The notes beneath the pieces were generated by a model. That model searched no databases and was not told the DNA's origin. It worked only from the letters and a program-made list of their open reading frames with translations. A stretch of 20,648 nucleotides of DNA. Source: a virus. Lineage: Duplodnaviria; Heunggongvirae; Uroviricota; Caudoviricetes. Made by a program: the position numbers and the translations under genes. The stretch lies in the IMG/VR virus record IMGVR_UViG_2778261382_000002; one strand, given 5' to 3'. This document shows positions 1 to 20,648 of the stretch, in pieces (within the stretch, counting starts at the first letter, position 1; each line of letters starts with the position of its first letter).

Positions 1-549
1 ATGCAATTTAATATCCCTACGTTGCTTACACTGTTCCGTGTCATCCTTATCCCATTCTTTGTATTGGTCTTTTATTTGCCTGTCACCTGGTCGCCGTTTG
101 CCGCCGCGCTCATTTTCTGCGTCGCGGCGGTGACTGACTGGTTCGATGGTTTTCTGGCACGCCGCTGGAATCAGAGTACCCGGTTTGGTGCTTTCCTTGA
201 CCCTGTCGCAGATAAAGTTCTCGTGGCTATCGCCATGGTGCTGGTAACCGAGCATTACCACAGCTGGTGGGTGACCTTACCGGCAGCAACGATGATCGCC
301 CGTGAAATTATTATTTCTGCGCTACGCGAATGGATGGCGGAGTTGGGTAAACGCAGTAGCGTGGCTGTCTCCTGGATTGGGAAAGTGAAAACCACTGCCC
401 AGATGGTGGCGTTAGCCTGGCTGCTGTGGCGTCCGAACATTTGGGTTGAGTACGCCGGTATTGCACTTTTCTTTGTGGCTGCGGTACTGACTCTGTGGTC
501 AATGTTGCAATATTTGAGCGCTGCGCGTGCAGATTTGCTTGATCAGTGA
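1..549 (+). CDS. pgsA: CDP-diacylglycerol--glycerol-3-phosphate 3-phosphatidyltransferase (phosphatidylglycerophosphate synthase)
   Basis: 182-aa ORF whose translation ([20 protein letters not shown]...[10 protein letters not shown]...FLDPVADK) I recognise as enterobacterial PgsA, with the CDP-alcohol phosphatidyltransferase D-G-x2-A-R...G-x3-D-x3-D motif. The glyW-cysT-leuZ operon directly downstream matches the E. coli locus order. Confidence 0.95.
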
Positions 550-599
550 TCGTTTCGGCGCAATTTTCAGCAAACGATCAAAAGTGGTGAAAAATATCG

Positions 600-627
600 T
601 TGACTCATCGCGCCAGGTAAGTAGAAT
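600..627 (+). promoter_or_regulatory. Sigma70-type promoter of the tRNA operon
   Basis: TTGACT (600-605), 16-bp spacer, TAGAAT (622-627), A/T-rich upstream stretch and a GC-rich discriminator-like stretch downstream, about 75 bp before tRNA-Gly. Sequence inspection only. Confidence 0.45.
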
Positions 628-700
628 GCAACGCATCGAACGGCGGCACTGATTGCCAGACGATAATAAAATCAAGTGATTAACTGATTGCTTGATGAAT

Positions 701-776
<76 letters not shown>

Positions 777-829
777 GTTTAAAAGACATCGGCGGCAGCG
801 GATGTCTGGCTGAAAGGCCTGAAGAATTT

Positions 830-903
830 GGCGCGTTAACAAAGCGGTTATGTAGCGGATTGCAAATCCGTCTAGTCCGGTTCGACTCCGGAACGCGCCT
901 CCA
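830..903 (+). tRNA. cysT: tRNA-Cys (anticodon GCA)
   Basis: 74-nt sequence GGCGCGTTAACAAAGCGGTTATGTAGCGGATTGCAAATCCGTCTAGTCCGGTTCGACTCCGGAACGCGCCTCCA, matching the E. coli tRNA-Cys as I recall it; anticodon loop TTGCAAA. Confidence 0.95.
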
Positions 904-915
904 CTTTCTTCCCGA

Positions 916-1002
916 GCCCGGATGGTGGAATCGGTAGACACAAGGGATTTAAAATCCCTCGGCGTTCGCGCTGTGCGGGTTCAAGTCCCGCTCCGGGTAC
1001 CA
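916..1002 (+). tRNA. leuZ: tRNA-Leu (anticodon TAA), long variable arm
   Basis: 87-nt class II tRNA GCCCGGATGGTGGAATCGGTAGACACAAGGGATTTAAAATCCC...GGGTACCA with TAA anticodon and extended variable arm. Confidence 0.95.
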
Positions 1003-1045
1003 TGGGAAAGATAAGAATAAAATCAAAGCAATAAGCAGTGTCGTG

Positions 1046-1069
1046 AAACCACCTTCGGGTGGTTTTTTT
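1046..1069 (+). terminator. Rho-independent terminator of the tRNA operon
   Basis: Perfect 8-bp stem AAACCACC/GGTGGTTT with TTCG tetraloop, followed by a T7 run. Confidence 0.8.
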
Positions 1070-1161
1070 GTATCTTCTTTTTCATTTCCGAAGATGCGTC
1101 CGAAGATGATTTTTCTCTGGACGCATCATCATTCATTTTCTCTGGCCACCAACTACGGGCA

Positions 1162-1416
1162 CTACTTTAACTTTTCGGTCATATGCTGCTGTCTGTCGTG
1201 GGTTCTTATGCCCGGAAATTGCTTGCTTCTCTTCCAGGCTGCCTTAGGCGTAATCAGTTCTGGTGGGGGGAATGCCGATTTCTCCCGCGTGACCTTAATG
1301 TTTTCTGGCAGGTGTAGCCCAAGTTCGCAGCGGCTCCGTGCTTCAATAATGCCATTGGTACCATCGGCAAGTACCAGGTGAACCGCGTCACCACGCTTTA
1401 ATGTGAGTTTAAGCAT
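1162..1416 (-). CDS. Hypothetical protein (84 aa), translationally coupled to the upstream recombinase-like remnant
   Basis: Its ATG (1416-1414 on the - strand) overlaps the TAA stop of the upstream - strand ORF (TAATG). No family recognised. The overlapping + strand ORF 1043-1381 looks non-protein-like. Confidence 0.35.
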   Translation of the reverse strand: MLKLTLKRGDAVHLVLADGTNGIIEARSRCELGLHLPENIKVTREKSAFPPPELITPKAAWKRSKQFPGIRTHDRQQHMTEKLK

Positions 1417-2172
1417 TAGCGTACCCTCAGCGAACGTTCGCCGCGTTCCAGATGTGCGCCTGGTACCGGGTTAAGTAATTCGGCAGGTGGTGTTTCTCCA
1501 CGCGCCATTATTTCTGCGGCAACCGCCTCCGCAGATTCAATCACTTCTTTAATGGCTCGCTTGTTTGGTGTAATAACCGTTTCTACTTCAACAAGTGACA
1601 CGCCTTCATACTCGTCCGGGATCTTATCTTTGCTATCGATAATTACCCGGATAGCCCCCTGTGCATCAGTAAATGTGTTTTTAGCAGTTTTCAATTTACG
1701 ATGAATATTCTTTATCGCCTTTGGCTTCTGCTGCTTTTCGGTGTACATCCACTTCGCGGGCGATGAGGCCAAATACCTTGTTTACTTCGTTGGTGGTTAC
1801 CGCGGCGGCCAGCGTATTGGCAACGTTGATCAGCTTCTCATCCAGTTCCTTACGAAGACGGGTAGCATCTTCCGCATTCTCGCTGGCATTCTTGATATCA
1901 AACTCAGCTTTATTCCTCTGGCGGTATTCCGGATTGTCGTACAGGCCCATGAAAATATCGGCGCTGAATCCGAGAGGGGATAGCGCTTTCTTAACAGCAT
2001 CCGTCCAGGATTTCTTCGGCGCTTCGCCGTCGCTTGTTGGTCCATGTCTAGTATCGTAGATGTACGGAGTGCAACCGTAAGCCGCAGACTCGCCGCGCAC
2101 CCCATTCAATATGTACCAGACTCTCACTTTCATGGTGTGGTGCATTTCACATAGGTACAGCGTGGCTGAGAT
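1416..2172 (-). pseudogene. Rad52/Sak-like single-strand annealing recombinase, N-terminally truncated and frameshifted
   Basis: ORF 1696-2145 (-) contains KKSWTDAVKKALSPLGFSADIFMGLYD, which resembles the Rad52-family signature (K-E-A-V-T-D-x-L-K-R-A-L...F-G...L-D-K as I recall it). Only about 45 residues precede this motif and an in-frame stop lies at 2173-2175, so the N-terminal half of the domain is missing. The C-terminal part continues in another frame (ORF 1416-1772), overlapping by 77 nt. Confidence 0.5.
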
Positions 2173-2587
2173 TCAGTTAGTAATTCGTTGGGTTATTGCG
2201 ACATGGCGCCGTCGTAGCGGAAGCGTTCCGAAACCTGCGAACATTTGCCGCGTAAACCGGTTTGACGGATACCTGGCTGACGCTGAGACGTGGGCCACTG
2301 CTGAGGCTGCCGTTGACCCTGCTGAAGTTGTGAAGGGCTACAACGAGATTCTGGGCGACCTGCTACCTATAGCTGAAATTGATACTGACCGCCGTCGGGC
2401 AATCCTGCGCCTGCTGGCACATATGCGCACGCAAACTCTTGGCGCATTTATCGGCTACTTCGAAAAATTCCGCGATAACGCCCCAGACTTCTATTTCGGC
2501 GGCGAATATCGCACCGGCTGGCGGGCAGGGTTTGATTACCTGATGAAGCCAGAAACACTGCGTAAAACCAGGGAAGGGGCATTATGA
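2111..2587 (+). CDS. Phage replication initiation protein, C-terminal fragment (probably N-terminally truncated), coupled to the helicase gene
   Basis: The C-terminal roughly 100 aa (AEVVKGYNEILGDLLPIAEIDTDRRRAILRLLAHMRTQ...FGGEYRTGWRAGFDYLM) resemble the conserved C-terminal domain of phage O-like replication proteins that partner DnaB-type helicases. The first roughly 55 codons are W/C/R-rich and look non-coding. Stop overlaps the helicase start (ATGA at 2584-2587). Confidence 0.4.
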   Translation: MYQTLTFMVWCISHRYSVAEIQLVIRWVIATWRRRSGSVPKPANICRVNRFDGYLADAETWATAEAAVDPAEVVKGYNEILGDLLPIAEIDTDRRRAILRLLAHMRTQTLGAFIGYFEKFRDNAPDFYFGGEYRTGWRAGFDYLMKPETLRKTREGAL

Positions 2588-3975
2588 ATCCAGAAGAACT
2601 GGAAGCGATCGTTCTCGCTGGTCTGATTAACGGTGGCGCGACGCCTGACGCGTTTGATGTGATTGCCACTACTCCGGAGGAAGCCTTCAGCATCGTGTTT
2701 CACCGTCGCGCTTTCAGCGAAATCAAAAAGCAGGCACTGGCGAACGGCATGATCGACATGTTGTTTATCAGCGAAGCGCTGGGCGGTTCCAGCCTTGCGG
2801 ATCTGTCTCAAATATCCCGGATCCCGGCAACGGTACCGAATCTGAAAGGCTATGCCGGGAAAATGGTGCGGGCATGGCGGAGCCGCAAAATGGCGGCATT
2901 GTTGCAATCTGGCGCGGATGGTATCCGTAACGCTGTAAACCAGAGTCAGCGTGATGAGGTTATTGAATCTCATGTTGCTCAGGTGCTGGATATGAGCGCC
3001 GCTACCGGCACAGTCCAGCCGGTACACATCAAAGAGCTGTTACCGCTCTACATTGACACCGTTGATAAACGGATGTCTGGCGACGCGCAGGAAATGATGC
3101 TGAAAACCGGAGTCGAGGATCTGGATGTCGCCCTGGGCGGTATCAACATGACCGACCTTGTTGTGGTTGCCGGTCGTCCAGGCATGGGGAAAACGGAATT
3201 TACCCTGAAGATTATCGATGGCGTTACCGCAGATGGCGGCGGCGCACTGTTTTTCAGCATGGAAATGGGCGCTCAGCAGATTGTTGAACGTACCGTTGCC
3301 GGGGCTGGGAATATGTCCACGTCGCGTCTGCGTAATCCAAAAGAAATGGACGATGAGGATTTGACCAGATTAACCGCCGCGCTTGCAATCATGCAGGATC
3401 GCGATATCTGGATTGTTGATGCCACTGATTTGACGATTGAGCAGATCCGCGCCATTGCAGAGACTCATAAACGCCGTTATCCGCACCTGAAGTTGATTGG
3501 TGTTGATTACATGGGCCTGATCAAAAAACCGAAGGCCGAGCGCCACGATCTCGCTGTCGGGCATATCTCCCGCAACATGAAGACTATGGCCATGCGTCTG
3601 CATACCCCTGTTTTTGCTCTTAGCCAGCTTTCCCGCCAGGTGGATTCTCGACCTGCTGGCCAGCGTCGCCCGGTGATGTCGGACCTGCGCGATTCCGGCA
3701 GTGTTGAGCAGGACGCTGACAGCATTTTGTTTTTGTACCGCGATGAAGTTTACACACCTGATTCACCTGCAAAGGGTATCGCCGAGGTGATTATCGGTAA
3801 AAACCGTTCTGGCGGGGCAGGTGAAATTATTTATCAGGAATTCCGGAATGGGCATTTCCTGCCAGTTGATCAACACGTAGCACGCGAAAAATTACGCATC
3901 CAGAAGGAGGCAGAGCAACCGAGAAAACGTGAAAAACGGTATTCAAACAAAAACTTTAATACGGACCCATTTTAA
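2584..3975 (+). CDS. Replicative DNA helicase, DnaB family (phage-encoded)
   Basis: 463 aa with Walker A GRPGMGKT, DnaB-like N-terminal domain and C-terminal RecA-like core motifs (FFSMEM, LSQLSR, SDLRDSGSVEQDAD). Size and motif spacing are typical of DnaB. Confidence 0.9.
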   Translation: MNPEELEAIVLAGLINGGATPDAFDVIATTPEEAFSIVFHRRAFSEIKKQALANGMIDMLFISEALGGSSLADLSQISRIPATVPNLKGYAGKMVRAWRSRKMAALLQSGADGIRNAVNQSQRDEVIESHVAQVLDMSAATGTVQPVHIKELLPLYIDTVDKRMSGDAQEMMLKTGVEDLDVALGGINMTDLVVVAGRPGMGKTEFTLKIIDGVTADGGGALFFSMEMGAQQIVERTVAGAGNMSTSRLRNPKEMDDEDLTRLTAALAIMQDRDIWIVDATDLTIEQIRAIAETHKRRYPHLKLIGVDYMGLIKKPKAERHDLAVGHISRNMKTMAMRLHTPVFALSQLSRQVDSRPAGQRRPVMSDLRDSGSVEQDADSILFLYRDEVYTPDSPAKGIAEVIIGKNRSGGAGEIIYQEFRNGHFLPVDQHVAREKLRIQKEAEQPRKREKRYSNKNFNTDPF

Positions 3976-4013
3976 CCACGCATGACCAGCGTGAAATAAC
4001 CGAGGAAAGACCA

Positions 4014-4424
4014 ATGACCACCATTTCAGGCAAATTAGAGTACCCGTCGGACAAAGGACACATAGACGACGGTAAAAACTATCTCGACGTCATTTTGTGG
4101 AATATGAACGCCGGGCCACGTGCGCGCACTCGTGCGGTTTTTGTACCAAGACCCAAAGCAGGCAATTTTTCAACACCAGCTCAGCCTGCCCGTCAGGCAT
4201 CCGTAGCCGCAGCGCCAGCAGTGAAATGTAAGGGTAAAACGCACATCGGGATCGCGATTCGCAGAAATGGTGAGCGGCAAGTGAAACTCCACGAAACAGC
4301 GACAACCTGGTGTGCCTCACCGCATGAAACTTACGACAAGATAACCGGACAGCGCATTGGCGCGCCCGGTCGCTGTCGCCTGCTGCTGAGTTCCATCACT
4401 CCGATAGCAAAGAAAGGGACGTGA
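4014..4424 (+). CDS. Hypothetical phage protein (136 aa)
   Basis: ORF preceded by GAGGAAAG Shine-Dalgarno; first gene of a tightly packed small-gene operon. Pro/Ala-rich middle and three Cys; no family recognised. Confidence 0.45.
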   Translation: MTTISGKLEYPSDKGHIDDGKNYLDVILWNMNAGPRARTRAVFVPRPKAGNFSTPAQPARQASVAAAPAVKCKGKTHIGIAIRRNGERQVKLHETATTWCASPHETYDKITGQRIGAPGRCRLLLSSITPIAKKGT

Positions 4425-4425
4425 T

Positions 4426-4662
4426 ATGGCAGGGCAATCAGATTACCTGCCGCCCGGCTTACCACACAACCGCGCCAAATGGCCTCAGGAATACCTGCTT
4501 AAAGAGCACTACGACATGCGAGCGGCGACGCTGATCCGCCAACTCTTTGAGAAACGTATTCCGAGGGGAAGCGTGATTGAGCAAATCGGAATGACGCCGG
4601 ATACGTACCGGGAATTTTTCAGAGAGCGTCTGAACTACTGGAGAGGGGGGATGGAGCAATGA
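4426..4662 (+). CDS. Hypothetical phage protein (78 aa)
   Basis: Starts 2 nt after the previous stop; its stop overlaps the next start (ATGA). No family recognised. Confidence 0.45.
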   Translation: MAGQSDYLPPGLPHNRAKWPQEYLLKEHYDMRAATLIRQLFEKRIPRGSVIEQIGMTPDTYREFFRERLNYWRGGMEQ

Positions 4663-4970
4663 AATACAAACGGTGGGTGCGTGCGGAAGTCGTAATCATC
4701 AAACAATGTGCGGGCAGCATGATAGTTGAACGTATAGGGCAGCTTATTGGAAGAACCGGTGCTGCGGTACGCACAAAAGCGCGCGAGTTGAAAATCTGTA
4801 TGTATCTGCGGGGTAATTATCACCAGTCAGTGAAATACCGCCAGGAGGATATCGAGCTGGCAAGGGAATTACATCAGTCGGGTATTAATCGCCAGGATAT
4901 CGCGGAAAAACTCGAAATGTCGATCGGTGCGGTGAATCAGTATGTTTATTTTGAGCGGAGGATTTCATGA
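4659..4970 (+). CDS. Hypothetical protein with two helix-turn-helix-like segments (103 aa); possible DNA-binding regulator or small-terminase-like remnant
   Basis: SMIVERIGQLIGRTGAAVRTKAREL and INRQDIAEKLEMSIGAVNQYV both have HTH-like character. Translationally coupled on both sides. Confidence 0.45.
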   Translation: MKYKRWVRAEVVIIKQCAGSMIVERIGQLIGRTGAAVRTKARELKICMYLRGNYHQSVKYRQEDIELARELHQSGINRQDIAEKLEMSIGAVNQYVYFERRIS

Positions 4971-5191
4971 AAGAACTTTTTCTGGCATTTGTGCCCCGGT
5001 TTATTAATGACCAGATCGCACTGACTGATAATGGTGAACAATATGAAATTGCCTGCAGCATGGTGGATGTGAATCCTGGCGAACGGTATGACGCGATGTG
5101 TGACCTGAAAATATTTACCTGGCTGGGTTGGGCTATTCCGTGTGGAGAACCAACCAATATTCGCCCATTTGAGAGCAGGGAGGCTGTATGA
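4967..5191 (+). CDS. Hypothetical phage protein (74 aa)
   Basis: ATGA-coupled to the upstream gene; no transmembrane or enzymatic motif recognised. Confidence 0.4.
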   Translation: MKELFLAFVPRFINDQIALTDNGEQYEIACSMVDVNPGERYDAMCDLKIFTWLGWAIPCGEPTNIRPFESREAV

Positions 5192-5304
5192 GTGAGTTGA
5201 AAATACGTCGCAAGGCAATAGCACACGTTAAAAATCCATTACCAGTGCCCGCCGAATGCCATTTTTGTGGTGGGAATGTACGGATTGGTACGTATGTATG
5301 GTGA
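5188..5304 (+). CDS. Small hypothetical protein (38 aa) with one CxxC motif
   Basis: Not in the supplied ORF track (below 60 aa). ATG at 5188 overlaps the upstream stop (ATGA) and is preceded by GGGAGG 4 nt upstream. Product MSELKIRRKAIAHVKNPLPVPAECHFCGGNVRIGTYVW. Confidence 0.3.
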   Translation: MSELKIRRKAIAHVKNPLPVPAECHFCGGNVRIGTYVW

Positions 5305-5378
5305 TTGCGGAGTGACGTAAAACGAATCGTTGTGGGTGTAATATCGTCAATATCATTGGTTTCCCGGAGGGAAAGGAC

Positions 5379-5528
5379 ATGTTTGGCGATAAACTGGAGT
5401 TACCACGGAACGGGCGGATAGTGCTCTATATTTCAGATTACAAAGTAACCAGGGCTGAGGTGTTGGAACCGGAAAAACATCTGGTCACGTTACCGGACAT
5501 TATTGAGTTGTATAAGCGGGTCGGATAA
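5379..5528 (+). CDS. Small hypothetical protein (49 aa)
   Basis: Not in the supplied ORF track. Strong SD (GGAGGGAAAGGA) immediately upstream of ATG 5379. Product MFGDKLELPRNGRIVLYISDYKVTRAEVLEPEKHLVTLPDIIELYKRVG. Could alternatively be a remnant of a deleted upstream gene. Confidence 0.3.
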   Translation: MFGDKLELPRNGRIVLYISDYKVTRAEVLEPEKHLVTLPDIIELYKRVG

Positions 5529-5546
5529 CGGCTGGGGAGGTAACTG

Positions 5547-6854
5547 ATGCCGTGGAACAATTTTCCGCACCTCGCCGCCAGGGCGTTCAATCAACCGCTT
5601 TTGCTGGAGCCCACCTACGCGCGGGTATTTTTTTCGGCGCTGAGCGACCGGTTCGGTACCGGGCGACTGATTGATACAGCGTCTGGAGAGGTAATGAACA
5701 GCGACGAAATGAACGCGCTCGCGATGGGGTGGGACAGCAGCGAGCGAACACGCCAGAAATCGTATCGCGTGGAGCGTGGTATAGCCGTTCTGCCGGTTAC
5801 CGGGACGCTGGTTCATAAATTGGGTTATATCAACCCAGTTAGCGGGATGAGCGGTTACGACGGAATCGCAAAACGCCTGCAGCAGGCGATTTCTGATCCC
5901 GATGTAAGAGGGGTCCTGCTTGATATTGACTCCCCTGGCGGTGAAGTCGCCGGCGCGTTTGATACTGCTGATTTAATCGCCCGGGCGCGAGAGCAAAAAC
6001 CTGTGTGGGCGCTGGCCAGCGATACGGCCTGCAGCGCTGCCTATTTGCTGGCGTCAGCGTGTTCGCGCCGGCTGATAACGCAGACAGGCACAGTTGGTTC
6101 AATCGGTGTCCTGATGGCTCACCGCTGCGTCGAAAAAGCGCTGGAGATTGCTGGCGTCGACGTGACGCTGATTTACGCCGGCGCGCACAAAGTTGACGGG
6201 AACCCGTATTCCCAGCTGCCAGGCGACGTTCGCGACGAATTCCAGCTGAGTATTAACAGCACGCGCGAGCAGTTCGCGCAAAAAGTCTCGGATTATACCG
6301 GGCTGAAAAAATCCAGGGTGCTGGCCACGGAAGCTGCAGTATTTATCGGCGCGGACGCGATTAAATCTGGTCTCGCTGATCAACTCGTTAATTACGCGGA
6401 CGCTATCGCAGTGATGGCCGACGCACTGAAACCAAAAATGGAGCGCTTTATGTCTGGTACAGAAACCACGGCGGAGACCACGACCACAGAACAAACCGCG
6501 ACCACGACTACTGTCGCGCAGGTTGAGTTTAACACGGAGCAGATTCGCGCGGACGCCGCATCAAGCGAACTGGCGCGTGTGATGGCCATCATCAATTGTC
6601 CCGAAGCTGTTGGGCGCGAGGCGCAGGCAAAAGCGCTCGCTGGCGTCCCCGGGATGACGGTCGGGCAGGCGCAGGTAGTCCTCGCTGCAGCACCTAAAAC
6701 GGCGCAGGCGCGGACAGAAACGGCGCTCGATACACTAATGAGCACTGAATCACCAGCGACTATTCAGGATGCTGGCAGTACTACGGCAACAGGAACAACC
6801 GCAAACGTCTCGATGCTGGTTGCTGCAGGGCGTTCAATTTTAGGGGATGAATAA
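5547..6854 (+). CDS. Head maturation protease / minor capsid protein C (S49 ClpP-SppA-like), lambda gpC-like
   Basis: 435 aa; N-terminus FNQPLLLEPTYARVFF, GIAVLPVTGTL, DSPGG, KPVWALASDTACSAAYLLASAC and IYAGAHKVDGNPY parallel lambda gpC as I recall it. Strong SD GGGGAGG upstream. Confidence 0.9.
   Translation: MPWNNFPHLAARAFNQPLLLEPTYARVFFSALSDRFGTGRLIDTASGEVMNSDEMNALAMGWDSSERTRQKSYRVERGIAVLPVTGTLVHKLGYINPVSGMSGYDGIAKRLQQAISDPDVRGVLLDIDSPGGEVAGAFDTADLIARAREQKPVWALASDTACSAAYLLASACSRRLITQTGTVGSIGVLMAHRCVEKALEIAGVDVTLIYAGAHKVDGNPYSQLPGDVRDEFQLSINSTREQFAQKVSDYTGLKKSRVLATEAAVFIGADAIKSGLADQLVNYADAIAVMADALKPKMERFMSGTETTAETTTTEQTATTTTVAQVEFNTEQIRADAASSELARVMAIINCPEAVGREAQAKALAGVPGMTVGQAQVVLAAAPKTAQARTETALDTLMSTESPATIQDAGSTTATGTTANVSMLVAAGRSILGDE
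6450..6854 (+). CDS. Putative nested scaffolding protein (Nu3-like), in-frame internal start within C
   Basis: In-frame ATG at 6450 with GGAG 6 nt upstream (another in-frame ATG at 6438); the product would be the C-terminal roughly 135 aa of C, analogous to lambda Nu3 nested in C. Inference from organisation. Confidence 0.35.
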   Translation: MSGTETTAETTTTEQTATTTTVAQVEFNTEQIRADAASSELARVMAIINCPEAVGREAQAKALAGVPGMTVGQAQVVLAAAPKTAQARTETALDTLMSTESPATIQDAGSTTATGTTANVSMLVAAGRSILGDE

Positions 6855-7183
6855 TGACTACAGAAACGTATAGCCCGGACGATTTTATTCTTGGGCCTGA
6901 CCTTGTTGTCACGACCGTCGGTCATTTTCAGGGCGGGATCAACGTACCCCGGCTGACACCGATTATGCTCGACGCTACTGTCGGGACGTTTAAGGTTTGG
7001 GACGGCTCAGTCGGTAAAGCTATTGGCCTCACTGCCACCGCAGTTAATACTGGCTCCAGTTCTGCAGACTGCTCGTACTATAAATCAGGCTCGTTCCGTT
7101 ACACGGCGATTAACTGGGGTACGGTTACCGACGTAGCTAAACGCAAATCAGCATTTGTGGGTACGCCGATCAGCGTCGGCTGA
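6854..7183 (+). CDS. Head decoration protein, lambda gpD-like
   Basis: 109 aa; TPIMLDATVGTFKVWDG, YYKSGSFRY and AFVGTPISVG parallel lambda gpD (TPLMLDTSSRKLVAWDG, FYKSGTFRY, AFAGTAISIV). TAATG overlap with the C stop. Confidence 0.85.
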   Translation: MTTETYSPDDFILGPDLVVTTVGHFQGGINVPRLTPIMLDATVGTFKVWDGSVGKAIGLTATAVNTGSSSADCSYYKSGSFRYTAINWGTVTDVAKRKSAFVGTPISVG

Positions 7184-7202
7184 TAGCAAAAAACTCAAAA
7201 CA

Positions 7203-7225
7203 AGCCGCCTCCGGGCGGTTTTTTT
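7203..7225 (+). terminator. Putative intrinsic terminator or attenuator after the decoration gene
   Basis: GC stem CCGCC/GGCGG with 4-nt loop, followed by a T7 run, 20 nt after the D stop. Confidence 0.5.
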
Positions 7226-7241
7226 ATAACAGGATATATAA

Positions 7242-8276
7242 ATGAGCGATTCGTTTACTACGTCAGAACTGATTACCGCGACACAGCAGGTATTTAAGTT
7301 CAATCCGTTGTTTTTAAATCTGTTTTTCCGTGAGACCTACACGTTTACGAGCGAAGAGGTTTTTCTGGATAAAATCCCGGGAAAAGTGAACATGGCCGTG
7401 TACTGCGCGCCGATGATCACCGGCAAAGTTGACCGCACTCGCGGCTATTCAACGAACCATTTCAAACCGGGTTACACGAAACCCAAGCACACGATCAATC
7501 CGAATATGAGCATCAAGCGCGCAGCCGGTGAGCAGATTGGCCAGCCGGAAACGCCGGTCGAACGTCGTGCAAAAATCATCATGCAGAACCTGCTTGATGA
7601 GGAACTGAGCATCAGCCAGCTCGAAGAGTTCCAGGCGGTACAGGCTGTTCTGTACGGTAAATACACTGTTTCCGGCAGCAATATCGAGACATATGAGATC
7701 GACATGAGCCGCAGCGCGACGAATAACGTCACTCAGTCCGGTTCGACAGCCTGGTCGACTCAGGACGCGGAAACGTATGACCCGAGCGACGATATTGAAT
7801 CCTACGCGGACCTCGCCTCCGGTGCGGTTAACGTGATCATCATGGATGGTAAAGCCTGGAAGCAGTTGAAGCGTTTTAAAAAATTCTGGACGGCACTGGA
7901 TACGCGCCGTGGCTCAAACAGCCAGCTCGAGGTCGCGCTGAAAAACCTGGGCGACGTTGTCAGCTTTAAAGGCTACTACGGCGACACTGCGCTGTTTGTC
8001 TACAAAGGGCAATACCTCGACCCGGTAACAGATACTGAAACGCGTTATATGCCGGATAACACGATGATCCTTGGCAACACAAAAAACCGCGGGCTCCGCA
8101 CTTATGGCGCAATTCAGGACGAAGACGCGCTGAAAGAGGGTATTTCCGAAGCGACGCGCTATCCAAAAGTCTGGACCACTACCGGTGATCCGGCAGTGAC
8201 GCAAACAATGACGCAATCCGCGCCAGCAATGGTCCTCACGGACGCCGACGCGTTCGTTGTCGTAAAAATCGCGTAA
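7242..8276 (+). CDS. Major capsid protein, lambda gpE-like
   Basis: 344 aa; FKFNPLFLNLFFRETYTFTSEEVFLDKIPG, PGYTKPKH, IIMQNLLDEELSISQLEEFQAVQAVLYGKYT, LDTRRGSNSQLE, PDNTMILGNT, LRTYGAIQDEDA and RYPKVWTTTGDPA closely parallel lambda gpE. Confidence 0.93.
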   Translation: MSDSFTTSELITATQQVFKFNPLFLNLFFRETYTFTSEEVFLDKIPGKVNMAVYCAPMITGKVDRTRGYSTNHFKPGYTKPKHTINPNMSIKRAAGEQIGQPETPVERRAKIIMQNLLDEELSISQLEEFQAVQAVLYGKYTVSGSNIETYEIDMSRSATNNVTQSGSTAWSTQDAETYDPSDDIESYADLASGAVNVIIMDGKAWKQLKRFKKFWTALDTRRGSNSQLEVALKNLGDVVSFKGYYGDTALFVYKGQYLDPVTDTETRYMPDNTMILGNTKNRGLRTYGAIQDEDALKEGISEATRYPKVWTTTGDPAVTQTMTQSAPAMVLTDADAFVVVKIA

Positions 8277-8296
8277 GAGTCGAAAGGCTCTTTTTT
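8277..8296 (+). terminator. Putative intrinsic terminator after the major capsid gene
   Basis: Stem GAGTC/GGCTC with GAAA tetraloop, followed by T6, immediately after the E stop. Confidence 0.45.
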
Positions 8297-8310
8297 GTTA
8301 AGGAATCAAC

Positions 8311-8730
8311 ATGAGCACAAAAACAGAATTGCTGGCGCGTATTGACGATATGAGCGCTCAGCTCGGTCGCGAATTACCGCGCAGCGGGACTATTGCGGAA
8401 CTGGAATCAATCGTTGCCGGCGCTGAGTCAGAGCTCGATATTCTGAACGAGCAATCCGGTGACGCGGGAGGCATCGAGATTACAGTGAATACTGCGTCCG
8501 GGACCGATAATGAACTCGCTCAATCAATCGCGAGCGCTATCGTTTCACAGTCACAAGAGCAGGAGCTCGCACCGGCTACGCGCCGCGTCAAGTTGCGTAA
8601 CACGCTGGACGTTTATCACTACGTGAACGGGCGTCGCGTTCGCGAGATTGTTGCCGCAGGCCGTGAAATTGTTGTTGATTCACCGGAGGTCGCAGACCTT
8701 ATCGCAGCTGATCACGTTTACGCTCTATGA
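8311..8730 (+). CDS. DNA-packaging accessory protein, lambda gpFI-like
   Basis: 139 aa; N-terminus MSTKTELLARIDDMSAQLGRELPRSGTIAELESIVAGAESELD parallels lambda gpFI (MTKDELIARLRSLGEQLNRDVSLTGTKEELALRVAELKEELDD). Position after E as in lambda. Confidence 0.7.
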   Translation: MSTKTELLARIDDMSAQLGRELPRSGTIAELESIVAGAESELDILNEQSGDAGGIEITVNTASGTDNELAQSIASAIVSQSQEQELAPATRRVKLRNTLDVYHYVNGRRVREIVAAGREIVVDSPEVADLIAADHVYAL

Positions 8731-9107
8731 GCTACTACGATGACCTCCGGGCCGGCGACGAGGAGATGATCCGTGAGTGGGGACGGCCCGTTAAATTACG
8801 CGGTAAAACCGACCCCATTATCGCTATTTTCAACGAGCCTTACGCGCGCGTTGACGTTCCTCACGCTGGTTTTATTACCGGTACAGTAACGAGCCTGACG
8901 GCGTTCTCGGACGACGTCGCTGGCGTTGTTGCGCGTGACGTCGTCCAGGTTCCAAAGCAGCGCAGCATCGAACCTGACGGCTCTGTTACCTGGTCTGGCT
9001 GGACCGATTACGTGGTTAAAGAGCCTCAACCTGATGGCACAGGGCTCACGAATATTTTTTTAGAGCCTCACACGTCCAGCGAAAACAGCGAGTATTCAAA
9101 ATACTAA
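8727..9107 (+). CDS. Head-tail joining / head completion protein, lambda gpFII-like
   Basis: 126 aa; ATGA-coupled to FI; overall pattern resembles lambda gpFII; position conserved. Confidence 0.55.
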   Translation: MSYYDDLRAGDEEMIREWGRPVKLRGKTDPIIAIFNEPYARVDVPHAGFITGTVTSLTAFSDDVAGVVARDVVQVPKQRSIEPDGSVTWSGWTDYVVKEPQPDGTGLTNIFLEPHTSSENSEYSKY

Positions 9108-9138
9108 GTGGGACCTCGGTCCCACTTAAGGGGGAACC

Positions 9139-9819
9139 GTGGCCGATTTACGTAGTAACGCGCAGATGTTCGATATCGATGTTTCGGCGCTGGAGCAGCT
9201 CAGAGTCGAAATCAGCGCGACGCAACATCAAATGTTAATGGTATACAACAGGGCGCTGAACCGAACTGCAAAACATATGCACCGAATTTCAGCAGGAATG
9301 ATTTTGACTGCACTGGCAGCTAAAAATCATAAGGCCGTAGATAAACGAATCAAGCCGTTCATTAAGCGCCGTAATTTTACAAAAGAAGGGGCAGGAGACC
9401 TGAGCAGCGCCAAGCTCTGGTACGGTCTGAATGATTTCCGGGTATCTGAGCTAAAGGGGCGATTACAAAATCCACGGAGGCAAAAACAGCCTCGCGATCT
9501 TGAGACCGGCCTGTTTTTGAAAACCAAAAAAGGCGCTAGAGGGGCAACTTTTACACCCAAAAGTGCAGGGCTGGCGATGATGAGTTGGCCCGATTCATTC
9601 GTAGCGAAACGCTACGGTGCGAAAAGTGTCTGGATTCGACTGGATCGCGGAGGAATCGAAGAGGCTCGCGTACCTGTGCACGACGCGCTGGAGGATGCTA
9701 TCGATGATTATATTTTTGAAAACATTGGCCCTGTTTTTATGGGCTTTTTTGAGAAAGATTTGCGCGGTCGCGTGAAAGGTAATGTCCACGTAGACCCAAA
9801 AACAGGTAAACGATTATGA
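9139..9819 (+). CDS. Putative head-tail connector or tail completion protein (position of lambda Z / P2 R-S)
   Basis: 226 aa, GTG start preceded by strong SD AAGGGGG; basic protein between head-completion and baseplate genes. Function inferred from position only. Confidence 0.4.
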   Translation: MADLRSNAQMFDIDVSALEQLRVEISATQHQMLMVYNRALNRTAKHMHRISAGMILTALAAKNHKAVDKRIKPFIKRRNFTKEGAGDLSSAKLWYGLNDFRVSELKGRLQNPRRQKQPRDLETGLFLKTKKGARGATFTPKSAGLAMMSWPDSFVAKRYGAKSVWIRLDRGGIEEARVPVHDALEDAIDDYIFENIGPVFMGFFEKDLRGRVKGNVHVDPKTGKRL

Positions 9820-10352
9820 GCGGACTGGATGCATTTGACGAATATCTTGATCGCGTTAAAGGCGCGGTTTTACAAATACCGTTCATCAAAACATTCGGAA
9901 TTTATCCGGAAATTCCGGCTGGATTTGAAACGCCAGCTCTGTTCCTGGAAATCAGCAACTGGTCACAGAGTGACGAATCGGTTCCAGGCTCAATTCAGTC
10001 AGTCGAGCTGTCGTGTAATTTGTATTTGCTGCGTGAATTTGCAGCTGATCAGTACGGACTGAAATCGCAGAATGCAGCGCTCTATATGACGAGCTGGATC
10101 AATGGGCGAATGTTCGGTCCCGGAACTAAACCGGCAAAATTCAGCGACGCGGAACCGTGCGACTGGATTAAAAACGGGCAGTCAGTCGGTTCGCATTCAG
10201 TTCAGTGCGTGTCGTTCACGCAGGTTGTAGGCGTTGGTCCAGATATTTTCGATTATCCCTCACAGGGGACCCTGAAAAATATATACGTCGGAATAGCACC
10301 AGATATCGGCGCAGAACATGAGGGCGACTATTATGGCCCAATCGGACGATGA
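9816..10352 (+). CDS. Putative tail completion / tail terminator protein (position of P2 gpR-S / lambda gpU)
   Basis: 178 aa, ATGA-coupled to the upstream gene, immediately precedes the baseplate spike gene. Function inferred from position only. Confidence 0.4.
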   Translation: MSGLDAFDEYLDRVKGAVLQIPFIKTFGIYPEIPAGFETPALFLEISNWSQSDESVPGSIQSVELSCNLYLLREFAADQYGLKSQNAALYMTSWINGRMFGPGTKPAKFSDAEPCDWIKNGQSVGSHSVQCVSFTQVVGVGPDIFDYPSQGTLKNIYVGIAPDIGAEHEGDYYGPIGR

Positions 10353-11235
10353 ATATGCTGCAGCGGAGAACGCGCGCAGGCTGCGTGACGCAGTTAAACG
10401 CGGCACGATAGCTGCAGTTAAAATGAATCCTCCACGCTGCCGAGTCTCATTTGGTGGCGAACACCAGTCAGGCTGGCTGCAGTGGTTTACTCACGCCACC
10501 TCAGAACGCGTCGACTGGAGCGCACCATCAGTGGGCGATCCCGTTACTGTTGTTTCTGAGGGTGGGGATACGCGGAACGGTGTAGTTATGCTCGGGCTGC
10601 ACATTGACGACAAAGCTCCGTCAAGCAATGACCCCCATGATCATGTCACTGCATACTGTGACGGGGCTACGATGACGTATAACACAAAAAATCACACTCT
10701 GACATGGCAGGGCGTACCGGACGGCGTGGTAAAAATACTCGGTGAGTCTGAAATAGAAATATTTGGACGCGCAGATGTTACTATTAATAGCGAAAATGTA
10801 GTTAATATCCATGGTGGGAAATTAATTAACGCAGACGCTGATATTATTAATGTCACAGCGACAGATACAATTAACGCACATGCTGATTTAGTGAACGTTA
10901 TAGCAACGAGTTCTGTTAGTGTTACTGCTGCGAACAGAATATCGCTGACAGCTCAAACAATCAGCGCGTGGGCTCCGGGTGGTATAACACTAGCTGGTCC
11001 AACGCATATTACCGAGACATTAGTAGTAGATAAATTAGCGACATTCCGTAACGATATTTCTGTCACTGGAGATAACGGTGGAACAGGTAATATCACAACT
11101 CGCGGTAGTGTGTTAGCAGGGCAAGAGGTGCAGGACCGACAAGGCACAATGACTGAGGTCCGCACAACGTACAACGGACACACTCATATATGTCCGGACG
11201 GGGAAACACAACAACCGAACCAACCAATGGCGTAA
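10333..11235 (+). CDS. Baseplate central spike protein, P2 gpV-like
   Basis: N-terminal region CRVSFGGEHQSGWLQWFTHATS...WSAPSVGDPV parallels P2 gpV; C-terminal beta-helix-like repeats (VTINSENVVNIHGGKLINADADIINVTATDTINAHADLVNV) and an apex HxH motif (YNGHTHICPDG). ATG 10333 has GAGGG 8 nt upstream; the ATG at 10318 is an alternative start. Confidence 0.85.
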   Translation: MAQSDDEYAAAENARRLRDAVKRGTIAAVKMNPPRCRVSFGGEHQSGWLQWFTHATSERVDWSAPSVGDPVTVVSEGGDTRNGVVMLGLHIDDKAPSSNDPHDHVTAYCDGATMTYNTKNHTLTWQGVPDGVVKILGESEIEIFGRADVTINSENVVNIHGGKLINADADIINVTATDTINAHADLVNVIATSSVSVTAANRISLTAQTISAWAPGGITLAGPTHITETLVVDKLATFRNDISVTGDNGGTGNITTRGSVLAGQEVQDRQGTMTEVRTTYNGHTHICPDGETQQPNQPMA

Positions 11236-11237
11236 AT

Positions 11238-11579
11238 ATGCTTGGAATGGACCGTAACACCGGTAAGCCTTTATCGGGGACTGATCACATTTGTCAGTCT
11301 ATCGTTGATATTTTAACGACCCCGCTGGGAACCCGTGTAATGTTGCCGGAATACGGCAGCAAATTATTTGACCTCGTTGATAATCCCACTGATCCGTCGC
11401 TTGCTATGAGAATAATAATGGAAAGTGCAGGAGCAATAGCACGCTGGGAACCACGCGTCAGAATTGACAGAATAAATGTGTTAGCAGTGGACATCGGGAA
11501 AATAACAATATTAATTATCGCAACAGATATCGAAACACAACAGCGATTAGAGTTTAATAATATGGAACTGATATTTTGA
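11238..11579 (+). CDS. Baseplate wedge protein, P2 gpW / T4 gp25-like
   Basis: MLGMDRNTGKPLSGTDHICQSIVDILTTPLGTRVMLPEYGSKLFDLVDNP parallels P2 gpW (YLGMNRSDG...HISQSIGDILRTPVGSRVMRRDYGS). Start chosen by alignment; the track ORF begins at 11190. Confidence 0.85.
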   Translation: MLGMDRNTGKPLSGTDHICQSIVDILTTPLGTRVMLPEYGSKLFDLVDNPTDPSLAMRIIMESAGAIARWEPRVRIDRINVLAVDIGKITILIIATDIETQQRLEFNNMELIF

Positions 11580-12496
11580 TAACATCAACAGTTCAGAATT
11601 CGATAGTGAAAACTATTGATATGAGTCTGCTGCCGCCGCCAGCATTCGTTAAAACCCCATTATTTTCAGATGTTAAATCCAGTCTACTGTCAGAATTGCA
11701 GATATTATATCCACAATTTAACGCACTCCTGGAGTCAGACCCGGCCGTTAAACTGCTGGAAATAGTTGCATACAGAGAAATCATTATTACAGCTCGGGTA
11801 AATCAGGGGATGCTCGCTGTATTGCTCGCGTTTGCAAAAGGGAGTGACCTCGACCAGATCGGCGCTAATTTTGACTGCCTGCGGCTGTTGATAACGCCAG
11901 CTAATCCTGACGCAATTCCTCCGACTGAGGGGGTTTACGAGAGTGACGACGAGTATCGTCATCGCATACAGCTATCATGGTACGCGCGGAATACTGCCGG
12001 CAGTACGAACGCCTATAACTATTTCGCGCTGTCGAGTGATCCCGACGTTCTGTCAGCTCAGGCGTACGGCCCGCCGGTGACCCAGCCTGGATACGTCGAT
12101 ATGTATGTTTTGTCGCGAACCGGCGACGGCACTCCGCCTCAATCACTACTGAATACAGTGAATGCGGCCCTGTCTCCTGACGATACTCGACCGCTGACTG
12201 ATTTCGTGACTGTAAAACCTGCGTCGAACCTGAATTACCGGGTTGAAGCCGTTATCGTAGCGGGGCTCGGTCCCGATCAGAACGTGTTGCTCAACGGTGC
12301 TCAAAGCGATTTAGCTATATACGTGGCTACACAACATAAAATCGGGGCGACAGCAGCCCTGTCAGGAATTTACGACGCGATACATCGTGACGGAACGGAG
12401 CGTGTGATTCTGATATCGCCAACAGAGGATGTGATTGCTGGCGTCGGACAGGCTCCGTACTGCACAGAAATCAAACTCAGCGTGCAAATGGGGTAG
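11576..12496 (+). CDS. Baseplate assembly protein, P2 gpJ-like
   Basis: 306 aa; KLLEIVAYREIIITARVNQ, DLDQIGANFDCLRLLITPA and ESDDEYRHRIQLS parallel P2 gpJ. The track start at 11576 is TTG; the ATG at 11621 (MSLLPPPAF) is a plausible alternative. Confidence 0.88.
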   Translation: MITSTVQNSIVKTIDMSLLPPPAFVKTPLFSDVKSSLLSELQILYPQFNALLESDPAVKLLEIVAYREIIITARVNQGMLAVLLAFAKGSDLDQIGANFDCLRLLITPANPDAIPPTEGVYESDDEYRHRIQLSWYARNTAGSTNAYNYFALSSDPDVLSAQAYGPPVTQPGYVDMYVLSRTGDGTPPQSLLNTVNAALSPDDTRPLTDFVTVKPASNLNYRVEAVIVAGLGPDQNVLLNGAQSDLAIYVATQHKIGATAALSGIYDAIHRDGTERVILISPTEDVIAGVGQAPYCTEIKLSVQMG

Positions 12497-12498
12497 CC

Positions 12499-13125
12499 AT
12501 GACAAGTCAAAGCGTACTGCCTCCGAACGCAATAACCCCTGAGAGGGCGCTTGAGGTTGTTTTATCTCACGTCGGCGATCTGCCTGGCGATATTCGAATT
12601 ATTAAAAATCCCGATTTGTGCCCTGCAAATCTGTTGCCGTGGCTGGCGTGGGAGTACGCGGTCACCTACTGGAACCCCGACTGGAGCGAGCAGCAAAAAC
12701 GCGAAATTATTAAGGCCGCAGCCTGGCAAAATAAACATCGCGGCACGCGTGGTGCCGTCGAACGAGCATTATTAACGGTGGGATTTGAGAGCAAAATGAG
12801 AGAGTGGTTTGAAGCCACGCCCAGGGACGACCCGTATACATTCGCAATTAAAATATATCTGCTAAAAAGTATAGGGTTAGATTTAGAACTATTGAATACC
12901 TTTATTGCACAAATATTTGATGCAAAAAATTGCCGTTCCTTATTAAAAGAAATAAATTTTGAAACGGGTGTCGATGGTGAATTTTTTATAGCTGGTGCGC
13001 CTTACGCGAAAATAGGCGTAAATATCCCAGCAGACGGCGACGGCGGTGTAAAAATTAACGGCGGGCTATATATATCAGGCTCGCCAATTGTGAGTTTGTT
13101 AGTGGAGATAGGACCTAATGGCTAA
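12499..13125 (+). CDS. Baseplate / tail protein, P2 gpI-like
   Basis: 208 aa immediately after gpJ in conserved order; LLPWLAWEYAVTYWNPDWSEQQKREII is typical of the gpI family. Confidence 0.8.
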   Translation: MTSQSVLPPNAITPERALEVVLSHVGDLPGDIRIIKNPDLCPANLLPWLAWEYAVTYWNPDWSEQQKREIIKAAAWQNKHRGTRGAVERALLTVGFESKMREWFEATPRDDPYTFAIKIYLLKSIGLDLELLNTFIAQIFDAKNCRSLLKEINFETGVDGEFFIAGAPYAKIGVNIPADGDGGVKINGGLYISGSPIVSLLVEIGPNG

Positions 13126-14329
13126 ATTAAAATCAAATCTGAAAGCGAGCGCGAGCCAGGTTTATGCGGTACTGACAGACCGGGGGGCGCAACTTGAAGC
13201 CGCTGCGCTGGCATCGGGTGTACCCGTGGTGCTGAATAAATTCGTTATTGGCGACGCAAACGGAAACGACGACGTAACACCGGACCCGGCACGAACTGCA
13301 TTAATTCACGAGACGTATCGTGGGGATATTAAATCCGCAGAAAATAGCGGTAACCAGGTTATCTTTACACTTTACGTACCGCCAGACACTGGGGGCTATA
13401 CTATCCGTGAGGTGGGGATATTAACAGATAAAGGCGAGCTGTACTCTGTGGCGCGCTCGCCGGACATTTTAAAACCTACGGACAGCAACGGTGCGCTGAT
13501 TTCAATCACGTATAAATACACACTCGCGGTGTCCAGCACATCTACGGTTAATGTTGTAGTATATGACAACTACGTAACTCCCGAGGAAGCTGACAAAAAA
13601 TATTTGCAGATAAGTAAAAACTTATCTGAAATTCCCGCAAATGGTGAAACTGCTCAGCAGGCTGCGCGGAAAAATATTGGTATAGATGGGGACGTTGCAT
13701 ATAGAGATAAGGGTAATGCATTTACTCATCCAAATACTTTTAAAGATGATGTGATTTTTGAAGACGTTTTATCCTCTAAAAAACAAATAAATATAAACAA
13801 ACCGGGCACTGATTTGACGTTGTTTTCACTTGCTGGTTTATCAGATGTGTCGGGCGATTATTTAGATTTTTCGACCCGTGGAGAAAACAATCAGAAGGTT
13901 TTTTATAGATTACGCGGAGTTCACTATGATGGCCTGGTATTACTGTGTGGCGGAATGACGTATAAATACTGGAATGAGGCTAATCTTAAACCGGTTAAAA
14001 CGATTAACGGGGAGTCGCCGGATGAAAATGGCAACATAGATATAAGTCTTTCACCGGACCCATCACCGGAAATAGGTGTTGTTGGCGCGGTTAATACTTA
14101 TGCGCTTGTCGCTATTAATCATGCACCACAAATACTACCGGGCTCCATATGGGCTGGAGGTGATTTATATTACGCTAGTATAAATAATACCGGTTCATAT
14201 AACACGGATATTGCCACAAAACCATTTTATGACACACCCCTTGTTGGCTCATGGCGAGCTATGGCGTATTCACCAGGCGGGGTCGGTGATATTGGGACTG
14301 CCTGTTTTTTAGCTATTAGGATTGCGTAA
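13118..14329 (+). CDS. Tail fiber protein (P2 gpH-like N-terminal domain, divergent A+T-rich C-terminal receptor-binding region)
   Basis: N-terminal roughly 150 aa (VIGDANGNDDVTPDPARTALIHETYRGDI...YVPPDTGGYTIREVGILTDKGELYSVA) parallel the P2 gpH N-terminus. The C-terminal roughly 250 aa are unrelated and visibly more A+T-rich. Confidence 0.85.
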   Translation: MAKLKSNLKASASQVYAVLTDRGAQLEAAALASGVPVVLNKFVIGDANGNDDVTPDPARTALIHETYRGDIKSAENSGNQVIFTLYVPPDTGGYTIREVGILTDKGELYSVARSPDILKPTDSNGALISITYKYTLAVSSTSTVNVVVYDNYVTPEEADKKYLQISKNLSEIPANGETAQQAARKNIGIDGDVAYRDKGNAFTHPNTFKDDVIFEDVLSSKKQININKPGTDLTLFSLAGLSDVSGDYLDFSTRGENNQKVFYRLRGVHYDGLVLLCGGMTYKYWNEANLKPVKTINGESPDENGNIDISLSPDPSPEIGVVGAVNTYALVAINHAPQILPGSIWAGGDLYYASINNTGSYNTDIATKPFYDTPLVGSWRAMAYSPGGVGDIGTACFLAIRIA

Positions 14330-14619
14330 TGATAAGTGTTGATTCATTTAGAAAAATAACAAACCCTGTTTTTAATGACGAGCATGGGTTATCTATAAAT
14401 ATTATTTGCGATATTGACGGGATTGGAAACGACATTCCATTCACCGCAATGAAAAATGATTGCGAGGAACACGGTAGGGTTTTATATGAAAGAGCGCTGA
14501 GCGGGGATTATGGGAGCATTTCTAAATTTGTAAAAAAGAGCAGACGCAAAAACTCCAGACTACATTACGGACTGTTGGCGATCTGTCAATTGAGGCATTC
14601 TCAATTCAGTGTGCAGTAG
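14329..14619 (+). CDS. Putative tail fiber assembly chaperone (possibly frameshifted; continuation 14526-14717 in another frame)
   Basis: TAATG-coupled to the fiber gene, in the expected Tfa position. A second frame open from 14526 to the TGA at 14715-14717 encodes ...SIQCAVDAGTASDAQIENLAELKEAIATRIGENREGIK, which resembles Tfa C-terminal motifs; the frames meet at an A6 tract (14532-14537). Confidence 0.45.
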   Translation: MISVDSFRKITNPVFNDEHGLSINIICDIDGIGNDIPFTAMKNDCEEHGRVLYERALSGDYGSISKFVKKSRRKNSRLHYGLLAICQLRHSQFSVQ

Positions 14620-14713
14620 ATGCCGGAACCGCATCTGACGCGCAAATCGAAAACTTGGCCGAGCTTAAAGAAGCAATAGCGACGCGAATTGGTGAAAATA
14701 GAGAAGGAATAAA

Positions 14714-16216
14714 ATGAGCGTAACTAATTTTTTGCACGGTATTCGCACGCTCGAATACGACGACGGCACAAAAGAGATCAACACAGTAGATATTTCCGTG
14801 ATTGGGATTGTTGGTACTGCGACGAACGTCGCGGAGGCTACGAGAGCATCATTAACGTGGGGCTCATCGCTGGCTGATAATCTCGTTGAGTTTTCAACTG
14901 TATCACCGGGCAGCGACGGGAATAAATGGGTTGTTGAAATTGTAGATATGACAGTTGAGGGCGCAACCTGCACTCCAGGATATAGCACGCTGCCCGACGG
15001 AACAAAAAAATTAACGATGATTACGGAGCCGGGAATGACCCCCGGCAAAATGTATGATCAGAATCAGGAATATAGAGAGGGGAAAACAGACGGAGAGTGG
15101 ATTAATGTAACTTTTGGTGGCGAGCATTCCGGAACCGGTACAGTATTTGGTCTTCCACCAACAAATTTATCAGGTGGAACAGATGACGCATTCCCGATTA
15201 ATTCTCCTGTATTAATTGCAGGTAGTCAGAAGAAAGCCGCCCTGCTCGGGAAATACGGGACTCTGCCCCCCGCTATTTCTGATATTTTAAATCAGACTGA
15301 TGCATTAATCGTTGTTGTTCGCGTTGTAGAGAGTAGCGACGACGCTGATATGAGCGAAAATGTTATCGCCGGAATTAATTCGCTTTTGACGTCAGCGCAA
15401 ATTAACGAAGTTACCCCGCGAATTATTATAGCGCCGGATTACAGCGCACGAGACGAAATAGCGGCTCAGCTTGAAGTGGTTGCAAATAAACTCCGGGGAG
15501 TGTGTTATATCGACTCTCCGCGCGCTGCTACCCCTGCAGACGTTGTGAATCGCAGGCAAAAACTCGGCGGACGCGCTGAGTTGTTGCGACCTCGCGTTTA
15601 TTCTACGAGTGATGTCAGTGGGTTATCTCGTCCGTATTCAGCTATCGCTGCTGGTTTACGAGCCCGAATTGATAATGAAAAAGGATTCTGGTGGAGTAAA
15701 TCGAACCAGAATATCTACGGAGTTACAGGGCTTGAACAAGTCGACGATTTTATTATTGGTGAGACAAACTGCACAGCGAACCTGCTGAATGCCAGCCAGG
15801 TCAGCACGATTATTCGCTATGACGGGTTCAGACACTGGGGTAACTATTTGTGCAGCCTCAGCCCGCAATGGTCTTTCGAGAGCGTTCGTCGAACAGCTGA
15901 CGTAATTGAGGATTCTATAGCCCGGGCAATGATGACCGATTTTATTGTTCGTCCGATAGACCTGCACCTCGGAACAGACGTTGTCGAGTCGATAAACGCA
16001 TATCTGCACAAATTAGAGGAGCAGGGTGCGATTAACGGAGGGCGTGCGTGGTTAGACAGTGAGCTGAATACAAAAGAAAGCCTGGCTGCGGGTAATCTTT
16101 ATATTAATGTTGATTTTGGTCCGAAATCTCCGGCACAAACAATTACGTTAATGTACCGCATTAATAATGACTATACAGTTGAAGCACTGGCCTCCCTTTT
16201 TAAAGAAGCAGCCTGA
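14714..16216 (+). CDS. Contractile tail sheath protein, P2 gpFI-like
   Basis: 500 aa; VIGIVGTA near the N-terminus and the C-terminal GFWWSKSNQNIYGVTG...TIIRYDGFRHWGNYLCS...LYINVDFGP parallel P2 FI. Confidence 0.92.
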   Translation: MSVTNFLHGIRTLEYDDGTKEINTVDISVIGIVGTATNVAEATRASLTWGSSLADNLVEFSTVSPGSDGNKWVVEIVDMTVEGATCTPGYSTLPDGTKKLTMITEPGMTPGKMYDQNQEYREGKTDGEWINVTFGGEHSGTGTVFGLPPTNLSGGTDDAFPINSPVLIAGSQKKAALLGKYGTLPPAISDILNQTDALIVVVRVVESSDDADMSENVIAGINSLLTSAQINEVTPRIIIAPDYSARDEIAAQLEVVANKLRGVCYIDSPRAATPADVVNRRQKLGGRAELLRPRVYSTSDVSGLSRPYSAIAAGLRARIDNEKGFWWSKSNQNIYGVTGLEQVDDFIIGETNCTANLLNASQVSTIIRYDGFRHWGNYLCSLSPQWSFESVRRTADVIEDSIARAMMTDFIVRPIDLHLGTDVVESINAYLHKLEEQGAINGGRAWLDSELNTKESLAAGNLYINVDFGPKSPAQTITLMYRINNDYTVEALASLFKEAA

Positions 16217-16233
16217 TAATTCGGAGATTAAAT

Positions 16234-16746
16234 ATGTCAGACAGCAACGCTTACCGCGCGTTTGCGCTATTCGTGCAGGGCGAACGGGTTTTAAATTGTA
16301 CTGAATATACTCCAGTCGATATGAAAATAATCGAAGACGAGTTTAAAACAGGCGCGATGGATACAGCTATCACTCTGGACGGAGGAATGGAGAAAATGTC
16401 AGCCAGTTTTAAAGTCTCTGGCTCCGATTCTGGTGTGATGGGGTATTTTGGATTAATACCAGGTGCTAAAACAAGGTTCGAAATTCGAAGTGCATATACT
16501 GACAATTACGGTGTCAATTTTGAACGTATTGATACATATGAGGGGCTTATTACGGCGATTACTGATGACGCGCAGGGGACTGATTCAAAATCAGCAGTTG
16601 GGCAATCAGTAACGATTGCGCCGAGCTATTATAAACGAGTTCAAAATGGAAAAGTTATTTACGAGATTCATCCTGCAAAAATGAAACGAGTAATTAATGG
16701 TGTTGACGTTCTTGCGGGCGTTGCTCGTATTCTCCATGTATATTAA
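16234..16746 (+). CDS. Tail tube protein, P2 gpFII-like
   Basis: 170 aa directly after the sheath gene; C-terminus KRVINGVDVLAGVARILHVY resembles the P2 FII C-terminus; GGAG SD 8 nt upstream. Confidence 0.88.
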   Translation: MSDSNAYRAFALFVQGERVLNCTEYTPVDMKIIEDEFKTGAMDTAITLDGGMEKMSASFKVSGSDSGVMGYFGLIPGAKTRFEIRSAYTDNYGVNFERIDTYEGLITAITDDAQGTDSKSAVGQSVTIAPSYYKRVQNGKVIYEIHPAKMKRVINGVDVLAGVARILHVY

Positions 16747-16758
16747 AAGGCAAATAAA

Positions 16759-17040
16759 ATGGAATCATTATTAGACAGTATGACTATTACGCTCTCTCGC
16801 CCGTTTATTATTAAGGGTGAGAGCCGCGATACAATTACTATTCGCGAACCAAAATTACGCGACCGCATTATGTTCAGTAACGATAAAAGTGGTCTTGAAG
16901 AGCGGACAGCGACAATGCTGGCGCGCCTGGCAAATCTGGAGCGTGAGGATTTATATGCACTGCCTGCGTGCGATTACGATCAAATGGAGGCCGCGTTTAA
17001 CGAACTGGTAAAGCCCCCGAAAGACCGACATCAGATATAG
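16759..17040 (+). CDS. Tail assembly chaperone, P2 gpE-like
   Basis: 93 aa between the tube and tape-measure genes, the conserved position and size of gpE. Confidence 0.75.
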   Translation: MESLLDSMTITLSRPFIIKGESRDTITIREPKLRDRIMFSNDKSGLEERTATMLARLANLEREDLYALPACDYDQMEAAFNELVKPPKDRHQI

Positions 17041-17171
17041 TTATTCTGATTCCGTTTATTGCGAAAAAACTTGCCATCCCGCCCGATACGCAAATGGACC
17101 TGCCGTACCGGGTTTTTAATTTCTATGTAAACGAGGTCATGAAAATCGATGGCTATTTCTCAAAACTTTAA
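16759..17171 (+). CDS. Putative E+E' tail assembly chaperone made by programmed -1 translational frameshift
   Basis: The -1 frame opens at 17001 (preceding stop 16998-17000) and runs to TAA 17169-17171, overlapping the tape-measure start and encoding a protein-like extension (...IPFIAKKLAIPPDTQMDLPYRVFNFYVNEVMKIDGYFSKL). This mirrors P2 E/E' and lambda G/GT. No canonical X-XXY-YYZ heptamer found between 17001 and 17037. Confidence 0.45.
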
Positions 17172-18789
17172 AACGCAGGTTGTATTCGGTGGGCGAATAA
17201 ACCCGTCGTTTCGTCGCGGTACAACAGAACTCAATGATGCGATTCGGCAGACGTCGTCTACTGTCGGGAAATTAACGAAAAGTCAGGATAAATTAAAAGA
17301 CAAAATCGCAGCAATGAAACTGGCAGGTAAAGACGTTTCTGATTTATCTGCTCAGTATCAAAAGCTGGACCGTCGGATAAAAGCGACAACGCAGGACCAG
17401 GAGGCGCTGAATACTCAACTTGCTAAAAAACAGCAGCTGGAGAAGTGGACGGGTCGCGCAAAAGGAGCTGCAAAATGGGGCGGACGAGCCGCCGCAGGTG
17501 CGGTGAGGGCTACGGGGCGGGGTATCAAATGGGGGACACTTGGCGCGGCAGGGCTCATTGGCGGTGCTGCAGCTGGTGCGCTGGCAATGAATGCAGAGAC
17601 GTCAGAAAAACTCGGTCTGGCGAAGTCCTACGGCGTTGGCGTCGAAAAATACGCTGCGTGGGAAAATATTGGTAAAGCCGCGGGCCTGAACGGCGAAAAT
17701 ATCGGGGATTTGTCTGAAGAACTTACAAATAAAATCGGCGAAATCGGAAACGAAAAAAGCCTGAATCCCATGTTATTTCAAATTGGCCTGACGAAAAAAC
17801 GAATGGCTGGCTGGGATCGGGAAAAACAGTTTAATGAGGTTATGCGTCGCATCTCTGAAATGAAAGATGAGAAGCAAGCGGCGAGCCTCGCTGACCAGCT
17901 CATGGGGGGCGAGGCTAATAAGATCATGACGTATATGAAGGCGACGGGTAAAAGCTGGGAACAGACAATGTCTGACGCGCAAAAGTCGAATTTGTTAACA
18001 AAAGAGGGTGCGGAAGGGGCGGCGCGTGCGCATGTATCAGTGACAAATCTGTGGGGCTCTATTACGTCGGGACTTGCAGATACACTCGGTAAAATCGGGG
18101 GGGAACTCGCGCCGACGTTTGACTCAGTACGTGAAACATTTACATCCTGGTTTAAGGATAATCAGGGTGGTTTTGTCAGCACAATTACTGAGTGGGTAAA
18201 ACCAGAAAATATGAAAAAAATGTGGGATGGCATCGTCAATTTTGGAGAAGGTTGCGTCAAATTCGGGAAGATTATATGGGCTGTCGTAAAGAAACTGGAG
18301 TGGCTTATTCCGGATGAAAAATCAGATGAAGAACAGAAAACTTATAATGACGAATATAATCGGGCATATCAAGAGTTTATGGATTCGGGAGGTAAATATT
18401 CACCGAACGCTGGATTGACTGCTGATAATATTGCGAAGGCAAAAGCCGAAGAGGCTGTCGAAAATATGCGGCATCCAGAACGGCAAGAACAGGCAAAATC
18501 TCAGGCAGAATCAATGCTCGCGTTTGTTAATCCATTATCCGGGATGGTAAATAAAAATACCGCGCCTGCAGCACTGGATTCGTCGACGTTAAATATTGAT
18601 ACGTTGAAGCAGGCAGTCTCGACACCTGCGCCGGAGCAAAACAATAAAATCGAAATCAATATTGTCGGTGCGACAGATCCGCAGTCAATACAACAATCTG
18701 CAGCGTCGGGGGTGCTCGATGGACTGAGACAGGCTGCGAGTTCGTACAATCGTGGCGCGATGTTTGATAAACCAGCGGCGGCGGGGTGA
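17149..18789 (+). CDS. Tail tape measure protein (P2 gpT-like), short form
   Basis: 546 aa, coiled-coil-like N-terminal region, Gly/Ala-rich hydrophobic segment (GTLGAAGLIGGAAAGALA), located after the E/E' chaperone genes. Confidence 0.85.
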   Translation: MAISQNFKTQVVFGGRINPSFRRGTTELNDAIRQTSSTVGKLTKSQDKLKDKIAAMKLAGKDVSDLSAQYQKLDRRIKATTQDQEALNTQLAKKQQLEKWTGRAKGAAKWGGRAAAGAVRATGRGIKWGTLGAAGLIGGAAAGALAMNAETSEKLGLAKSYGVGVEKYAAWENIGKAAGLNGENIGDLSEELTNKIGEIGNEKSLNPMLFQIGLTKKRMAGWDREKQFNEVMRRISEMKDEKQAASLADQLMGGEANKIMTYMKATGKSWEQTMSDAQKSNLLTKEGAEGAARAHVSVTNLWGSITSGLADTLGKIGGELAPTFDSVRETFTSWFKDNQGGFVSTITEWVKPENMKKMWDGIVNFGEGCVKFGKIIWAVVKKLEWLIPDEKSDEEQKTYNDEYNRAYQEFMDSGGKYSPNAGLTADNIAKAKAEEAVENMRHPERQEQAKSQAESMLAFVNPLSGMVNKNTAPAALDSSTLNIDTLKQAVSTPAPEQNNKIEINIVGATDPQSIQQSAASGVLDGLRQAASSYNRGAMFDKPAAAG

Positions 18790-18791
18790 CA

Positions 18792-19214
18792 ATGAGTGAT
18801 GCAATAAACGGTGCTGAGGATATCATGCTCGGCCTGGGTGATTTCATTTTTGCTATATCAACAGTAGCGTACAACAAACTGCAACGTAGTGACGCCTGGC
18901 GCTGGGCTCAGCAAACACGATTCGGGAAAAACGACGCGTTGCAGATAACCGGACGACCGAACCCCACAATTACTATCGATGGAAAGATAAACGCTTTATT
19001 TCTTGACGGGTGCGGCGTCGGCCTGTTGACAGATTTGCGAGCGCTCGGGAACACGGGAGAACCCCAGCAGCTAGTGCTGGGGACCGGGGAGGTGAAAGGG
19101 TACTGGGTGCTGCGAGAACTAACTGAAACGCAAAACAGCTTTTTGATGGGCGGAACACCTAAATCGCAGGACTTTTCACTCACGCTCGAATATTATGGAG
19201 CTTCGCTAGATTAA
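18792..19214 (+). CDS. Tail protein, P2 gpU-like
   Basis: LGLGDFIF...ITIDGKINALF...GYWVLRELTETQNSFLMGG...FSLTLEYYG matches the gpU family pattern. ATG 18792 has GGGG 5 nt upstream; the track ORF starts at GTG 18786, overlapping the tape-measure stop. Confidence 0.8.
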   Translation: MSDAINGAEDIMLGLGDFIFAISTVAYNKLQRSDAWRWAQQTRFGKNDALQITGRPNPTITIDGKINALFLDGCGVGLLTDLRALGNTGEPQQLVLGTGEVKGYWVLRELTETQNSFLMGGTPKSQDFSLTLEYYGASLD

Positions 19215-19388
19215 TACAAAATCAAGCGCTACCAGAGCACTTAACAAGTATAAAAATAATAAAAAAAACTACGAACATAAATGTAAAACAACCTGATGGT
19301 ATTTTTTTTTGACGCCGAAATACTAATACCTCTCCGACTACTAAAATTAATTCTCATTATGAAATCCTTTTAATTAATGGGGCCCCAA

Positions 19389-19601
19389 ATGATTACATAC
19401 ACTACACGGGACGGTGACCGTCTCGATCAGATCTGCCTTGCGGTCTACGGGAGAGCGTCAAAAACGACAGAGACTGTTTTATATCAGGTTTCGAATTACG
19501 GCGTAACGGATATGTGTGCCGTGTTTCGTGCTGGAGAAAAAATTGTTTTACCAGATATCGAACCAGAGCCGGTTAAAAAAGAAACGCAATTATGGGATTG
19601 A
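19389..19601 (+). CDS. Tail protein X, P2 gpX-like
   Basis: MITYTTRDGDRLDQICLAVYGRASKTTETVL parallels P2 gpX (MKTFALQGDTLDAICVRYYGRTEGVVETVL). Start at 19389 chosen by alignment and a weak SD; the track ORF begins at 19377. Confidence 0.82.
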   Translation: MITYTTRDGDRLDQICLAVYGRASKTTETVLYQVSNYGVTDMCAVFRAGEKIVLPDIEPEPVKKETQLWD

Positions 19602-19604
19602 TGA

Positions 19605-20648
19605 ATGAGTGATTACGTAAATACTGGCGTGGAGGCGTGGAAACCTAATTTTTATATATCTGCTGATAATAAAAACATCACGGATAAAATAAGAAAAGGT
19701 TTGATCAATATCACGCTGACAGATTACGGCGGCTCCAGTAAACAGACAGACGAACTCCGCGTAGCAATAGTTTCTGAAACTCTGAAAATTCCGGCCCGCG
19801 GAGTAAAAATCAGTATTGGGCTCGGTTTCGGTAATCAGATAATTGATAAAGGGATATACATCGTTGACGGTGCTAGCAGTGGCGGTGAACCCCGGGTAGT
19901 TGATTTCACAGCAAAAGCGGCTCCGATGAACGCAGCAAAAGGATCTCCGACAGTTCAGAGCAAAAAGACTCGTTCCTGGAGCGACGTCACTGTCAGCGAT
20001 ATCGTTGCGACAATAGCGAGCGATAATGGGCTAAAACCACGCGTATCAAAGCGGTTTGCAGACAATGTTATCACGCAACTCGATCAGGTCGGCGAGTCAG
20101 ATATGCACCTGATGTCGCGGCTCGCAACGAGATTCGATGCGGTGAGTAAACCCGCGGGCGGGTACTGGATATTCCTGCCGCGCGGCGCGGGCGAATCTGT
20201 TAGCGGTGCTCCGCTCCAGCACTACACGCTAACTCGTCGTGATAACTCCAGCTGGGGCTATTCGAGAAATGGACAAAGTGGCGATAGTGGTAGCGGTGGC
20301 GAAAATCCGGAACCGACGTATCTGATTAAATATCACGACACAGCAACTGGGCAGATCAAAGAATTGCGGACAGGTAGTGGCGGCGATCCTGTCATTGAAT
20401 GGCCGGCAGTTGAGCCGTCGCTCGACGCAGCGAAAGAAGCTGCACCAGGGCTCAAGGGCGGTGCAGCTAAAAAAGAGTTCTCTATGACGTACACGACGCC
20501 AGCGACGCTCGATTTAGTGTCGCTGACAGCAGAATGCAAAGTCACAACTCAAGGATTCGGGACCGAGGAGGACCGGGACTGGACTATCAACACACTGAGT
20601 CTGACGCTCGCTGAAAACGGTTTTTCGGTTCGGCTGTCTCTGGAGTAA
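19605..20648 (+). CDS. Tail protein D, P2 gpD-like
   Basis: 347 aa at the end of the tail operon, following U and X as in phiCTX/R-pyocin clusters; Gly/Ser-rich linker (SGDSGSGGENPEP). Assignment rests mainly on position, size and family-typical composition. Confidence 0.75.
   Translation: MSDYVNTGVEAWKPNFYISADNKNITDKIRKGLINITLTDYGGSSKQTDELRVAIVSETLKIPARGVKISIGLGFGNQIIDKGIYIVDGASSGGEPRVVDFTAKAAPMNAAKGSPTVQSKKTRSWSDVTVSDIVATIASDNGLKPRVSKRFADNVITQLDQVGESDMHLMSRLATRFDAVSKPAGGYWIFLPRGAGESVSGAPLQHYTLTRRDNSSWGYSRNGQSGDSGSGGENPEPTYLIKYHDTATGQIKELRTGSGGDPVIEWPAVEPSLDAAKEAAPGLKGGAAKKEFSMTYTTPATLDLVSLTAECKVTTQGFGTEEDRDWTINTLSLTLAENGFSVRLSLE

Follow-up and report, generated by a model that had tools for sequence, protein, structure and literature searches.

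The junction between the tRNA gene leuZ and the phage genes that follow it raises two connected questions: what became of the integrase that should have brought the element there, and what are the short direct and inverted repeats that lie between the tRNA gene and the phage? The stretch of DNA that we analyzed (the window, 20,648 nucleotides of a virus assigned to the Caudoviricetes) carries host genes at its left end and phage genes beyond. The original prediction, made for positions 1003–1161, held that no integrase lies beside the tRNA gene and that the repeats could be remnants of att arm sites or an operator. We propose that this interval is very probably the attL of a defective leuZ prophage, formed by an integrase similar to lambda Int, and that the direct repeats are its P′ arm-type sites.

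Comparing the window with 5,426 complete E. coli genomes (RefSeq assemblies, among which clinical lineages are over-represented) shows where host homology ends. In K-12 and in most other genomes the match stops at window position 1071 (query position 172), where the T-run of the tRNA-operon terminator ends, and past the equivalent point the aligned K-12 sequence runs on to yecA. The DNA from 1072 onward is therefore insert DNA, which bears out the view that phage sequence begins directly 3′ of the leuZ terminator. The repeats would have been host DNA if they also followed leuZ in strains without the prophage. K-12 and most genomes part from the window at 1072, so a host origin is rejected and the arm carrying the repeats is phage-derived. 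The segment 1072–1245 is found in 439 of the 5,426 genomes, nearly always as a single copy per genome. Many of these strains are ST131, and in all 40 sampled rows the match overlaps an annotated tyrosine integrase. The features of the junction are collected in Table 1.

Table 1. Features of the leuZ junction, in window coordinates (., no strand assigned).
Feature	Position	Strand	Evidence or remark
pgsA			Opens the window, ahead of the tRNA genes
glyW	701–776		tRNA gene
cysT	830–903		tRNA gene
leuZ, tRNA-Leu(UAA), intact	916–1002	+	Last in the glyW-cysT-leuZ operon; ARAGORN; Rfam tRNA model, 57.7 bits
Putative attL copy of the 125-bp identity block (leuZ 3′ half, spacer, terminator)	947–1071	+	Second copy at the far end
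leuZ anticodon loop, TTTAAAA; inferred strand-exchange (overlap) region	948–954	+	Left edge of the identity blocks
Intrinsic terminator of the tRNA operon	1045–1071	+	Stem-loop 1045–1066 plus T-run; terminator scan
Phage-specific P′ arm of the putative attL, 61 bp	1072–1132	.	Between identity block and int stop; lacking in K-12
Tandem repeat copy 1, TCCGAAGATG, proposed arm-type site P′1	1087–1096	+	Repeats at the same position in relatives
Tandem repeat copy 2, TCCGAAGATG, proposed arm-type site P′2	1099–1108	+	12-bp period
Inverted repeat, GATGCGTCC / GGACGCATC	1093–1127	.	Arms 1093–1101 and 1119–1127; left arm bridges the join of the tandem copies
Second direct repeat, TTTTCTCTGG	1111–1145	.	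Copies 1111–1120 and 1136–1145; repeat finder
Integrase pseudogene, last 36 codons (GSLEEKQAISGHKNPRQTAAYDRKVKVVPVVGGQRK) and stop (1133–1135)	1133–1243	-	Identity to WP_001531780.1
Deletion junction, 2-bp overlap (TT)	1244–1246	.	BLAST against Z135-3
Chimeric 84-aa ORF across the deletion	1162–1416	-	No Pfam family

The window stops short of the far end of the element, which we read in two near-identical strains, AHB18 and CEA601S. Their elements are 100% identical to the window or nearly so, with four substitutions and one 1-nt indel in CEA601S. In both strains the element is closed by an exact second copy of the 125-bp block (35311–35435 of the AHB18 locus, L004, and 34508–34631 of the CEA601S locus, L088), so a search of the far end for a repeat of the leuZ 3′ end, as had been proposed, does find one. 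The K-12-type flank and yecA directly adjoin this copy. In K-12, which represents the empty site, the block is single, and the right flank of the element is identical to K-12. Comparison with prophage-free strains also places attL as had been suggested, with the K-12 alignment ending at 1071 and the duplicated block starting at 947. The annotation of the far end in AHB18 and CEA601S contains no integrase; the element finishes there with a gpD-like tail gene and one small hypothetical gene. The far-end (P) arm was found in 432 genomes, close to the count for the P′ arm, so the two arms belong to one phage family.

The original prediction put the host-prophage junction just after the terminator. 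This holds for the start of phage-only DNA but not for the point of recombination, which is probably inside leuZ, at the anticodon loop, because the 125-bp block begins there. The block starts at 947 here and at 948 in a P2-like element integrated in tandem, and the leuZ homology in the attP of the phages mEp390, ZF40 and Fostie begins at the same base as the identity block. In anticodon-loop integration, the phage brings the 3′ part of the tRNA gene and thereby rebuilds the gene. An anticodon-loop class of tRNA integration sites was reportedly described by Williams in 2002. As in that class, the block opens at the 5′ edge of the 7-nt loop and takes in the rest of the tRNA gene, and integration would therefore regenerate an intact tRNA. 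The present case differs in that the crossover is placed from block boundaries rather than from sequence markers. Natural markers for mapping the crossover would be available in mEp390, whose leuZ copy (L005, ~700–760, against window 965–995) carries paired changes in the T-stem, GCGGG/CCCGC to GTGGG/CCCAC. These changes preserve pairing, so a tRNA rebuilt with them would stay functional.

The tandem P2-like prophage lies between leuZ and the remnant in CEA601S (NZ_CP166713.1; L088, 1–14125). Its integrase has only 27% local identity to the leuZ-integrase family studied here, and its junction is at a partial leuZ copy that starts at 948. At least two integrase families therefore appear to share the same point in leuZ, and the tandem arrangement indicates that the remnant leaves the leuZ site open to reuse.

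The spacer between leuZ and its terminator (1003–1044, AATAAAATCAA...GCAGTGTCGT) is kept across many genera and in the attP copies of phages. Within it, AATCAAAGCAATA comes close to the IHF consensus and may mark a point where IHF bends the att DNA; alternatively, the conserved spacer may just be phage-spread. An Rfam search of 560–1500 scored the three tRNAs and returned two sub-threshold sRNA matches, both on the terminator region, and gave no match to a known RNA family at the junction.

The claim that no integrase lies beside the tRNA gene is right for an intact gene, but the 3′ end of a tyrosine-integrase gene is there, and its last nine codons and stop fall within 1003–1161. The 36 remaining codons are identical to residues 303–338 of the intact 338-aa integrase WP_001531780.1 of strain Z135-3, and the intact Z135-3 gene ends exactly at window position 1133. 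RefSeq labels the remnant ‘integrase, incomplete’ in three strains nearly identical here, 19AR1724, AHB18 and CEA601S. Relative to Z135-3, 1,355 bp are gone in a single deletion with its junction at 1245/1246: BLAST aligns window 1–1245 with 3102–4346 of the Z135-3 locus (L002) and window 1244–1698 with 5702–6156. Lost with this segment were int codons 1 to ~302, a DUF4224 gene at the xis position and the spacer beyond. The DUF4224 gene, identified by Pfam, adjoins the intact int gene in Z135-3, where lambda has xis. On this alignment, the missing integrase is explained by the mapped internal deletion.

This arrangement is similar to that of cryptic (‘grounded’) prophages lacking int and xis, in which the recombination module has been deleted with both att sites kept, and in which replication and packaging genes have been hit by further deletions. 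There is nothing unusual in the window in this respect, although its deletion lineage is rare, the deletion-type junction being present in 5 of the 5,426 complete E. coli genomes. The 84-aa ORF that spans the deletion begins in a small phage gene and enters the int remnant out of frame, and it is probably not a real gene. A Pfam scan of the small and unnamed ORFs of the window found no hidden recombinase; one sub-threshold helix-turn-helix match was to a 103-aa protein (4659–4967).

Both the 10-bp direct repeat and the 9-bp inverted repeat are present as originally described. The two TCCGAAGATG copies lie ~25 bp ahead of the int stop codon. With a repeat finder, the inverted repeat lengthens to 17 nt with 82% complementarity (1090–1106 and 1114–1130), and the second direct repeat, TTTTCTCTGG, comes to light; the second copy of TTTTCTCTGG overlaps the final int codons, and its first copy is just partly conserved in close relatives. 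Chance is an unlikely origin for the junction repeats. Perfect direct repeats of at least 10 nt at 10–30 nt spacing occur twice in the 20.6-kb window, both times at the junction, and simulated windows contain a mean of 0.27 such repeats, with 0.7% of simulated 159-nt intervals containing one. The 9-bp inverted repeat was reached in none of 200 shuffles of the arm. The window and Z135-3 differ at three positions over 990–1245, none of them within the repeats.

Comparative evidence on what the direct repeats are comes from the arms of relatives. A scan for relatives, with one genome per species, returned 80 loci, and in 52 of them the int 3′ end faces leuZ; glyW and cysT could be seen as well at most of the 52. 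These leuZ-adjacent loci span Escherichia to Yersinia, Pectobacterium, Arsenophonus, Pantoea, Celerinatantimonas and Shewanella. They provide 45 distinct arms, all beside leuZ, with integrases that are 55–100% identical. Tandem repeats of at least 8 nt at an 11–13 nt period are found in 78% of the 45 arms, compared to 1.2% of shuffles, and these repeats, in two or three units, lie past the terminator copy and ahead of the int stop. Their position and period are conserved, whereas their sequence varies by lineage. The motif CCGAAGAT is shared by E. coli, E. whittamii, Raoultella and Enterobacter; other lineages have CAGAAGAT, CCTAATAT, CATAATAT, CGCCATT, CCTAACAT, CACTATA and others.

Three intact free phages show the same order of elements in their attP as the window, which holds a remnant. 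In mEp390, ZF40 and Fostie, whose integrases are 63–64% identical to the intact relative of the window remnant, a leuZ segment from ATTTAAAATCCC is followed by the terminator copy, tandem repeats and the int stop, and the mEp390 record marks the leuZ segment as a putative attP. Each phage has a repeat motif of its own (TTCGCCAT, three copies; TTCCTAATAT, two copies; and TTCATAATA, two copies). That motif recurs in the opposite (P) arm of the same phage, at ~-115 in the same orientation and at ~-51 inverted. Cross-phage matches in the P arm occur only between the two most similar motifs. In the window element, the -115 site, TTCAGAAGACG, departs from the motif at 2 of 11 positions and the -51 site agrees with it at only 7 of 11, so that its P-arm matches are weaker than those of its relatives.

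Lambda is among the nearest known counterparts. Its Int is the closest relative of solved structure to the intact integrase (E ~1e-9), in which Pfam recognizes a central domain (Phage_int_M, 64–155) and a catalytic domain (Phage_integrase, 165–325). Residues 1–63, which precede the central domain, are the right size for an arm-binding domain and have no family assigned. The N-terminal 63–70 residues gave no significant match, to the arm-binding domain of lambda or otherwise, with phmmer or with a 27-sequence profile run against the PDB, and hhalign of the N-terminus against the lambda N-domain returned a probability of 1.5%. Identity over the N-terminal 70 residues is 0.68 for pairs of integrases with the same motif versus 0.49 for pairs with different motifs, but within equal bands of C-domain identity the difference is nearly gone (0.47 versus 0.46 and 0.56 versus 0.50).

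At the DNA level, the junction resembles lambda attL (BOP′) in that a tyrosine recombinase gene reads toward the att site. It also resembles lambda P′1–P′3 in its tandem repeats of ~10 bp with a period of ~11–12 bp between core and int stop. Three arm-type sites stand in tandem right beside the int stop codon of lambda, an arrangement like that of the leuZ family, and in both systems the tandem sites remain at attL in the prophage and have related sites in the other arm. The differences are that the target is a tRNA gene rather than the gal-bio intergenic attB of lambda, that there are two clear copies rather than three, that the motif sequence is unrelated, and that int and xis have been deleted in the window. 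The distance from the core differs as well. Between the putative crossover and the repeats lie ~125 bp made up of the tRNA 3′ half and the terminator, and this places the proposed sites at ~+140 to +160, whereas the lambda arm sites are at ~+50 to +85. The tandem layout in relatives, together with the likeness to lambda, makes the direct repeats most likely orphaned P′ arm sites. Of the two options in the original prediction, att arm sites are thus favored for the direct repeats by the family-wide layout, and an operator is disfavored by the lack of a promoter.

The arm-site reading does not extend to the inverted repeat, which is not conserved across the family. Its right arm nearly repeats, in inverted orientation, the sequence where the two tandem units meet. 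Only E. coli and E. whittamii carry the full repeat; Enterobacter retains 6 bp of it and Raoultella none, even though both share the direct-repeat motif with E. coli. When its conservation was examined, most of the 45 relatives lacked a significant inverted repeat in the arm, and we rejected it as a family-wide feature. The inverted repeat may serve as an extra, inverted arm site, which would be the third, or may give the int transcript a 3′ hairpin, or it may have no role at all.

An RNA role could also be proposed for the repeats as a whole, with the inverted repeat and the tandem copies that overlap it forming a hairpin that terminates or stabilizes the int transcript; protein binding would then not be their function, or not their sole one. 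The int-sense strand of 1040–1140 indeed folds at -31.9 kcal/mol (z = -5.2), with the leuZ terminator hairpin supplying part of this fold; its long stem begins 2 nt past the int stop codon, and the rarity of the inverted repeat among shuffles also fits. However, no U-tract follows the hairpin, the terminator scan is empty on the minus strand here, and any inverted near-copy of a repeated motif would fold regardless. Most relatives keep the tandem repeats without the inverted one, which makes the RNA reading improbable. We consider it quite unlikely, too, that replication slippage or local duplication produced the repeats as functionless sequence in decaying, non-coding DNA of a dead prophage. 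The element is heavily degraded, and one short-range 10-nt repeat per 20-kb window is not rare, being seen in 24% of simulated windows. Yet the repeats are unchanged in prophages with an intact integrase, where the three Z135-3 differences fall outside them, and they match sites of the opposite arm. Slippage would also have to account for different sequences at the same position and period in most of the diverged relatives.

Short direct and inverted repeats have a general likeness to operators, and this is what a control site for phage early genes has in its favor. A promoter scan of 560–2300 returned a single sigma-70-like promoter, that of the tRNA operon (600–627), and none in 1003–1500. 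The repeats are flanked by a terminator and the int 3′ end, with no repressor gene adjoining, and they keep their place with respect to the att core and the int stop rather than to any promoter; an operator is accordingly very unlikely. Finally, the contractile-tail genes of the window and its lack of an intact integrase might suggest a phage that never needed a neighboring integrase, either a transposable (Mu-like) phage or one with its integrase at the far end. We give almost no credence to this idea, since the junction holds an integrase remnant and the flanking repeat is 125 bp long and starts in a tRNA anticodon loop, unlike a short target duplication; these two features rule out a Mu-like or P2-like origin without an adjoining integrase. 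In addition, neither a far-end integrase nor any transposase, other than that of an IS1 missing from the window, is annotated in the elements of AHB18 and CEA601S, and the same leuZ site is used at 52 loci.

Taken together, these observations support a model in which the host 5′ half of leuZ would lead to a strand exchange at the anticodon loop. The leuZ 3′ half, spacer and terminator copy that follow would be phage-carried and would have left the tRNA gene intact, with the P′ arm and then the final int codons beyond them. When the phage was intact, Int would have occupied the TCCGAAGATG copies with its N-terminal domain, as at lambda P′1–P′3, while its core-binding and catalytic domains acted at the anticodon loop. 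The 1,355-bp deletion later took most of int and the DUF4224 gene, orphaning the presumed arm sites and leaving both att sites in place. Binding of Int to the repeats is what we infer from these layouts, and the 20-kb remnant is presumably unable to excise alone.

The diversity of the motifs suggests a further, speculative possibility, one that we think is probably wrong. Phages competing for leuZ may have diversified their arm sites into at least eight distinct motif classes with a fixed core, so that the remnant could be mobilized only by a phage of its own class. If this were true, the Int and Xis of one phage could not excise or disturb a neighbor at a shared, often tandem, site. The window remnant would be a complete attL/attR pair of the CCGAAGAT class, still excisable by a superinfecting phage of the same class.

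Loss of the integrase with retention of the repeats is ordinary prophage decay and leaves current understanding unchallenged. For annotation, the leuZ junction would be best described as attL plus an integrase pseudogene, and the element as a locked-in remnant rather than an integrase-free oddity. The comparison also predicts an att layout for a widespread Enterobacterales family of leuZ integrases, with an anticodon-loop core, tandem P′ sites before the int stop, P-arm sites near -115 and -51 and lineage-specific motif classes. Such a layout could aid the placement of prophage boundaries and the choice of integrase/att pairs for engineering. A search of the literature on leuZ prophages and integrases, ST131, mEp390 and ZF40 found no account of the att arms of the leuZ family, although this kind of layout is itself well known. 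leuZ is mentioned as the integration site of an integrative element in O145:H28 (PMC7067040).

Decay of the element is also seen beyond int and xis, across window 1246–5546. A second deletion, of 368 bp at ~1697, truncates a Gp157-family gene and its neighbor, and RepO (2156–2587) is truncated at its N-terminus. A DnaB-like helicase (2584–3975) and a head protease (5547–6854) have no terminase, portal, lysis or repressor genes between them. The morphogenesis region (5547–20648) is a mosaic of a lambda-like head and a P2-like contractile tail. The head genes encode an S49 protease, a decoration-like protein, an E-like major capsid protein and FI, and the tail genes comprise baseplate V/W/J/I, sheath, tube, tape measure, U, X and D. 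Related prophages in ST131-type strains have only ~5.2–20.6 kb of the window in common, at 97–99.9% identity. In AHB18 (NZ_OZ546938.1; L004, 24318–26353), an IS1 with an adjacent deletion interrupts the baseplate V/W/J genes; the region corresponds to window ~10318–12496, where the window has no IS1 insertion, and the window therefore derives from a sister of AHB18 rather than from AHB18 itself. A GenBank entry, ON470596.1 (‘Escherichia phage vB_EcoM-569R10, complete genome’, 19.9 kb), begins with host yecA, includes attR and stops within the terminase gene, and it appears to be an incompletely extracted prophage, derived from the intact relative, rather than a phage genome.

Follow-up and report, generated by a model that had tools for sequence, protein, structure and literature searches.

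The prophage at tRNA-Leu

The window, by which the whole 20,648-nt stretch of DNA analysed here is meant, starts with the host gene pgsA, which is followed by the genes of tRNA-Gly, tRNA-Cys and tRNA-Leu, and an Rfam scan of the window returned these three tRNAs only. Prophage DNA begins directly after tRNA-Leu, and a terminator-like hairpin is located at 1045-1066, after the tRNA operon. The prophage start carries short leftward ORFs at 1162-2145 on the minus strand, followed by a rightward 158-aa ORF, a helicase gene and four small genes, and then by a head and contractile-tail module that runs from 5547 to the window end (Table 1). The organisation is lambdoid, with lambda-like head genes and contractile tail genes, and the integration site is tRNA-Leu (leuZ), flanked by pgsA on the window side and by yecA beyond the window.

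As a reference, an intact relative at the same chromosomal site was used (NZ_CP098214.1, locus L003, to which all L003 coordinates refer). The window contains one copy of a 125-bp att repeat, in which the 3′ 56 nt of tRNA-Leu are followed by 69 bp, and the identical repeat forms attR of the intact relative; together with the start at tRNA-Leu, this identifies the element as phage-derived DNA at a bacterial attachment site. The last 72 bp of the repeat also match several unrelated deposited phages at 100% (Escherichia phage 520873, vB_EcoM-569R10 and others), and over the window's early region this 72-bp att segment was the only match to phage records. Strain CEA601S carries a second element, equipped with an integrase of its own, in tandem at the tRNA-Leu att site.

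Table 1. Positions of the integration site, gene remnants, deletion junctions and intact helicase gene in the window, as compared with the intact relative (L003).
Feature	Position	Strand	Description
tRNA-Leu (taa), integration site	916..1002	+	ARAGORN, Rfam
attL copy of the 125-bp att repeat	947-1071		100% identical to L003 45506-45630, attR of the intact relative
Integrase remnant	1133..1245	-	last ~37 codons of a 338-aa tyrosine recombinase; PGAP pseudogene in identical genomes
Deletion 1 junction	1244-1245		1,357 bp lost, microhomology TT; takes away the bulk of the integrase gene, the DUF4224 gene and the final codons of a 60-aa gene
Siphovirus Gp157-family remnant	1416..1698	-	C-terminal 94/189 residues; PF05565 profile positions 94-149 only
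Deletion 2 junction	1697-1698		370 bp lost, microhomology TA
Internal fragment of the 738-aa protein	1699..2157	-	residues 558-710; 153/153 identical residues
Chimeric ORF, 158 aa	2111..2587	+	codons 1-15 (2111-2155) antisense of the Rad52-like remnant; codons 16-158 (2156-2587) initiator residues 212-354
Deletion 3 junction (the scar of the earlier note)	2156-2158		5,085 bp lost, microhomology TAC
DnaB-like replicative helicase, intact	2584..3975	+	Pfam DnaB_C (2e-69) plus DnaB N-terminal domain
Deletion 4 junction	5524-5527		16,535 bp lost, microhomology GATA

Four junctions mapped against the intact relative

Alignment of the window to L003 by blastn yielded six collinear blocks of 99.9-100% identity with four gaps between them. 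The exact junctions were fixed by base-by-base extension, and the content of each gap was taken from the RefSeq annotation of the intact relative. The four deletions sum to 23,347 bp (23.3 kb) and the microhomologies measure 2, 2, 3 and 4 bp in window order. No IS sequence or long repeat was found at any of the four junctions, and IS-mediated deletion was rejected for want of an IS sequence at the joins.

At the left end, window 1-1245 corresponds to L003 904-2148 and window 1244-1698 to L003 3504-3958, and the integrase CDS of the relative extends over L003 2036-3052. Deletion 2 removed the N-terminus of the Gp157-family protein and the last 28 codons of a gene for a 738-aa protein, and created a TAA stop at 1696-1698. 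Deletion 4 removed accessory genes, Q, the holin and lysis genes, terminase, gpW and portal, so that the S49 protease gene (5547) directly follows early-region DNA.

Deletion 3 lies where the earlier note had suspected a scar. To its left, window 1697-2158 equals L003 4327-4788, and to its right, window 2156-5527 equals L003 9871-13241, both at 100%. Both parental sites contain the trinucleotide TAC, their flanking 25 bp show no other relation and no DNA was inserted, which is the pattern of a microhomology-mediated deletion, with few shared bases and no long repeat, IS or site-specific site. The 5,085-bp gap contains 557 N-terminal codons of the 738-aa gene, a 106-aa gene, a HTH repressor gene and cro (in divergent orientation), ydaT, a 74-aa gene and 211 codons of a replication initiator gene, as well as about 950 bp with no annotated gene. 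The suggestion that a deletion had fused two operons at the cost of the immunity and early control region is thus supported by this gap, and the absence of repressor and cro between the leftward and rightward genes was confirmed. Deletion 3 joined the leftward recombination gene to the rightward initiator gene, each of them broken in its middle, and, with repressor and cro, took away the intergenic region where early promoters would be expected. A single event cost the element its switch, the N-terminal half of the initiator and its probable origin.

The in-frame stop that had been noticed in the minus-strand Rad52-like ORF was also verified: a TGA (tca on the plus strand) is located at 2173-2175, upstream of the minus-strand ORF 1696-2145 and in its frame (2173-1696 = 477 = 3 x 159). 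The stop falls past the join, where the minus strand reads the antisense of the initiator gene, and it thus arose through the fusion and does not represent a point mutation.

In the genomes identical to the window across 1000-4500, PGAP annotates four consecutive pseudogenes, namely an integrase without N-terminus, a Gp157-family protein without N-terminus, a hypothetical protein without both termini and a RepO without N-terminus; the fragments are therefore already marked as pseudogenes in RefSeq. Compared with the intact relative, the retained sequence shows just 12 differences in ~20.6 kb, all of them substitutions or single-base indels. One difference is a 1-bp deletion at 14532 (ORF 14329-14619), just downstream of the tail-fibre gene, which shortens a 129-aa ORF to 96 aa and is a further sign of ongoing decay in an otherwise intact tail module. 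The small number of differences, together with this truncating deletion, indicates that the decay is recent and still going on.

The intact relative has lesions of its own: Q contains an internal stop, an IS1 copy is inserted, and 198 bp are deleted from the S49 protease gene. It is therefore used as a structural reference and not as a proven viable phage. Tandem Repeats Finder detected no repeat that accounts for the 198-bp length difference in the S49 protease gene. When the relative's early region was compared with 50,697 phage records by megablast, no close phage was found, and only short matches of 72-78% were obtained.

The recombination and initiator gene remnants

Pfam and NCBIfam scans were unhelpful for both gene fragments at the scar, and their identities came from PHROGs and from comparison with the intact relative. 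Aligned to intact homologues, as had been proposed earlier, both fragments proved to be partial, covering residues 558-710 of 738 and 212-354 of 354, respectively, and neither product aligned to an intact homologue over its full length.

The left remnant belongs to the 738-aa protein, whose intact gene occupies L003 4242-6458 in the relative, and it is clipped at both ends, by deletion 3 and, at residue 710, by deletion 2. The earlier note had described a truncated Rad52-like gene with too little N-terminal sequence for a full annealing domain; the incompleteness of the domain holds, and the second cut at 1697-1698 and the 738-aa parent protein had been missed. The C-terminal domain of the parent protein is predicted to be a Rad52-like annealing domain, and this label stands for the domain family. 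Supporting this assignment, PF04098 (Rad52_Rad22) is matched by 14 of the 21 aligned family members (best 9.3e-7), the top five PDB entries for the alignment profile are all human RAD52 N-terminal domain entries, though weak (E about 0.4), and the beta-beta-beta-alpha core of the Rad52 fold was found in the domain. The intact domain itself scores below the PF04098 cut-off (E 0.055, 13.8 bits vs 20.3), the 738-aa protein as a single sequence gave noise only against PDB sequences, and the window fragment had no Pfam match at E <= 0.01. Of the Rad52-like domain, just the C-terminal half survives in the window copy; alignment to the model shows strands one and two, the first helix and the first long strand to be missing, so that no complete domain is present.

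Homology searches with the fragment recovered stand-alone proteins of ~240 aa that align with residues ~470-738 of the 738-aa protein. Single-strand annealing proteins of the Rad52/Sak type (PF04098) include human RAD52, Mgm101 and Sak of phage 80alpha; unlike these, the domain of this prophage family is fused behind a region of ~470 residues that is in part RecE-middle-like, its intact form falls short of the Pfam threshold, and the window copy is a half domain. In PHROGs, the 738-aa protein belongs to phrog_2489, labelled 'exonuclease', and elsewhere it is annotated as 'hypothetical', 'exonuclease' or 'phage-associated endonuclease'. Its residues 231-336 resemble the non-nuclease middle of RecE (NF007259 positions 260-370), and the phrog_2489 label appears to rest on this similarity. 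No nuclease domain was detectable in the 738-aa protein, and the 'exonuclease' label may be an annotation artefact.

The right remnant forms most of the plus-strand 158-aa ORF, which overlaps the recombinase remnant, as had been noted, over 2111-2157 and in which the fusion is in frame. By BLASTP, residues 16-158 are identical to the intact 354-aa initiator at 143 of 143 positions. The N-terminal part of the product had been judged implausible; this applies to residues 1-15, which are non-native, whereas the W/R-rich stretch belongs to the native 143 residues, and VIRWVIATWRRRSGS in this ORF is genuinely coding. The view that the product is protein-like in its last third only was consequently wrong in detail. 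PHROG matches of the ORF were phrog_428, phrog_345 and phrog_1347, and PGAP named it 'replication protein RepO, missing N-terminus'. The intact initiator matches phrog_428 at 5e-73, and also phrog_345, 678 and 9773 ('O-like'), while the window fragment matches phrog_428 at 2e-32 and over profile positions 264-391 only; in Pfam or NCBIfam the initiator had no match. By family similarity, the right-hand gene is classed as a lambda-O-like replication initiator. An exact-protein look-up of the 158-aa product returned one 1.8-kb Logan contig, which is uninformative on distribution.

In the intact relative, four iterons, GGTCAAKKTGACCCA (GGTCAA-NN-TGACCCA), are located at L003 9592-9674 with 22-23-bp spacing, followed by an AT-rich stretch. 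They sit inside the initiator gene, wholly in the deleted part, and are probably the phage origin, as predicted from their arrangement. A search of the window for the motif found nothing, even when up to 2 mismatches were tolerated, and the window thus lacks both the iterons and the N-terminal DNA-binding half of the initiator (residues 1-211), which are present in the relative.

The helicase encoded downstream (WP_021560865.1) is the same protein as in the intact relative, and it is left without its upstream operon and origin and with no recognisable promoter. In a crude consensus scan of 900-4100, 0 sigma-70-like promoters were found vs 3.1 expected, a count to be read with the caveat that weak or other-sigma promoters could still drive the helicase. 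The remaining helicase and structural genes are stranded and probably silent.

Distribution, origin and consequences of the deletions

Megablast searches against 5,426 complete E. coli genomes located the scar join in five of them. Two genomes, CEA601S (France) and AHB18 (OZ546938, UK), were identical to the window across 1000-4500, and many others matched only from 2156 on. The junctions of deletions 1, 2 and 3 are carried by the same five genomes, which are these two and 19AR1724 (New Zealand), 23AR1217 and 24AR0180; a single-piece match spanning the deletion 2 junction was likewise obtained in 5 genomes only, and none of the 5,426 complete E. coli genomes carried a subset of deletions 1-3. 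The deletion 4 junction was found in two genomes. About 442 complete genomes carry the undeleted recombination module vs the five with the scar, and the polarity of the change is therefore deletion. In addition to scars 1-3, 19AR1724 shows a larger deletion that extends from the helicase N-terminal domain as far as baseplate gene V (L004 13510-13830), so that only the baseplate-to-tail segment remains. The matches of 23AR1217 and 24AR0180 end at the window position where that of 19AR1724 also ends, and judged by this these two strains probably share its larger deletion.

We therefore regard the scar as the exact join of a 5,085-bp deletion in a lambdoid-organised E. coli prophage, with a probability of about 0.93. 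Genomes of lambdoid phages are mosaics in which modules often meet abruptly, and the abutment might on this ground be taken for a mosaic joint between two phages; but a single relative matches both flanks at 100%, with order and orientation unchanged, and both genes are cut internally. Neither is the scar an assembly artefact, because five complete genomes, assembled independently and originating from France, the UK and New Zealand, share the identical join. Both explanations were rejected, and their combined probability is negligible.

Because only 3 bp are shared at the scar and no insertion sequence or long repeat is present, the most likely mechanism would be RecA-independent illegitimate recombination, either by replication slippage or by microhomology-assisted end joining. 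A random join has microhomology of at least 3 bp with a probability of about 0.05, and the scar taken alone is thus weakly above chance; the summed microhomology of 11 bp over the four junctions has a chance probability of about 0.0016. As a set, the four junctions point to microhomology-assisted illegitimate recombination, of which the scar alone is no proof.

One aspect alone is mildly unusual: the four microhomology deletions occur together, with no intermediates. They could go back to one catastrophic event, in which several double-strand breaks, arising in an abortive induction or from self-targeting, were repaired by microhomology-assisted end joining, and such an event would fit deletions 1, 2 and 3 always being together in the same five of the 5,426 genomes with no subset, the few differences of the retained DNA from the relative, and short microhomology at all four junctions with the low joint chance given above. 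However, the five genomes, which are maybe one clone, cannot order the events, intermediates may exist in draft assemblies since the count covers complete genomes, and the identical picture would result from successive deletions if selection against a dangerous prophage were strong. Moreover, the further and different deletion of the sister strains, from the helicase to baseplate gene V, indicates that stepwise loss occurs in this lineage. We consider a single multi-break event unlikely and leave it a small chance. The more specific proposal, in which the four co-occurring junctions in barely diverged DNA record one multi-break 'shattering' and rejoining, with abortive induction or defence-system self-targeting as its trigger, is doubtful; if true, shattering would be a natural footprint of end joining on E. 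coli prophages, distinct from slow stepwise decay.

It is highly improbable that the reduced element is a domesticated functional unit, such as a producer of tailocin-like particles or a helper-dependent satellite, with the junction as a selected architecture. The intact helicase gene, the nearly whole head and contractile-tail module, and the retention of the baseplate-to-tail segment in the sister strains despite their larger deletion would agree with such a unit, but at near-100% identity to the relative too little time has passed for intactness to show selection. In addition, no regulator, lysis gene, terminase or portal is left, the 1-bp deletion at 14532 already truncates an ORF, no promoter-like site lies upstream of the helicase, and the junction yields nonsense fusions only.

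Returning to loss by deletion, the functions gone from the element comprise integrase/excisionase, the DUF4224 gene, repressor/cro, the origin iterons, the initiator N-terminus, Q, the lysis genes, terminase, gpW and portal, so that in comparison with the intact relative essential lytic and lysogenic functions are missing and the element classifies as a defective prophage. Because these functions were removed by the four deletions, the element should be unable to excise, switch, replicate, lyse or package, and from its gene content we strongly infer that it is uninducible.

The scar is ordinary, cleanly mapped prophage decay and represents no new system or mechanism. Internal deletion is also how cryptic or defective E. 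coli prophages, for example Rac, DLP12, Qin and e14 of K-12, have been inactivated. Like these, the present element has lost integrase, immunity, replication, lysis and packaging by internal deletions, with stranded intact genes and pseudogene fragments left behind. Unlike them, it has an essentially identical intact relative that allows every breakpoint to be placed to the base, its decay is very recent with almost no point mutations, and among deposited phage genomes nothing is closely related to the early region of its prophage family. In the lambda early region, leftward recombination genes, cI/cro and rightward O-P replication genes follow one another, with ori inside O. The intact relative resembles this arrangement in its leftward recombination genes, divergent HTH repressor and Cro, and rightward initiator gene holding four iterons of ~15 bp and an AT-rich stretch. 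In contrast to lambda, the initiator is followed by a phage-encoded DnaB-like helicase and not by a P-type loader, the recombination gene encodes the 738-aa protein with the Rad52-like C-terminal domain and not Exo/Beta, and the tail is contractile. Inactivation of prophages by deletion is also a theme of published papers, PMC6832061 among them.

The element provides a clean worked example of a recently inactivated prophage, with all breakpoints known to the base against an intact sibling. The functions lost first were excision, immunity plus origin, and lysis plus packaging, and every join carries 2-4 bp of homology. The deletions account for the four RefSeq pseudogenes and for the orphan DnaB-like helicase, and they give warning that the 158-aa chimeric ORF should not be annotated as a gene. 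Two further chimeric ORFs produced by deletion are found on the minus strand: an 84-aa ORF at 1162-1416, in which a 60-aa phrog_2482 protein lacking its last 3 codons and stop runs into the antisense integrase remnant, and a 118-aa ORF at 1416-1772, in which an out-of-frame Rad52-like remnant is joined to the native C-terminal 94 residues of Gp157.

Follow-up and report, generated by a model that had tools for sequence, protein, structure and literature searches.

The DNA stretch analysed here (the window, 20,648 nt) raises the question of why the first recognisable gene of its lambda-type head module is that of the protease. Between the stop of a DnaB-like helicase ORF (3975) and the start of an S49 protease ORF (5547) lie 1,571 bp, occupied by six + strand ORFs of 136, 78, 103, 74, 38 and 49 aa. 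A sequence-only reading of the window had remarked on this gap, and suggested either that a recent deletion had removed Q, the lysis genes, cos, the terminase and the portal, or that these functions lie elsewhere or come from a helper. The element is very probably a young defective (cryptic) prophage, residing at leuZ of E. coli and derived by deletion from a complete prophage. Its features are listed in Table 1.

Table 1. Features of the window and of the four deletion junctions (D1 to D4); L004 is the locus of the full-length relative in E. coli 22KM0354.
Feature	Position	Strand	Evidence or remarks
tRNA-Gly, preceding leuZ	701-776		
tRNA-Cys, preceding leuZ	830-903		
tRNA-Leu (leuZ), integration target	916-1002	+	ARAGORN; RefSeq annotation
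attL, copy of a 125-bp perfect direct repeat	947-1071	.	covers 3' end of leuZ and its terminator
Integrase pseudogene, 111-bp C-terminal fragment	1133-1243	-	PGAP 'incomplete' flag; intact 1017-bp gene in L004
Junction D1	1244-1245	.	L004 1246-2600 missing; microhomology 2 nt
Gp157-family gene fragment, pseudogene	1416-1697	-	RefSeq annotation; blastn
Junction D2	1697-1698	.	L004 3056-3423 missing; microhomology 2 nt; blastn
Internal fragment of a 2.2-kb early gene, pseudogene	1702-2157	-	annotation; blastn against L004
Junction D3	2156-2158	.	L004 3886-8967 missing; microhomology 3 nt
Replication initiator RepO/lambda O-like, C-terminal fragment, pseudogene	2156-2587	+	annotation; PHROG replication initiation O-like
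DnaB-like replicative helicase, intact	2584-3975	+	PHROG_19, 2e-110
Small early-region ORF, 136 aa	4014-4424	+	
Small early-region ORF, 78 aa	4426-4662	+	
Small early-region ORF, 103 aa	4659-4970	+	HTH regulator
Small early-region ORF, 74 aa	4967-5191	+	
Small early-region ORF, 38 aa	5188-5304	+	
Small early-region ORF, 49 aa	5379-5528	+	
Junction D4	5524-5527	.	about L004 12339-28096 missing; GATA, 4-nt microhomology
Portal gene remnant, last 7 codons and stop	5524-5547	+	tblastn, portal residues 518-524 at 5524-5544; alignment
Head maturation protease with C-terminal scaffold region, lambda C/Nu3 type, S49	5547-6854	+	Pfam PF01343, 2e-37; PHROG_53 and scaffold PHROGs
Head decoration protein, lambda D-like	6854-7183	+	Pfam HDPD, 1.3e-6; PHROG_49, 8e-22
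Major capsid protein, lambda E family	7242-8276	+	Phage_cap_E PF03864, 1e-59
FI-like packaging chaperone	8311-8730	+	Packaging_FI PF14000, 4e-8; PHROG_92
FII-like head-tail attachment/head closure protein	8727-9107	+	Phage_attach PF05354, 1e-10; PHROG_82
Neck/tail completion gene, unknown gene, baseplate V, W/gp25, J, I, tail fibre	9139-14329	+	PHROGs; annotation
Frameshifted gene, N-terminal region weakly matching tail-fibre PHROGs	14329-14713	+	alignment; PHROG
Contractile tail genes: sheath, tube, tail assembly protein (PGAP name), 546-aa protein, gpU-like, gpX-like, gpD-like	14714-20648	+	PHROGs; annotation; gpD-like gene ends at window end

The gap was found as first described: it holds only the six small ORFs, and none of them matches a terminase or portal family in Pfam or PHROGs. 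Their matches are to early-region PHROGs: the 78-aa product is DNA pol III theta-like, a D5-like transcriptional regulator was also hit, and other matches are to unknowns. A six-frame tblastn search of the window with the C-terminal 420 aa of TerL, gpW and the portal of a close relative recovered only the last 7 portal codons (5524-5544). These two results rule out that any of the small ORFs codes for a diverged terminase or portal. For Q, holin and endolysin, none was detected by PHROG scans of the tail-module ORFs, nor in the RefSeq annotation of a near-identical record. On either side of the element, 14 kb of flanking DNA consist of core E. coli genes in the RefSeq annotation (fli, tcy, sdiA, uvrYC and pgsA on one flank, yecA, tyrP, ftn, araFGH and otsBA on the other). 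The window and the rest of the element are thus devoid of Q, lysis genes (holin and endolysin), terminase, gpW and portal, and, given the agreement of these searches and the nature of the flanks, this absence is real rather than due to chance or to miscalled ORFs.

Downstream of the gap, homologues of C, D, E, FI and FII stand in lambda order, and Pfam and PHROGs bear out the sequence-only reading on each of them. The D-like protein scores 29.0 bits against the HDPD model, 0.1 bit below its gathering cut-off of 29.1, and the PHROG_49 match backs the assignment. The terS, gpA terminase, gpW and lambda-family portal genes expected upstream of C are missing in the window and present in an intact relative, so that the module is a truncated member of the lambda-type head module.

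This relative is a near-identical full-length prophage integrated at the same leuZ att site in E. coli 22KM0354, which shares many identical protein accessions with the window-type record, that of the helicase included. Pairwise alignments and blastn segments resolved the window into five collinear blocks, 99.9-100% identical to L004 and separated there by clean gaps of 1,355, 368, 5,082 and 15,758 bp, a pattern that characterizes a defective prophage. For D1, window 1003-1245 corresponds to L004 1003-1245 and window 1244-1698 to L004 2601-3055, both at 100% identity; most of int and a DUF4224 xis-like gene are gone. With D3 a cI-like repressor gene, cro, a ydaT-like gene and the N-terminal part of RepO were lost. 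In the intact phage, too, the helicase gene is followed by the six small ORFs, which are collinear with L004 8968-12338 at 99.94% identity.

The largest gap, D4, accounts for the truncated head module. The 15,758-bp block encodes accessory genes, Q (annotated by PGAP), two holins (Phage_holin_8 and Phage_holin_3_7), a CHAP/TIGR02594 endolysin, terS (PHROG_57, 1e-39), terL (gpA, with GpA_ATPase and GpA_nuclease domains), gpW and a lambda-type portal (Phage_portal_2, 8e-91). The order terS-A-W-B-C-D-E-FI-FII, which had been assumed from lambda, does hold in the intact relative. The junction falls 23 nt upstream of the protease ATG; the stop of the portal remnant overlaps this ATG, and the protease gene is intact, with its native RBS and start codon. 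Between flanks that are 99.94-100% identical, the deletion removed the Q, lysis, terminase and portal genes as had been proposed, and the head module seems to begin at the protease because these genes were taken out. The cos site presumably went with them: the region upstream of terS, where a lambda-type cos is placed, lies inside the deleted block, and a search for a lambda cosN-like 12-mer (up to 2 mismatches) returned no convincingly placed site in the window or in the intact prophage. Overall, lytic-cycle functions that are absent or truncated comprise int, cI/cro, the RepO N-terminus, Q, the holins, the endolysin, terS, terL, gpW and the portal. The proposal that the loss is recent also stands, as over about 19.6 kb the window departs from the intact relative by only 8 SNPs and 3 one-base indels (about 0.05%). 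The Q gene of this 'full-length' prophage carries an internal stop, and the viability of the parent itself is therefore unproven.

Could the packaging and lysis genes be located elsewhere in the same prophage, for example beyond the gpD-like gene (gene D)? The second copy of the 125-bp repeat, attR, lies outside the window, at the equivalent of 21454-21578, as an exact repeat in the near-identical locus L001; the same 125 bp are found at attR of L004, L005, L006, L007 and L009. The element, flanked by direct repeats at its att site as expected of a defective prophage, therefore ends about 800 bp past gene D, with a single 139-aa hypothetical ORF in between and yecA next. Attachment-site position and annotation rule out genes beyond gene D, and in the intact relative the genes in question are upstream of the protease, in exactly the missing block. 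No evidence was found in favour of such a location, and we give it a negligible probability. The leuZ gene is a recognised prophage site in STEC (PMC8767318).

We also asked how the truncated allele is distributed. Among 5,426 complete E. coli genomes, terminase, W, portal and protease are contiguous in 443, and the D4 junction is present in only 3 (from the USA, France and the UK), i.e. 3 of roughly 450 carriers of the prophage. Strains GmF046, CEA601S and AHB18 are the carriers of D4. Junctions D1-D3 were found in six genomes. Parent-type prophages, combining a lambda-type head with a P2-type tail, occur in about 8% of complete E. coli genomes. A collapsed or mis-assembled terminase-portal block might be suspected, as the best-matching record is a WGS-derived chromosome from which the window differs by 2 SNPs and 1 indel. 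Yet three complete genomes, each sequenced independently and each from a different country, agree at the D4 junction in 501/501 bp, and D1-D3 recur in six, which leaves an assembly or annotation artefact with next to no credibility.

The sister strains show that decay has continued. In AHB18, the baseplate genes V, W and J were destroyed by an IS1 insertion together with the loss of window 10695-11605. D1-D3 and the frameshift downstream of the tail fibre gene are also present in three New Zealand strains, but these have lost window ~2877-10302 (7.4 kb) and with it the entire head module. The series runs from the intact prophage to D1-D4, then to D1-D4 plus IS1 (AHB18), and separately to D1-D3 plus loss of the head module. 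In one human-associated E. coli lineage, four to five microhomology deletions coexist with almost no point divergence from the intact phage.

These data bear on the proposal that the element is a satellite, borrowing terminase, portal and lysis functions from a helper phage resident in the same host. The packaging accessory factor FI is retained along with all the other head genes, and in one carrier strain the tRNA is also occupied by a complete P2-like prophage, arranged in tandem. But this neighbour has P2-type packaging genes (gpP/gpQ/gpM-type annotation) rather than lambda-type ones, and is missing from the other two carriers. The integrase is reduced to a 111-bp fragment, the xis-like gene is deleted, the repressor is gone and the replication initiator is truncated, leaving only the helicase intact; the terS-proximal region where cos is expected falls within the deletion. 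The architecture is that of a complete prophage at about 0.05% divergence from which segments were deleted, 3 genomes against 443 intact do not make a conserved lineage, and sister strains have lost head or baseplate genes. The satellite reading is thus largely refuted and highly improbable, and a supply of the missing functions from within the element or from a helper, the other half of the original suggestion, finds no support in the element, its flanks, the tandem prophage or the sister strains.

A structural module domesticated by the host, to serve for instance as a tailocin of the R type or as a capsid-like compartment without a portal, would account for another aspect of the locus, namely that about 15 kb of head and tail ORFs are still open, all intact except for the portal and one frameshifted gene, and that the protease RBS and ATG were spared at the deletion end. 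This is very unlikely all the same. R-type tailocins have their own regulators and a lysis cassette and no head genes; here head genes are present and lysis and regulatory genes are not. Neither Q nor the late promoter would be available to such a module, and a promoter scan of 1000-5700, in itself weak evidence, found no sigma-70-like promoter on the + strand. The frameshift, at ~14532, affects the gene between tail fibre and sheath: alignment with the intact relative shows an A7 run shortened to A6, and a 129-aa product there against a 96-aa ORF here, unannotated by PGAP. IS1 has wrecked the baseplate genes of AHB18 and the head module is deleted in the three New Zealand strains. That the ORFs are still open is accounted for by how little time has passed since the deletion; this could also reflect selection, but is equally expected at about 0.05% divergence. 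Among the tail genes, the 546-aa protein is a putative tape measure from its position and size, its PHROG (3654) having no assigned function.

Returning to the defective prophage, the following history may be proposed. The parent would have been a temperate myovirus of about 43 kb, in which a P2-like contractile tail was combined with an early region, a lysis cassette and a head operon of lambda type (terS-terL/gpA-gpW-portal-C/Nu3-D-E-FI-FII). Four deletions by illegitimate recombination, each at 2-4 nt of microhomology, would have eroded it: D1 taking most of int and xis, D2 cutting 368 bp out of the early genes, D3 eliminating the immunity region and truncating the replication initiator gene at its 5' side, and D4 removing everything from just past the sixth small early ORF to just before the protease start, presumably including the late promoter and cos. 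Lacking integrase, the remnant would be unable to excise, and with its initiator truncated it could not replicate from its own origin. It is also predicted to be incapable of nucleating portal-containing proheads, packaging DNA or lysing the cell. Most likely, it is transcriptionally silent passenger DNA that is still eroding.

There is a small chance that this decay was not purely neutral. Disarmament could have been rapid, stepwise and selected, with lysis and packaging lost after integration, immunity and replication; a single complex template-switching event would explain the deletion pattern equally well. Under both scenarios the head-tail block might have been transiently retained for the benefit of the host.

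The best-known counterparts are the cryptic prophages of E. coli (DLP12, Rac, Qin and e14 of K-12, and the O157 Sakai pool), likewise lambdoid-type elements integrated at tRNA or hot-spot sites, in which internal deletions, pseudogenes and IS insertion have abolished induction and packaging, as is predicted for the present element. Compared with the K-12 remnants, the leuZ element is much younger (99.95% identity to an apparently complete relative), keeps a nearly complete head-tail module, and belongs to a deletion series traceable among sequenced strains. With lambda itself, the intact relative shares head gene order and Pfam families (GpA ATPase/nuclease, gpW, Phage_portal_2, Peptidase_S49, HDPD, Phage_cap_E, Packaging_FI and Phage_attach), but nucleotide identity is only about 64% over C-D-E, and the tail is P2-like and contractile, unlike the siphovirus tail of lambda. 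Neither a cultured representative of the parent prophage nor any matching cultured E. coli phage was present in the phage collection searched. The sole close 'phage' records (vB_EcoM-569R10 and others) proved to be prophage fragments carrying the host gene yecA. The nearest cultured phages in the collection, Aeromonas phage phiARM81ld and related Aeromonas myoviruses, infect another host and are distant in sequence (about 65-67% nucleotide identity in the terminase-portal region). Phage satellites such as P4, the PICIs and cf-PICIs borrow structural functions from a helper phage, and satellites (P4, PICI/cf-PICI, PLE) likewise have an incomplete morphogenesis gene set; unlike them, the leuZ element lacks a functional integrase, an intact replication initiator and the presumed packaging-site region, and is a rare, deletion-derived and still decaying allele of a complete phage.

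The locus is thus a case of ordinary prophage decay, and neither a satellite nor a new kind of element. It is best annotated as a defective prophage, and no inducible phage, satellite or tailocin should be deduced from the presence of head and tail genes. Beyond correct annotation its significance is small, but the strains together provide an unusually clean series of prophage erosion, with junctions resolved to the base pair.

The whole window is matched by the chromosome of E. coli GmF046 (NZ_CM183658.1, 2041357-2062003), the two sequences being 2 SNPs and 1 single-base indel apart: substitutions at 7307 and 7319, within or close to the beginning of the capsid gene, and one extra T at about 19302-19310, in the intergenic stretch before the gpX-like gene. 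The window therefore stems from a sister assembly, or a version of the sequence, very close to that record. Beginning within pgsA, the window passes through the tRNA genes glyW, cysT and leuZ into phage-derived DNA that continues to its end. Examination of 14-kb flanks placed leuZ and yecA on either side of the phage DNA, and the element, of about 20.5 kb, has at each end one copy of a perfect 125-bp direct repeat, at window 947-1071 and, shortly past the window, at the equivalent of 21454-21578; the repeat takes in the leuZ 3' end. A single 139-aa hypothetical ORF separates the P2-like tail gene D from attR/yecA.

The sequence-only reading had found no terminase, portal or lysis genes ahead of the head protease, and both family scans and six-frame tblastn agree. 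The 1,571-bp interval between the helicase ORF (end 3975) and the S49 peptidase ORF holds six + strand ORFs of 136, 78, 103, 74, 38 and 49 aa, matching only early-region families in PHROGs (theta-like protein, D5-like regulator, unknowns). When TerL (C-terminal part), gpW and portal from a close relative were searched against the six frames of the window, nothing was detected beyond the last seven portal codons (5524-5544), and the window contains no Q, holin or endolysin gene. Beyond the head genes (see table), the remaining ORFs encode a neck/tail completion protein and an unknown protein, baseplate V, W/gp25, J and I, tail fibre, sheath and tube, a tail assembly protein, a 546-aa protein in tape-measure position, and U-, X- and D-like proteins.

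Deletion junctions and head genes of the remnant; deletions are relative to the 22KM0354 prophage
Feature	Window position	Length deleted	Microhomology	Genes lost, or family match
D1	1244-1245	1,355 bp	2 nt	most of int, xis
D2	1697-1698	368 bp	2 nt	parts of two early genes
D3	2156-2158	5,082 bp	3 nt	immunity region, RepO 5' part
D4	5524-5527	15,758 bp	4 nt (GATA)	accessory genes through portal
S49 head protease with scaffold-like C-terminus	5547-6854			PF01343, 2e-37
lambda D-like decoration protein	6854-7183			PF02924; PHROG_49, 8e-22
E-family major capsid protein	7242-8276			PF03864, 1e-59
FI	8311-8730			PF14000
FII	8727-9107			PF05354

The missing genes are present in E. coli 22KM0354 (NZ_CP151071.1), where a prophage of about 43 kb occupies the same leuZ-yecA site and has many RefSeq protein accessions in common with the remnant. 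Its order is int, xis-like, early genes, cI-like repressor, cro, ydaT-like and RepO, followed by the helicase and the same small ORFs, then ORF6N, LprI, GIY-YIG, ImmA and other accessory genes, then Q, two holins, endolysin, terS, terL (gpA), gpW and portal, and finally the S49 protease, D, E, FI, FII and the tail genes through gene D. Family scans identified its lysis block (Phage_holin_8, Phage_holin_3_7, CHAP-type endolysin) and its packaging block (terS, PHROG_57, 1e-39; GpA_ATPase and GpA_nuclease; gpW; Phage_portal_2, 8e-91). In the annotation, the Q antiterminator gene of this prophage (L004:21103-21774) is a pseudogene carrying an internal stop. This copy of the prophage may itself be non-inducible. 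In its portal gene, 35 nt absent from the window (L004:27768-27802) match at 100% a CRISPR-annotated feature of E. coli O27:H7 strain B4103-1, pointing to spacer acquisition directed at this family of prophages.

Alignment of the window with this prophage gave five collinear blocks of 99.9-100% identity separated by four gaps (D1 to D4), thereby locating both the lost genes and the junctions, and the recent deletion first proposed from the sequence is confirmed. The left edge of D4 directly follows the sixth small ORF, and its right edge falls within the final portal codons, 23 nt before the ATG of the protease, which retains its native ribosome-binding site. Divergence over the approximately 19.6 kb retained amounts to 8 SNPs and 3 single-base indels, one of which, A7 to A6, frameshifts a 129-aa gene lying between tail fibre and sheath. 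At window 5372, shortly before the 49-aa ORF (5379-5528), one A has been inserted compared with the intact prophage.

Among 5,426 complete E. coli genomes, a 501-bp probe spanning the D4 junction matched end to end in three, GmF046 (USA), CEA601S (France) and AHB18 (UK), and a probe for the intact terminase-gpW-portal-protease arrangement was contiguous in 443. The D4 allele is a rare offshoot of a prophage that is itself common. Since three independent assemblies carry the junction, an assembly artefact is ruled out.

Sister strains have undergone further changes. In AHB18 (NZ_OZ546938.1, L007:12818-14853), an IS1 (IS1B) stands in place of window 10695-11605, truncating baseplate V and J and removing gpW/gp25. 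Three New Zealand isolates (19AR1724, 23AR1217 and 24AR0180) have D1 to D3 and the frameshift in common with the window, and have lost window positions ~2877-10302, a stretch covering the greater part of the helicase, all the small ORFs and the whole head module; this 7.4-kb deletion (NZ_CP195804.1, L009:2636-2956, in 19AR1724) has fused the first 300 bp of the helicase gene to sequence lying immediately before baseplate V. CEA601S carries in tandem at leuZ, between leuZ and the remnant, a P2-like prophage that is complete and about 35 kb long (NZ_CP166713.1, L008:479-35755; int, replication endonuclease, P2-type portal/terminase/capsid, lysis cassette, tail genes, ogr), and the attL of the remnant therefore still serves as an integration site. 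The sequence-only reading had alternatively proposed a satellite-like element whose packaging functions come from a helper. The P2-like prophage might have been such a helper, but the annotation of its packaging genes is P2-type, and the other carriers lack it; together with the decay in AHB18 and the New Zealand strains, this argues against a helper relationship and against selection keeping the head and tail genes. The decidable defining features of satellites are also lacking in the remnant, as are those of tailocins.

The remnant is best read as the product of ordinary prophage erosion through illegitimate recombination, a history in which the junctions, the identity of the lost genes, the low frequency of the allele and the continued decay in sister strains are directly observed. 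The late promoter and cos probably lay within D4, as they are expected beside Q and terS as in lambda; a cosN-like sequence was searched for and none was identified. The remnant is probably transcriptionally silent; scanning upstream of the head operon found no + strand sigma-70-like promoter. In lambda, capsid assembly without portal gives no packaging-competent proheads, and by analogy the portal-less remnant would form none.

The parent phage combines a head operon of the lambda type (C-D-E nucleotide identity to lambda ~64%) with a P2-like contractile tail, and within the phage collection the cultured phages closest to it are Aeromonas myoviruses, for example phiARM81ld (~65-67% identity). 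Those ‘phage’ records that are near-identical (vB_EcoM-569R10 and similar) represent prophage fragments with yecA among their genes. Four of them, titled ‘Escherichia phage vB_EcoM-... complete genome’ (ON470596.1, ON470604, ON470624, ON470627), are 20-27 kb long; ON470596.1 and similar entries start inside terL, end in host yecA, and have the portal mislabelled ‘plasmid partitioning protein ParB’. In STEC, leuZ is known as a site of prophage integration (PMC8767318). The locus is a defective prophage of a familiar kind, similar to the K-12 cryptic prophages and the O157 defective prophage pool, produced by recent deletion, and represents nothing of a new type.

Follow-up and report, generated by a model that had tools for sequence, protein, structure and literature searches.

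The block at positions 4,014–5,528 of the window, a 20,648-nucleotide stretch of viral DNA, probably forms the far end of the early-right (replication) transcription unit in a defective prophage and is a mosaic rather than a system. ORF1 and ORF2, following a DnaB-type helicase gene, would belong to the replication module, and ORF3 and ORF4 would be independent accessory genes, set in a slot that varies and holds DNA methyltransferases and other cargo in relatives. ORF5 would be what decay has left of a DUF3268 zinc-finger gene, and ORF6 would have been truncated when a 16.5-kb deletion, mediated by microhomology, joined the operon to the head genes. ORF1–ORF4 are real genes, and the block is ordinary mosaic prophage content with no new system. 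Two leads were left: ORF1 with the theta-like ORF2, linked to the helicase, and the ORF4 family, some members of which are fused to zinc fingers.

Prophage setting, deletions and coding status

The window was a defective E. coli prophage adjoining pgsA and three tRNA genes. Its integration site was pgsA/tRNA-Gly-Cys-Leu of E. coli, and it originated from a temperate myovirus. A search of Rfam gave the three tRNAs and no other match. Four deletions were found in the window when it was mapped by blastn onto an intact relative. Strain CEA601S (NZ_CP166713.1) is one that harbours exactly this remnant, and one intact relative is the prophage at 2,137,035–2,180,284 of NZ_CP098214.1. One of them, of 5.1 kb with its junction at 2156–2158, took the 5' part of a RepO-like replication initiator gene and the entire immunity region. 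The 3' fragment of this gene (2111–2587, + strand) was annotated by PGAP as 'RepO, incomplete' in an identical genome. An intact gene for a phage DnaB-type replicative helicase of 463 residues (2584–3975, + strand) was present in the list of open reading frames, and is the conserved neighbour 5' of ORF1 and ORF2.

The 16.5-kb deletion had its junction at 5527/5528 with a 4-bp microhomology, GATA (5524–5527), at which the blastn segments overlapped (window 2156–5527 on locus L002 and 5524–6358 on locus L003). Its content was read from the annotation of the intact relative. The lost DNA included the end of ORF6 with its terminator-like site, located 3' of ORF6 in the intact relative, as well as ORF6N, LprI, GIY-YIG, IS1, ImmA, DUF1367, DUF1364, Q, the holins, the endolysin, the terminase, gpW, and the greater part of the portal gene. 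Comparison with the intact relative showed that only the last ~20 nucleotides of the portal gene remained (5528–5547, + strand), with a TGA overlapping the ATG of the next gene. The latter, an S49-family head protease/scaffold gene (5547–6854, + strand), was the first head gene left. ORF6 (5379–5528, + strand, 49 codons, phrog_340) was the 5' two-thirds of a 73-aa gene that was cut at codon 49 by this deletion, and its TAA stop codon (5526–5528) was formed across the junction.

The preliminary description had placed the block between the replication and head modules, a position that proved to be a deletion scar; of 5,426 complete E. coli genomes, only 3 had it. The contact of ORF1–ORF6 with the head genes is due only to the 16.5-kb deletion, and the block is accordingly ordinary prophage content and no new six-gene system. 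The same description had likened the position to that of the nin, Q, and lysis genes, and this was borne out in the intact relative, where ORF1–ORF4 opened the region before cargo genes, DUF1367, DUF1364, Q, and the lysis genes. A tidy operon of unassigned genes between modules can therefore arise by prophage decay, here as a scar, a truncated gene, and a pseudogene stub.

The early promoters of lambdoid phages reside in the immunity region. These promoters were presumably lost with that region here, and the block is probably silent or only weakly expressed because of this deletion. A crude consensus promoter search of the + strand between 1000 and 6000 found none. Support for silence is weak, because the same search was also blank on the + strand of the intact relative's immunity region.

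The six + strand ORFs of 136, 78, 103, 74, 38, and 49 residues were all present, as were the ATGA overlaps at 4659–4662, 4967–4970, and 5188–5191. The expected Shine-Dalgarno sites were seen as purine-rich stretches 5' of every start (GAGGA, AAAGGGA, GGAGAGGGGGGA, GGAGGA, GGGAGG, and GGAGGGAAAGGA, from ORF1 to ORF6). The view that the ORFs form a real co-translated operon and not debris held for ORF1–ORF4, which were tightly packed with pN far below pS, and did not extend to the ORF5 stub and the truncated ORF6. Against close alleles, ORF1–ORF3 gave pN values of 0.006–0.037 and pS values of 0.03–0.14, and ORF4 gave 0–0.006 and 0.06–0.13, respectively. Of the six ORFs, the PGAP gene calls in identical genomes comprised ORF1–ORF4 and no others, and thus left out ORF5. 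ORF1–ORF4 were thus intact and under purifying selection, and the data support them as real, tightly packed, translationally coupled genes. That the small ORFs are non-coding debris staying open by chance describes ORF5, with its near-neutral drift, and partly the truncated ORF6. As an account of the block it is hardly credible, given the constraint on ORF1–ORF4, the tens of diverged members in their families, and the confident predicted fold of ORF4.

The helicase-linked pair and conservation of the block

The comparison of gene order covered 80 viral loci together with 14 species genomes. Nearly every viral locus kept the order DnaB–ORF1–ORF2, as did phages ZF40 and BUCT708 and 11–13 of the 14 species genomes, and a DnaB-type helicase gene lay 5' of ORF1/ORF2 in nearly all related loci. 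This trio is conserved across Enterobacterales prophages; a literature search for DnaB/theta-like synteny found nothing. ORF3–ORF6 were found only in the closest Escherichia loci (L006–L017 and L093), and in L013 and L014 unrelated sequence took the place of ORF5 and ORF6. In the other ~66 viral loci and 13 species genomes, ORF2 was accompanied in most cases by DnaB and ORF1, and different genes came after it. The slot after ORF2 was variable and was occupied in relatives by methyltransferases, ParB-like, HNH, and other genes. Relatives of ORF6 were also found behind other genes.

The preliminary description had regarded the six ORFs as the best candidate for one uncharacterised system and had proposed conservation of the block as a check. 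The claim failed because ORF1–ORF6 were not conserved as a unit in the sampled loci. A dedicated accessory system, for defence or counter-defence, carried as cargo between the replication and late genes, would be in keeping with the tight packing and ATGA overlaps. The position is also an accessory hot spot, holding methyltransferases in relatives, with an RloB/ATPase pair and GIY-YIG and ImmA genes among the cargo further downstream. Such a system is nevertheless very improbable: besides the lack of conservation as a unit, two of the ORFs are fragments, ORF1–ORF2 are tied to the helicase and not to ORF3–ORF6, and the adjacency to head genes is the deletion scar. The PADLOC defence models at E ≤ 0.1 also gave no match for ORF1–ORF5 or full-length ORF6. 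About 8% of complete E. coli genomes carried the block, and a function of it, if any, would thus be common. Little depends on this particular window.

None of the six proteins had initially been matched to a family, which was not upheld, as all except ORF5 fell into PHROG families and ORF2 was theta/Hot-like. ORF1 (4014–4424, + strand, 136 residues, phrog_5148) was composed of an N module (residues ~18–47, DDG..I.W.MN..RAR.R...P.P) and a middle module (residues ~75–134, KTH..ETAT.W..YDK.TG.R.G..GR.RLLL), and lacked the ~85-residue winged-helix-like C module carried by most relatives. No relative of ORF1 was found in the PDB by single-sequence or family-profile searches, and an AlphaFold model built on a five-sequence alignment was unusable (pLDDT 36). 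The ORF1 family was represented by 62 distinct homologues. ORF1 would be a modular partner within the replication module. Identical ORF1–ORF2 alleles sat behind helicases only 28–30% identical to each other (L008–L012 and L093), and therefore any interaction of ORF1/ORF2 with the helicase cannot be allele-specific.

As judged from distant sequence similarity, ORF2 (4426–4662, + strand, 78 residues) is probably homologous, though divergent, to P1 Hot and the theta subunit of Pol III. It matched phrog_1105, 'theta subunit', at 2.1e-27, PF06440 at 18.4 bits (E 0.0019; curated cut-off, 34.6 bits), and NCBIfam PRK10969 at E 0.017. The single-sequence search of the PDB gave noise and a profile was needed to reach HOT; with the family profile, P1 HOT (1se7/2ido) was the sole match (E 0.014), and hhalign aligned ORF2 and HOT with E 1.2e-4 and 30% identity across 57 columns. 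Precomputed PF06440 hits were present in the ORF2 homologues P0149, P0152, and P0179, from a set at 59–78% identity, and one homologue was named 'DNA polymerase III subunit theta' in UniRef. The segment TPDTYREFFRERLNYWR of ORF2 was aligned with QPENLRTYFMERLRHYR of HOT in the conserved third-helix motif. ORF2 had both this motif (..PE.LR.[WY]F.ERL..[HY]R) and the small size (~75–85 residues) of theta/Hot proteins. Residues Arg62, Phe65, Arg68, Leu69, Asn70, Trp72, and Arg73 were invariant in the family alignment, and the family shared a conserved N-terminal extension, [SA]DYLPxG[LI]PxN..WPQ. The apparent invariance of this N-terminus is partly due to ascertainment, because the scans used MAGQSDYL as the search pattern.

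P1 Hot can substitute for theta, and theta was suggested to enhance epsilon proofreading, as summarized in PMC7556043. Structures of epsilon186:HOT are cited in PMC3664792. By analogy with P1 Hot, ORF2 would most likely bind and stabilise epsilon (DnaQ), which serves the host Pol III in proofreading, during phage replication. We also considered that the DnaB-type helicase, the ORF1-family protein, and the theta-like ORF2 form a replisome-capture module, which would be a novel type of Pol III accessory encoded by phages. The theta-like bundle of ORF2 would then dock on epsilon of the host Pol III core, and the N-terminal peptide of ORF2 together with ORF1 would tie the core to the phage replication fork. 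This arrangement is a speculative and rather unlikely extension of the epsilon-binding role. A clamp-binding motif in the N-terminus of ORF2 (QSDYL, resembling QADMF of the alpha subunit) was also considered and was downgraded, because the Gln was not conserved in an independently gathered set of homologues (TGADYL in P0156, GNADYL in P0174, and ENSDYL in ZF40). A divergent theta/Hot-like lineage systematically tied to DnaB and ORF1 in Enterobacterales prophages may provide a handle on why phages encode theta homologues.

ORF3, ORF4 and the DUF3268 stub

ORF3 (4659–4970, + strand, 103 residues) is predicted to be a DNA-binding protein with two helix-turn-helix (HTH) repeats, on the basis of its alignment and its match to phrog_323 (2e-25). 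The two HTH-like segments noted at the outset were thus located in this protein. Sub-threshold hits to HTH_7, HTH_24, and Sigma70_r4_2 were observed, and 80 homologues bore the NCBI name 'DNA-binding protein'. The comparison with the PDB gave weak HTH hits, and the single-sequence search gave noise. The family, of ~100–110 residues, is widespread in Enterobacteriaceae prophages. ORF3 was also compared, as a possible fragment, with the longer proteins encoded after the theta-like gene of ZF40 and BUCT708, and this idea was dropped because no similarity was found.

ORF4 (4967–5191, + strand, 74 residues, phrog_2241) was predicted as a small, mostly beta-strand protein with a confident fold; this fold had no known relative, and the family profile matched nothing in the PDB. 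ORF3 and ORF4 are small overlapping genes of which the first encodes a DNA-binding protein, as would be seen in a toxin–antitoxin or regulator–effector pair. Such a pair is highly improbable, since ORF3 homologues elsewhere have different neighbours, with unrelated genes next downstream in Kluyvera and Mangrovibacter prophages, and relatives of ORF4 are found either by themselves or as fusions with other domains. This led us to reject ORF3 and ORF4 as a conserved pair. Toxin and antitoxin families gave no hits save a weak HicB-like HTH (phrog_8245, E 0.0013).

ORF5 (5188–5304, + strand, 38 codons) retained the opening ~33 residues of a DUF3268 (PF11672) zinc-finger protein; such proteins have 157–164 residues, and the original gene would have encoded about 150. 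Residues 6–33 of ORF5 matched residues 20–47 of Cobetia phage Carin1 gp22 (pairwise E 7e-11), a 157-residue protein that contains DUF3268 (2e-28). Residues 48–157 of Carin1 gp22 had no counterpart in any of the three frames, and ORF5 itself had no hit in Pfam. The pN/pS ratio of ORF5 was about 0.7–0.9. Its first Cys was lost in alleles L008, L010–L012, and L017, and its ATG start was changed to TTG in L009 and L017. ORF5 is a pseudogene fragment of a DUF3268 gene that drifts almost neutrally, a remnant and not a family member. The CxxC motif ascribed to one of the ORFs was indeed present, as CHFC in ORF5, although ORF5 is not a gene.

ORF4, originally with the zinc-finger gene that is now ORF5, may have had a Lar-type anti-restriction function that acts early and protects incoming phage DNA; we regard this as possible but doubtful. 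Domains of the ORF4 family were fused to Lar_restr_allev in P0110 (2.4e-10) and P0124 (2.8e-6; 27.9 bits against a cut-off of 28.6 bits) and to a zinc ribbon in P0098. ORF4 overlaps the start of the DUF3268 stub, and Carin1 gp22 had a faint Lar match (E 0.073). A gene with a Lar fusion was located ~1 kb upstream of a DNA methylase gene, and methyltransferases often occupied the slot after ORF2. However, the fusions were a minority of the 55 ORF4-family clusters, and the fold of ORF4 was without a known relative. Moreover, ORF4 does not need the zinc-finger partner, because the partner is dead throughout the lineage while ORF4 stays strongly constrained. Early anti-restriction functions are a candidate role for the ORF4 family, in which zinc-finger (Lar) fusions recur.

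Comparison with known systems

The intact relative resembled the lambda nin region: small, closely packed early genes separate its replication genes from the antiterminator Q, and the DUF1367 and DUF1364 genes lie immediately 5' of Q. It differed in that ORF1–ORF6 had no match to the Pfam nin families (NinB, NinG, NinH, and others), and the window has lost the true nin-like genes together with Q and the lysis genes. When compared with DUF3268 (PF11672), residues 6–33 of ORF5 aligned with the N-terminal C-x2-C-G-G knuckle region, whereas only about 28 of the 121 domain positions and one of the two Cys pairs were retained, and these drift neutrally. The Lar restriction-alleviation protein of the Rac prophage (PF14354) was related to ORF4 through the Lar domains that are fused to ORF4-like domains in some relatives.

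The helicase-linked genes had counterparts in gp15–gp16–gp17 of Pectobacterium phage ZF40, which encode a DnaB helicase, an ORF1-family protein, and a theta-like protein in the same order. The phage deposited as Stenotrophomonas phage vB_SmeS_BUCT708 had the same trio in this order, as DnaB, a hypothetical protein, and a theta-like protein. ZF40 gp17 was annotated in RefSeq as 'DNA polymerase III theta subunit'. However, ZF40 gp16 had the N and C modules without the middle module, whereas ORF1 of the window had the N and middle modules without the C module, and the genes 3' of the theta-like gene in ZF40 and BUCT708 were unrelated to ORF3–ORF6.

ORF2 was of the same size class as theta and P1 Hot (78 residues, compared with 76–83) and shared with them the C-terminal helix motif P-[ED]-x-[YL]-R-x-[FY]-F-x-[ED]-R-L-x-[YH]-[WY]-R. 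As in the case of P1 Hot, the gene is carried by a phage despite the use of the host Pol III. In contrast to both proteins, ORF2 had an extension of ~13 residues that begins ahead of the aligned theta/HOT core. In addition, ORF2 was located in an early replication operon, directly preceded by a DnaB-type helicase and ORF1; P1 hot, in contrast, is placed among the late genes in the account of PMC7556043.

Deletion scar beside the six-ORF block

The block of six small ORFs at 4014–5528 is ordinary mosaic prophage content adjoining a deletion scar. Among 5,426 complete genomes of E. coli, megablast found the stretch in 468, and it was chromosomal in every case. The window starts with pgsA (1–549), which is followed by tRNA-Gly, tRNA-Cys, and tRNA-Leu and then by a prophage whose head module is lambda-like and whose tail module is contractile and P2-like. 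When this prophage was measured against its intact relative in NZ_CP098214.1, four separate deletions were located: 1.36 kb at 1244/1245, with loss of the integrase; 0.37 kb at 1697/1698; 5.1 kb at 2156–2158, which took out the cI/cro/YdaT region together with the 5′ portion of the initiator gene; and 16.5 kb at 5527/5528, from the end of ORF6 through most of the portal gene. The last deletion removed the ORF6 end, an ORF6N gene, LprI, a GIY-YIG nuclease, IS1, ImmA/IrrE, DUF1367, DUF1364, the Q antiterminator, two holins, the endolysin, both terminase subunits, gpW, and the portal gene except its final ~20 nt. Its two flanks have the 4 bp GATA (5524–5527) in common, a microhomology that fits illegitimate recombination. 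A 120-nt probe spanning the junction was contiguous in only 3 genomes, and its halves lay apart in ~450 others. The location of the block between the replication and head modules, emphasized in the preliminary description, is thus the scar of a rare, derived deletion and not a designed position.

The window prophage is unable to excise or package. Genes for integrase, the immunity region, Q, lysis, terminase, and portal are missing from it, and the head protease, decoration, capsid, and complete contractile-tail genes were ~99.9% identical to those of the intact phage. The S49 peptidase (head protease/scaffold) gene at 5547–6854 encodes 435 aa in the window and 369 aa in the intact relative, where a 198-bp in-frame deletion has occurred between short direct repeats (..GADA..; window 6359–6546). 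Since this deletion is in the "intact" relative and not in the window, the two prophage copies decayed in different places. The ORF at 14329–14619, after the tail-fibre gene, was frameshifted by a 1-nt deletion at ~14531 relative to the intact prophage, giving 96 aa compared with 129 aa (L003 14380–14769), and PGAP placed no gene there in an identical genome.

A 125-bp stretch (947–1071) overlaps the 3′ end of tRNA-Leu and has a second copy at the opposite end of the prophage (L001 37555–37679 and L003 21506–21630, in strain CEA601S and the intact relative, respectively); this repeat is presumably the duplicated attL/attR core. The stretch contains a strong terminator-like hairpin at 1045–1066. 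Strain CEA601S (NZ_CP166713.1) carries a complete P2-like prophage (L001 1–16942) immediately upstream of an otherwise identical remnant. The window aligned to L001 only from 947–948 on, and its first 1,245 nt matched the tRNA-flanked arrangement of the intact relative (L002), so the genome of the window does not have the CEA601S-type insertion.

Early operon and the conserved helicase–ORF1–ORF2 unit

All six ORFs were confirmed on the + strand with their described lengths: ORF1 (4014–4424, 136 aa), ORF2 (4426–4662, 78 aa), ORF3 (4659–4970, 103 aa), ORF4 (4967–5191, 74 aa), ORF5 (5188–5304, 38 aa), and ORF6 (5379–5528, 49 aa). The ATGA stop/start overlaps at 4659–4662, 4967–4970, and 5188–5191 were present, and each of the six starts was preceded by a purine-rich, Shine-Dalgarno-like stretch. 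In the intact phage, ORF1–ORF6 would form the end of an early-right operon in the order cro, YdaT-like, initiator, helicase, and ORF1–ORF6, with a terminator-like hairpin ~90 nt past ORF6. A segment deleted from the window (L002 13702–13806) has a promoter-like site, TTGACT-17-TATAGT (10/12 matches), right after full-length ORF6 and then a terminator-like hairpin; it may be where the early operon gives way to the cargo island farther downstream (ORF6N, LprI, GIY-YIG, and ImmA). Expression of ORF1–ORF6 in the window is doubtful, because the immunity region was lost and a consensus scan found no sigma-70-like promoter on the + strand at 1000–6000; such a scan is weak evidence, as the immunity region of the intact relative also gave no + strand promoter-like site.

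Eighty loci were collected by an IMG/VR scan with ORF2 and then searched by tblastn. DnaB–ORF1–ORF2 was present in nearly all of them, and in some ORF1–ORF2 was 96% identical even where the helicase was just 28% identical. ORF3 and ORF4 were limited to the 12 closest loci, two of which were devoid of ORF5 and ORF6. The commonest genes 3′ of ORF2 encoded an MT-A70-type methyltransferase, a C5-cytosine methyltransferase, a ParB-like protein, and an HTH-HNH protein, and relatives of ORF6 were also located after other genes. In a one-genome-per-species set, ORF2 occurred in Escherichia, Rosenbergiella, Enterobacter, Citrobacter, Raoultella, Serratia, and Yersinia, with DnaB upstream in 12–13 and an ORF1-family module in 11–12 of 14 loci; ORF3–ORF4 occurred in E. 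whittamii only. The conserved unit is therefore helicase, ORF1, and ORF2, rather than the six-gene block proposed originally, and ORF3–ORF6 are one version of a slot whose content varies. In related viral loci (L008–L012 and L093, positions 2231–3547), ORF1–ORF4 blocks of 95–100% amino acid identity adjoin helicases only 28–30% identical to that of the window, which indicates a recombination breakpoint in the 38-nt helicase–ORF1 gap.

ORF1 matched phrog_5148 (1.5e-86), a family without an assigned function. Three modules were seen across 62 distinct homologues: an N module (DDGxxxxxxIxWxMNxxxRARxR....P.P), a middle module (~60 aa) that is also encoded as a separate ~67-aa protein (phrog_1226), as in the early-left region of phage mEp460, and a winged-helix-like C module (~85 aa) whose Pfam hits, to WH_Lhr and BPP1_LPA, were all sub-threshold. 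All three modules occur in most relatives; the window ORF1 has N and middle, ZF40 gp16 has N and C, and one Yersinia prophage has C only. The AlphaFold model had a pLDDT of 36, and a search for PDB relatives found none. From its fixed place between the helicase and theta-like genes, ORF1 is probably a further replication accessory. That the helicase, ORF1, and the theta-like protein act as a replisome-capture module seems unlikely.

ORF3–ORF6 in the variable slot

ORF3 is the protein with two HTH-like segments noted previously, which were found to be two helix-turn-helix repeats. Its family (100–110 aa, "DNA-binding protein" per NCBI) is hosted by prophages of Salmonella, Pantoea, Citrobacter, Enterobacter, Kluyvera, and other genera, and ORF3 would bind DNA. 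The Kluyvera homologue comes after a different replication module (DnaT-like, DnaC-like, PerC), and the following gene in Kluyvera and Mangrovibacter is unrelated to ORF4.

ORF4 belongs to phrog_2241, for which an exhaustive HMMER search gave 55 representative clusters, mostly of 70–100 aa. The AlphaFold model on this alignment was confident (pLDDT 90.4, pTM 0.72), with four long beta strands coming after a short N-terminal helix. ORF4-family domains were fused to a Lar restriction-alleviation domain in P0110 (PF14354, 2.4e-10), to a Lar domain just under the cut-off in P0124 (27.9 vs 28.6 bits), and to a zinc ribbon in P0098; a DNA methylase gene lies ~1 kb downstream of the P0110 gene. These fusions and the DUF3268 stub (ORF5) immediately following ORF4 suggest that the ORF4 domain was long ago partnered with a zinc finger and perhaps acted in anti-restriction, a hypothesis that is rather improbable.

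The CxxC motif attributed to one of the genes is present, in ORF5, but ORF5 is a pseudogene stub. Residues 6–33 (IRRKAIAHVKNPLPVPAECHFCGGNVRI) matched residues 20–47 of Cobetia phage Carin1 gp22 (157 aa; pairwise E 7e-11) and the equivalent region of a 164-aa Achromobacter phage protein, both DUF3268 zinc-finger proteins (PF11672, 2e-28 and 9e-32, respectively). No counterpart of gp22 residues 48–157 was left in any frame of the window or the intact relative, and PGAP did not annotate ORF5. Among close alleles, ORF5 had drifted (pN 0.08–0.10 vs pS 0.11), whereas ORF4 was under constraint (pN 0–0.006 vs pS 0.06–0.13). The first Cys is gone in one allele group, the start is changed from ATG to TTG in two alleles by a mutation synonymous in ORF4, and in L013 and L014 the sequence departs a few codons past the common ATGA start. 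The start and ribosome-binding site of ORF5 were kept because both fall inside the ORF4 end. ORF6 (phrog_340, without an assigned function) has 73 aa in the intact relative and ends after codon 49 in the window, with a TAA stop assembled across the deletion junction; its close alleles showed zero non-synonymous changes. ORF5 and ORF6 are fragments.

ORF2 as a probable theta/Hot homologue

No family had been recognized for the six proteins, and PADLOC defence models gave zero matches to them. ORF2 is a probable theta/Hot homologue, and the remaining proteins fell in catalogued PHROG families that have no assigned function. ORF2 matched phrog_1105, "DNA polymerase III theta subunit" (2.1e-27), and PF06440 under the curated threshold (E 0.0019). 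When an 11-member family profile was searched against all PDB sequences, phage P1 HOT (1se7/2ido) was the sole hit (E 0.014, 62 residues), and hhalign with the HOT segment gave an E of 1.2e-4 with 30% identity over 57 columns. Homologues at 59–78% identity have precomputed PF06440 hits, and one is called "DNA polymerase III subunit theta" by UniRef. The last helix is a signature common to ORF2 and HOT (TPDTYREFFRERLNYWR and QPENLRTYFMERLRHYR, respectively). On these alignments, ORF2 appears to be a divergent theta/Hot protein, either within that family or at any rate related to it. Crystal structures of epsilon186:HOT are available (PMC3664792). By homology, ORF2 would bind host DnaQ and join the host Pol III core via epsilon while the phage replicates.

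The QADMF motif of the alpha subunit resembles QSDYL in the ORF2 N-terminus (PMC3664792). A beta-clamp-binding motif there is unlikely, as the Gln is replaced in abundant homologues.

Phage BUCT708 (OM816834.1), deposited as "Stenotrophomonas phage vB_SmeS_BUCT708", has a helicase and an ORF2 that are 76% and 75% identical to those of the window prophage, respectively, and its gene order resembles related viral-contig loci (L018 onward); its stated host may be worth checking. Phages ZF40 and BUCT708 have the same DnaB, ORF1-like, and theta-like order as the window. When compared with theta and Hot, ORF2 alone has a conserved N-terminal extension, the core of which, [SA]DYLPxG[LI]PxN..WPQ, was defined on an independently gathered homologue set. 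The closest known entity is P1 Hot/E. coli theta, and the setting of ORF2 is distinct in being early and helicase-linked, not among late genes as for P1 Hot.

Follow-up and report, generated by a model that had tools for sequence, protein, structure and literature searches.

A lambda-family head and an R-pyocin-ordered contractile tail in the late genes of a defective leuZ prophage of Escherichia coli

A stretch of 20,648 nucleotides from a viral record, here called the window, carries lambda-type head genes followed by genes for a contractile tail, which raises the question of whether this union is a novel mosaic particle with dedicated adaptors or belongs to an established kind of phage. The window represents one half, the structural genes, of a broken prophage of E. 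coli at tRNA-Leu (leuZ). Specifically, the tRNA-Gly, tRNA-Cys, and tRNA-Leu(taa) genes (glyW-cysT-leuZ; 701-1002, + strand) are recognized by ARAGORN and by the RefSeq annotation of an identical locus, and the 3' end of leuZ is the insertion point. The left attachment repeat (attL core; 947-1071, 125 bp) is a 100% direct repeat in the loci L001 and L002, where its second copy, not part of the window, lies downstream of the tail genes; in phage mEp390, this stretch carries an attP annotation. An early-region remnant follows (1072-5523), in which RefSeq pseudogene flags and Pfam identify the integrase, Gp157, and RepO as fragments, accompanied by small ORFs and an intact DnaB-type helicase (2584-3975). 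Similarity to the portal-bearing sister copies starts only at 5524, marking a deletion junction at 5523/5524.

The head genes, all on the + strand, occupy 5547-9107 in the lambda-type order C-D-E-FI-FII according to Pfam, PHROGs, and blastp. They code for a gpC-type S49 head protease/scaffold (5547-6854; Peptidase_S49, 1e-37; 55% identical to lambda C), a gpD-type head decoration protein (6854-7183; phrog_49, 8e-22; 38% to lambda D), a gpE-type major capsid protein (7242-8276; Phage_cap_E, 1e-59; 56% to lambda E), a gpFI-type packaging chaperone (8311-8730; Packaging_FI; phrog_92, 2e-30; 31% to lambda FI), and a gpFII-type head-closure protein (Hc1; 8727-9107; Phage_attach; phrog_82). The Pfam HDPD match of gpD scores 29.0 bits, 0.1 bit under the cut-off of 29.1, and its assignment is supported by PHROG and blastp. 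The gene families and their order had been proposed at these positions in the initial annotation, and both hold in Pfam and PHROGs; the accompanying statement that the head tracks lambda closely is right as to the family, but overstates the closeness, as the best match among phage records outside this E. coli clade reaches 58%. The gpFII protein is detected as a relative of lambda FII by profile only.

Downstream, again on the + strand, a full set of genes for a P2-type contractile tail spans 9139-20648 and matches the R2 pyocin cassette in gene order (collar, V, W, J, I, H, sheath, tube, E, T, U, X, D), with all tail ORFs from the terminator through the hub open. After the two neck genes come the gpV baseplate spike (10318-11235; Phage_base_V; 36% to P2 V), the gpW/gp25 baseplate wedge protein (11238-11579; GPW_gp25), the gpJ baseplate wedge protein (11576-12496; Baseplate_J; PDB PA0618, 5e-60), the gpI baseplate protein (12499-13125; Tail_P2_I, 4e-37), and a tail fibre with a P2 gpH-type N-terminus (13118-14329; Phage_tail_fib). 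A small fibre-associated gene (14329-14619), for which RefSeq calls no CDS, is identical over 70 residues by BLASTP to its counterpart in the ST131 JJ1886 copy and then runs out of register and ends early (96 versus 129 aa), so that it is probably inactivated by a frameshift in this copy. The tail sheath (14714-16216; Pfam; PDB PA0622, 7e-47, matching from residue 143) carries approximately 110-140 extra N-terminal residues compared with P2 FI and PA0622, and sliding identity outlines a hypervariable patch at 14824-16300. The tail tube (16234-16746; Phage_tube) precedes the gpE-type tail assembly chaperone (16759-17040; Phage_TAC_7), across whose end the -1 frame stays open; by analogy with P2 E/E', this frame is a candidate E' frameshift extension (17001-17171), and a search of the E/E' region found no canonical slippery heptamer. 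The tape-measure protein (17149-18789; phrog_3654, 2e-260) is assigned from its PHROG family and from its position between E and U, as for P2 T. Lastly, the gpU tube initiator (18792-19214; Phage_P2_GpU; PDB PA0626), the gpX LysM “glue” protein (19389-19601; Phage_tail_X; PDB PA0627), and the gpD baseplate hub (19605-20648; phrog_52, 3e-94; PDB 6u5h, pyocin R2) complete the block.

The order of these genes separates the candidate models of the tail. The R2 pyocin of P. aeruginosa (PA0615-PA0628; cassette limits from PMC11871291) is colinear with the tail of the window, with the collar/terminator at its head, a chaperone between H and the sheath, and X flanked by U and D. Among solved structures, the best homologues of the 9816 protein, J, the sheath, U, X, and D are R2 pyocin subunits (PA0615, PA0618, PA0622, PA0626, PA0627, and 6u5h, respectively), and the locus tags of the first five run in the order of their counterparts. 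The remaining PA genes occupy the corresponding positions within the cassette. Similarity to the pyocin is distant, and the R2 pyocin has neither a head nor a portal, FII, or gpZ-like gene, unlike the window, which is not headless and carries C, D, E, FI, FII, and a gpZ-like gene directly upstream of the tail. P2 and phiCTX (Peduoviridae) have the tail families V, W, J, I, H, FI, FII, E, T, U, X, and D in common with the window, whose tail proteins are 26-40% identical to theirs. Conversely, they have Q/P/O/N/M/L heads, X by the lysis genes, R and S completion proteins, and tail genes in separate operons, none of which applies here: P2 N and L have no match, and no R or S homologue was found, in the window or its relatives. 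Membership of the Peduoviridae was rejected since the P2-type capsid and packaging genes and the P2 gene order are missing. The tail had been described as following both phiCTX and R-type pyocins; the pyocin part is borne out and the phiCTX part fails for X, because phiCTX keeps this gene beside L and the holin as P2 does. The contrast drawn with P2 is correct, as X lies between U and D here and near the lysis genes in P2.

The two proteins between head and tail had been regarded as adaptors joining a siphovirus-type head to a myovirus-type tail. The first (9139-9819, + strand) is a gpZ-like tail-completion/Neck1 protein assigned to PHROG 27, with Pfam Minor_tail_Z matching 3 of the 26 members of its family. 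Its link to gpZ rests on these two observations because the family profile gives no signal against the lambda Z sequence, to which the protein also has no direct similarity. The second (9816-10352, + strand) is a tail terminator of the gpU fold, homologous to the R2 pyocin collar PA0615: a Pfam search with all 71 family members returned nothing, and the family profile matches PDB 6u5f (collar PA0615) over its full length (E=2e-25). Moreover, its AlphaFold model (pLDDT 84) matches the pyocin collar (19% identity), the Mu terminator, lambda gpU, and T4 gp15. Both genes accompany the tail whatever the head type and are common to relatives with other heads; they are a tail-completion protein and a terminator rather than special adaptors. 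Lambda itself has the same C-D-E-FI-FII families and order and, after them, a gpZ-family protein and a terminator of the gpU fold, but then continues into a non-contractile tail (V, G, T, H onward), unlike the window.

Whether the locus yields particles is a separate matter. No terminase (Nu1/A), gpW, or portal B was found upstream of C in the window, and neither RefSeq annotation nor Pfam reveals lysis genes, late regulators, or a late activator there; the integration, regulation, replication, lysis, packaging, and structural genes of a functional prophage are not all present. The sister copies L002 and L095 keep terminase A (42-45% identical to lambda) and portal B (64%), and in the ST131 JJ1886 copy the genes seen in the window are preceded by Q, holins, endolysin, TerL, gpW, and portal. 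Having lost its terminase, gpW, and portal along with lysis genes and late regulators, the copy in the window is unable to form particles, and the term “particle” does not apply to it. The element is carried by 448 complete genomes, or approximately 8% of complete E. coli genomes, ST131 included, whereas the deletion form is present in only 2 of 5426 complete genomes. This prevalence, with a tail block open from terminator to hub and colinear with PA0615-PA0628, speaks for domestication, i.e., a tail kept by E. coli as a tailocin with the head genes as leftovers. Such a history is scarcely credible for an element that lacks a lysis cassette and late activator in the window, has a fibre-associated gene with a probable frameshift, suffers an IS1 insertion in V/W in a sister strain (RefSeq annotation), and survives in the deleted form in two genomes. 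Furthermore, the head genes are approximately 100% identical to those of the fuller ST131 prophage, so the deletion is recent and not anciently selected. A tailocin or GTA-like domesticated element was rejected on the grounds of the missing lysis and regulatory genes and the recent deletion.

The locus is instead best read as the late (virion) gene block of a defective leuZ prophage from a widespread group of temperate myoviruses, with a lambda-family head, a lambda-style neck, and a P2/R-pyocin-type tail built of exchangeable cassettes, and this reading is very probably correct. The same head and tail layout occurs in dozens of viral contigs and persists down to approximately 33-47% capsid and 36-43% sheath identity among the IMG/VR loci; it is also present in E. 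whittamii and another Enterobacteriaceae genome. These diverse relatives were taken from the IMG/VR scan, and a scan of genome contigs with one peptide pattern yielded 5 loci. Among named phages, the temperate myoviruses Valp1 and VHML (also the VP882/phiHAP-1 type) have the virion-gene layout of the window's kind: TerS, TerL, gpW, lambda-family portal, S49 protease, decoration protein, capsid, FI-position gene, FII, gpZ-like, terminator, V, W, J, I, H, sheath, tube, E, T, U, X, and D. Valp1 is a cultured Vibrio myovirus with a contractile tail by electron microscopy, and its proteins are 28-52% identical to those of the window or of lambda. For VHML, sequenced in 2002, the gene order matches by annotation, and its capsid is too diverged from E of the window for a BLAST match. 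The P2 homology of this group has been described as limited to the tail operons. A lambda-family head and neck followed by a P2-type tail with U-X-D is common to the window and these phages; however, Valp1 and VHML are linear-plasmid prophages of marine bacteria with an annotated protelomerase, whereas the prophage of the window is inserted at leuZ, where att repeats and a piece of an integrase gene are found. No linear-plasmid prophage with protelomerase and partition genes is found here, and membership of the genus Vhmlvirus was rejected for want of its defining features. For the E. coli clade, the phage-database records are in-silico prophage predictions only, and the virion is known from genes alone; no paper was retrieved by a literature search on “lambda-like head” with “P2-like tail”. 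The layout is not new; the window is an ordinary member of a widespread, already described kind of temperate phage.

This distribution bears on the idea of a recent one-off chimera, in which a lambda-like siphovirus head and a P2/phiCTX-like tail would only recently have come together in E. coli to give a new particle type. The best named relatives of the head are lambdoid siphoviruses at 56-58% identity (the best match among phage records outside the E. coli clade is 58%), those of the tail are myoviruses, and a sharp GC3 step marks the junction, all in its favour. Nonetheless, it is very unlikely, given that the combination recurs at every level of divergence covered, cultured Valp1 included, that phiCTX does not have this gene order, and that the two neck genes are common to relatives with other head types. 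Head and tail distances are also correlated (Mantel r 0.59-0.87, p=2e-4), and the head and tail trees share 6-9 of 11 splits. Uniform composition and congruent phylogenies had been named as the marks of a single long-established lineage; the trees are broadly congruent, and the composition is sharply non-uniform.

The head was correctly described as richer in G+C than the tail (54.3% versus 46.9% GC; GC3 0.60 versus 0.45), and each of the 5 head genes exceeds all 15 tail genes (Mann-Whitney p=1.3e-4). The best GC3 change point falls at 9264, approximately 125 nt past the FII|9139 junction (2dLL 90.9 against a permutation maximum of 13.8). A hairpin with a 10-bp stem (9108-9131), found by a terminator-like scan, lies in the FII|9139 spacer at this module and G+C boundary, and it is found in some relatives and missing in others. 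Because GC3 is 0.55 in the host flanking genes, with the head above and the tail below this value, the step might be put down to head and tail genes being selected differently, for instance through codon adaptation in capsid genes with high expression. This is unlikely: the distant relatives L033, L035, L050, L059, L064, L065, and L070 have the same genes with a head-tail GC3 difference below 0.05 in absolute value, and GC3 is near the bottom of the range for sheath (0.44) and tube (0.35), which are likewise high-copy products. Most distant relatives are compositionally uniform and the step is confined to the E. coli clade, where it is most likely the trace, as read from composition, of a head/tail exchange within the same phage group. 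Within the resolution of the trees, however, the head and the tail of this clade group with the same relatives. Since the tail itself is patchy (gene GC3 0.35-0.53), more than one event may be involved.

Exchange of this kind can be followed among relatives. In the Salmonella-type relatives L031 and L097, tails that are 97.5% identical are joined to packaging/head blocks that bear no relation to each other, and the switch occurs 86 nt ahead of the FII stop codon; similarly, homology between the window and L036 starts 80 nt ahead of this codon. A lambda-family terminase, gpW, and portal, together with FII-type, gpZ-like, and terminator genes and the same tail families, are also found in Citrobacter phage Chris1, Hafnia phage yong2, and Salmonella prophages (L097), with the sheath 46-62% identical. 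In contrast, their capsid cassette is a ClpP-protease::capsid fusion (with a cement protein in L096/L097) rather than C-D-E-FI, and Chris1 and yong2 carry the W-J-I-H block after D, unlike the window. Alignments and breakpoints indicate that the last approximately 27 residues of gpFII are conserved across head types and go with the tail module. By these comparisons, packaging/head and tail blocks are interchangeable cassettes that recombine within the last approximately 80-86 nt of FII. The initial suggestion of modules of different origin is upheld by the composition step and by the whole-block exchange between L031 and L097, but not as an unusual new mosaic, since the same layout is widespread.

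Taken together, the virion of the group would have a packaging/head module of the lambda family (Nu1, A, W, B, C, D, E, FI, FII) and a neck in the style of lambda, in which gpW is the adaptor, gpFII closes the head, and a gpZ-like protein completes the tail. Its contractile tail would be of the P2/R-pyocin type, with a terminator of the gpU fold as the cap. Head and tail would be built separately, the terminator hexamer (9816) and the gpZ-like protein (9139) would close the tail, and, as the folds suggest, the gpFII ring of the head would then dock on the closed tail. No special adaptor would be needed because the myovirus terminator appears to share the lambda gpU fold. From the copy in the window, late regulators, lysis genes, terminase, gpW, and portal have been lost by deletion. 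We tentatively propose, as a possibility somewhat short of an even chance, that the last approximately 27 residues of gpFII act with the gpZ-like protein and the terminator as a portable docking interface, and that a recombination hot spot at the FII 3' end lets enterobacterial temperate myoviruses swap the whole packaging/head block (lambda C-D-E or ClpP::capsid fusion) on one R-pyocin-like tail, the G+C step in the ST131-associated prophage being a scar of such a swap.

In this group, nature provides a clear case of an entire head module being exchanged at a breakpoint defined inside FII, and that breakpoint could help in designing chimeric phages or tailocins. The main gain is one of annotation: the analysis names two “hypothetical” proteins found in approximately 8% of complete E. 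coli genomes, as a gpZ-like protein and a PA0615-type terminator, and identifies a common E. coli prophage as a phage with a lambda head and a contractile tail, neither P2-like nor lambda-like.

Pfam and PHROGs confirm all the gene families named in the initial annotation, namely C (an S49 peptidase), D, E, FI, and FII in the head block (5547-9107) and V, W, J, I, H, sheath, tube, E-chaperone, U, X, and D in the tail block (9139-20648). The head proteins, which had been said to track lambda closely, do belong to lambda's family, but "closely" is too strong: C and E are 55% and 56% identical to their lambda counterparts, D and FI are 38% and 31% identical, FII is matched by profile only, and the best match of the capsid among phage records outside its own clade reaches 58%. 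Related loci were fetched from genomes and IMG/VR with an alignment of homologues of the protein encoded at 9139-9819 (9139), and the order 9139, 9816 (the protein encoded at 9816-10352), V, W, J, I, H, sheath, tube, E, T, U, X, D was found again in dozens of them. Preceded by lambda-family A, W, B, C, D, E, (FI), and FII, this order makes up the full combination, which several groups share; their capsid and sheath identities to the window are 78-83% and 56-64%, 64-66% and 46-47%, 46-47% and 43%, and 33-47% and 36-43%, respectively. It is also present in E. whittamii and another Enterobacteriaceae genome. Moreover, Vibrio phage Valp1, a myovirus whose head measures 60 nm and contractile tail 90 nm by EM (PMC11054321), has the full layout gene for gene, VHML (sequenced in 2002) shows the same order as the window, U-X-D included, and the sharing of this group with P2 is limited to the tail operons (Lavigne et al. 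2009; PMC2771037). The initial observation largely holds, and its interpretation does so in part. The proposal of a novel mosaic particle is abandoned, since the layout already exists in these loci and phages; the element is a newly added E. coli member of an already known phage kind, present in the window as a defective remnant.

The tail proteins are 26-40% identical to those of P2 and phiCTX. Their order had been likened to both phiCTX and the R-type pyocins; the pyocin order holds well, but the phiCTX order does not, since in phiCTX, as in P2, X follows L and adjoins the holin, whereas in the window it lies between U and D. Specifically, the best solved-structure relatives are the R2 pyocin collar PA0615 for 9816, PA0618 for J, PA0622 for the sheath, PA0626 for U, PA0627 for X, and the 6u5h hub protein for D; the locus-tag numbers of the matched R2 subunits ascend in window gene order, and PA0615-PA0628 constitute the pyocin structural cassette (PMC11871291). 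The gene between the E chaperone and U shows no match to a tape-measure Pfam domain and matches strongly phrog_3654, whose listed function is unknown; its position and this PHROG match are the grounds for calling it T. A -1 frame open for 57 codons (17001-17171) runs across the end of E into T and is consistent with a candidate E' frameshift product; around the E end no canonical slippery site X XXY YYZ was found, only a CCCCC run at 17015-17019. The window sheath, at 500 aa, is longer than that of P2 (396 aa) or the pyocin (386 aa), and its pyocin matches start at residue 143. A patch of the sheath gene (14824-16300) is 67-91% identical in nucleotides to the copy in JJ1886, an E. coli ST131 strain with a fuller sister prophage, whereas the flanking genes are ~100% identical; it looks like local recombination or a hypervariable region over the extra sheath domain. 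The small gene that follows tail fibre gene H (14329-14619), for which RefSeq calls no CDS, equals the JJ1886 version up to residue 70, then runs out of register and is shortened (96 versus 129 aa). The 174-nt gap between U and X (19215-19388) is non-coding and A+T-rich (about 39% G+C), and holds a hairpin with a 10-bp stem at 19221-19245. In the related loci Chris1 (L006) and yong2 (L007), the W-J-I-H block is placed after D while V still adjoins the terminator gene, which shows that the tail module has undergone rearrangement in this group.

The initial annotation had regarded 9139 and 9816 as adaptors between a siphovirus-type head and a myovirus-type tail, a role that the comparisons contradict in favour of tail-side neck parts. 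9139 falls in PHROG 27, "tail completion or Neck1 protein" (4e-43), and 3/26 members of its family reach Pfam Minor_tail_Z. The 9816-family profile matches the R2 pyocin collar PA0615 over its full length (E=2e-25), and the 9816 model (pLDDT 84) resembles the pyocin collar, the Mu terminator, lambda gpU, T5 p142, and T4 gp15. Both genes travel with the tail module under any head type, and the head-side neck parts are FII and gpW, the latter deleted in the window. By analogy with the lambda and P2 pathways, heads and tails would be built separately: tube and sheath would polymerise on a V-W-J-I-X-D-U baseplate, with T setting the length and E/E' assisting; a 9816 hexamer would then cap tube and sheath, the gpZ-like 9139 would complete the tail, and the FII ring of the filled head would dock to the terminator via its conserved C-terminus. 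A lambda-type connector may be able to seat a contractile tail because myovirus terminators have the gpU fold. Assembly cannot be completed in the window because portal and terminase are missing.

The window begins with E. coli chromosome (1-1002: the pgsA end, tRNA-Gly, tRNA-Cys, and tRNA-Leu), and the prophage is inserted at the leuZ 3' end, with yecA on its far side. The att repeat (947-1071; 125 bp) has a second copy in this genome, farther downstream past the tail genes, and this stretch carries an attP annotation in phage mEp390. The repeat is common to the siphoviruses mEp390, 520873, and Fostie (88-99% identity), so the same integration site serves unrelated phages. The integrase, Gp157, and RepO genes (1133-2587) are flagged as fragments by RefSeq, and the early region (1072-5523) keeps only a few small ORFs and a DnaB-type helicase intact. 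Homology to the sister copies that bear terminase, gpW, and portal begins sharply at 5524, 23 nt upstream of C. The JJ1886 copy, ~100% identical across the head and most tail genes, has these structural genes preceded by antiterminator Q, two holins, an endolysin, TerL, gpW, and portal. Given the fragments, the abrupt start of homology, and this fuller copy, the window copy is a deletion derivative in which early remnants are joined (5523/5524) 23 nt before C, with the loss of Q, the lysis genes, terminase, gpW, and portal. Of 5426 complete E. coli genomes, 448 contain the capsid-to-terminator segment (7242-10352) and only 2 the deletion form; the four matching "phage" records were predicted in silico as prophages of clinical isolates. 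In strain AHB18 (L001:18750-19447, corresponding to about 10695-11605 of the window), IS1 replaces the 3' part of V, the whole of W, and the start of J, which is further evidence of decay of the element.

The head block was correctly described as more G+C-rich than A+T-rich stretches of the tail. The head block has 54.3% G+C and a GC3 of 0.60, versus 46.9% and 0.45 for the tail block (host flanking genes: GC3 0.55), and all five head genes exceed all 15 tail genes in GC3 (Mann-Whitney p=1.3e-4). A single GC3 change point fits best at 9264, ~125 nt beyond the FII/9139 junction, with a likelihood gain of 90.9, the highest gain in 200 permutations being 13.8. A step of 0.15-0.18 is limited to the E. 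coli/E. whittamii clade; it is ~0.07 in the next relatives and below 0.05 in most distant ones. The 31-nt FII/9139 spacer, at the module and G+C boundary, contains a hairpin with a 10-bp stem (9108-9131; GTGGGACC..GGTCCCAC); similar hairpins occur in the related loci L016, L018, L028, L031, and L036, and are missing from L008, L023, and L029.

The separate origin of head and tail modules stands only in part. Among 14 representative loci, in which C or E was compared with J or sheath, head and tail distance matrices correlate (Mantel r 0.59-0.87, p=2e-4), and the neighbour-joining trees have 6-9 of 11 splits in common and the same three major clades, with one clear switch (L065, whose head groups with L064 and tail with L059). 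These broadly agreeing trees tell against a recent chimera, yet exchange at the head/tail junction does occur. Specifically, L097, a Salmonella contig, carries a lambda-family terminase and portal, a ClpP::capsid fusion, a cement protein, and an FII-type protein, followed by the same tail, while the related locus L031 has a lambda-type C-D-E head in place of the fusion and cement protein. Starting 86 nt before the FII stop (L031:9883, L097:9212), the two share 97.5% nucleotide identity through the baseplate genes, and 95.5% in sheath and tube; no nucleotide similarity was found across the ~8 kb packaging/head block, and short stretches upstream of terS (lysis-region fragments) are again in common. 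This pair is a clean natural head-cassette swap. Likewise, nucleotide homology between the window and L036, a locus with a fusion-type head, starts 80 nt before the FII stop. In the FII protein alignment, the first ~90 residues vary with head type and the final ~27 are conserved between the two types, which accounts for a breakpoint in the FII 3' end. Taken together, these comparisons identify the packaging/head block as a swappable cassette whose right-hand breakpoint lies in the FII 3' end, and the G+C step of the window coincides with this location. We infer that the E. coli clade bears the trace of such a swap between phages of this one group, and the defined head-swap breakpoint is the one point of lasting value.

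Follow-up and report, generated by a model that had tools for sequence, protein, structure and literature searches.

How much of the tail fibre encoded in the 20,648-nt stretch of DNA analysed here (hereafter the window) was acquired by exchange, and where does the exchanged unit begin and end? It is textbook knowledge that phages exchange fibre tips as modules, a well-known route to host-range change, and the original prediction for this locus was that everything beyond the N-terminal attachment domain is a horizontally swapped host-range cassette. We have followed this up by comparing the fibre with P2 gpH, with related prophage loci and with the wider phage protein space.

A short fibre built from five modules

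The gene very probably encodes the single tail fibre of an E. coli prophage whose head is lambda-like and whose contractile tail is of the P2 type. It comes directly after the gpJ and gpI baseplate wedge genes and ahead of those for sheath and tube, and the succession of PF04865, PF09684, fibre and PF04984/PF17482 genes is the order found in P2 (J-I-H-G, V-W-J-I-H-G-sheath). PF12571 (Phage_tail_fib) is the single Pfam match of the fibre, covering residues 13-148 (E 1.2e-29, 103.6 bits, cutoff 23), while phrog_5075 matches the protein over its full length with an E value of 5e-256; a sequence search of PDB chains returned no match to the whole fibre. With 403 aa compared to 669 aa, the fibre is, as predicted, much shorter than P2 gpH. 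BLASTP aligned its residues 37-148 with gpH residues 28-141 at 32% identity (E 5e-15), and no alignment of the C-terminal region to gpH was observed past residue 148. The proposal that the N-terminal domain alone is conserved thus applies to the comparison with gpH, but not to the fibre's own family, in which the adjoining linker is kept across 16 members and does not vary freely. Positions 498-540 of phrog_26622 also match this linker, albeit weakly.

Downstream of the linker, conserved and variable modules alternate (Table 1). The middle domain of P0001-P0004, the only relatives to have this type, is 51-98% identical to that of the window's fibre, and at least three other domain types occupy the same position in other relatives. 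It is followed by a junction motif in which N289, V293, N297, P301, D302, G305 and N306 are nearly invariant, and then by the C-terminal tip. Across the family, at least four middle-domain types and at least four tip types occur in mixed combinations. An AlphaFold2 model of residues 148-403, built on a 10-sequence alignment, reached a pLDDT of 43 and was discarded, leaving the middle domain without a usable model.

Table 1. Coordinates of the fibre modules and of the neighbouring genes in the window
Feature	Position	Strand	Remarks
gpI-like baseplate protein gene	12499..13125	+	PF09684 Tail_P2_I, E 4e-37; upstream of the fibre gene, overlapping its start
Tail fibre gene	13118..14329	+	403 aa; sole fibre-like gene between baseplate and sheath genes
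Module 1, N-terminal baseplate-attachment domain, aa 1-147	13118..13558	+	PF12571; similar to P2 gpH; GC3 0.50
Module 2, conserved linker, aa 148-205	13559..13732	+	ADKKYLQISKNLSEI..AQ..ARKNIGIDGDVAYRDK; first exchange boundary
Module 3, variable middle domain type A, aa 206-285	13733..13972	+	common only to P0001-P0004
Module 4, conserved junction motif, aa 286-313	13973..14056	+	NLKPVKTINGESPDENGNIDIS; second exchange boundary near 14020
Module 5, tip domain, aa 322-403	14081..14326	+	82 aa; GxVxTYA...GS/TWR...RI(S/A) family; presumed receptor-binding domain
Fibre-chaperone-like gene	14329-14717	+	ATG at 14329 overlaps the fibre stop codon
Zero-frame ORF of the chaperone-like gene, 96 aa	14329..14619	+	residues 1-70 form the PFTA N-module, the rest is out of frame
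A6 run followed by G (A AAA AAG)	14532..14538	+	in phase with codons GTA AAA AAG; one-base deletion relative to the A7 allele
Open -1 frame, chaperone C-module	14538..14717	+	Caudo_TAP-like helix region; terminal TGA overlaps the sheath start codon
Tail sheath gene	14714..16216	+	PF04984 and PF17482; the cassette has its right-hand homology flank at the start of this gene

Exchange breakpoints and base composition

Two sister E. coli prophages, L002 and L003, share their baseplate genes with the window, and their N-domain protein differs very little from the window's (dN 0.01, dS 0.72); it is nearly invariant in L004 as well. From codon 148 to the sheath start, however, their sequences cannot be aligned to the window and are roughly 90 aa shorter, the divergence starting at 13559. 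A different picture emerged for L010, which is 87-98% identical to the window from 13150 to about 14010, drops to about 35% between 14020 and 14700, and returns to 85-97% from 14704 onwards. The collapse at 14000-14020 is shared by L015, and in L002, L003 and L010 alike identity is back at about 14704-14722. The breakpoint near 14020 is matched in a further pair of loci, L012 and L013: up to fibre codon 283 their identity is at least 90%, over the tip and the N-terminal half of the chaperone-like gene that follows (about 550 bp) it is about 35%, and in the C-terminal half of that gene it is 92-100%. These alignments show two nested exchange points, one at 13559 and one at about 14020. The predicted horizontally swapped cassette was thus borne out by comparison with related loci (L002, L003 and L010) and by the mixing of middle and tip types. 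Its proposed limits, 13560-14329, need adjustment at both ends, since the codon boundary lies one base earlier, at 13559, and the exchanged unit continues beyond 14329.

The base composition of the fibre gene changes at the first of these points. Codons 1-147 have a GC content of 0.501 and a GC3 of 0.503, while codons 148-403 (13559-14329) have values of 0.407 and 0.323, respectively, compared to 0.493 GC for the whole window. The GC content of 13559-14329 is matched by 2% of the 770-nt intervals in the window, and that of 13560-14619 is at most 0.3% above the lowest-GC 1060-nt stretch. At the step, GC1 falls from 0.56 to 0.49 and GC2 from 0.44 to 0.41; third codon positions take most of the drop, indicating that amino-acid composition alone is not responsible. 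The remainder of the fibre is therefore A+T-rich as claimed, but "strongly" was a generous qualifier for a region of 41% GC, the final 100 codons of which reach 45%, with GC3 still at 0.31.

One may object that low G+C is general to fibre and tail genes, owing to amino-acid usage or weak selection on expression, and is uninformative on horizontal origin. The tube gene (GC3 0.35) and the gpW-like gene (0.40) are indeed low in GC3, further low-GC patches are found at 11300-11750 and 12800-13100, and P2 displays a similar gradient from the N-terminal to the C-terminal part of gpH and on to gpG. This explanation nevertheless seems unlikely to us, as the change in the window falls on the very codon of the homology breakpoint, 13559, and is concentrated at third positions, as the distal part of the fibre together with the next small gene forms the lowest-GC stretch of the window, and as alternative cassettes, each independent of the others, all have low GC3 while their N-domains do not, which is expected for a shared mobile pool. 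The A+T-richness, being common to the alternative cassettes and to P2 gpH/gpG, is a mark of this cassette pool rather than of a datable transfer event.

The tip domain and its co-varying partner

The tip belongs to a family with the signature G-x-V-G-T-Y-A, G-S-x-L-x-Y-A, G-T/S-W-R-x-M and L-x-x-R-I-S/A, represented in the window by VGAVNTYA, GGDLYYA, GSWRAM and LAIRIA; the second of these motifs has G in place of S. A word-indexed protein search with the tip profile yielded only four proteins, and an exhaustive HMMER search was needed to reveal the family, with 342 library matches. Among the 150 of these that were listed, the domain is C-terminal in 77 of the 79 full-length domain matches. 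Against an HMM made from non-enterobacterial members only, excluding the window and its enterobacterial relatives, the tip still scored 49-50 bits (E about 1e-16). The GTWR/LFLRIS-type family comprises the C-termini of phrog_16867, 4900 and 17472 and the fibre tip of Pbunaviruses; residues 879-961 of PDB entry 9b45_2 match the profile with an E value of 8.6e-11, whereas P2 gpH scored only 4.6 bits. A monomer prediction of the tip by AlphaFold2 had a pLDDT of 82 and no significant neighbour among PDB structures, its BFVD matches being phage tail fibres. The family is widespread, yet without a Pfam model or a solved structure.

For the Pseudomonas phage PE1, a Pbunavirus, a fibre mutation has been described that leads to better adsorption and to recognition of truncated LPS (PMC12635225). 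By the nucleotide position given in that paper, the substitution named T896I corresponds to residue 901 of the GenBank translation, and codon 901 lies inside the homologous tip. Based on this homology, the window's tip is presumed to be a receptor-binding domain, and its target would most likely be a surface polysaccharide such as LPS.

In all loci examined, the tip type co-varies with the gene that follows the fibre. GTWR-type tips are followed by a protein with a PFTA module (window, L004, L012, L015, PE1, AhyVDH1 and PhiR5_1), P2-gpH-like tips by a 192-aa Caudo_TAP protein, and Gp53-like_C tips by a protein that joins another N-module to the same C-module. Pseudomonas, Aeromonas and lambdoid phages, whose fibre shafts are unrelated, have the same combination of tip and chaperone-like protein. 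By these comparisons, the swapped unit reaches past 14329 and includes the chaperone-like gene or its N-terminal half. According to the Tfa chaperone model, a variable fibre-binding N-domain is combined with a conserved helical trimerising C-domain (PMC9608196); the pattern seen here, with an N-module that varies with the tip type and a constant C-module, agrees with this two-domain organisation.

In the window itself, the putative chaperone gene is interrupted. Its 96-aa ORF, of which residues 5-77 are matched by phrog_1795 and phrog_1141, is a frameshifted form of the 129-aa protein WP_000626358.1 and is 36% identical to PE1 gp79 (E 2e-13). Translation of the -1 frame exactly reproduces residues 71-129 of the 129-aa allele; since the C-module is in this frame, an intact two-module protein is absent in the window, and fibre assembly may fail in this strain. 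Of 426 genomes, 5 have the A6 run left by the one-base deletion, and the other 421, with an intact partner gene, have A7. Neither the 96-aa nor the 129-aa form has a Pfam match, PF02413 included, and a word-indexed search with the latter found only six proteins. Its C-terminal half aligns with that of a 127-aa protein of L013 that has a precomputed PF02413 match (40% identity over the whole 129 aa), and also with the PF02413 stretch of AhyVDH1 gp25; a direct comparison with P2 gpG gave no similarity.

As a tentative possibility, for which we would claim rather low confidence, the tip and the PFTA module of ~70 aa may constitute a distinct, undescribed pair of receptor-binding domain and chaperone module that moves as one ~0.5-kb unit among otherwise unrelated enterobacterial P2-tailed prophages, Pseudomonas Pbunaviruses, and Aeromonas P2-like and lambdoid phages; in the window, the trimerising C-module might be reached only by ribosomes that slip by -1 at the A AAA AAG that the one-base deletion has generated in phase.

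Persistence of the prophage and the proposed exchange

Of 5426 complete E. coli genomes, 426 have the fibre gene at 97-100% identity, and many of the entries among the matches listed name ST131 or ST131-associated strains. A tblastn search of 50,697 phage records with the distal part returned only four, all of them PHASTER-predicted prophages, so that no characterised phage can be named as donor. Conceivably, the fibre could be the leftover of a defective prophage that no longer has a role in host recognition and that owes its conservation to clonal inheritance, mainly in ST131, rather than to function. The frameshifted partner gene would fit this idea, as would the occurrence in no isolated phage, the many ST131-related names among the matches listed and, in one relative, a Q antiterminator pseudogene that has a copy of IS1 about 4.4 kb upstream. 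We consider it improbable, somewhat more so than the compositional objection, as all structural ORFs of the window are open, the distal part is under purifying selection (dN/dS 0.17, window vs ST131), the partner gene is intact in nearly all copies, and many E. coli have CRISPR spacers against this prophage family, indicating that it has circulated as an invader.

That diversifying selection has made the distal part diverge in situ, without foreign modules and next to an N-domain that simply evolves more slowly, is very improbable: unequal rates would produce some contrast, given the very strong purifying selection on the N-domain (dN/dS about 0.014), and the weak matches of the L002 and L003 tips to the same tip profile (8-15 bits) are compatible with deep divergence of one ancestral tip, but identity of >90% gives way to a random level over about 30 nt and is regained equally sharply, the proteins differ by about 90 aa and by the presence or absence of whole domains, middle-domain and tip types recombine independently, the closely related backbones of L012 and L013 have non-homologous tips, and other phages combine the same tip-chaperone pair with unrelated shafts.

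We are thus largely confident that the fibre comprises five modules and that its distal part forms one exchanged cassette with the N-terminal half of the chaperone-like gene. In the mechanism we propose, the N-terminal PF12571 domain would dock a presumably trimeric fibre onto the gpJ/gpI baseplate wedge and would be nearly constant because it must fit these proteins, while the conserved linker and the junction motif would provide the patches of homology at which recombination replaces distal parts. The tip would be exchanged with the N-terminal half of the next gene, a putative small assembly chaperone with a tip-matched N-module and a conserved Caudo_TAP-like helical C-module. The result would be a self-contained host-range cassette of lower G+C, extending from about 14020 to 14540, or from 13559 to 14715 for the larger swap, and drawn from a pool common to unrelated phages. 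Binding of the tip to surface polysaccharide would then trigger contraction.

The arrangement shares features with several known systems. As in P2, the order is J-I-fibre-chaperone-sheath, a gene for a small assembly protein, gpG in P2 and the putative chaperone here, comes after the fibre gene, and a PF12571 domain precedes a mosaic distal part of lower G+C; one relative of the window's fibre, P0002, even has a gpH-like tip and a gpG-like chaperone. Unlike in P2, the fibre has no gpH similarity after residue 148, the partner does not resemble gpG and has no Pfam Caudo_TAP match of its own, and the head genes are lambda-like. The C-terminal tip is shared with Pbunavirus fibres (Pa193 gp47, PDB 9b45; PE1 gp78, 41 bits), as is, for PE1 gp79, a downstream protein of the phrog_1795 family with a PFTA N-module. 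The Pbunavirus fibre, however, has 962 aa, an unrelated N-terminus, a long beaded shaft, a different baseplate and different hosts; its structure is modelled for residues 1-340 only, the tip not being resolved experimentally. Tfa of phage Mu and gp25 of cyanophage Pam3 follow the same two-module logic of a tip-matched N-domain and a conserved helical C-domain (PMC9608196), but the PFTA N-module belongs to another sequence family, the proteins here have only 77-131 aa, shorter than Tfa, and the C-module is absent in some natural variants and in the window's zero-frame product. Alternative fibre C-termini are likewise paired with alternative chaperones in the Mu G and P1 C segments. Here, by contrast, there is a single cassette in a single orientation, and variation arises between genomes by recombination, not inversion; an invertible segment was rejected, as 12900-14900 contains no inverted repeats and only one fibre C-terminus is present.

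While the main finding is confirmatory, the breakpoints at 13559, about 14020, about 14540 and about 14704, together with the rule that the tip travels with the N-terminal half of the chaperone-like gene, offer a ready guide to redirecting P2-tailed phages or tailocins at E. coli and, among these, at ST131, in which the prophage is common. The prophage family is often targeted by E. coli CRISPR spacers, and its tip domain family is the site of an adsorption-improving mutation in Pbunaviruses used for therapy.

Prophage setting and fibre architecture

The window belongs to an E. coli prophage. Several E. coli chromosomes match positions 12400-14800 at 100% identity, and of 5426 complete E. coli genomes, 426 have the fibre region (97-100% identity), with several of the carriers listed being named ST131 or ST131-associated, such as JJ1887. 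The tail genes follow the P2 order V-W-J-I-H-G and then the sheath operon, in which the sheath gene precedes tube, E-like, tape measure, U-like and D-like genes. In a related locus, L001, the element adjoins yecA/tyrP and has lambda-like head genes (terminase, gpW, portal, S49 protease, major capsid, FI) together with a P2-like tail. Full functionality of the prophage is argued against by a Q pseudogene with an IS1 copy upstream of it, near the left side of the prophage in a relative, and by the fact that the only 'phage' records with the window fibre are PHASTER predictions.

Genes, fibre modules and partner-gene features in the window
Feature	Nucleotides	Fibre residues
V-like tail gene	10318-11235	
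W-like tail gene	11190-11579	
J-like tail gene	11576-12496	
I-like tail gene	12499-13125	
Fibre gene	13118-14329	
Module 1, PF12571 N-domain		1-147
Module 2, conserved linker 'ADKKYLQISKNLSEI...ARKNIGIDGDVAYRDK'		148-205
Module 3, variable middle domain		206-285
Module 4, conserved junction motif 'NLKPVKTINGESPDENGNIDIS'		286-313
Module 5, tip		322-403
Small ORF 3' of fibre	14329-14619	
A6 run	14532-14537	
A AAA AAG heptamer	14532-14538	
Open -1 frame	14538-14717	
Sheath gene	14714-16216	
Tube gene	16234-16746	

Spacers against the prophage family have been described: 28 spacers of urological E. coli target it (PMC12736100, 2025). In the window, the 32-nt stretch 12467-12498, where the gpJ-like gene ends, is identical to a type I-E CRISPR spacer; ATG, which is a functional PAM for I-E systems, precedes this protospacer on the canonical strand of the spacer. 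Fourteen genomes in a 60-row sample from 581 matching genomes match the region solely through this spacer, as do, by subtraction, ~130 genomes overall (for example NZ_CP032515.1, next to cas2e).

At 403 aa, the fibre is indeed much shorter than P2 gpH (669 aa), as originally predicted, and its conservation with gpH is likewise limited to the N-terminal domain: BLASTP aligned residues 37-148 with gpH 28-141 at 32% identity and gave no alignment of the two proteins outside this segment. Past the N-domain, the fibre is no orthologue of gpH. The sole Pfam match is PF12571 at residues 13-148; the fibre is a member of this class of P2-type baseplate fibres and works like them. Its middle-domain type was seen only in relatives from E. 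coli and E. fergusonii (P0001-P0004).

Exchange of the distal part

The predicted horizontal exchange of the distal part is supported by related loci, which show both identity cliffs and mixed middle-domain and tip types. Two E. coli prophages, L002 and L003, have the same baseplate and fibres of 317 and 305 aa, the first 147 residues of which, apart from the first ~15, are nearly identical to those of the window. Beyond residue 147 they share with it only the linker (148-195), the remainder being unalignable; at the DNA level, divergence starts at 13558-13560 and homology resumes where the sheath gene begins. Since the N-domain shows a dS of 0.72 but a dN of 0.01 in this comparison, it is strongly constrained, while the sequence that follows has been replaced. 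The start coordinate 13560 of the original prediction was correct, the codon boundary being 13559.

A second breakpoint lies within the fibre gene. Compared with locus L010, identity is 87-98% from 13150 to ~14010, ~35% over 14020-14700 and 85-97% from 14704; the distal part of the L010 fibre, P0002, covers 62% of the query and shares 85% identity with the window's distal part there. In L015, identity falls at the same position (~14020). A Salmonella enterica assembly (L012) and a Logan metagenome contig (L013) share at least 90% identity as far as codon 283 of the fibre, ~35% across the tip and the first half of the partner gene (~550 bp), and 92-100% in its second half. Across the fibre family, at least four middle-domain types are freely combined with at least four tip types. 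Divergence of the distal part in place could hardly explain either this free combination or the sharp cliffs in L010 and L012/L013. Both conserved segments, linker and junction motif, coincide with the two breakpoints, from which we infer a role as homology patches in recombination.

P0002 (L010, 147-1853) shares N-domain, linker and middle domain with the window fibre; its tip is P2 gpH-like ('KPIQKYINNVW', a weak match to gpH 542-667, E 5e-4), and the next gene encodes a Caudo_TAP protein of 192 aa. On this shaft, P2-type and GTWR-type tips can therefore replace each other. The short fibres of L002 (2218-3171) and L003 (2217-3134) are devoid of a middle domain, and their ends match the tip profile weakly (8-15 bits). 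Fibre codons 1-16 (13118-13165) overlap the end of the gpI-like gene, and the first ~15 residues exist as two alleles a 27-nt indel apart, MAKLKSNLKASASQV (window, L002) and MAENKI (ST131 locus L004, L003), the distribution of which is independent of the type of distal cassette; the gpI/fibre junction is a third small mosaic patch. About 100-250 nt after the sheath gene start, nucleotide identity between related loci falls again (window ~14800-15000 against L010; L012 ~3650-4000 against L013), which suggests either another mosaic boundary within the N-terminal region of the sheath or an alignment-end artefact. An invertible host-range switch was rejected, as 12900-14900 contains no inverted repeats.

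The distal region had also been described as strongly A+T-rich. GC does drop, from 0.50 in fibre codons 1-147 (GC3 0.50) to 0.41 in codons 148-403 (GC3 0.32) and 0.385 in the small ORF after the fibre, at a window mean of 0.49, and practically no 1060-nt stretch of the window is lower in GC than 13560-14619; yet 'strongly' overstates this. GC3 is also low in some other tail genes, including the tube gene (0.35). Because the drop is mostly at third positions, amino-acid usage alone is insufficient to account for it. The alternative cassettes have similarly low GC3 in the distal part and partner (L002, 0.37 and 0.32; L003, 0.31 and 0.26), with 0.46-0.48 in their N-domains, and P2 displays the same gradient, from 0.62 in the N-part of gpH through 0.47 in its C-part to 0.40 in gpG. 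Thus, A+T-richness is a signature of a shared cassette pool and does not prove recent transfer into the window prophage. Elsewhere, GC is 0.38-0.40 at the gpW/gpJ junction (11300-11750) and in the C-terminal part of gpI (12800-13100), and head genes have a GC3 of 0.56-0.64, well above that of the tube gene.

The distal part of the window fibre differs from that of the ST131 allele at 10 synonymous and 6 non-synonymous sites, with four amino-acid replacements; the resulting dN/dS of 0.17 argues that it is maintained as a working protein.

The partner gene

The 96-aa ORF behind the fibre is a frameshifted copy of the 129-aa protein WP_000626358.1, annotated by PGAP in most carriers. Its N-module, the first ~70 residues ('PFTA..D.E.HGR...G.YG.I'), constitutes the 77-80-aa partners of L002 and L003 by itself, and is also found in PE1 gp79 (36% identity, E 2e-13), in Aeromonas phage AhyVDH1 gp25, whose C-part matches Caudo_TAP, and in a 192-aa 'tail fiber assembly protein' of the lambdoid phage PhiR5_1. 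In these three phages, the gene lies directly 3' of a fibre gene with the same tip family (profile scores of 41, 27 and 21-22 bits, respectively). Within the prophage family, the N-module is predicted by tip type: GTWR-type tips are paired with PFTA proteins in L004, L012 and L015, the gpH-like tip of P0002 with its Caudo_TAP protein, and the Gp53-like_C tip of P0016, another relative, with a different N-module fused to the same C-module as in L012. This pairing around a constant C-module agrees with the published view of Tfa chaperones, in which the N-domain binds the fibre and varies, while the helical C-domain trimerises and is conserved (PMC9608196). The smallest unit that can be exchanged thus consists of the tip and the N-module of the putative chaperone (~14020-14540), the larger unit spanning 13559 to ~14715; the originally predicted interval, 13560-14329, covers the fibre part but stops short of the portion in the partner gene. 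It has long been known that tail fibres are mosaic and that their chaperones are transferred with them.

The common allele of the partner gene has an A7 run, from which one A is missing in the window. This A6 allele is present in 5 of the 426 carrier genomes, none of which has a gene annotated there. The zero-frame product comprises the complete N-module and 26 out-of-frame residues, and the -1 frame is fully open and encodes the normal C-module. By direct reading, the zero-frame codons GTA AAA AAG contain an in-phase A AAA AAG heptamer, a -1 slippery sequence of the dnaX type; a hypothetical -1 slip at this site would regenerate exactly the 129-aa protein. Alternatively, the A6 allele could be a homopolymer assembly error or a plain null mutation. 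The natural partners of L002 and L003, which have no C-module, suggest that the N-module alone may be enough for some tips.

The tip domain family

In an exhaustive search of 1.8 billion representative proteins, a profile from six enterobacterial tips yielded 342 matches at E ≤0.001. Among the 150 matches listed, 77 of the 79 full-length ones are located at the extreme C-terminus, in proteins of 87-735 aa. The consensus reads GAVGTYA.L...G.T.AGS.L.YAG...PSGTWR.MG...TLFLRIS. Even with an HMM rebuilt after the window and its enterobacterial relatives had been left out, window residues 322-403 score 49-50 bits. The domain is not represented in Pfam, and several PHROG families of tail proteins end in it at the C-terminus. 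One PDB entry is matched in sequence, the Pa193 gp47 tail fibre (9b45, residues 879-961, E 8.6e-11); only residues 1-340 were modelled by its authors (PMC11456595), so the tip is structurally unsolved.

Both tip and partner have homologs in Pbunavirus fibres. In the Pbunavirus PE1, fibre and baseplate mutations in combination increase adsorption and enable the phage to recognise truncated LPS (PMC12635225). The mutated nucleotide 47791 falls in codon 901 of gp78; this codon is part of loop 1 of the homologous tip domain and corresponds to residues ~333-336 of the window fibre; putative receptor binding by the window tip is therefore a reasonable inference. We consider the partner frameshift at a slippery run to be modestly interesting, as is a tip family that is widespread and structurally uncharacterised.

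What the first reader, a model, noticed from the sequence alone, without database searches (positions are those of the whole stretch)
17001..17171. E/E'-type frameshift extension without a canonical slippery heptamer
The -1 frame opens exactly at 17001 and stays open for 57 codons across the E stop and the T start, encoding a plausible protein extension. This is the conserved arrangement for tail chaperone frameshifting. The only window in which the shift can occur (17001-17037: GAA CUG GUA AAG CCC CCG AAA GAC...) has no X-XXY-YYZ motif; the nearest candidates are A-AAG and C-CCG-AAA.
Basis: partly seen in the sequence, partly recalled or inferred. Interest (0 to 1): 0.4.

Follow-up and report, generated by a model that had tools for sequence, protein, structure and literature searches.

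The report
Tail-chaperone frameshift at G_GUA_AAG
A defective E. coli prophage very probably makes a longer form of its tail-assembly chaperone by a -1 ribosomal slip on a conserved, non-textbook site (G_GUA_AAG); this is an unannotated but ordinary example of a well-known phage trick.

Summary
The -1 frame opens at 17001 and runs for 56 sense codons to a TAA at 17169-17171, crossing the stop of the E-like chaperone gene (16759-17040, Pfam PF10109) and the start of the tape-measure gene (17149). The permitted window, 17001-17037, has no X_XXY_YYZ heptamer.

The ORF length alone is weak evidence (chance about 5%). Comparison with relatives is decisive. Across nine lineages with 53-99% E identity, the stretch between the E stop and the T start has dN/dS 0.17 and no stops in the -1 frame. 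The other two frames have 31 and 17 stops.

TGGTAAAG (17006-17013) is the longest invariant block in the alignment. It is present in 34 of 34 loci found through the E' peptide. Of 35 invariant-residue, degenerate codons in E, the only ones with an invariant codon are GTA and AAG at this site and CCG two codons downstream.

I found no conserved downstream RNA structure, and the conserved GGAGG lies 16 nt upstream, outside the known 9-14 nt range.

Best explanation: tRNA-Lys slips back one base on A_AAG, the hexamer-type site known from IS1222. This would give a 137-aa E+E' product. Neither RefSeq nor GenBank annotates it. It is a new member of a known kind, of modest interest.

The parts
16759..17040 (+). 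E-like tail assembly chaperone gene (93 aa, 0 frame, stop TAG 17038-17040)
   Evidence: ORF list. Pfam PF10109 Phage_TAC_7, E=1.7e-15, residues 9-84. PHROG 166 tail protein. RefSeq names it 'phage tail assembly protein'.
17001..17037 (+). Only stretch where a 0 to -1 shift can join E to E' (the -1 frame is closed by TAA at 16998-17000; the E stop begins at 17038)
   Evidence: No canonical heptamer lies here in any of 12 related loci.
17007..17013 (+). Proposed slip site G_GUA_AAG. The A_AAG tetramer is 17010-17013. Val-84 (GUA) would sit in the P site and Lys-85 (AAG) in the A site.
   Evidence: TGGTAAAG (17006-17013) is the longest invariant block in a 475-column, 12-locus alignment. It is present in 34 of 34 loci retrieved through the E' peptide. 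GTA and AAG have an invariant codon, while 0 of 31 comparable upstream codons do.
17013..17171 (+). E' extension in the -1 frame: 52 codons (17013-17168, APERPTSDIV...GYFSKL) plus TAA at 17169-17171. Predicted E+E' is 85 + 52 = 137 aa.
   Evidence: Translation. Between the E stop and the T start the -1 frame has dN/dS 0.17 and no stops in 9 lineages. The protein alignment has invariant PYRVFN.YV.E. There are no indels from the slip site to the stop in any lineage.
16986..16990 (+). Shine-Dalgarno-like GGAGG, 16 nt 5' of the heptamer. A stimulatory role is doubtful.
   Evidence: GGAGG in 8 of 9 lineages and AGAGG in the ninth. The known effective spacing for -1 shifts is 9-14 nt (PMC5009743).
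17149..18789 (+). Tape measure gene T (546 aa). The E' stop lies 23 nt inside it.
   Evidence: The same 23-nt overlap occurs in 11 of the 12 loci scanned. In L017 the scan picked an earlier in-frame ATG, giving 47 nt, although the conserved ATGGCT is also present there.
16234..16746 (+). Tail tube gene, immediately upstream of E
   Evidence: annotated 'phage major tail tube protein'.
14714..16216 (+). Tail sheath gene

Best explanation
The window carries the tail module of a defective P2-like E. coli prophage.

Mechanism (inferred): most ribosomes translating the chaperone gene E stop at TAG 17038 and make the 93-aa E protein. A minority shift back one base at G_GUA_AAG (17007-17013). With Val-tRNA on GUA in the P site and Lys-tRNA on AAG in the A site, the single E. 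coli tRNA-Lys un-pairs from AAG and re-pairs with the overlapping AAA (17010-17012). This is the well-studied A_AAG single-tRNA slip. The 5' codon GUA supplies the needed A. By established knowledge it is read by a tRNA-Val with a cmo5U wobble base, the kind of P-site tRNA reported to favour NNA_AAG shifts.

Product (inferred): translation continues in the -1 frame from GCC 17013 to TAA 17169. This gives a 137-aa E+E' protein (...AFNELVK-APERPTSDIV...GYFSKL).

Function (by analogy): as with lambda G/GT and P2 E/E+E', the shared E part would coat the tape-measure protein and the E' part would recruit tube subunits, with the E:E+E' ratio set by slip efficiency.

Shown here: gene order, the PF10109 domain, purifying selection on the -1 frame, nucleotide-level invariance of the site, and the absence of other conserved slip motifs.

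Inferred: that the shift actually happens, its exact site and efficiency, and the protein roles.
For: 1. Context. The order is sheath, tube, PF10109 chaperone, tape measure, gpU-like, gpX, gpD.

2. E' is coding. dN/dS is 0.17 with 0 stops in the -1 frame across 9 lineages. The other frames have dN/dS above 1 and 17-31 stops. Length is identical from the slip site to the stop in all lineages, and in 11 of the 12 loci the stop lies 23 nt into T.

3. Site.
- G_GUA_AAG is invariant in 12 of 12 aligned loci and in 34 of 34 loci found via E' alone.
- It is the longest invariant run in the alignment.
- The neighbouring Ala, Phe, Asn and Glu codons all vary synonymously, but GTA and AAG never do. That is 2 of 2 against 0 of 31 upstream.
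- Lys is AAG in 9 of 9 lineages here, while the other invariant Lys codons in E are mostly AAA.
- The residue encoded after the shift varies (Ala, Asp, Gly), yet its first base G is fixed.

4. No canonical heptamer lies in the permitted window of any lineage.

5. Homologous position. Distant PF10109 relatives shift within about 2 codons of the same spot at the end of the domain: P2 U_UUU_UUG (annotated site), Mica A_AAU_UUU and Mano G_GGU_UUU (annotated joins).

6. Literature. A_AAG is by far the most shift-prone tetramer in E. coli (PMC4066793). NNA_AAG hexamers are used naturally: IS1222 G_CGA_AAG and B. subtilis cdd A_CGA_AAG. Their efficiency rises with the wobble propensity of the 5'-codon tRNA (PMC5009743).
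Against: There is no experimental product. Tetramer motifs without a stimulator were barely above background in reporters (about 0.15% against 0.11%; PMC4066793), and I found no stimulator here. The downstream consensus fold is weak (-6.7 kcal/mol with covariation about 0; window z-score -0.39; longer fold). Rfam gave no hits. The conserved GGAGG is 16 nt upstream, outside the 9-14 nt range. A crude column shuffle gives a run of 8 or more invariant columns somewhere in 15% of trials, so the run length alone is not decisive. E' matches no Pfam, NCBIfam or PHROG family. The host element is a defective prophage, so present-day function in this copy is not assured.
Confidence: 0.78

Rival explanations
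1. The -1 shift happens elsewhere in the window, at the proline run (C_CCG at 17016-17019, or G_CCC_CCG / C_CCG_AAA), rather than at A_AAG.
For: C_CCG is in frame in the window and in 9 of 12 loci. The window's own C5 run allows tRNA-Pro re-pairing. CCG at 17017 is also an invariant codon.
Against: C_CCG is missing in three lineages that have G_CCG (L033, L015, L029). The C-run varies among near-identical E. coli copies (GCACCCG, GCCTCCG). The AAA after CCG occurs only in the window's group. C_CCG was only 1.8-3.6 times background even with a strong pseudoknot, far below A_AAG (PMC4066793). The CCG invariance is explained by double coding.
Confidence: 0.08
2. E' is made as a separate small protein, by internal initiation or by termination-reinitiation near the E stop, without any frameshift.
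For: Hafnia phage yong2 has its equivalent ORF annotated as a separate 39-aa protein. Within the 8-codon overlap, selection on the two frames cannot be separated.
Against: No ATG, GTG or TTG is conserved in the -1 frame before the conserved core. The first Met differs between lineages. The scan found no sigma-70-type promoter-like site in 16200-17600, and by eye I saw no conserved SD in front of the near-cognate ATT/ATA codons. This model leaves the invariance of GGTAAAG at synonymous positions unexplained. P2, Mica and Mano relatives are annotated as fusions, and the P2 record also marks the shift site.
Confidence: 0.05
3. The fusion arises by RNA polymerase slippage (an extra or missing base in the mRNA) rather than by ribosomal slippage.
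For: The window has short homopolymers (A3, C5) within 17001-17037.
Against: By established knowledge, productive transcriptional slippage needs long A or T runs, typically 7 or more. The only conserved run is A3, and C5 is not conserved.
Confidence: 0.02
4. The -1 ORF is a chance open frame or a relic, and no E' product is made or needed.
For: 56 open codons has about 5% chance probability. The element is a defective prophage. Neither RefSeq nor GenBank annotates a product.
Against: dN/dS is 0.17 with no stops and no indels across nine lineages down to 53% E identity, and both other frames are riddled with stops. The 108-nt E-T gap would otherwise be an unusually conserved non-coding spacer with a period-3 substitution pattern.
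Confidence: 0.03

Closest known systems
Phage P2 E / E+E' (-1 frameshift in the FETUD tail operon)
   Same: Same Pfam domain (PF10109) ending at about residue 84-85. Same gene order: sheath, tube, E, T, U ... D. Same direction of shift. The shift sits at the end of the chaperone domain. The extension has similar length (52 versus 57 codons) and ends just inside T.
   Different: P2 uses a canonical U_UUU_UUG heptamer, whereas here it is G_GUA_AAG. P2 E' is Pfam PF06528, whereas this E' has no Pfam hit and only an insignificant profile match to P2 E' (E=0.12). Here gpX lies between U and D.
Phage lambda G / GT
   Same: The same logic: a tail chaperone plus a -1 extended form in a fixed ratio. 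The lambda site G_GGA_AAG differs from this one by a single base (GGA versus GUA) and uses the same tRNA-Lys AAG-to-AAA slip (PMC5009743).
   Different: Lambda G is a different protein family from a non-contractile tail. Its P-site tRNA can re-pair fully (GGA to GGG), whereas GUA to GGU leaves a middle-base mismatch.
IS1222 transposase frameshift (G_CGA_AAG) and B. subtilis cdd (A_CGA_AAG): NNA_AAG hexamer sites
   Same: The same kind of slip site. A_AAG is preceded by a codon that cannot itself re-pair well, giving single-tRNA slippage of tRNA-Lys (PMC5009743).
   Different: These are unrelated genes. By my recollection, not checked here, IS1222 relies on a downstream structure. No conserved structure was found here.
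Burkholderia phage Mica, Achromobacter phage Mano, Hafnia phage yong2, Citrobacter phage Chris1 chaperones
   Same: These are the nearest annotated phage homologues of E (27-42% identity), with the same tube-E-T arrangement and a -1 extension. The yong2 extension aligns weakly with this E' (hhalign E=4e-4).
   Different: They carry U-rich sites (A_AAU_UUU, G_GGU_UUU, GUU_UUU_A) two codons upstream of the position used here.

Membership tests
P2 E/E'-type tail assembly chaperone with programmed -1 frameshift | Chaperone gene lies between the tail tube gene and the tape measure gene | tested here: met
   Tube 16234-16746, E 16759-17040, T 17149-18789.
P2 E/E'-type tail assembly chaperone with programmed -1 frameshift | N-terminal part belongs to Pfam PF10109 (Phage_TAC_7: E, gp41, gp14) | tested here: met
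   E=1.7e-15, 57 bits against a cutoff of 25, residues 9-84. P2 E scores 1.3e-12 with the same model.
P2 E/E'-type tail assembly chaperone with programmed -1 frameshift | A -1 frame ORF overlaps the 3' end of the gene, extends to the tape measure start, and is conserved as protein | tested here: met
   17001-17168 is open. dN/dS is 0.17 with 0 stops in 9 lineages.
P2 E/E'-type tail assembly chaperone with programmed -1 frameshift | Canonical X_XXY_YYZ slippery heptamer in the overlap (P2: U_UUU_UUG) | tested here: not met
   None in any of 12 loci. The only universal motif is the A_AAG tetramer within G_GUA_AAG.
P2 E/E'-type tail assembly chaperone with programmed -1 frameshift | Extension belongs to Pfam PF06528 (Phage_P2_GpE) | tested here: not met
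   No hit at E<=1 for E' or the fusion. P2 E+E' hits at 1.2e-21. hhalign to P2 E' gives E=0.12.
P2 E/E'-type tail assembly chaperone with programmed -1 frameshift | Both E and E+E' proteins are made, and both are needed for tail assembly | not testable with these tools
   Needs reporter assays, mass spectrometry and genetics.
NNA_AAG hexamer / A_AAG tetramer -1 slip sites (IS1222 type) | In-frame A_AAG, with AAG as the 0-frame codon, inside the window where the -1 frame is open | tested here: met
   17010-17013 in 12 of 12 loci, with P-site codon GUA.
NNA_AAG hexamer / A_AAG tetramer -1 slip sites (IS1222 type) | Stimulatory element (downstream hairpin or pseudoknot at about 5-9 nt, or SD at 9-14 nt upstream) | tested here: not met
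   No conserved structure. No Rfam family. GGAGG is at 16 nt.

The most novel reading that the evidence does not exclude
This prophage family reaches a useful E:E+E' ratio on a bare hexamer through a stimulator of a kind not yet recognised. Candidates are the conserved GGAGG acting from 16 nt (beyond the accepted 9-14 nt), or the invariant nascent peptide AFNE(L/M)VK acting in the exit tunnel. Alternatively, contractile-tail assembly here tolerates a far lower E+E' level (well under 1%) than lambda or P2.
Probability: 0.15. Interest if true: 0.5.

Novelty: new member of a known kind. Interest (0 to 1): 0.3.

Why it matters
Annotation: the E+E' product is missing from RefSeq and GenBank for an element present in about 8% of complete E. 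coli genomes (452 of 5426) and in Salmonella relatives. Motif-based frameshift finders that require X_XXY_YYZ will miss it. The conserved G_GUA_AAG gives a simple rule for annotating this subfamily.

Mechanism: it is a natural, evolutionarily fixed example in E. coli of single-tRNA A_AAG slippage with no obvious stimulator. It sits at the same structural position where relatives use canonical U-rich heptamers. That makes it a convenient system for asking how much frameshifting a tail chaperone really needs and how slip sites are exchanged during evolution.

It does not change what is known about tail assembly.

Tried and rejected
- C_CCG_AAA / CCC_CCG as the slip site: rejected because it is not conserved.
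- Downstream hairpin AUCAGA/UCUGAU at 17030-17050: it starts 16 nt after the site. It has one compensatory change in L014 but is broken in L033 and L015 (my reading of the alignment). It is absent from the consensus fold.
- CCG-N6-CGG mini-stem 3 nt after the site: only 3 bp, and broken in the window itself.
- Longer-range fold of 196 nt: -15 kcal/mol, covariation -0.26, nothing at a useful distance.
- Rfam scan at E<=10: no hits.
- +1 frame: open for 35 codons in some lineages but cut to 17 in L014 and L021, with dN/dS above 1.
- Pfam, NCBIfam and PHROG searches for E': no family.
- PDB sequence search with the E profile: nothing significant.
- AlphaFold2 of a fused sequence (P0002 plus E homologues): mean pLDDT 60 and E' below 50. 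This was too poor for a fold search, so none was run.
- Literature searches for GGUAAAG / GUAAAG with frameshifting: nothing relevant. Licznar et al. 2003 (the NNA_AAG series) is not held, so the measured efficiency of GUA_AAG could not be read.
- The genome-contig scan returned only one locus. The metagenome and second viral scans added no new lineages.

Full report
WHAT IS THERE

The window is the right-hand part of a roughly 20-kb defective prophage inserted next to yecA in E. coli. A 551-bp probe across the finding matches 452 of 5426 complete E. coli genomes, almost all at 99% identity or more, and four GenBank 'phage' records at about 97%. The RefSeq annotation of an identical copy lists sheath, tube, 'phage tail assembly protein', a hypothetical protein (the tape measure), tail protein (gpU-like), tail protein X and a gpD/VgrG-family protein. 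In window coordinates:
- sheath 14714-16216
- tube 16234-16746
- E 16759-17040
- T 17149-18789
- U-like 18786-19214
- X 19377-19601
- D from 19605

E is a clear PF10109 (Phage_TAC_7: 'E, or 41 or 14') protein, E=1.7e-15, residues 9-84. Neither RefSeq nor GenBank annotates a frameshift product.

CHECKING THE OBSERVATION

The -1 frame is closed by TAA at 16998-17000. The permitted shift window is 17001-17037. It contains no X_XXY_YYZ heptamer, only the in-frame tetramers A_AAG (17010) and C_CCG (17016). An open run of 56 codons has about a 5% chance probability from base composition, so the ORF by itself proves little.

IS THE EXTENSION REAL?

I collected relatives through the E protein (IMG/VR and one GTDB genome) and through exact-protein look-ups of Salmonella and E. 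coli homologues. I also searched with the E' peptide alone (metagenomes and IMG/VR). These give nine lineages with 53-99% E identity and 63-98% nucleotide identity.

In every one, the -1 frame is open for 55-56 codons. There is no indel between the slip site and the stop, and the ORF ends at TAA. In 11 of the 12 loci that stop lies 23 nt into T. In L017 the automated scan picked an earlier in-frame ATG, giving 47 nt.

For the stretch lying strictly between the E stop and the T start (17047-17148), Nei-Gojobori counts over all lineage pairs give:
- -1 frame: dN/dS 0.17, no stops
- 0 frame: dN/dS 1.35, 31 stops
- +1 frame: dN/dS 2.05, 17 stops

E upstream and T downstream show the mirror-image pattern, in their own frame. 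The E' alignment has an invariant core, PYRVFN.YV.E. E' is therefore a genuine coding region that has no start codon of its own conserved in front of it.

WHERE IS THE SHIFT?

The ungapped 12-locus alignment shows one outstanding feature. TGGTAAAG (17006-17013) is the longest invariant block in 475 columns. In the 0 frame it reads (C/A)UG GUA AAG, that is G_GUA_AAG.

The four codons just upstream (Ala, Phe, Asn, Glu) have invariant residues but vary synonymously in every case. Of 35 invariant-residue, degenerate codons in E, only three have an invariant codon:
- GTA at 17008
- AAG at 17011
- CCG at 17017, which lies in the doubly coding overlap

None of the 31 upstream codons does. The Lys here is AAG in 9 of 9 lineages, while other invariant Lys codons in E are mostly AAA. 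The residue that follows in the -1 frame varies (Ala, Asp, Gly), yet its first base, the G of AAG, never changes. All 34 loci retrieved by the E' peptide, a search blind to the slip site, carry GGTAAAG.

By contrast the C-run differs even among near-identical E. coli copies (GCCCCCG, GCACCCG, GCCTCCG). C_CCG is missing in three lineages, and the AAA of 'C_CCG_AAA' exists only in the window's own group. A crude column shuffle produces an invariant run of 8 or more somewhere in 15% of trials. The run length alone is therefore not decisive, and the codon-level test is the stronger argument.

HOW IT MOST LIKELY WORKS

A_AAG is the classic single-tRNA -1 site in E. coli. Sharma et al. 2014 found the tetramer hierarchy A_AAG >> U_UUC > U_UUU and so on, with 5.6% shifting behind a strong pseudoknot (PMC4066793). 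Atkins et al. 2016 describe natural use of NNA_AAG hexamers: IS1222 G_CGA_AAG and B. subtilis cdd A_CGA_AAG. They report that efficiency depends on the two 5' bases and is higher when the 5' codon's tRNA has greater wobble propensity (PMC5009743). By established knowledge, GUA is read in E. coli by tRNA-Val with cmo5U34, a broad wobbler.

The site is also one base away from lambda's G_GGA_AAG.

The predicted product is 137 aa: residues 1-85 of E (...AFNELVK) followed by APERPTSDIV...GYFSKL. By analogy with lambda G/GT and P2 E/E+E', E would coat the tape measure and E' would recruit tube subunits. That part is inference only.

STIMULATORS

I found none that fits known rules.
- The consensus fold of the 94 nt from the site is -6.7 kcal/mol with a covariation term of about 0.
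- The window's own fold has a z-score of -0.39.
- A 196-nt consensus fold shows nothing within a useful distance.
- Rfam gives no hit at E<=10.
- GGAGG (16986-16990) is conserved in 8 of 9 lineages (AGAGG in the ninth), but it lies 16 nt before the heptamer. The reported range for -1 stimulation is 9-14 nt. Its conservation could simply reflect the (L/M)-E-(A/E/D) residues.

Because unstimulated tetramers were barely above background in reporters, the efficiency here may be low. Otherwise something unrecognised helps. This is the one open point.

COMPARISON WITH KNOWN SYSTEMS

P2 E+E' has PF10109 at residues 7-85 and PF06528 at 104-139, and it shifts at U_UUU_UUG at the end of the PF10109 domain. 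Phages Mica and Mano have annotated joined products and carry A_AAU_UUU and G_GGU_UUU. Hafnia yong2 and Citrobacter Chris1 have GUU_UUU_A. Aligned on the shared 'AF' motif, these sites lie two codons upstream of the one used here. The position is thus conserved while the slippery sequence has been exchanged.

This E' has no Pfam, NCBIfam or PHROG match. It shows only a weak profile similarity to the yong2 extension (E=4e-4) and none of significance to P2 E' (E=0.12).

The locus therefore works like P2 E/E'. It meets the positional, domain and conserved-extension criteria. It fails two of the narrower family features: the canonical heptamer and a PF06528 extension.

NOVELTY AND VERDICT

The phenomenon and the type of slip site are both known. 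Non-canonical sites in tail chaperones are acknowledged in the literature (PRFect paper). What is new is modest. There is an unannotated E+E' product in a common E. coli and Salmonella prophage family. Its conserved G_GUA_AAG site has no detectable stimulator, and I could not find it described. I cannot check the supplementary tables of Xu et al. 2004 or the RECODE database.

I rate it a new member of a known kind, interest 0.3. Confidence is about 0.78 that E+E' is made by a -1 ribosomal shift at A_AAG.

Noticed in passing
window 16986-16990: GGAGG is conserved in 8 of 9 lineages (AGAGG in the ninth). The Glu codon is GAG in 8 of 9, and the next residue varies among Ala, Glu and Asp, all of which start with G. 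It lies 16 nt 5' of G_GUA_AAG, outside the 9-14 nt range known to stimulate -1 shifts.
   Followed up: partly
L070-L073 (Logan assemblies), aligned to window 16975-17060: Four contigs encode a genomically fused 137-aa E-E' (P0001, P0002) through 1-nt insertions: GAA to GAAA near 17004, or an extra T in the C-run. In three of the four contigs the T gene is called short or in fragments (204, 324, 118 and 86 aa), so these look like error-prone assemblies rather than natural fusions.
   Followed up: partly
window 17096-17125: A terminator-like hairpin followed by a T-run (GGACCTGCCGTACCGGGTTT TTAATTTCTA) lies inside E', over the most conserved PYRVFNF codons. The count of such sites is not above the shuffled expectation.
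   Followed up: no
window 1-14700 (L002 1302-16000): The element looks like a defective prophage. It has pseudogene fragments of an integrase, Gp157 and RepO. No terminase, portal or lysis gene is annotated upstream of the S49 protease and capsid genes. Yet the tail module is complete. It is present in about 8% of complete E. coli genomes, always chromosomal, and was deposited four times as a 20-27 kb 'complete phage genome'.
   Followed up: no
window 17167-17172: TTTAAA is the second-longest invariant block. It holds the E' stop (TAA 17169-17171) and codons 7-8 of T (TTT AAA). In 11 of the 12 loci the E' stop lies 23 nt into T, which suggests the E' end and the T start are co-constrained.
   Followed up: no
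window 14329-14714: A 96-aa ORF (14329-14619) fills the gap between the tail-fibre gene and the sheath gene. It is unannotated in RefSeq and 'hypothetical' in GenBank ON470604. By position it could be a tail-fibre assembly remnant.
   Followed up: no

Follow-up and report, generated by a model that had tools for sequence, protein, structure and literature searches.

A low-GC island between tail genes U and X of a prophage, very probably the leftover of a deleted reverse-strand cargo cassette

Why should a closely packed tail operon hold, between two small tail genes, an A+T-rich island with two long homopolymers? The island lies in a viral sequence of 20,648 nucleotides (IMG/VR record IMGVR_UViG_2778261382_000002), the whole of which was analyzed and is referred to here as the window. 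The window contains the host gene pgsA and tRNA genes for Gly, Cys, and Leu (positions 701-1002), followed by a prophage with genes for capsid E, tail fibre, sheath, tube, chaperone, tape measure, gpU, X, and D. Along the plus-strand gene chain, 20 of the 25 junctions overlap or have gaps of 40 nucleotides or less, in rough agreement with the tight packing reported in a preliminary description of this DNA. The U-X gap ranks second in length among these 25 junctions, the largest being 355 bp at 5192-5546. The features at and beside the gap are as follows.

18786-19214, plus strand: gpU tail gene (142 aa), left border of the slot (ORF; PF06995, E 3.1e-31; phrog_76, tail protein)
19215-19388, no strand assigned: A+T-rich island, very probably what a deletion of about 1.1 kb left of a moron cassette on the reverse strand (GC content; blastn)
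19379-19386, no strand assigned: palindrome GGGGCCCC, whose GGGG is a Shine-Dalgarno (SD)-like element six nucleotides before the X start (sequence)
19389-19601, plus strand: tail protein X (70 aa), right border of the slot (PF05489, E 1.9e-15; PGAP start in identical copies)
19605-20648, plus strand: gpD-like baseplate hub / late control D gene (phrog_52, E 2.7e-94; PF05954 weak)

The gpU ORF ends with a TAA stop codon at 19212-19214. Tail protein X has two in-frame ATG codons, at 19377 and 19389. The second is used as the start by all homologues and by the PGAP/RefSeq annotation of identical copies, and the gap is therefore 19215-19388, or 174 bp in length. The first ATG lacks an SD sequence, as had been stated for it, and the real start has GGGG six nucleotides upstream. 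The GC content of the gap is 0.305 compared with 0.493 for the whole window, and the lowest-GC stretch of 174 bp in the window begins at 19205 (GC 0.276). The A8 tract (19261-19268) and the T9 tract (19302-19310) are the sole homopolymers of at least eight bases in the 20.6 kb. The approximate length of 170 bp, the A+T richness, and the tracts given in the preliminary description were thus confirmed, the tract positions exactly. In 100,000 mononucleotide shuffles of the gap, the probability of an A run of at least 8 was 0.076, that of a T run of at least 9 was 0.0006, and that of both was 4e-5.

The gap had also been called non-coding. That label holds only in the sense that the gap appears to carry a truncated and frameshifted remnant; it missed a minus-strand gene whose Lys-Lys and Phe-Phe codons persist as relics in the two tracts. 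The minus-strand features of the island are listed below.

19365-19369, minus strand: SD sequence AAGGA, 7 nucleotides before the ATG, apparently inherited from gene 1 of the cassette (sequence)
19231-19357, minus strand: stump of cassette gene 1, with the start codon at 19357-19355 and codons 1 to 42/43 (P0004 homology; codon alignment)
19241-19357, minus strand: ORF open in the window, 38 aa, MRINFSSRRGISISASKKNTIRLFYIYVRSFFYYFYTC, frameshifted after Lys18
19302-19310, minus-strand codons: T9 tract, length-variable, relic of TCA-AAA-AAA-ATA (Ser-Lys-Lys-Ile) plus one extra base
19261-19268, minus-strand codons: A8 tract, relic of GTT-TTT-TTT-ATT (Val-Phe-Phe-Ile) of the signal-anchor (codon alignment)
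19215-19230, no strand assigned: putative deletion junction of about 16 nucleotides, aligning to nothing in the Salmonella cassette

The query for homology was the minus-strand ORF in its T8 form, which has 44 codons and translates as MRINFSSRRGISISASKKIPSGCFTFMFVVFFIIFILVKCSGSA. A phmmer search of 1.84 billion representatives matched it to residues 1-43 of P0004, a 166-aa hypothetical protein of Salmonella enterica (E 1.1e-6). BLASTP aligned the two without gaps at 27 of 43 identical residues (E 8e-16). P0024, from S. enterica subsp. salamae, is an 88% relative of P0004. A word-indexed protein search with the 44-aa ORF returned the ORF itself and two frameshift variants and nothing else. The 44-, 38-, and 25-aa ORFs of the island matched no family in Pfam, PHROGs, NCBIfam, or PADLOC. 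A match of an island ORF to TcaA was rejected as noise (E 0.02, 13.7 bits against a cutoff of 550).

A look-up of contigs encoding P0004 or P0024 yielded five Salmonella loci (L040, L041, and L043-L045). In each of these, the P0004/P0024 gene (gene 1) lies between Phage_tail_X and Phage_P2_GpU, antisense to the tail genes, and starts 33 nucleotides from the X start. Each locus also has a second gene following the first (gene 2), an ORFan (P0012/P0013) of 220-236 aa whose stop codon overlaps that of U. By protein match, a further viral contig, L042, encodes a 99% identical protein. The Salmonella cassette is 1262 bp long with a GC content of 0.33, and the flanking genes in L040 have values of 0.49 (U), 0.44 (X), and 0.54 (D). 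Searches of Pfam, PHROGs, and PADLOC placed the Salmonella pair in no family. For P0004, an AlphaFold model built on a two-sequence alignment has a pLDDT of 36 and is unusable.

The island and the cassette are collinear. Blastn aligned the window from X through the island (19232-19653) with L040 4125-3701 (68%, E 2e-33), and on the U side aligned 18897-19218 with L040 5547-5226 (E 7e-27). Since the two alignments end at L040 4125 and 5226, L040 4126-5225 has no counterpart in the window. A codon-by-codon DNA alignment of the island with Salmonella gene 1 also covers the leader and the SD, where the homologous Salmonella position reads AAGGG or AAAGG. At the level of sequence, the homology, the synteny, and the strand are established, and so is the truncation: the match covers part of a gene at the syntenic position (44 vs. 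166 codons), and gene 2 is absent. Collinear homology and synteny together therefore make the island a Salmonella-type cassette minus about 1.1 kb. The E. coli stump is 63% identical to the Salmonella cassette in amino acids and 68% in nucleotides, and the nucleotide identity equals that of the flanking U and X genes. Because the identity is only that of the tail genes around it, the Salmonella cassette is a cousin rather than the parent. The equal identity fits a long co-residence of cassette and tail module, followed by deletion in the Escherichia lineage.

The island is thus very probably what was left behind when a reverse-strand cargo cassette was deleted, with the tracts being its old codons. 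Of the interpretations first offered for this gap, the scar of a lost insertion was essentially right, about 1.1 kb having been lost from a two-gene reverse-strand cassette that is still present in Salmonella prophages. The proposal of slippage sites also stood, and that of an internal promoter found no support; both are taken up below. Truncation is far more parsimonious than extension because the 44-aa product lacks a mature domain, and because gene 1, gene 2, and the island share a foreign composition. The T and A runs are ordinary codons, which makes the island an ordinary gene remnant and not a control element.

The course of events may be pictured as follows. The gpU/X junction in P2/Mu-like tail modules would be a moron slot for A+T-rich genes on the strand opposite the tail operon. 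The ancestor of the E. coli element would have held a two-gene cassette in this slot: gene 1, whose product of about 166 aa began with a signal-anchor, and gene 2, whose product of about 220-236 aa was likewise hydrophobic at its N-terminus. One fairly recent event would then have deleted about 1.1 kb, taking gene 1 from about codon 43 on and the entire gene 2. Of gene 1, the 5' leader, the SD, and codons 1 to 42/43 would have remained, and the low GC of the island would be the foreign composition of the cassette. The flanks would later have been overwritten by recombination with sister prophages. In the window, a change from T8 to T9 would have turned the 44-codon ORF into one of 38 codons without the hydrophobic segment. 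X and D are presumed to be expressed by read-through from U, via the G-rich SD on the island's right edge. Complete E. coli genomes and phage records yielded no full-length cassette closer than 63% in amino acids and 68% in nucleotides, and we therefore infer the precise ends of the deletion and the immediate ancestor's sequence.

Several observations run counter to a plain stump: the 16 nucleotides at 19215-19230 align to nothing, the stump ORF is open in most haplotypes with a good SD and exceeds the length expected by chance, and the island has changed much less than its flanking genes.

Of 5426 complete E. coli genomes, 434 carry the island, always between U and X; ST131 genomes are numerous among these 434. 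It is also present in four phage records. No copy was found on plasmids, and exact-pattern scans of viral and gut metagenome contigs located it solely in the U-X context. Among the 40 RefSeq copies listed, PGAP annotates nothing in the island. The island contains an 11-nucleotide terminal inverted repeat, which is unremarkable in 30% GC DNA. A mobile element was considered and rejected, as the island has only the U-X context in genomes, viral contigs, and gut metagenomes and never occurs on plasmids.

The slot between U and X can hold other contents. An unrelated insert of 237-245 bp occupies the slot in 18 complete E. coli genomes, E24377A and SE11 among them, as well as in E. whittamii and two viral contigs, with flanks 85-96% identical to those of the window. 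A gpU scan of genome contigs, aimed at a closer parent of the stump, gave E. whittamii alone. This insert encodes a minus-strand Imm_superinfect protein of 80-86 aa (PF14373, E 5.8e-11; phrog_1039, "immunity to superinfection"). Where the window has the GGGGCCCC palindrome, the imm-type loci carry GAGGCCTC. Between loci L003 and L006, the imm gene differs by 11 synonymous and 6 non-synonymous codon changes, a ratio that indicates purifying selection. The Jilinvirus phages ECOO78 and PT1 have a U-X overlap of 1 nucleotide; the annotated U and X also overlap in HM795 and VP882; and in Smp131, U runs directly into D. The imm insert, the U-X overlaps, and the U-D arrangement of Smp131 together identify the gap as a lineage-specific insertion site rather than a conserved spacer, and the variable content of the slot makes it a moron site. 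No description of the U-X slot was found in the literature.

The island shares its position, its strand logic, and a similarly low GC with the imm gene of the sister lineages, and might be taken for a decayed copy of it. The best local alignment between the two scores 9, below the shuffle mean of 11.0, and 495 of 500 shuffles score at least as high. No island ORF matches PF14373, and a specific other homologue (P0004) exists. Decay of an imm gene was rejected on these grounds, and its probability is close to negligible. The island resembles the T4 Imm-like Imm_superinfect genes (PF14373) of the E24377A/SE11-type loci and E. whittamii in slot, antisense orientation, coding for a small membrane protein, and low GC. 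Unlike them, it shows no sequence relationship to the family, and it is a truncated remnant of a different cassette whereas the imm genes are intact.

Among E. coli lineages, the island is 97.7-99.4% identical (1-3 substitutions), compared with 91-95% for the flanks, where U, X, and D differ by 5-9%. The binomial probabilities of this difference are 7e-6 and 2e-3. The invariant block extends from 19161 to 19441. Two allele classes are present on each side, and all four combinations occur, with either cassette type. We attribute the higher conservation of the island to a recent common origin together with recombination of the flanks with sister prophages, although selection would look alike.

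The tracts can be compared with the intact gene. Salmonella gene 1 has exactly 8 A on the coding strand at the position of the T tract, and T8 is therefore the ancestral, in-frame length. Of the 434 E. coli copies, 423 are one position off the 174-bp island of the window, consistent with T8. An 8-base T tract is estimated for about 430 of the 434 and was seen in the copies retrieved. The 70-mer of the window that bears T9 has an exact match in none of the 434 genomes with the island. The T9 of the window is thus a derived +1 change. It is a disabling mutation, shifting the frame after codon 18 and shortening the ORF from 44 to 38 aa. Whereas the T8-form peptide has a positively charged N-terminus followed by a hydrophobic signal-anchor (a 15-residue core with a Kyte-Doolittle maximum of 3.19), the 38-aa product has lost the hydrophobic segment (maximum 0.88).

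T7, T8, and T9 and A7 and A8 were all found among otherwise near-identical copies. The sequences thus show the length polymorphism as well as the ancestral length. T9 is confined to the window, GF43, and the gut-metagenome contig L033, three different haplotypes, and is rare among complete E. coli genomes (about 1 of 434). T7 is present in L011, L022, and L025, and is accompanied by a 3-bp deletion in L011, L025, and ETEC1738. A7 is present in P0002, L032, and L030 and shifts the frame to give a 49-aa ORF. Low-coverage or long-read assemblies are the source of some tract variants, which are possibly sequencing errors. That T9 turned up on three backgrounds speaks for real slippage, and the earlier suggestion that the homopolymers are potential slippage sites was borne out. 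The SD varies as well, with a substitution in L034 and a 1-nucleotide insertion in Ecol_244/L023. These SD changes and the frameshifting T7 and T9 forms of several lineages point to decay of the stump.

Contingency loci with homopolymer tracts are phase-variable loci. Like them, the island has mononucleotide runs of 8-9 nucleotides within an ORF, with length variants among near-identical copies, some of which may be errors. Unlike them, its ORF is a truncated remnant, its tracts are inherited Lys-Lys and Phe-Phe codons, and its variants are rare.

These features raise the question of whether the stump is a live small gene, encoding a 44-aa single-pass membrane peptide, perhaps with residual exclusion or toxic activity, and phase-variable through slippage at T8. 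Changes in the A8 tract would then alter the C-terminus of the peptide, and the copy in the window would be in the OFF phase. Most haplotypes have the ORF intact, with AAGGA-N7-ATG at its start. Its length is unusual for its composition, an ATG ORF of at least 44 codons being uncommon in dinucleotide shuffles (P = 0.012, range 0.012-0.034). The core described above is strongly hydrophobic, T7/T8/T9 and A7/A8 variants recur on different haplotypes, and the island is better conserved than its flanks. One phage record annotates the island as a 44-aa minus-strand CDS. The peptide is, however, just the signal-anchor of a 166-aa protein without its mature domain, and it has no stand-alone homologues among 5.8 or 1.84 billion proteins and no family match. 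The variants L034 and L023 damage the SD, and some of the tract variants that would serve as phase states may be sequencing errors. By our own count, the codon changes in the stump among E. coli haplotypes are 4 non-synonymous and 2 synonymous, a count of six changes in a young island that has little power. Inheritance from gene 1 fully explains both the open frame and the SD.

Scans for a promoter of such a gene turned up nothing convincing, the minus strand giving only matches driven by its A+T content. E. coli and Salmonella share, at homologous positions inside X, a weak antisense promoter candidate about 120 nucleotides upstream of gene 1, which coincides with conserved Leu-Tyr codons of X. 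It is unlikely that T8/A8 copies yield a 44-aa signal-anchor peptide from a prophage-expressed antisense promoter in X, with T7 and T9 switching it off or truncating it and A7 changing its C-terminus. A live gene in general is given the same low probability, and the stump is probably functionless, a gene fragment that would owe its remaining features to the deleted cassette.

The preliminary description also proposed an internal promoter for X-D. Here the island would be a promoter, or an entry site rich in UP elements, driving X and D independently of the upstream tail genes. The island is A+T-rich with A/T tracts, and it has a TTGACG hexamer at 19309-19314. With a position weight matrix (PWM), the plus strand matched best at 19347-19374 (TTAATT-16-TTTAAT), a score among the top 1% for the window. 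This match is marginal, A+T-driven, and badly placed: by our own estimate, transcription from TTTAAT would begin in the SD or just beyond it, only a few nucleotides short of the X start codon. A sigma-70 consensus scan (at least 9 of 12 positions) of the plus strand of the gap gave no match, and TTGACG has no -10 partner at 15-19 nucleotides. Matches of this kind are expected in 30% GC DNA. The absence of an Ogr-type TGT-N12-ACA site from the gap, which had been noted before, was upheld by a scan of 19100-19450; the only two such sites in the window are at 9233 and 11191. The imm-type sister loci pack U, imm, and X without a spacer, and distant relatives overlap U and X, so the module needs no promoter at this junction. 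An internal promoter is accordingly regarded as decidedly unlikely, and that part of the preliminary description found no support. As for the nucleoid-protein silencing site that was proposed as well, binding of H-NS by the island is plausible, as by any horizontally acquired DNA with 30% GC.

A further alternative is that the island encodes an RNA, small or antisense, or forms an mRNA structure such as an attenuator or terminator in the tail operon. The arms formed by A8 and T9 are complementary over 17 nucleotides (82%), and a weak terminator-like hairpin is present on the minus strand at 19245-19221. This hairpin is formed by the deletion junction and the last stump codons, and has just 3 G-C pairs. 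The folding z-scores are -0.98 for the plus strand and +0.32 for the minus strand, and show no significant structure. A search of Rfam gave no match at the gathering score, and a permissive search gave only matches with E of at least 1.3. A terminator scan found none on the plus strand of the gap. An RNA element is therefore considered highly improbable. By sequence comparison, the island is not an Imm_superinfect gene, an Ogr-type late promoter, or a known RNA.

The reading of the island as a cassette remnant can be set beside the morons of temperate phages, which were reportedly defined for HK97/HK022 by Juhala, Hendrix, and colleagues. As with morons, the extra DNA separates genes that in related phages adjoin or overlap, and its composition is distinct (GC 0.30-0.33 for the island and the cassette, 0.44-0.54 for their neighbours). 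The U-X cargo opposes the late operon, and different cassettes share the site across lineages, with three contents seen. Unlike a moron, the window holds a 5' stump and not a working gene. As to a promoter and terminator of its own, no match of at least 9 of 12 positions was found; the candidates are the weak antisense site in X and the weak minus-strand hairpin. The resemblance to the Salmonella pair (P0004/P0024 with P0012/P0013) is closer, the island being collinear with its leader, SD, and codons 1-42/43 in an identical slot and orientation. It differs from that pair in lacking about 1.1 kb, comprising the rest of gene 1 and all of gene 2.

An odd A+T island with long homopolymers in a packed tail operon would thus be a truncated cargo gene and not a regulatory device, and it deserves annotation as a pseudogene remnant. 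The tract variants are a practical caution for variant calling in ST131. The gpU/X junction appears to have served repeatedly as a moron slot, and at least three states of it are seen: a T4-Imm-like gene, the Salmonella two-gene membrane-protein cassette, and the E. coli deletion stump. The Salmonella cassette is a reasonable candidate for phage exclusion. If the stump were live after all, a phase-variable small membrane protein would be present in about 8% of E. coli genomes, including ST131. The U-X junction would then be a dedicated slot for membrane-anchored superinfection-exclusion cargo, with the Salmonella cassette as a new example.

An 8-bp perfect palindrome lies immediately 5' of the gene for tail protein X, both where the U-X junction holds the A+T-rich island and where it holds imm, a gene of the Imm_superinfect family (PF14373). 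The features of the junction discussed here are as follows, with L003 and L006 being imm-type loci and L040 a Salmonella enterica locus.

Palindrome just 5' of X: window 19379-19386; L003 about 2151-2158; L006 about 3151-3158.
imm ORF, annotated as 86 aa: L003 1908-2168, minus strand; L006 2908-3168, minus strand; homologue in L015.
Best antisense promoter-like site 5' of the cargo genes, inside X: window 19478-19507, minus strand; L040 about 3850-3880, plus strand.
Uncharacterised two-gene cassette, antisense between X and U: L040 4001-5233, plus strand; also in L043-L045 (S. enterica).

At island-type junctions the palindrome reads GGGGCCCC, and at imm-type junctions it reads GAGGCCTC. The versions differ by one A/G and one T/C exchange, which are placed symmetrically and so leave the palindrome intact. 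The imm-type palindrome contains GAGG, which can be read as a potential Shine-Dalgarno (SD) sequence for X on one strand, with a spacing of 10 nucleotides, and on the opposite strand as a potential SD sequence for imm, where it is located 6 nucleotides 5' of the ATG of Met7. Judged from the sequence, Met7 is probably the true start of imm, giving a protein of 80 rather than 86 aa. The more divergent homologue in L015 opens at the equivalent MEIF...

The antisense promoter-like site occupies a homologous position within X across all three slot types (island, imm, and Salmonella cassette). It reads GTTACG-18-TGaTATAAA in E. coli versus TTATTC-17-TATAGT in Salmonella, and coincides with conserved Leu-Tyr codons of X. 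In the island of E. coli Ecol_244 (L023), one extra A, at the equivalent of approximately window position 19367, changes the SD sequence of the cassette gene 1 remnant from AAGGA to ATGGA and also yields an in-frame ATG upstream. This extra A may be either a PacBio error or a genuine variant.

The Salmonella cassette has a GC content of 0.33 and was found in only a few Salmonella lineages. Its first protein is 166 aa in length with an N-terminal signal-anchor, and its second is 220-236 aa with an N-terminal hydrophobic segment. Neither matched a family in Pfam, PHROG, or PADLOC. As cargo, the pair is a candidate for a role in lysogenic conversion or exclusion.

The D gene of the window is intact (19605-20648, 347 aa). 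Compared with it, the D gene of the related locus L002 (2319-3092) shows a 1-nucleotide gap, and the annotation of ST131 copies gives D as a 'hypothetical protein' of 257 aa. The tail module of the ST131 copies is decaying. In E. coli TUM2367 (L021), X is interrupted by an IS1 copy downstream of the island, a further sign of a defective element. Window 18000-18785, the 3' part of a 546-aa gene at the tape-measure position, is hypervariable or mosaic on a local scale, with just 71-84% identity among lineages that share 91-95% in U, X, and D.

Elsewhere, the biggest intergenic gap in the plus-strand gene chain (5192-5546, 355 bp, GC 0.46) lies 5' of an S49 peptidase gene, and the sole ORF within it encodes 49 aa (5379-5528). 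Within window 1-4000, the prophage adjoins pgsA and tRNA-Gly/Cys/Leu, and a DnaB-like helicase gene (2584-3975) adjoins the head genes. No Pfam match to a terminase or portal family was obtained in the ten window ORFs scanned. Versions of the element of approximately 20 kb are deposited as 'complete' phage genomes; the prophage element of the window is probably defective.
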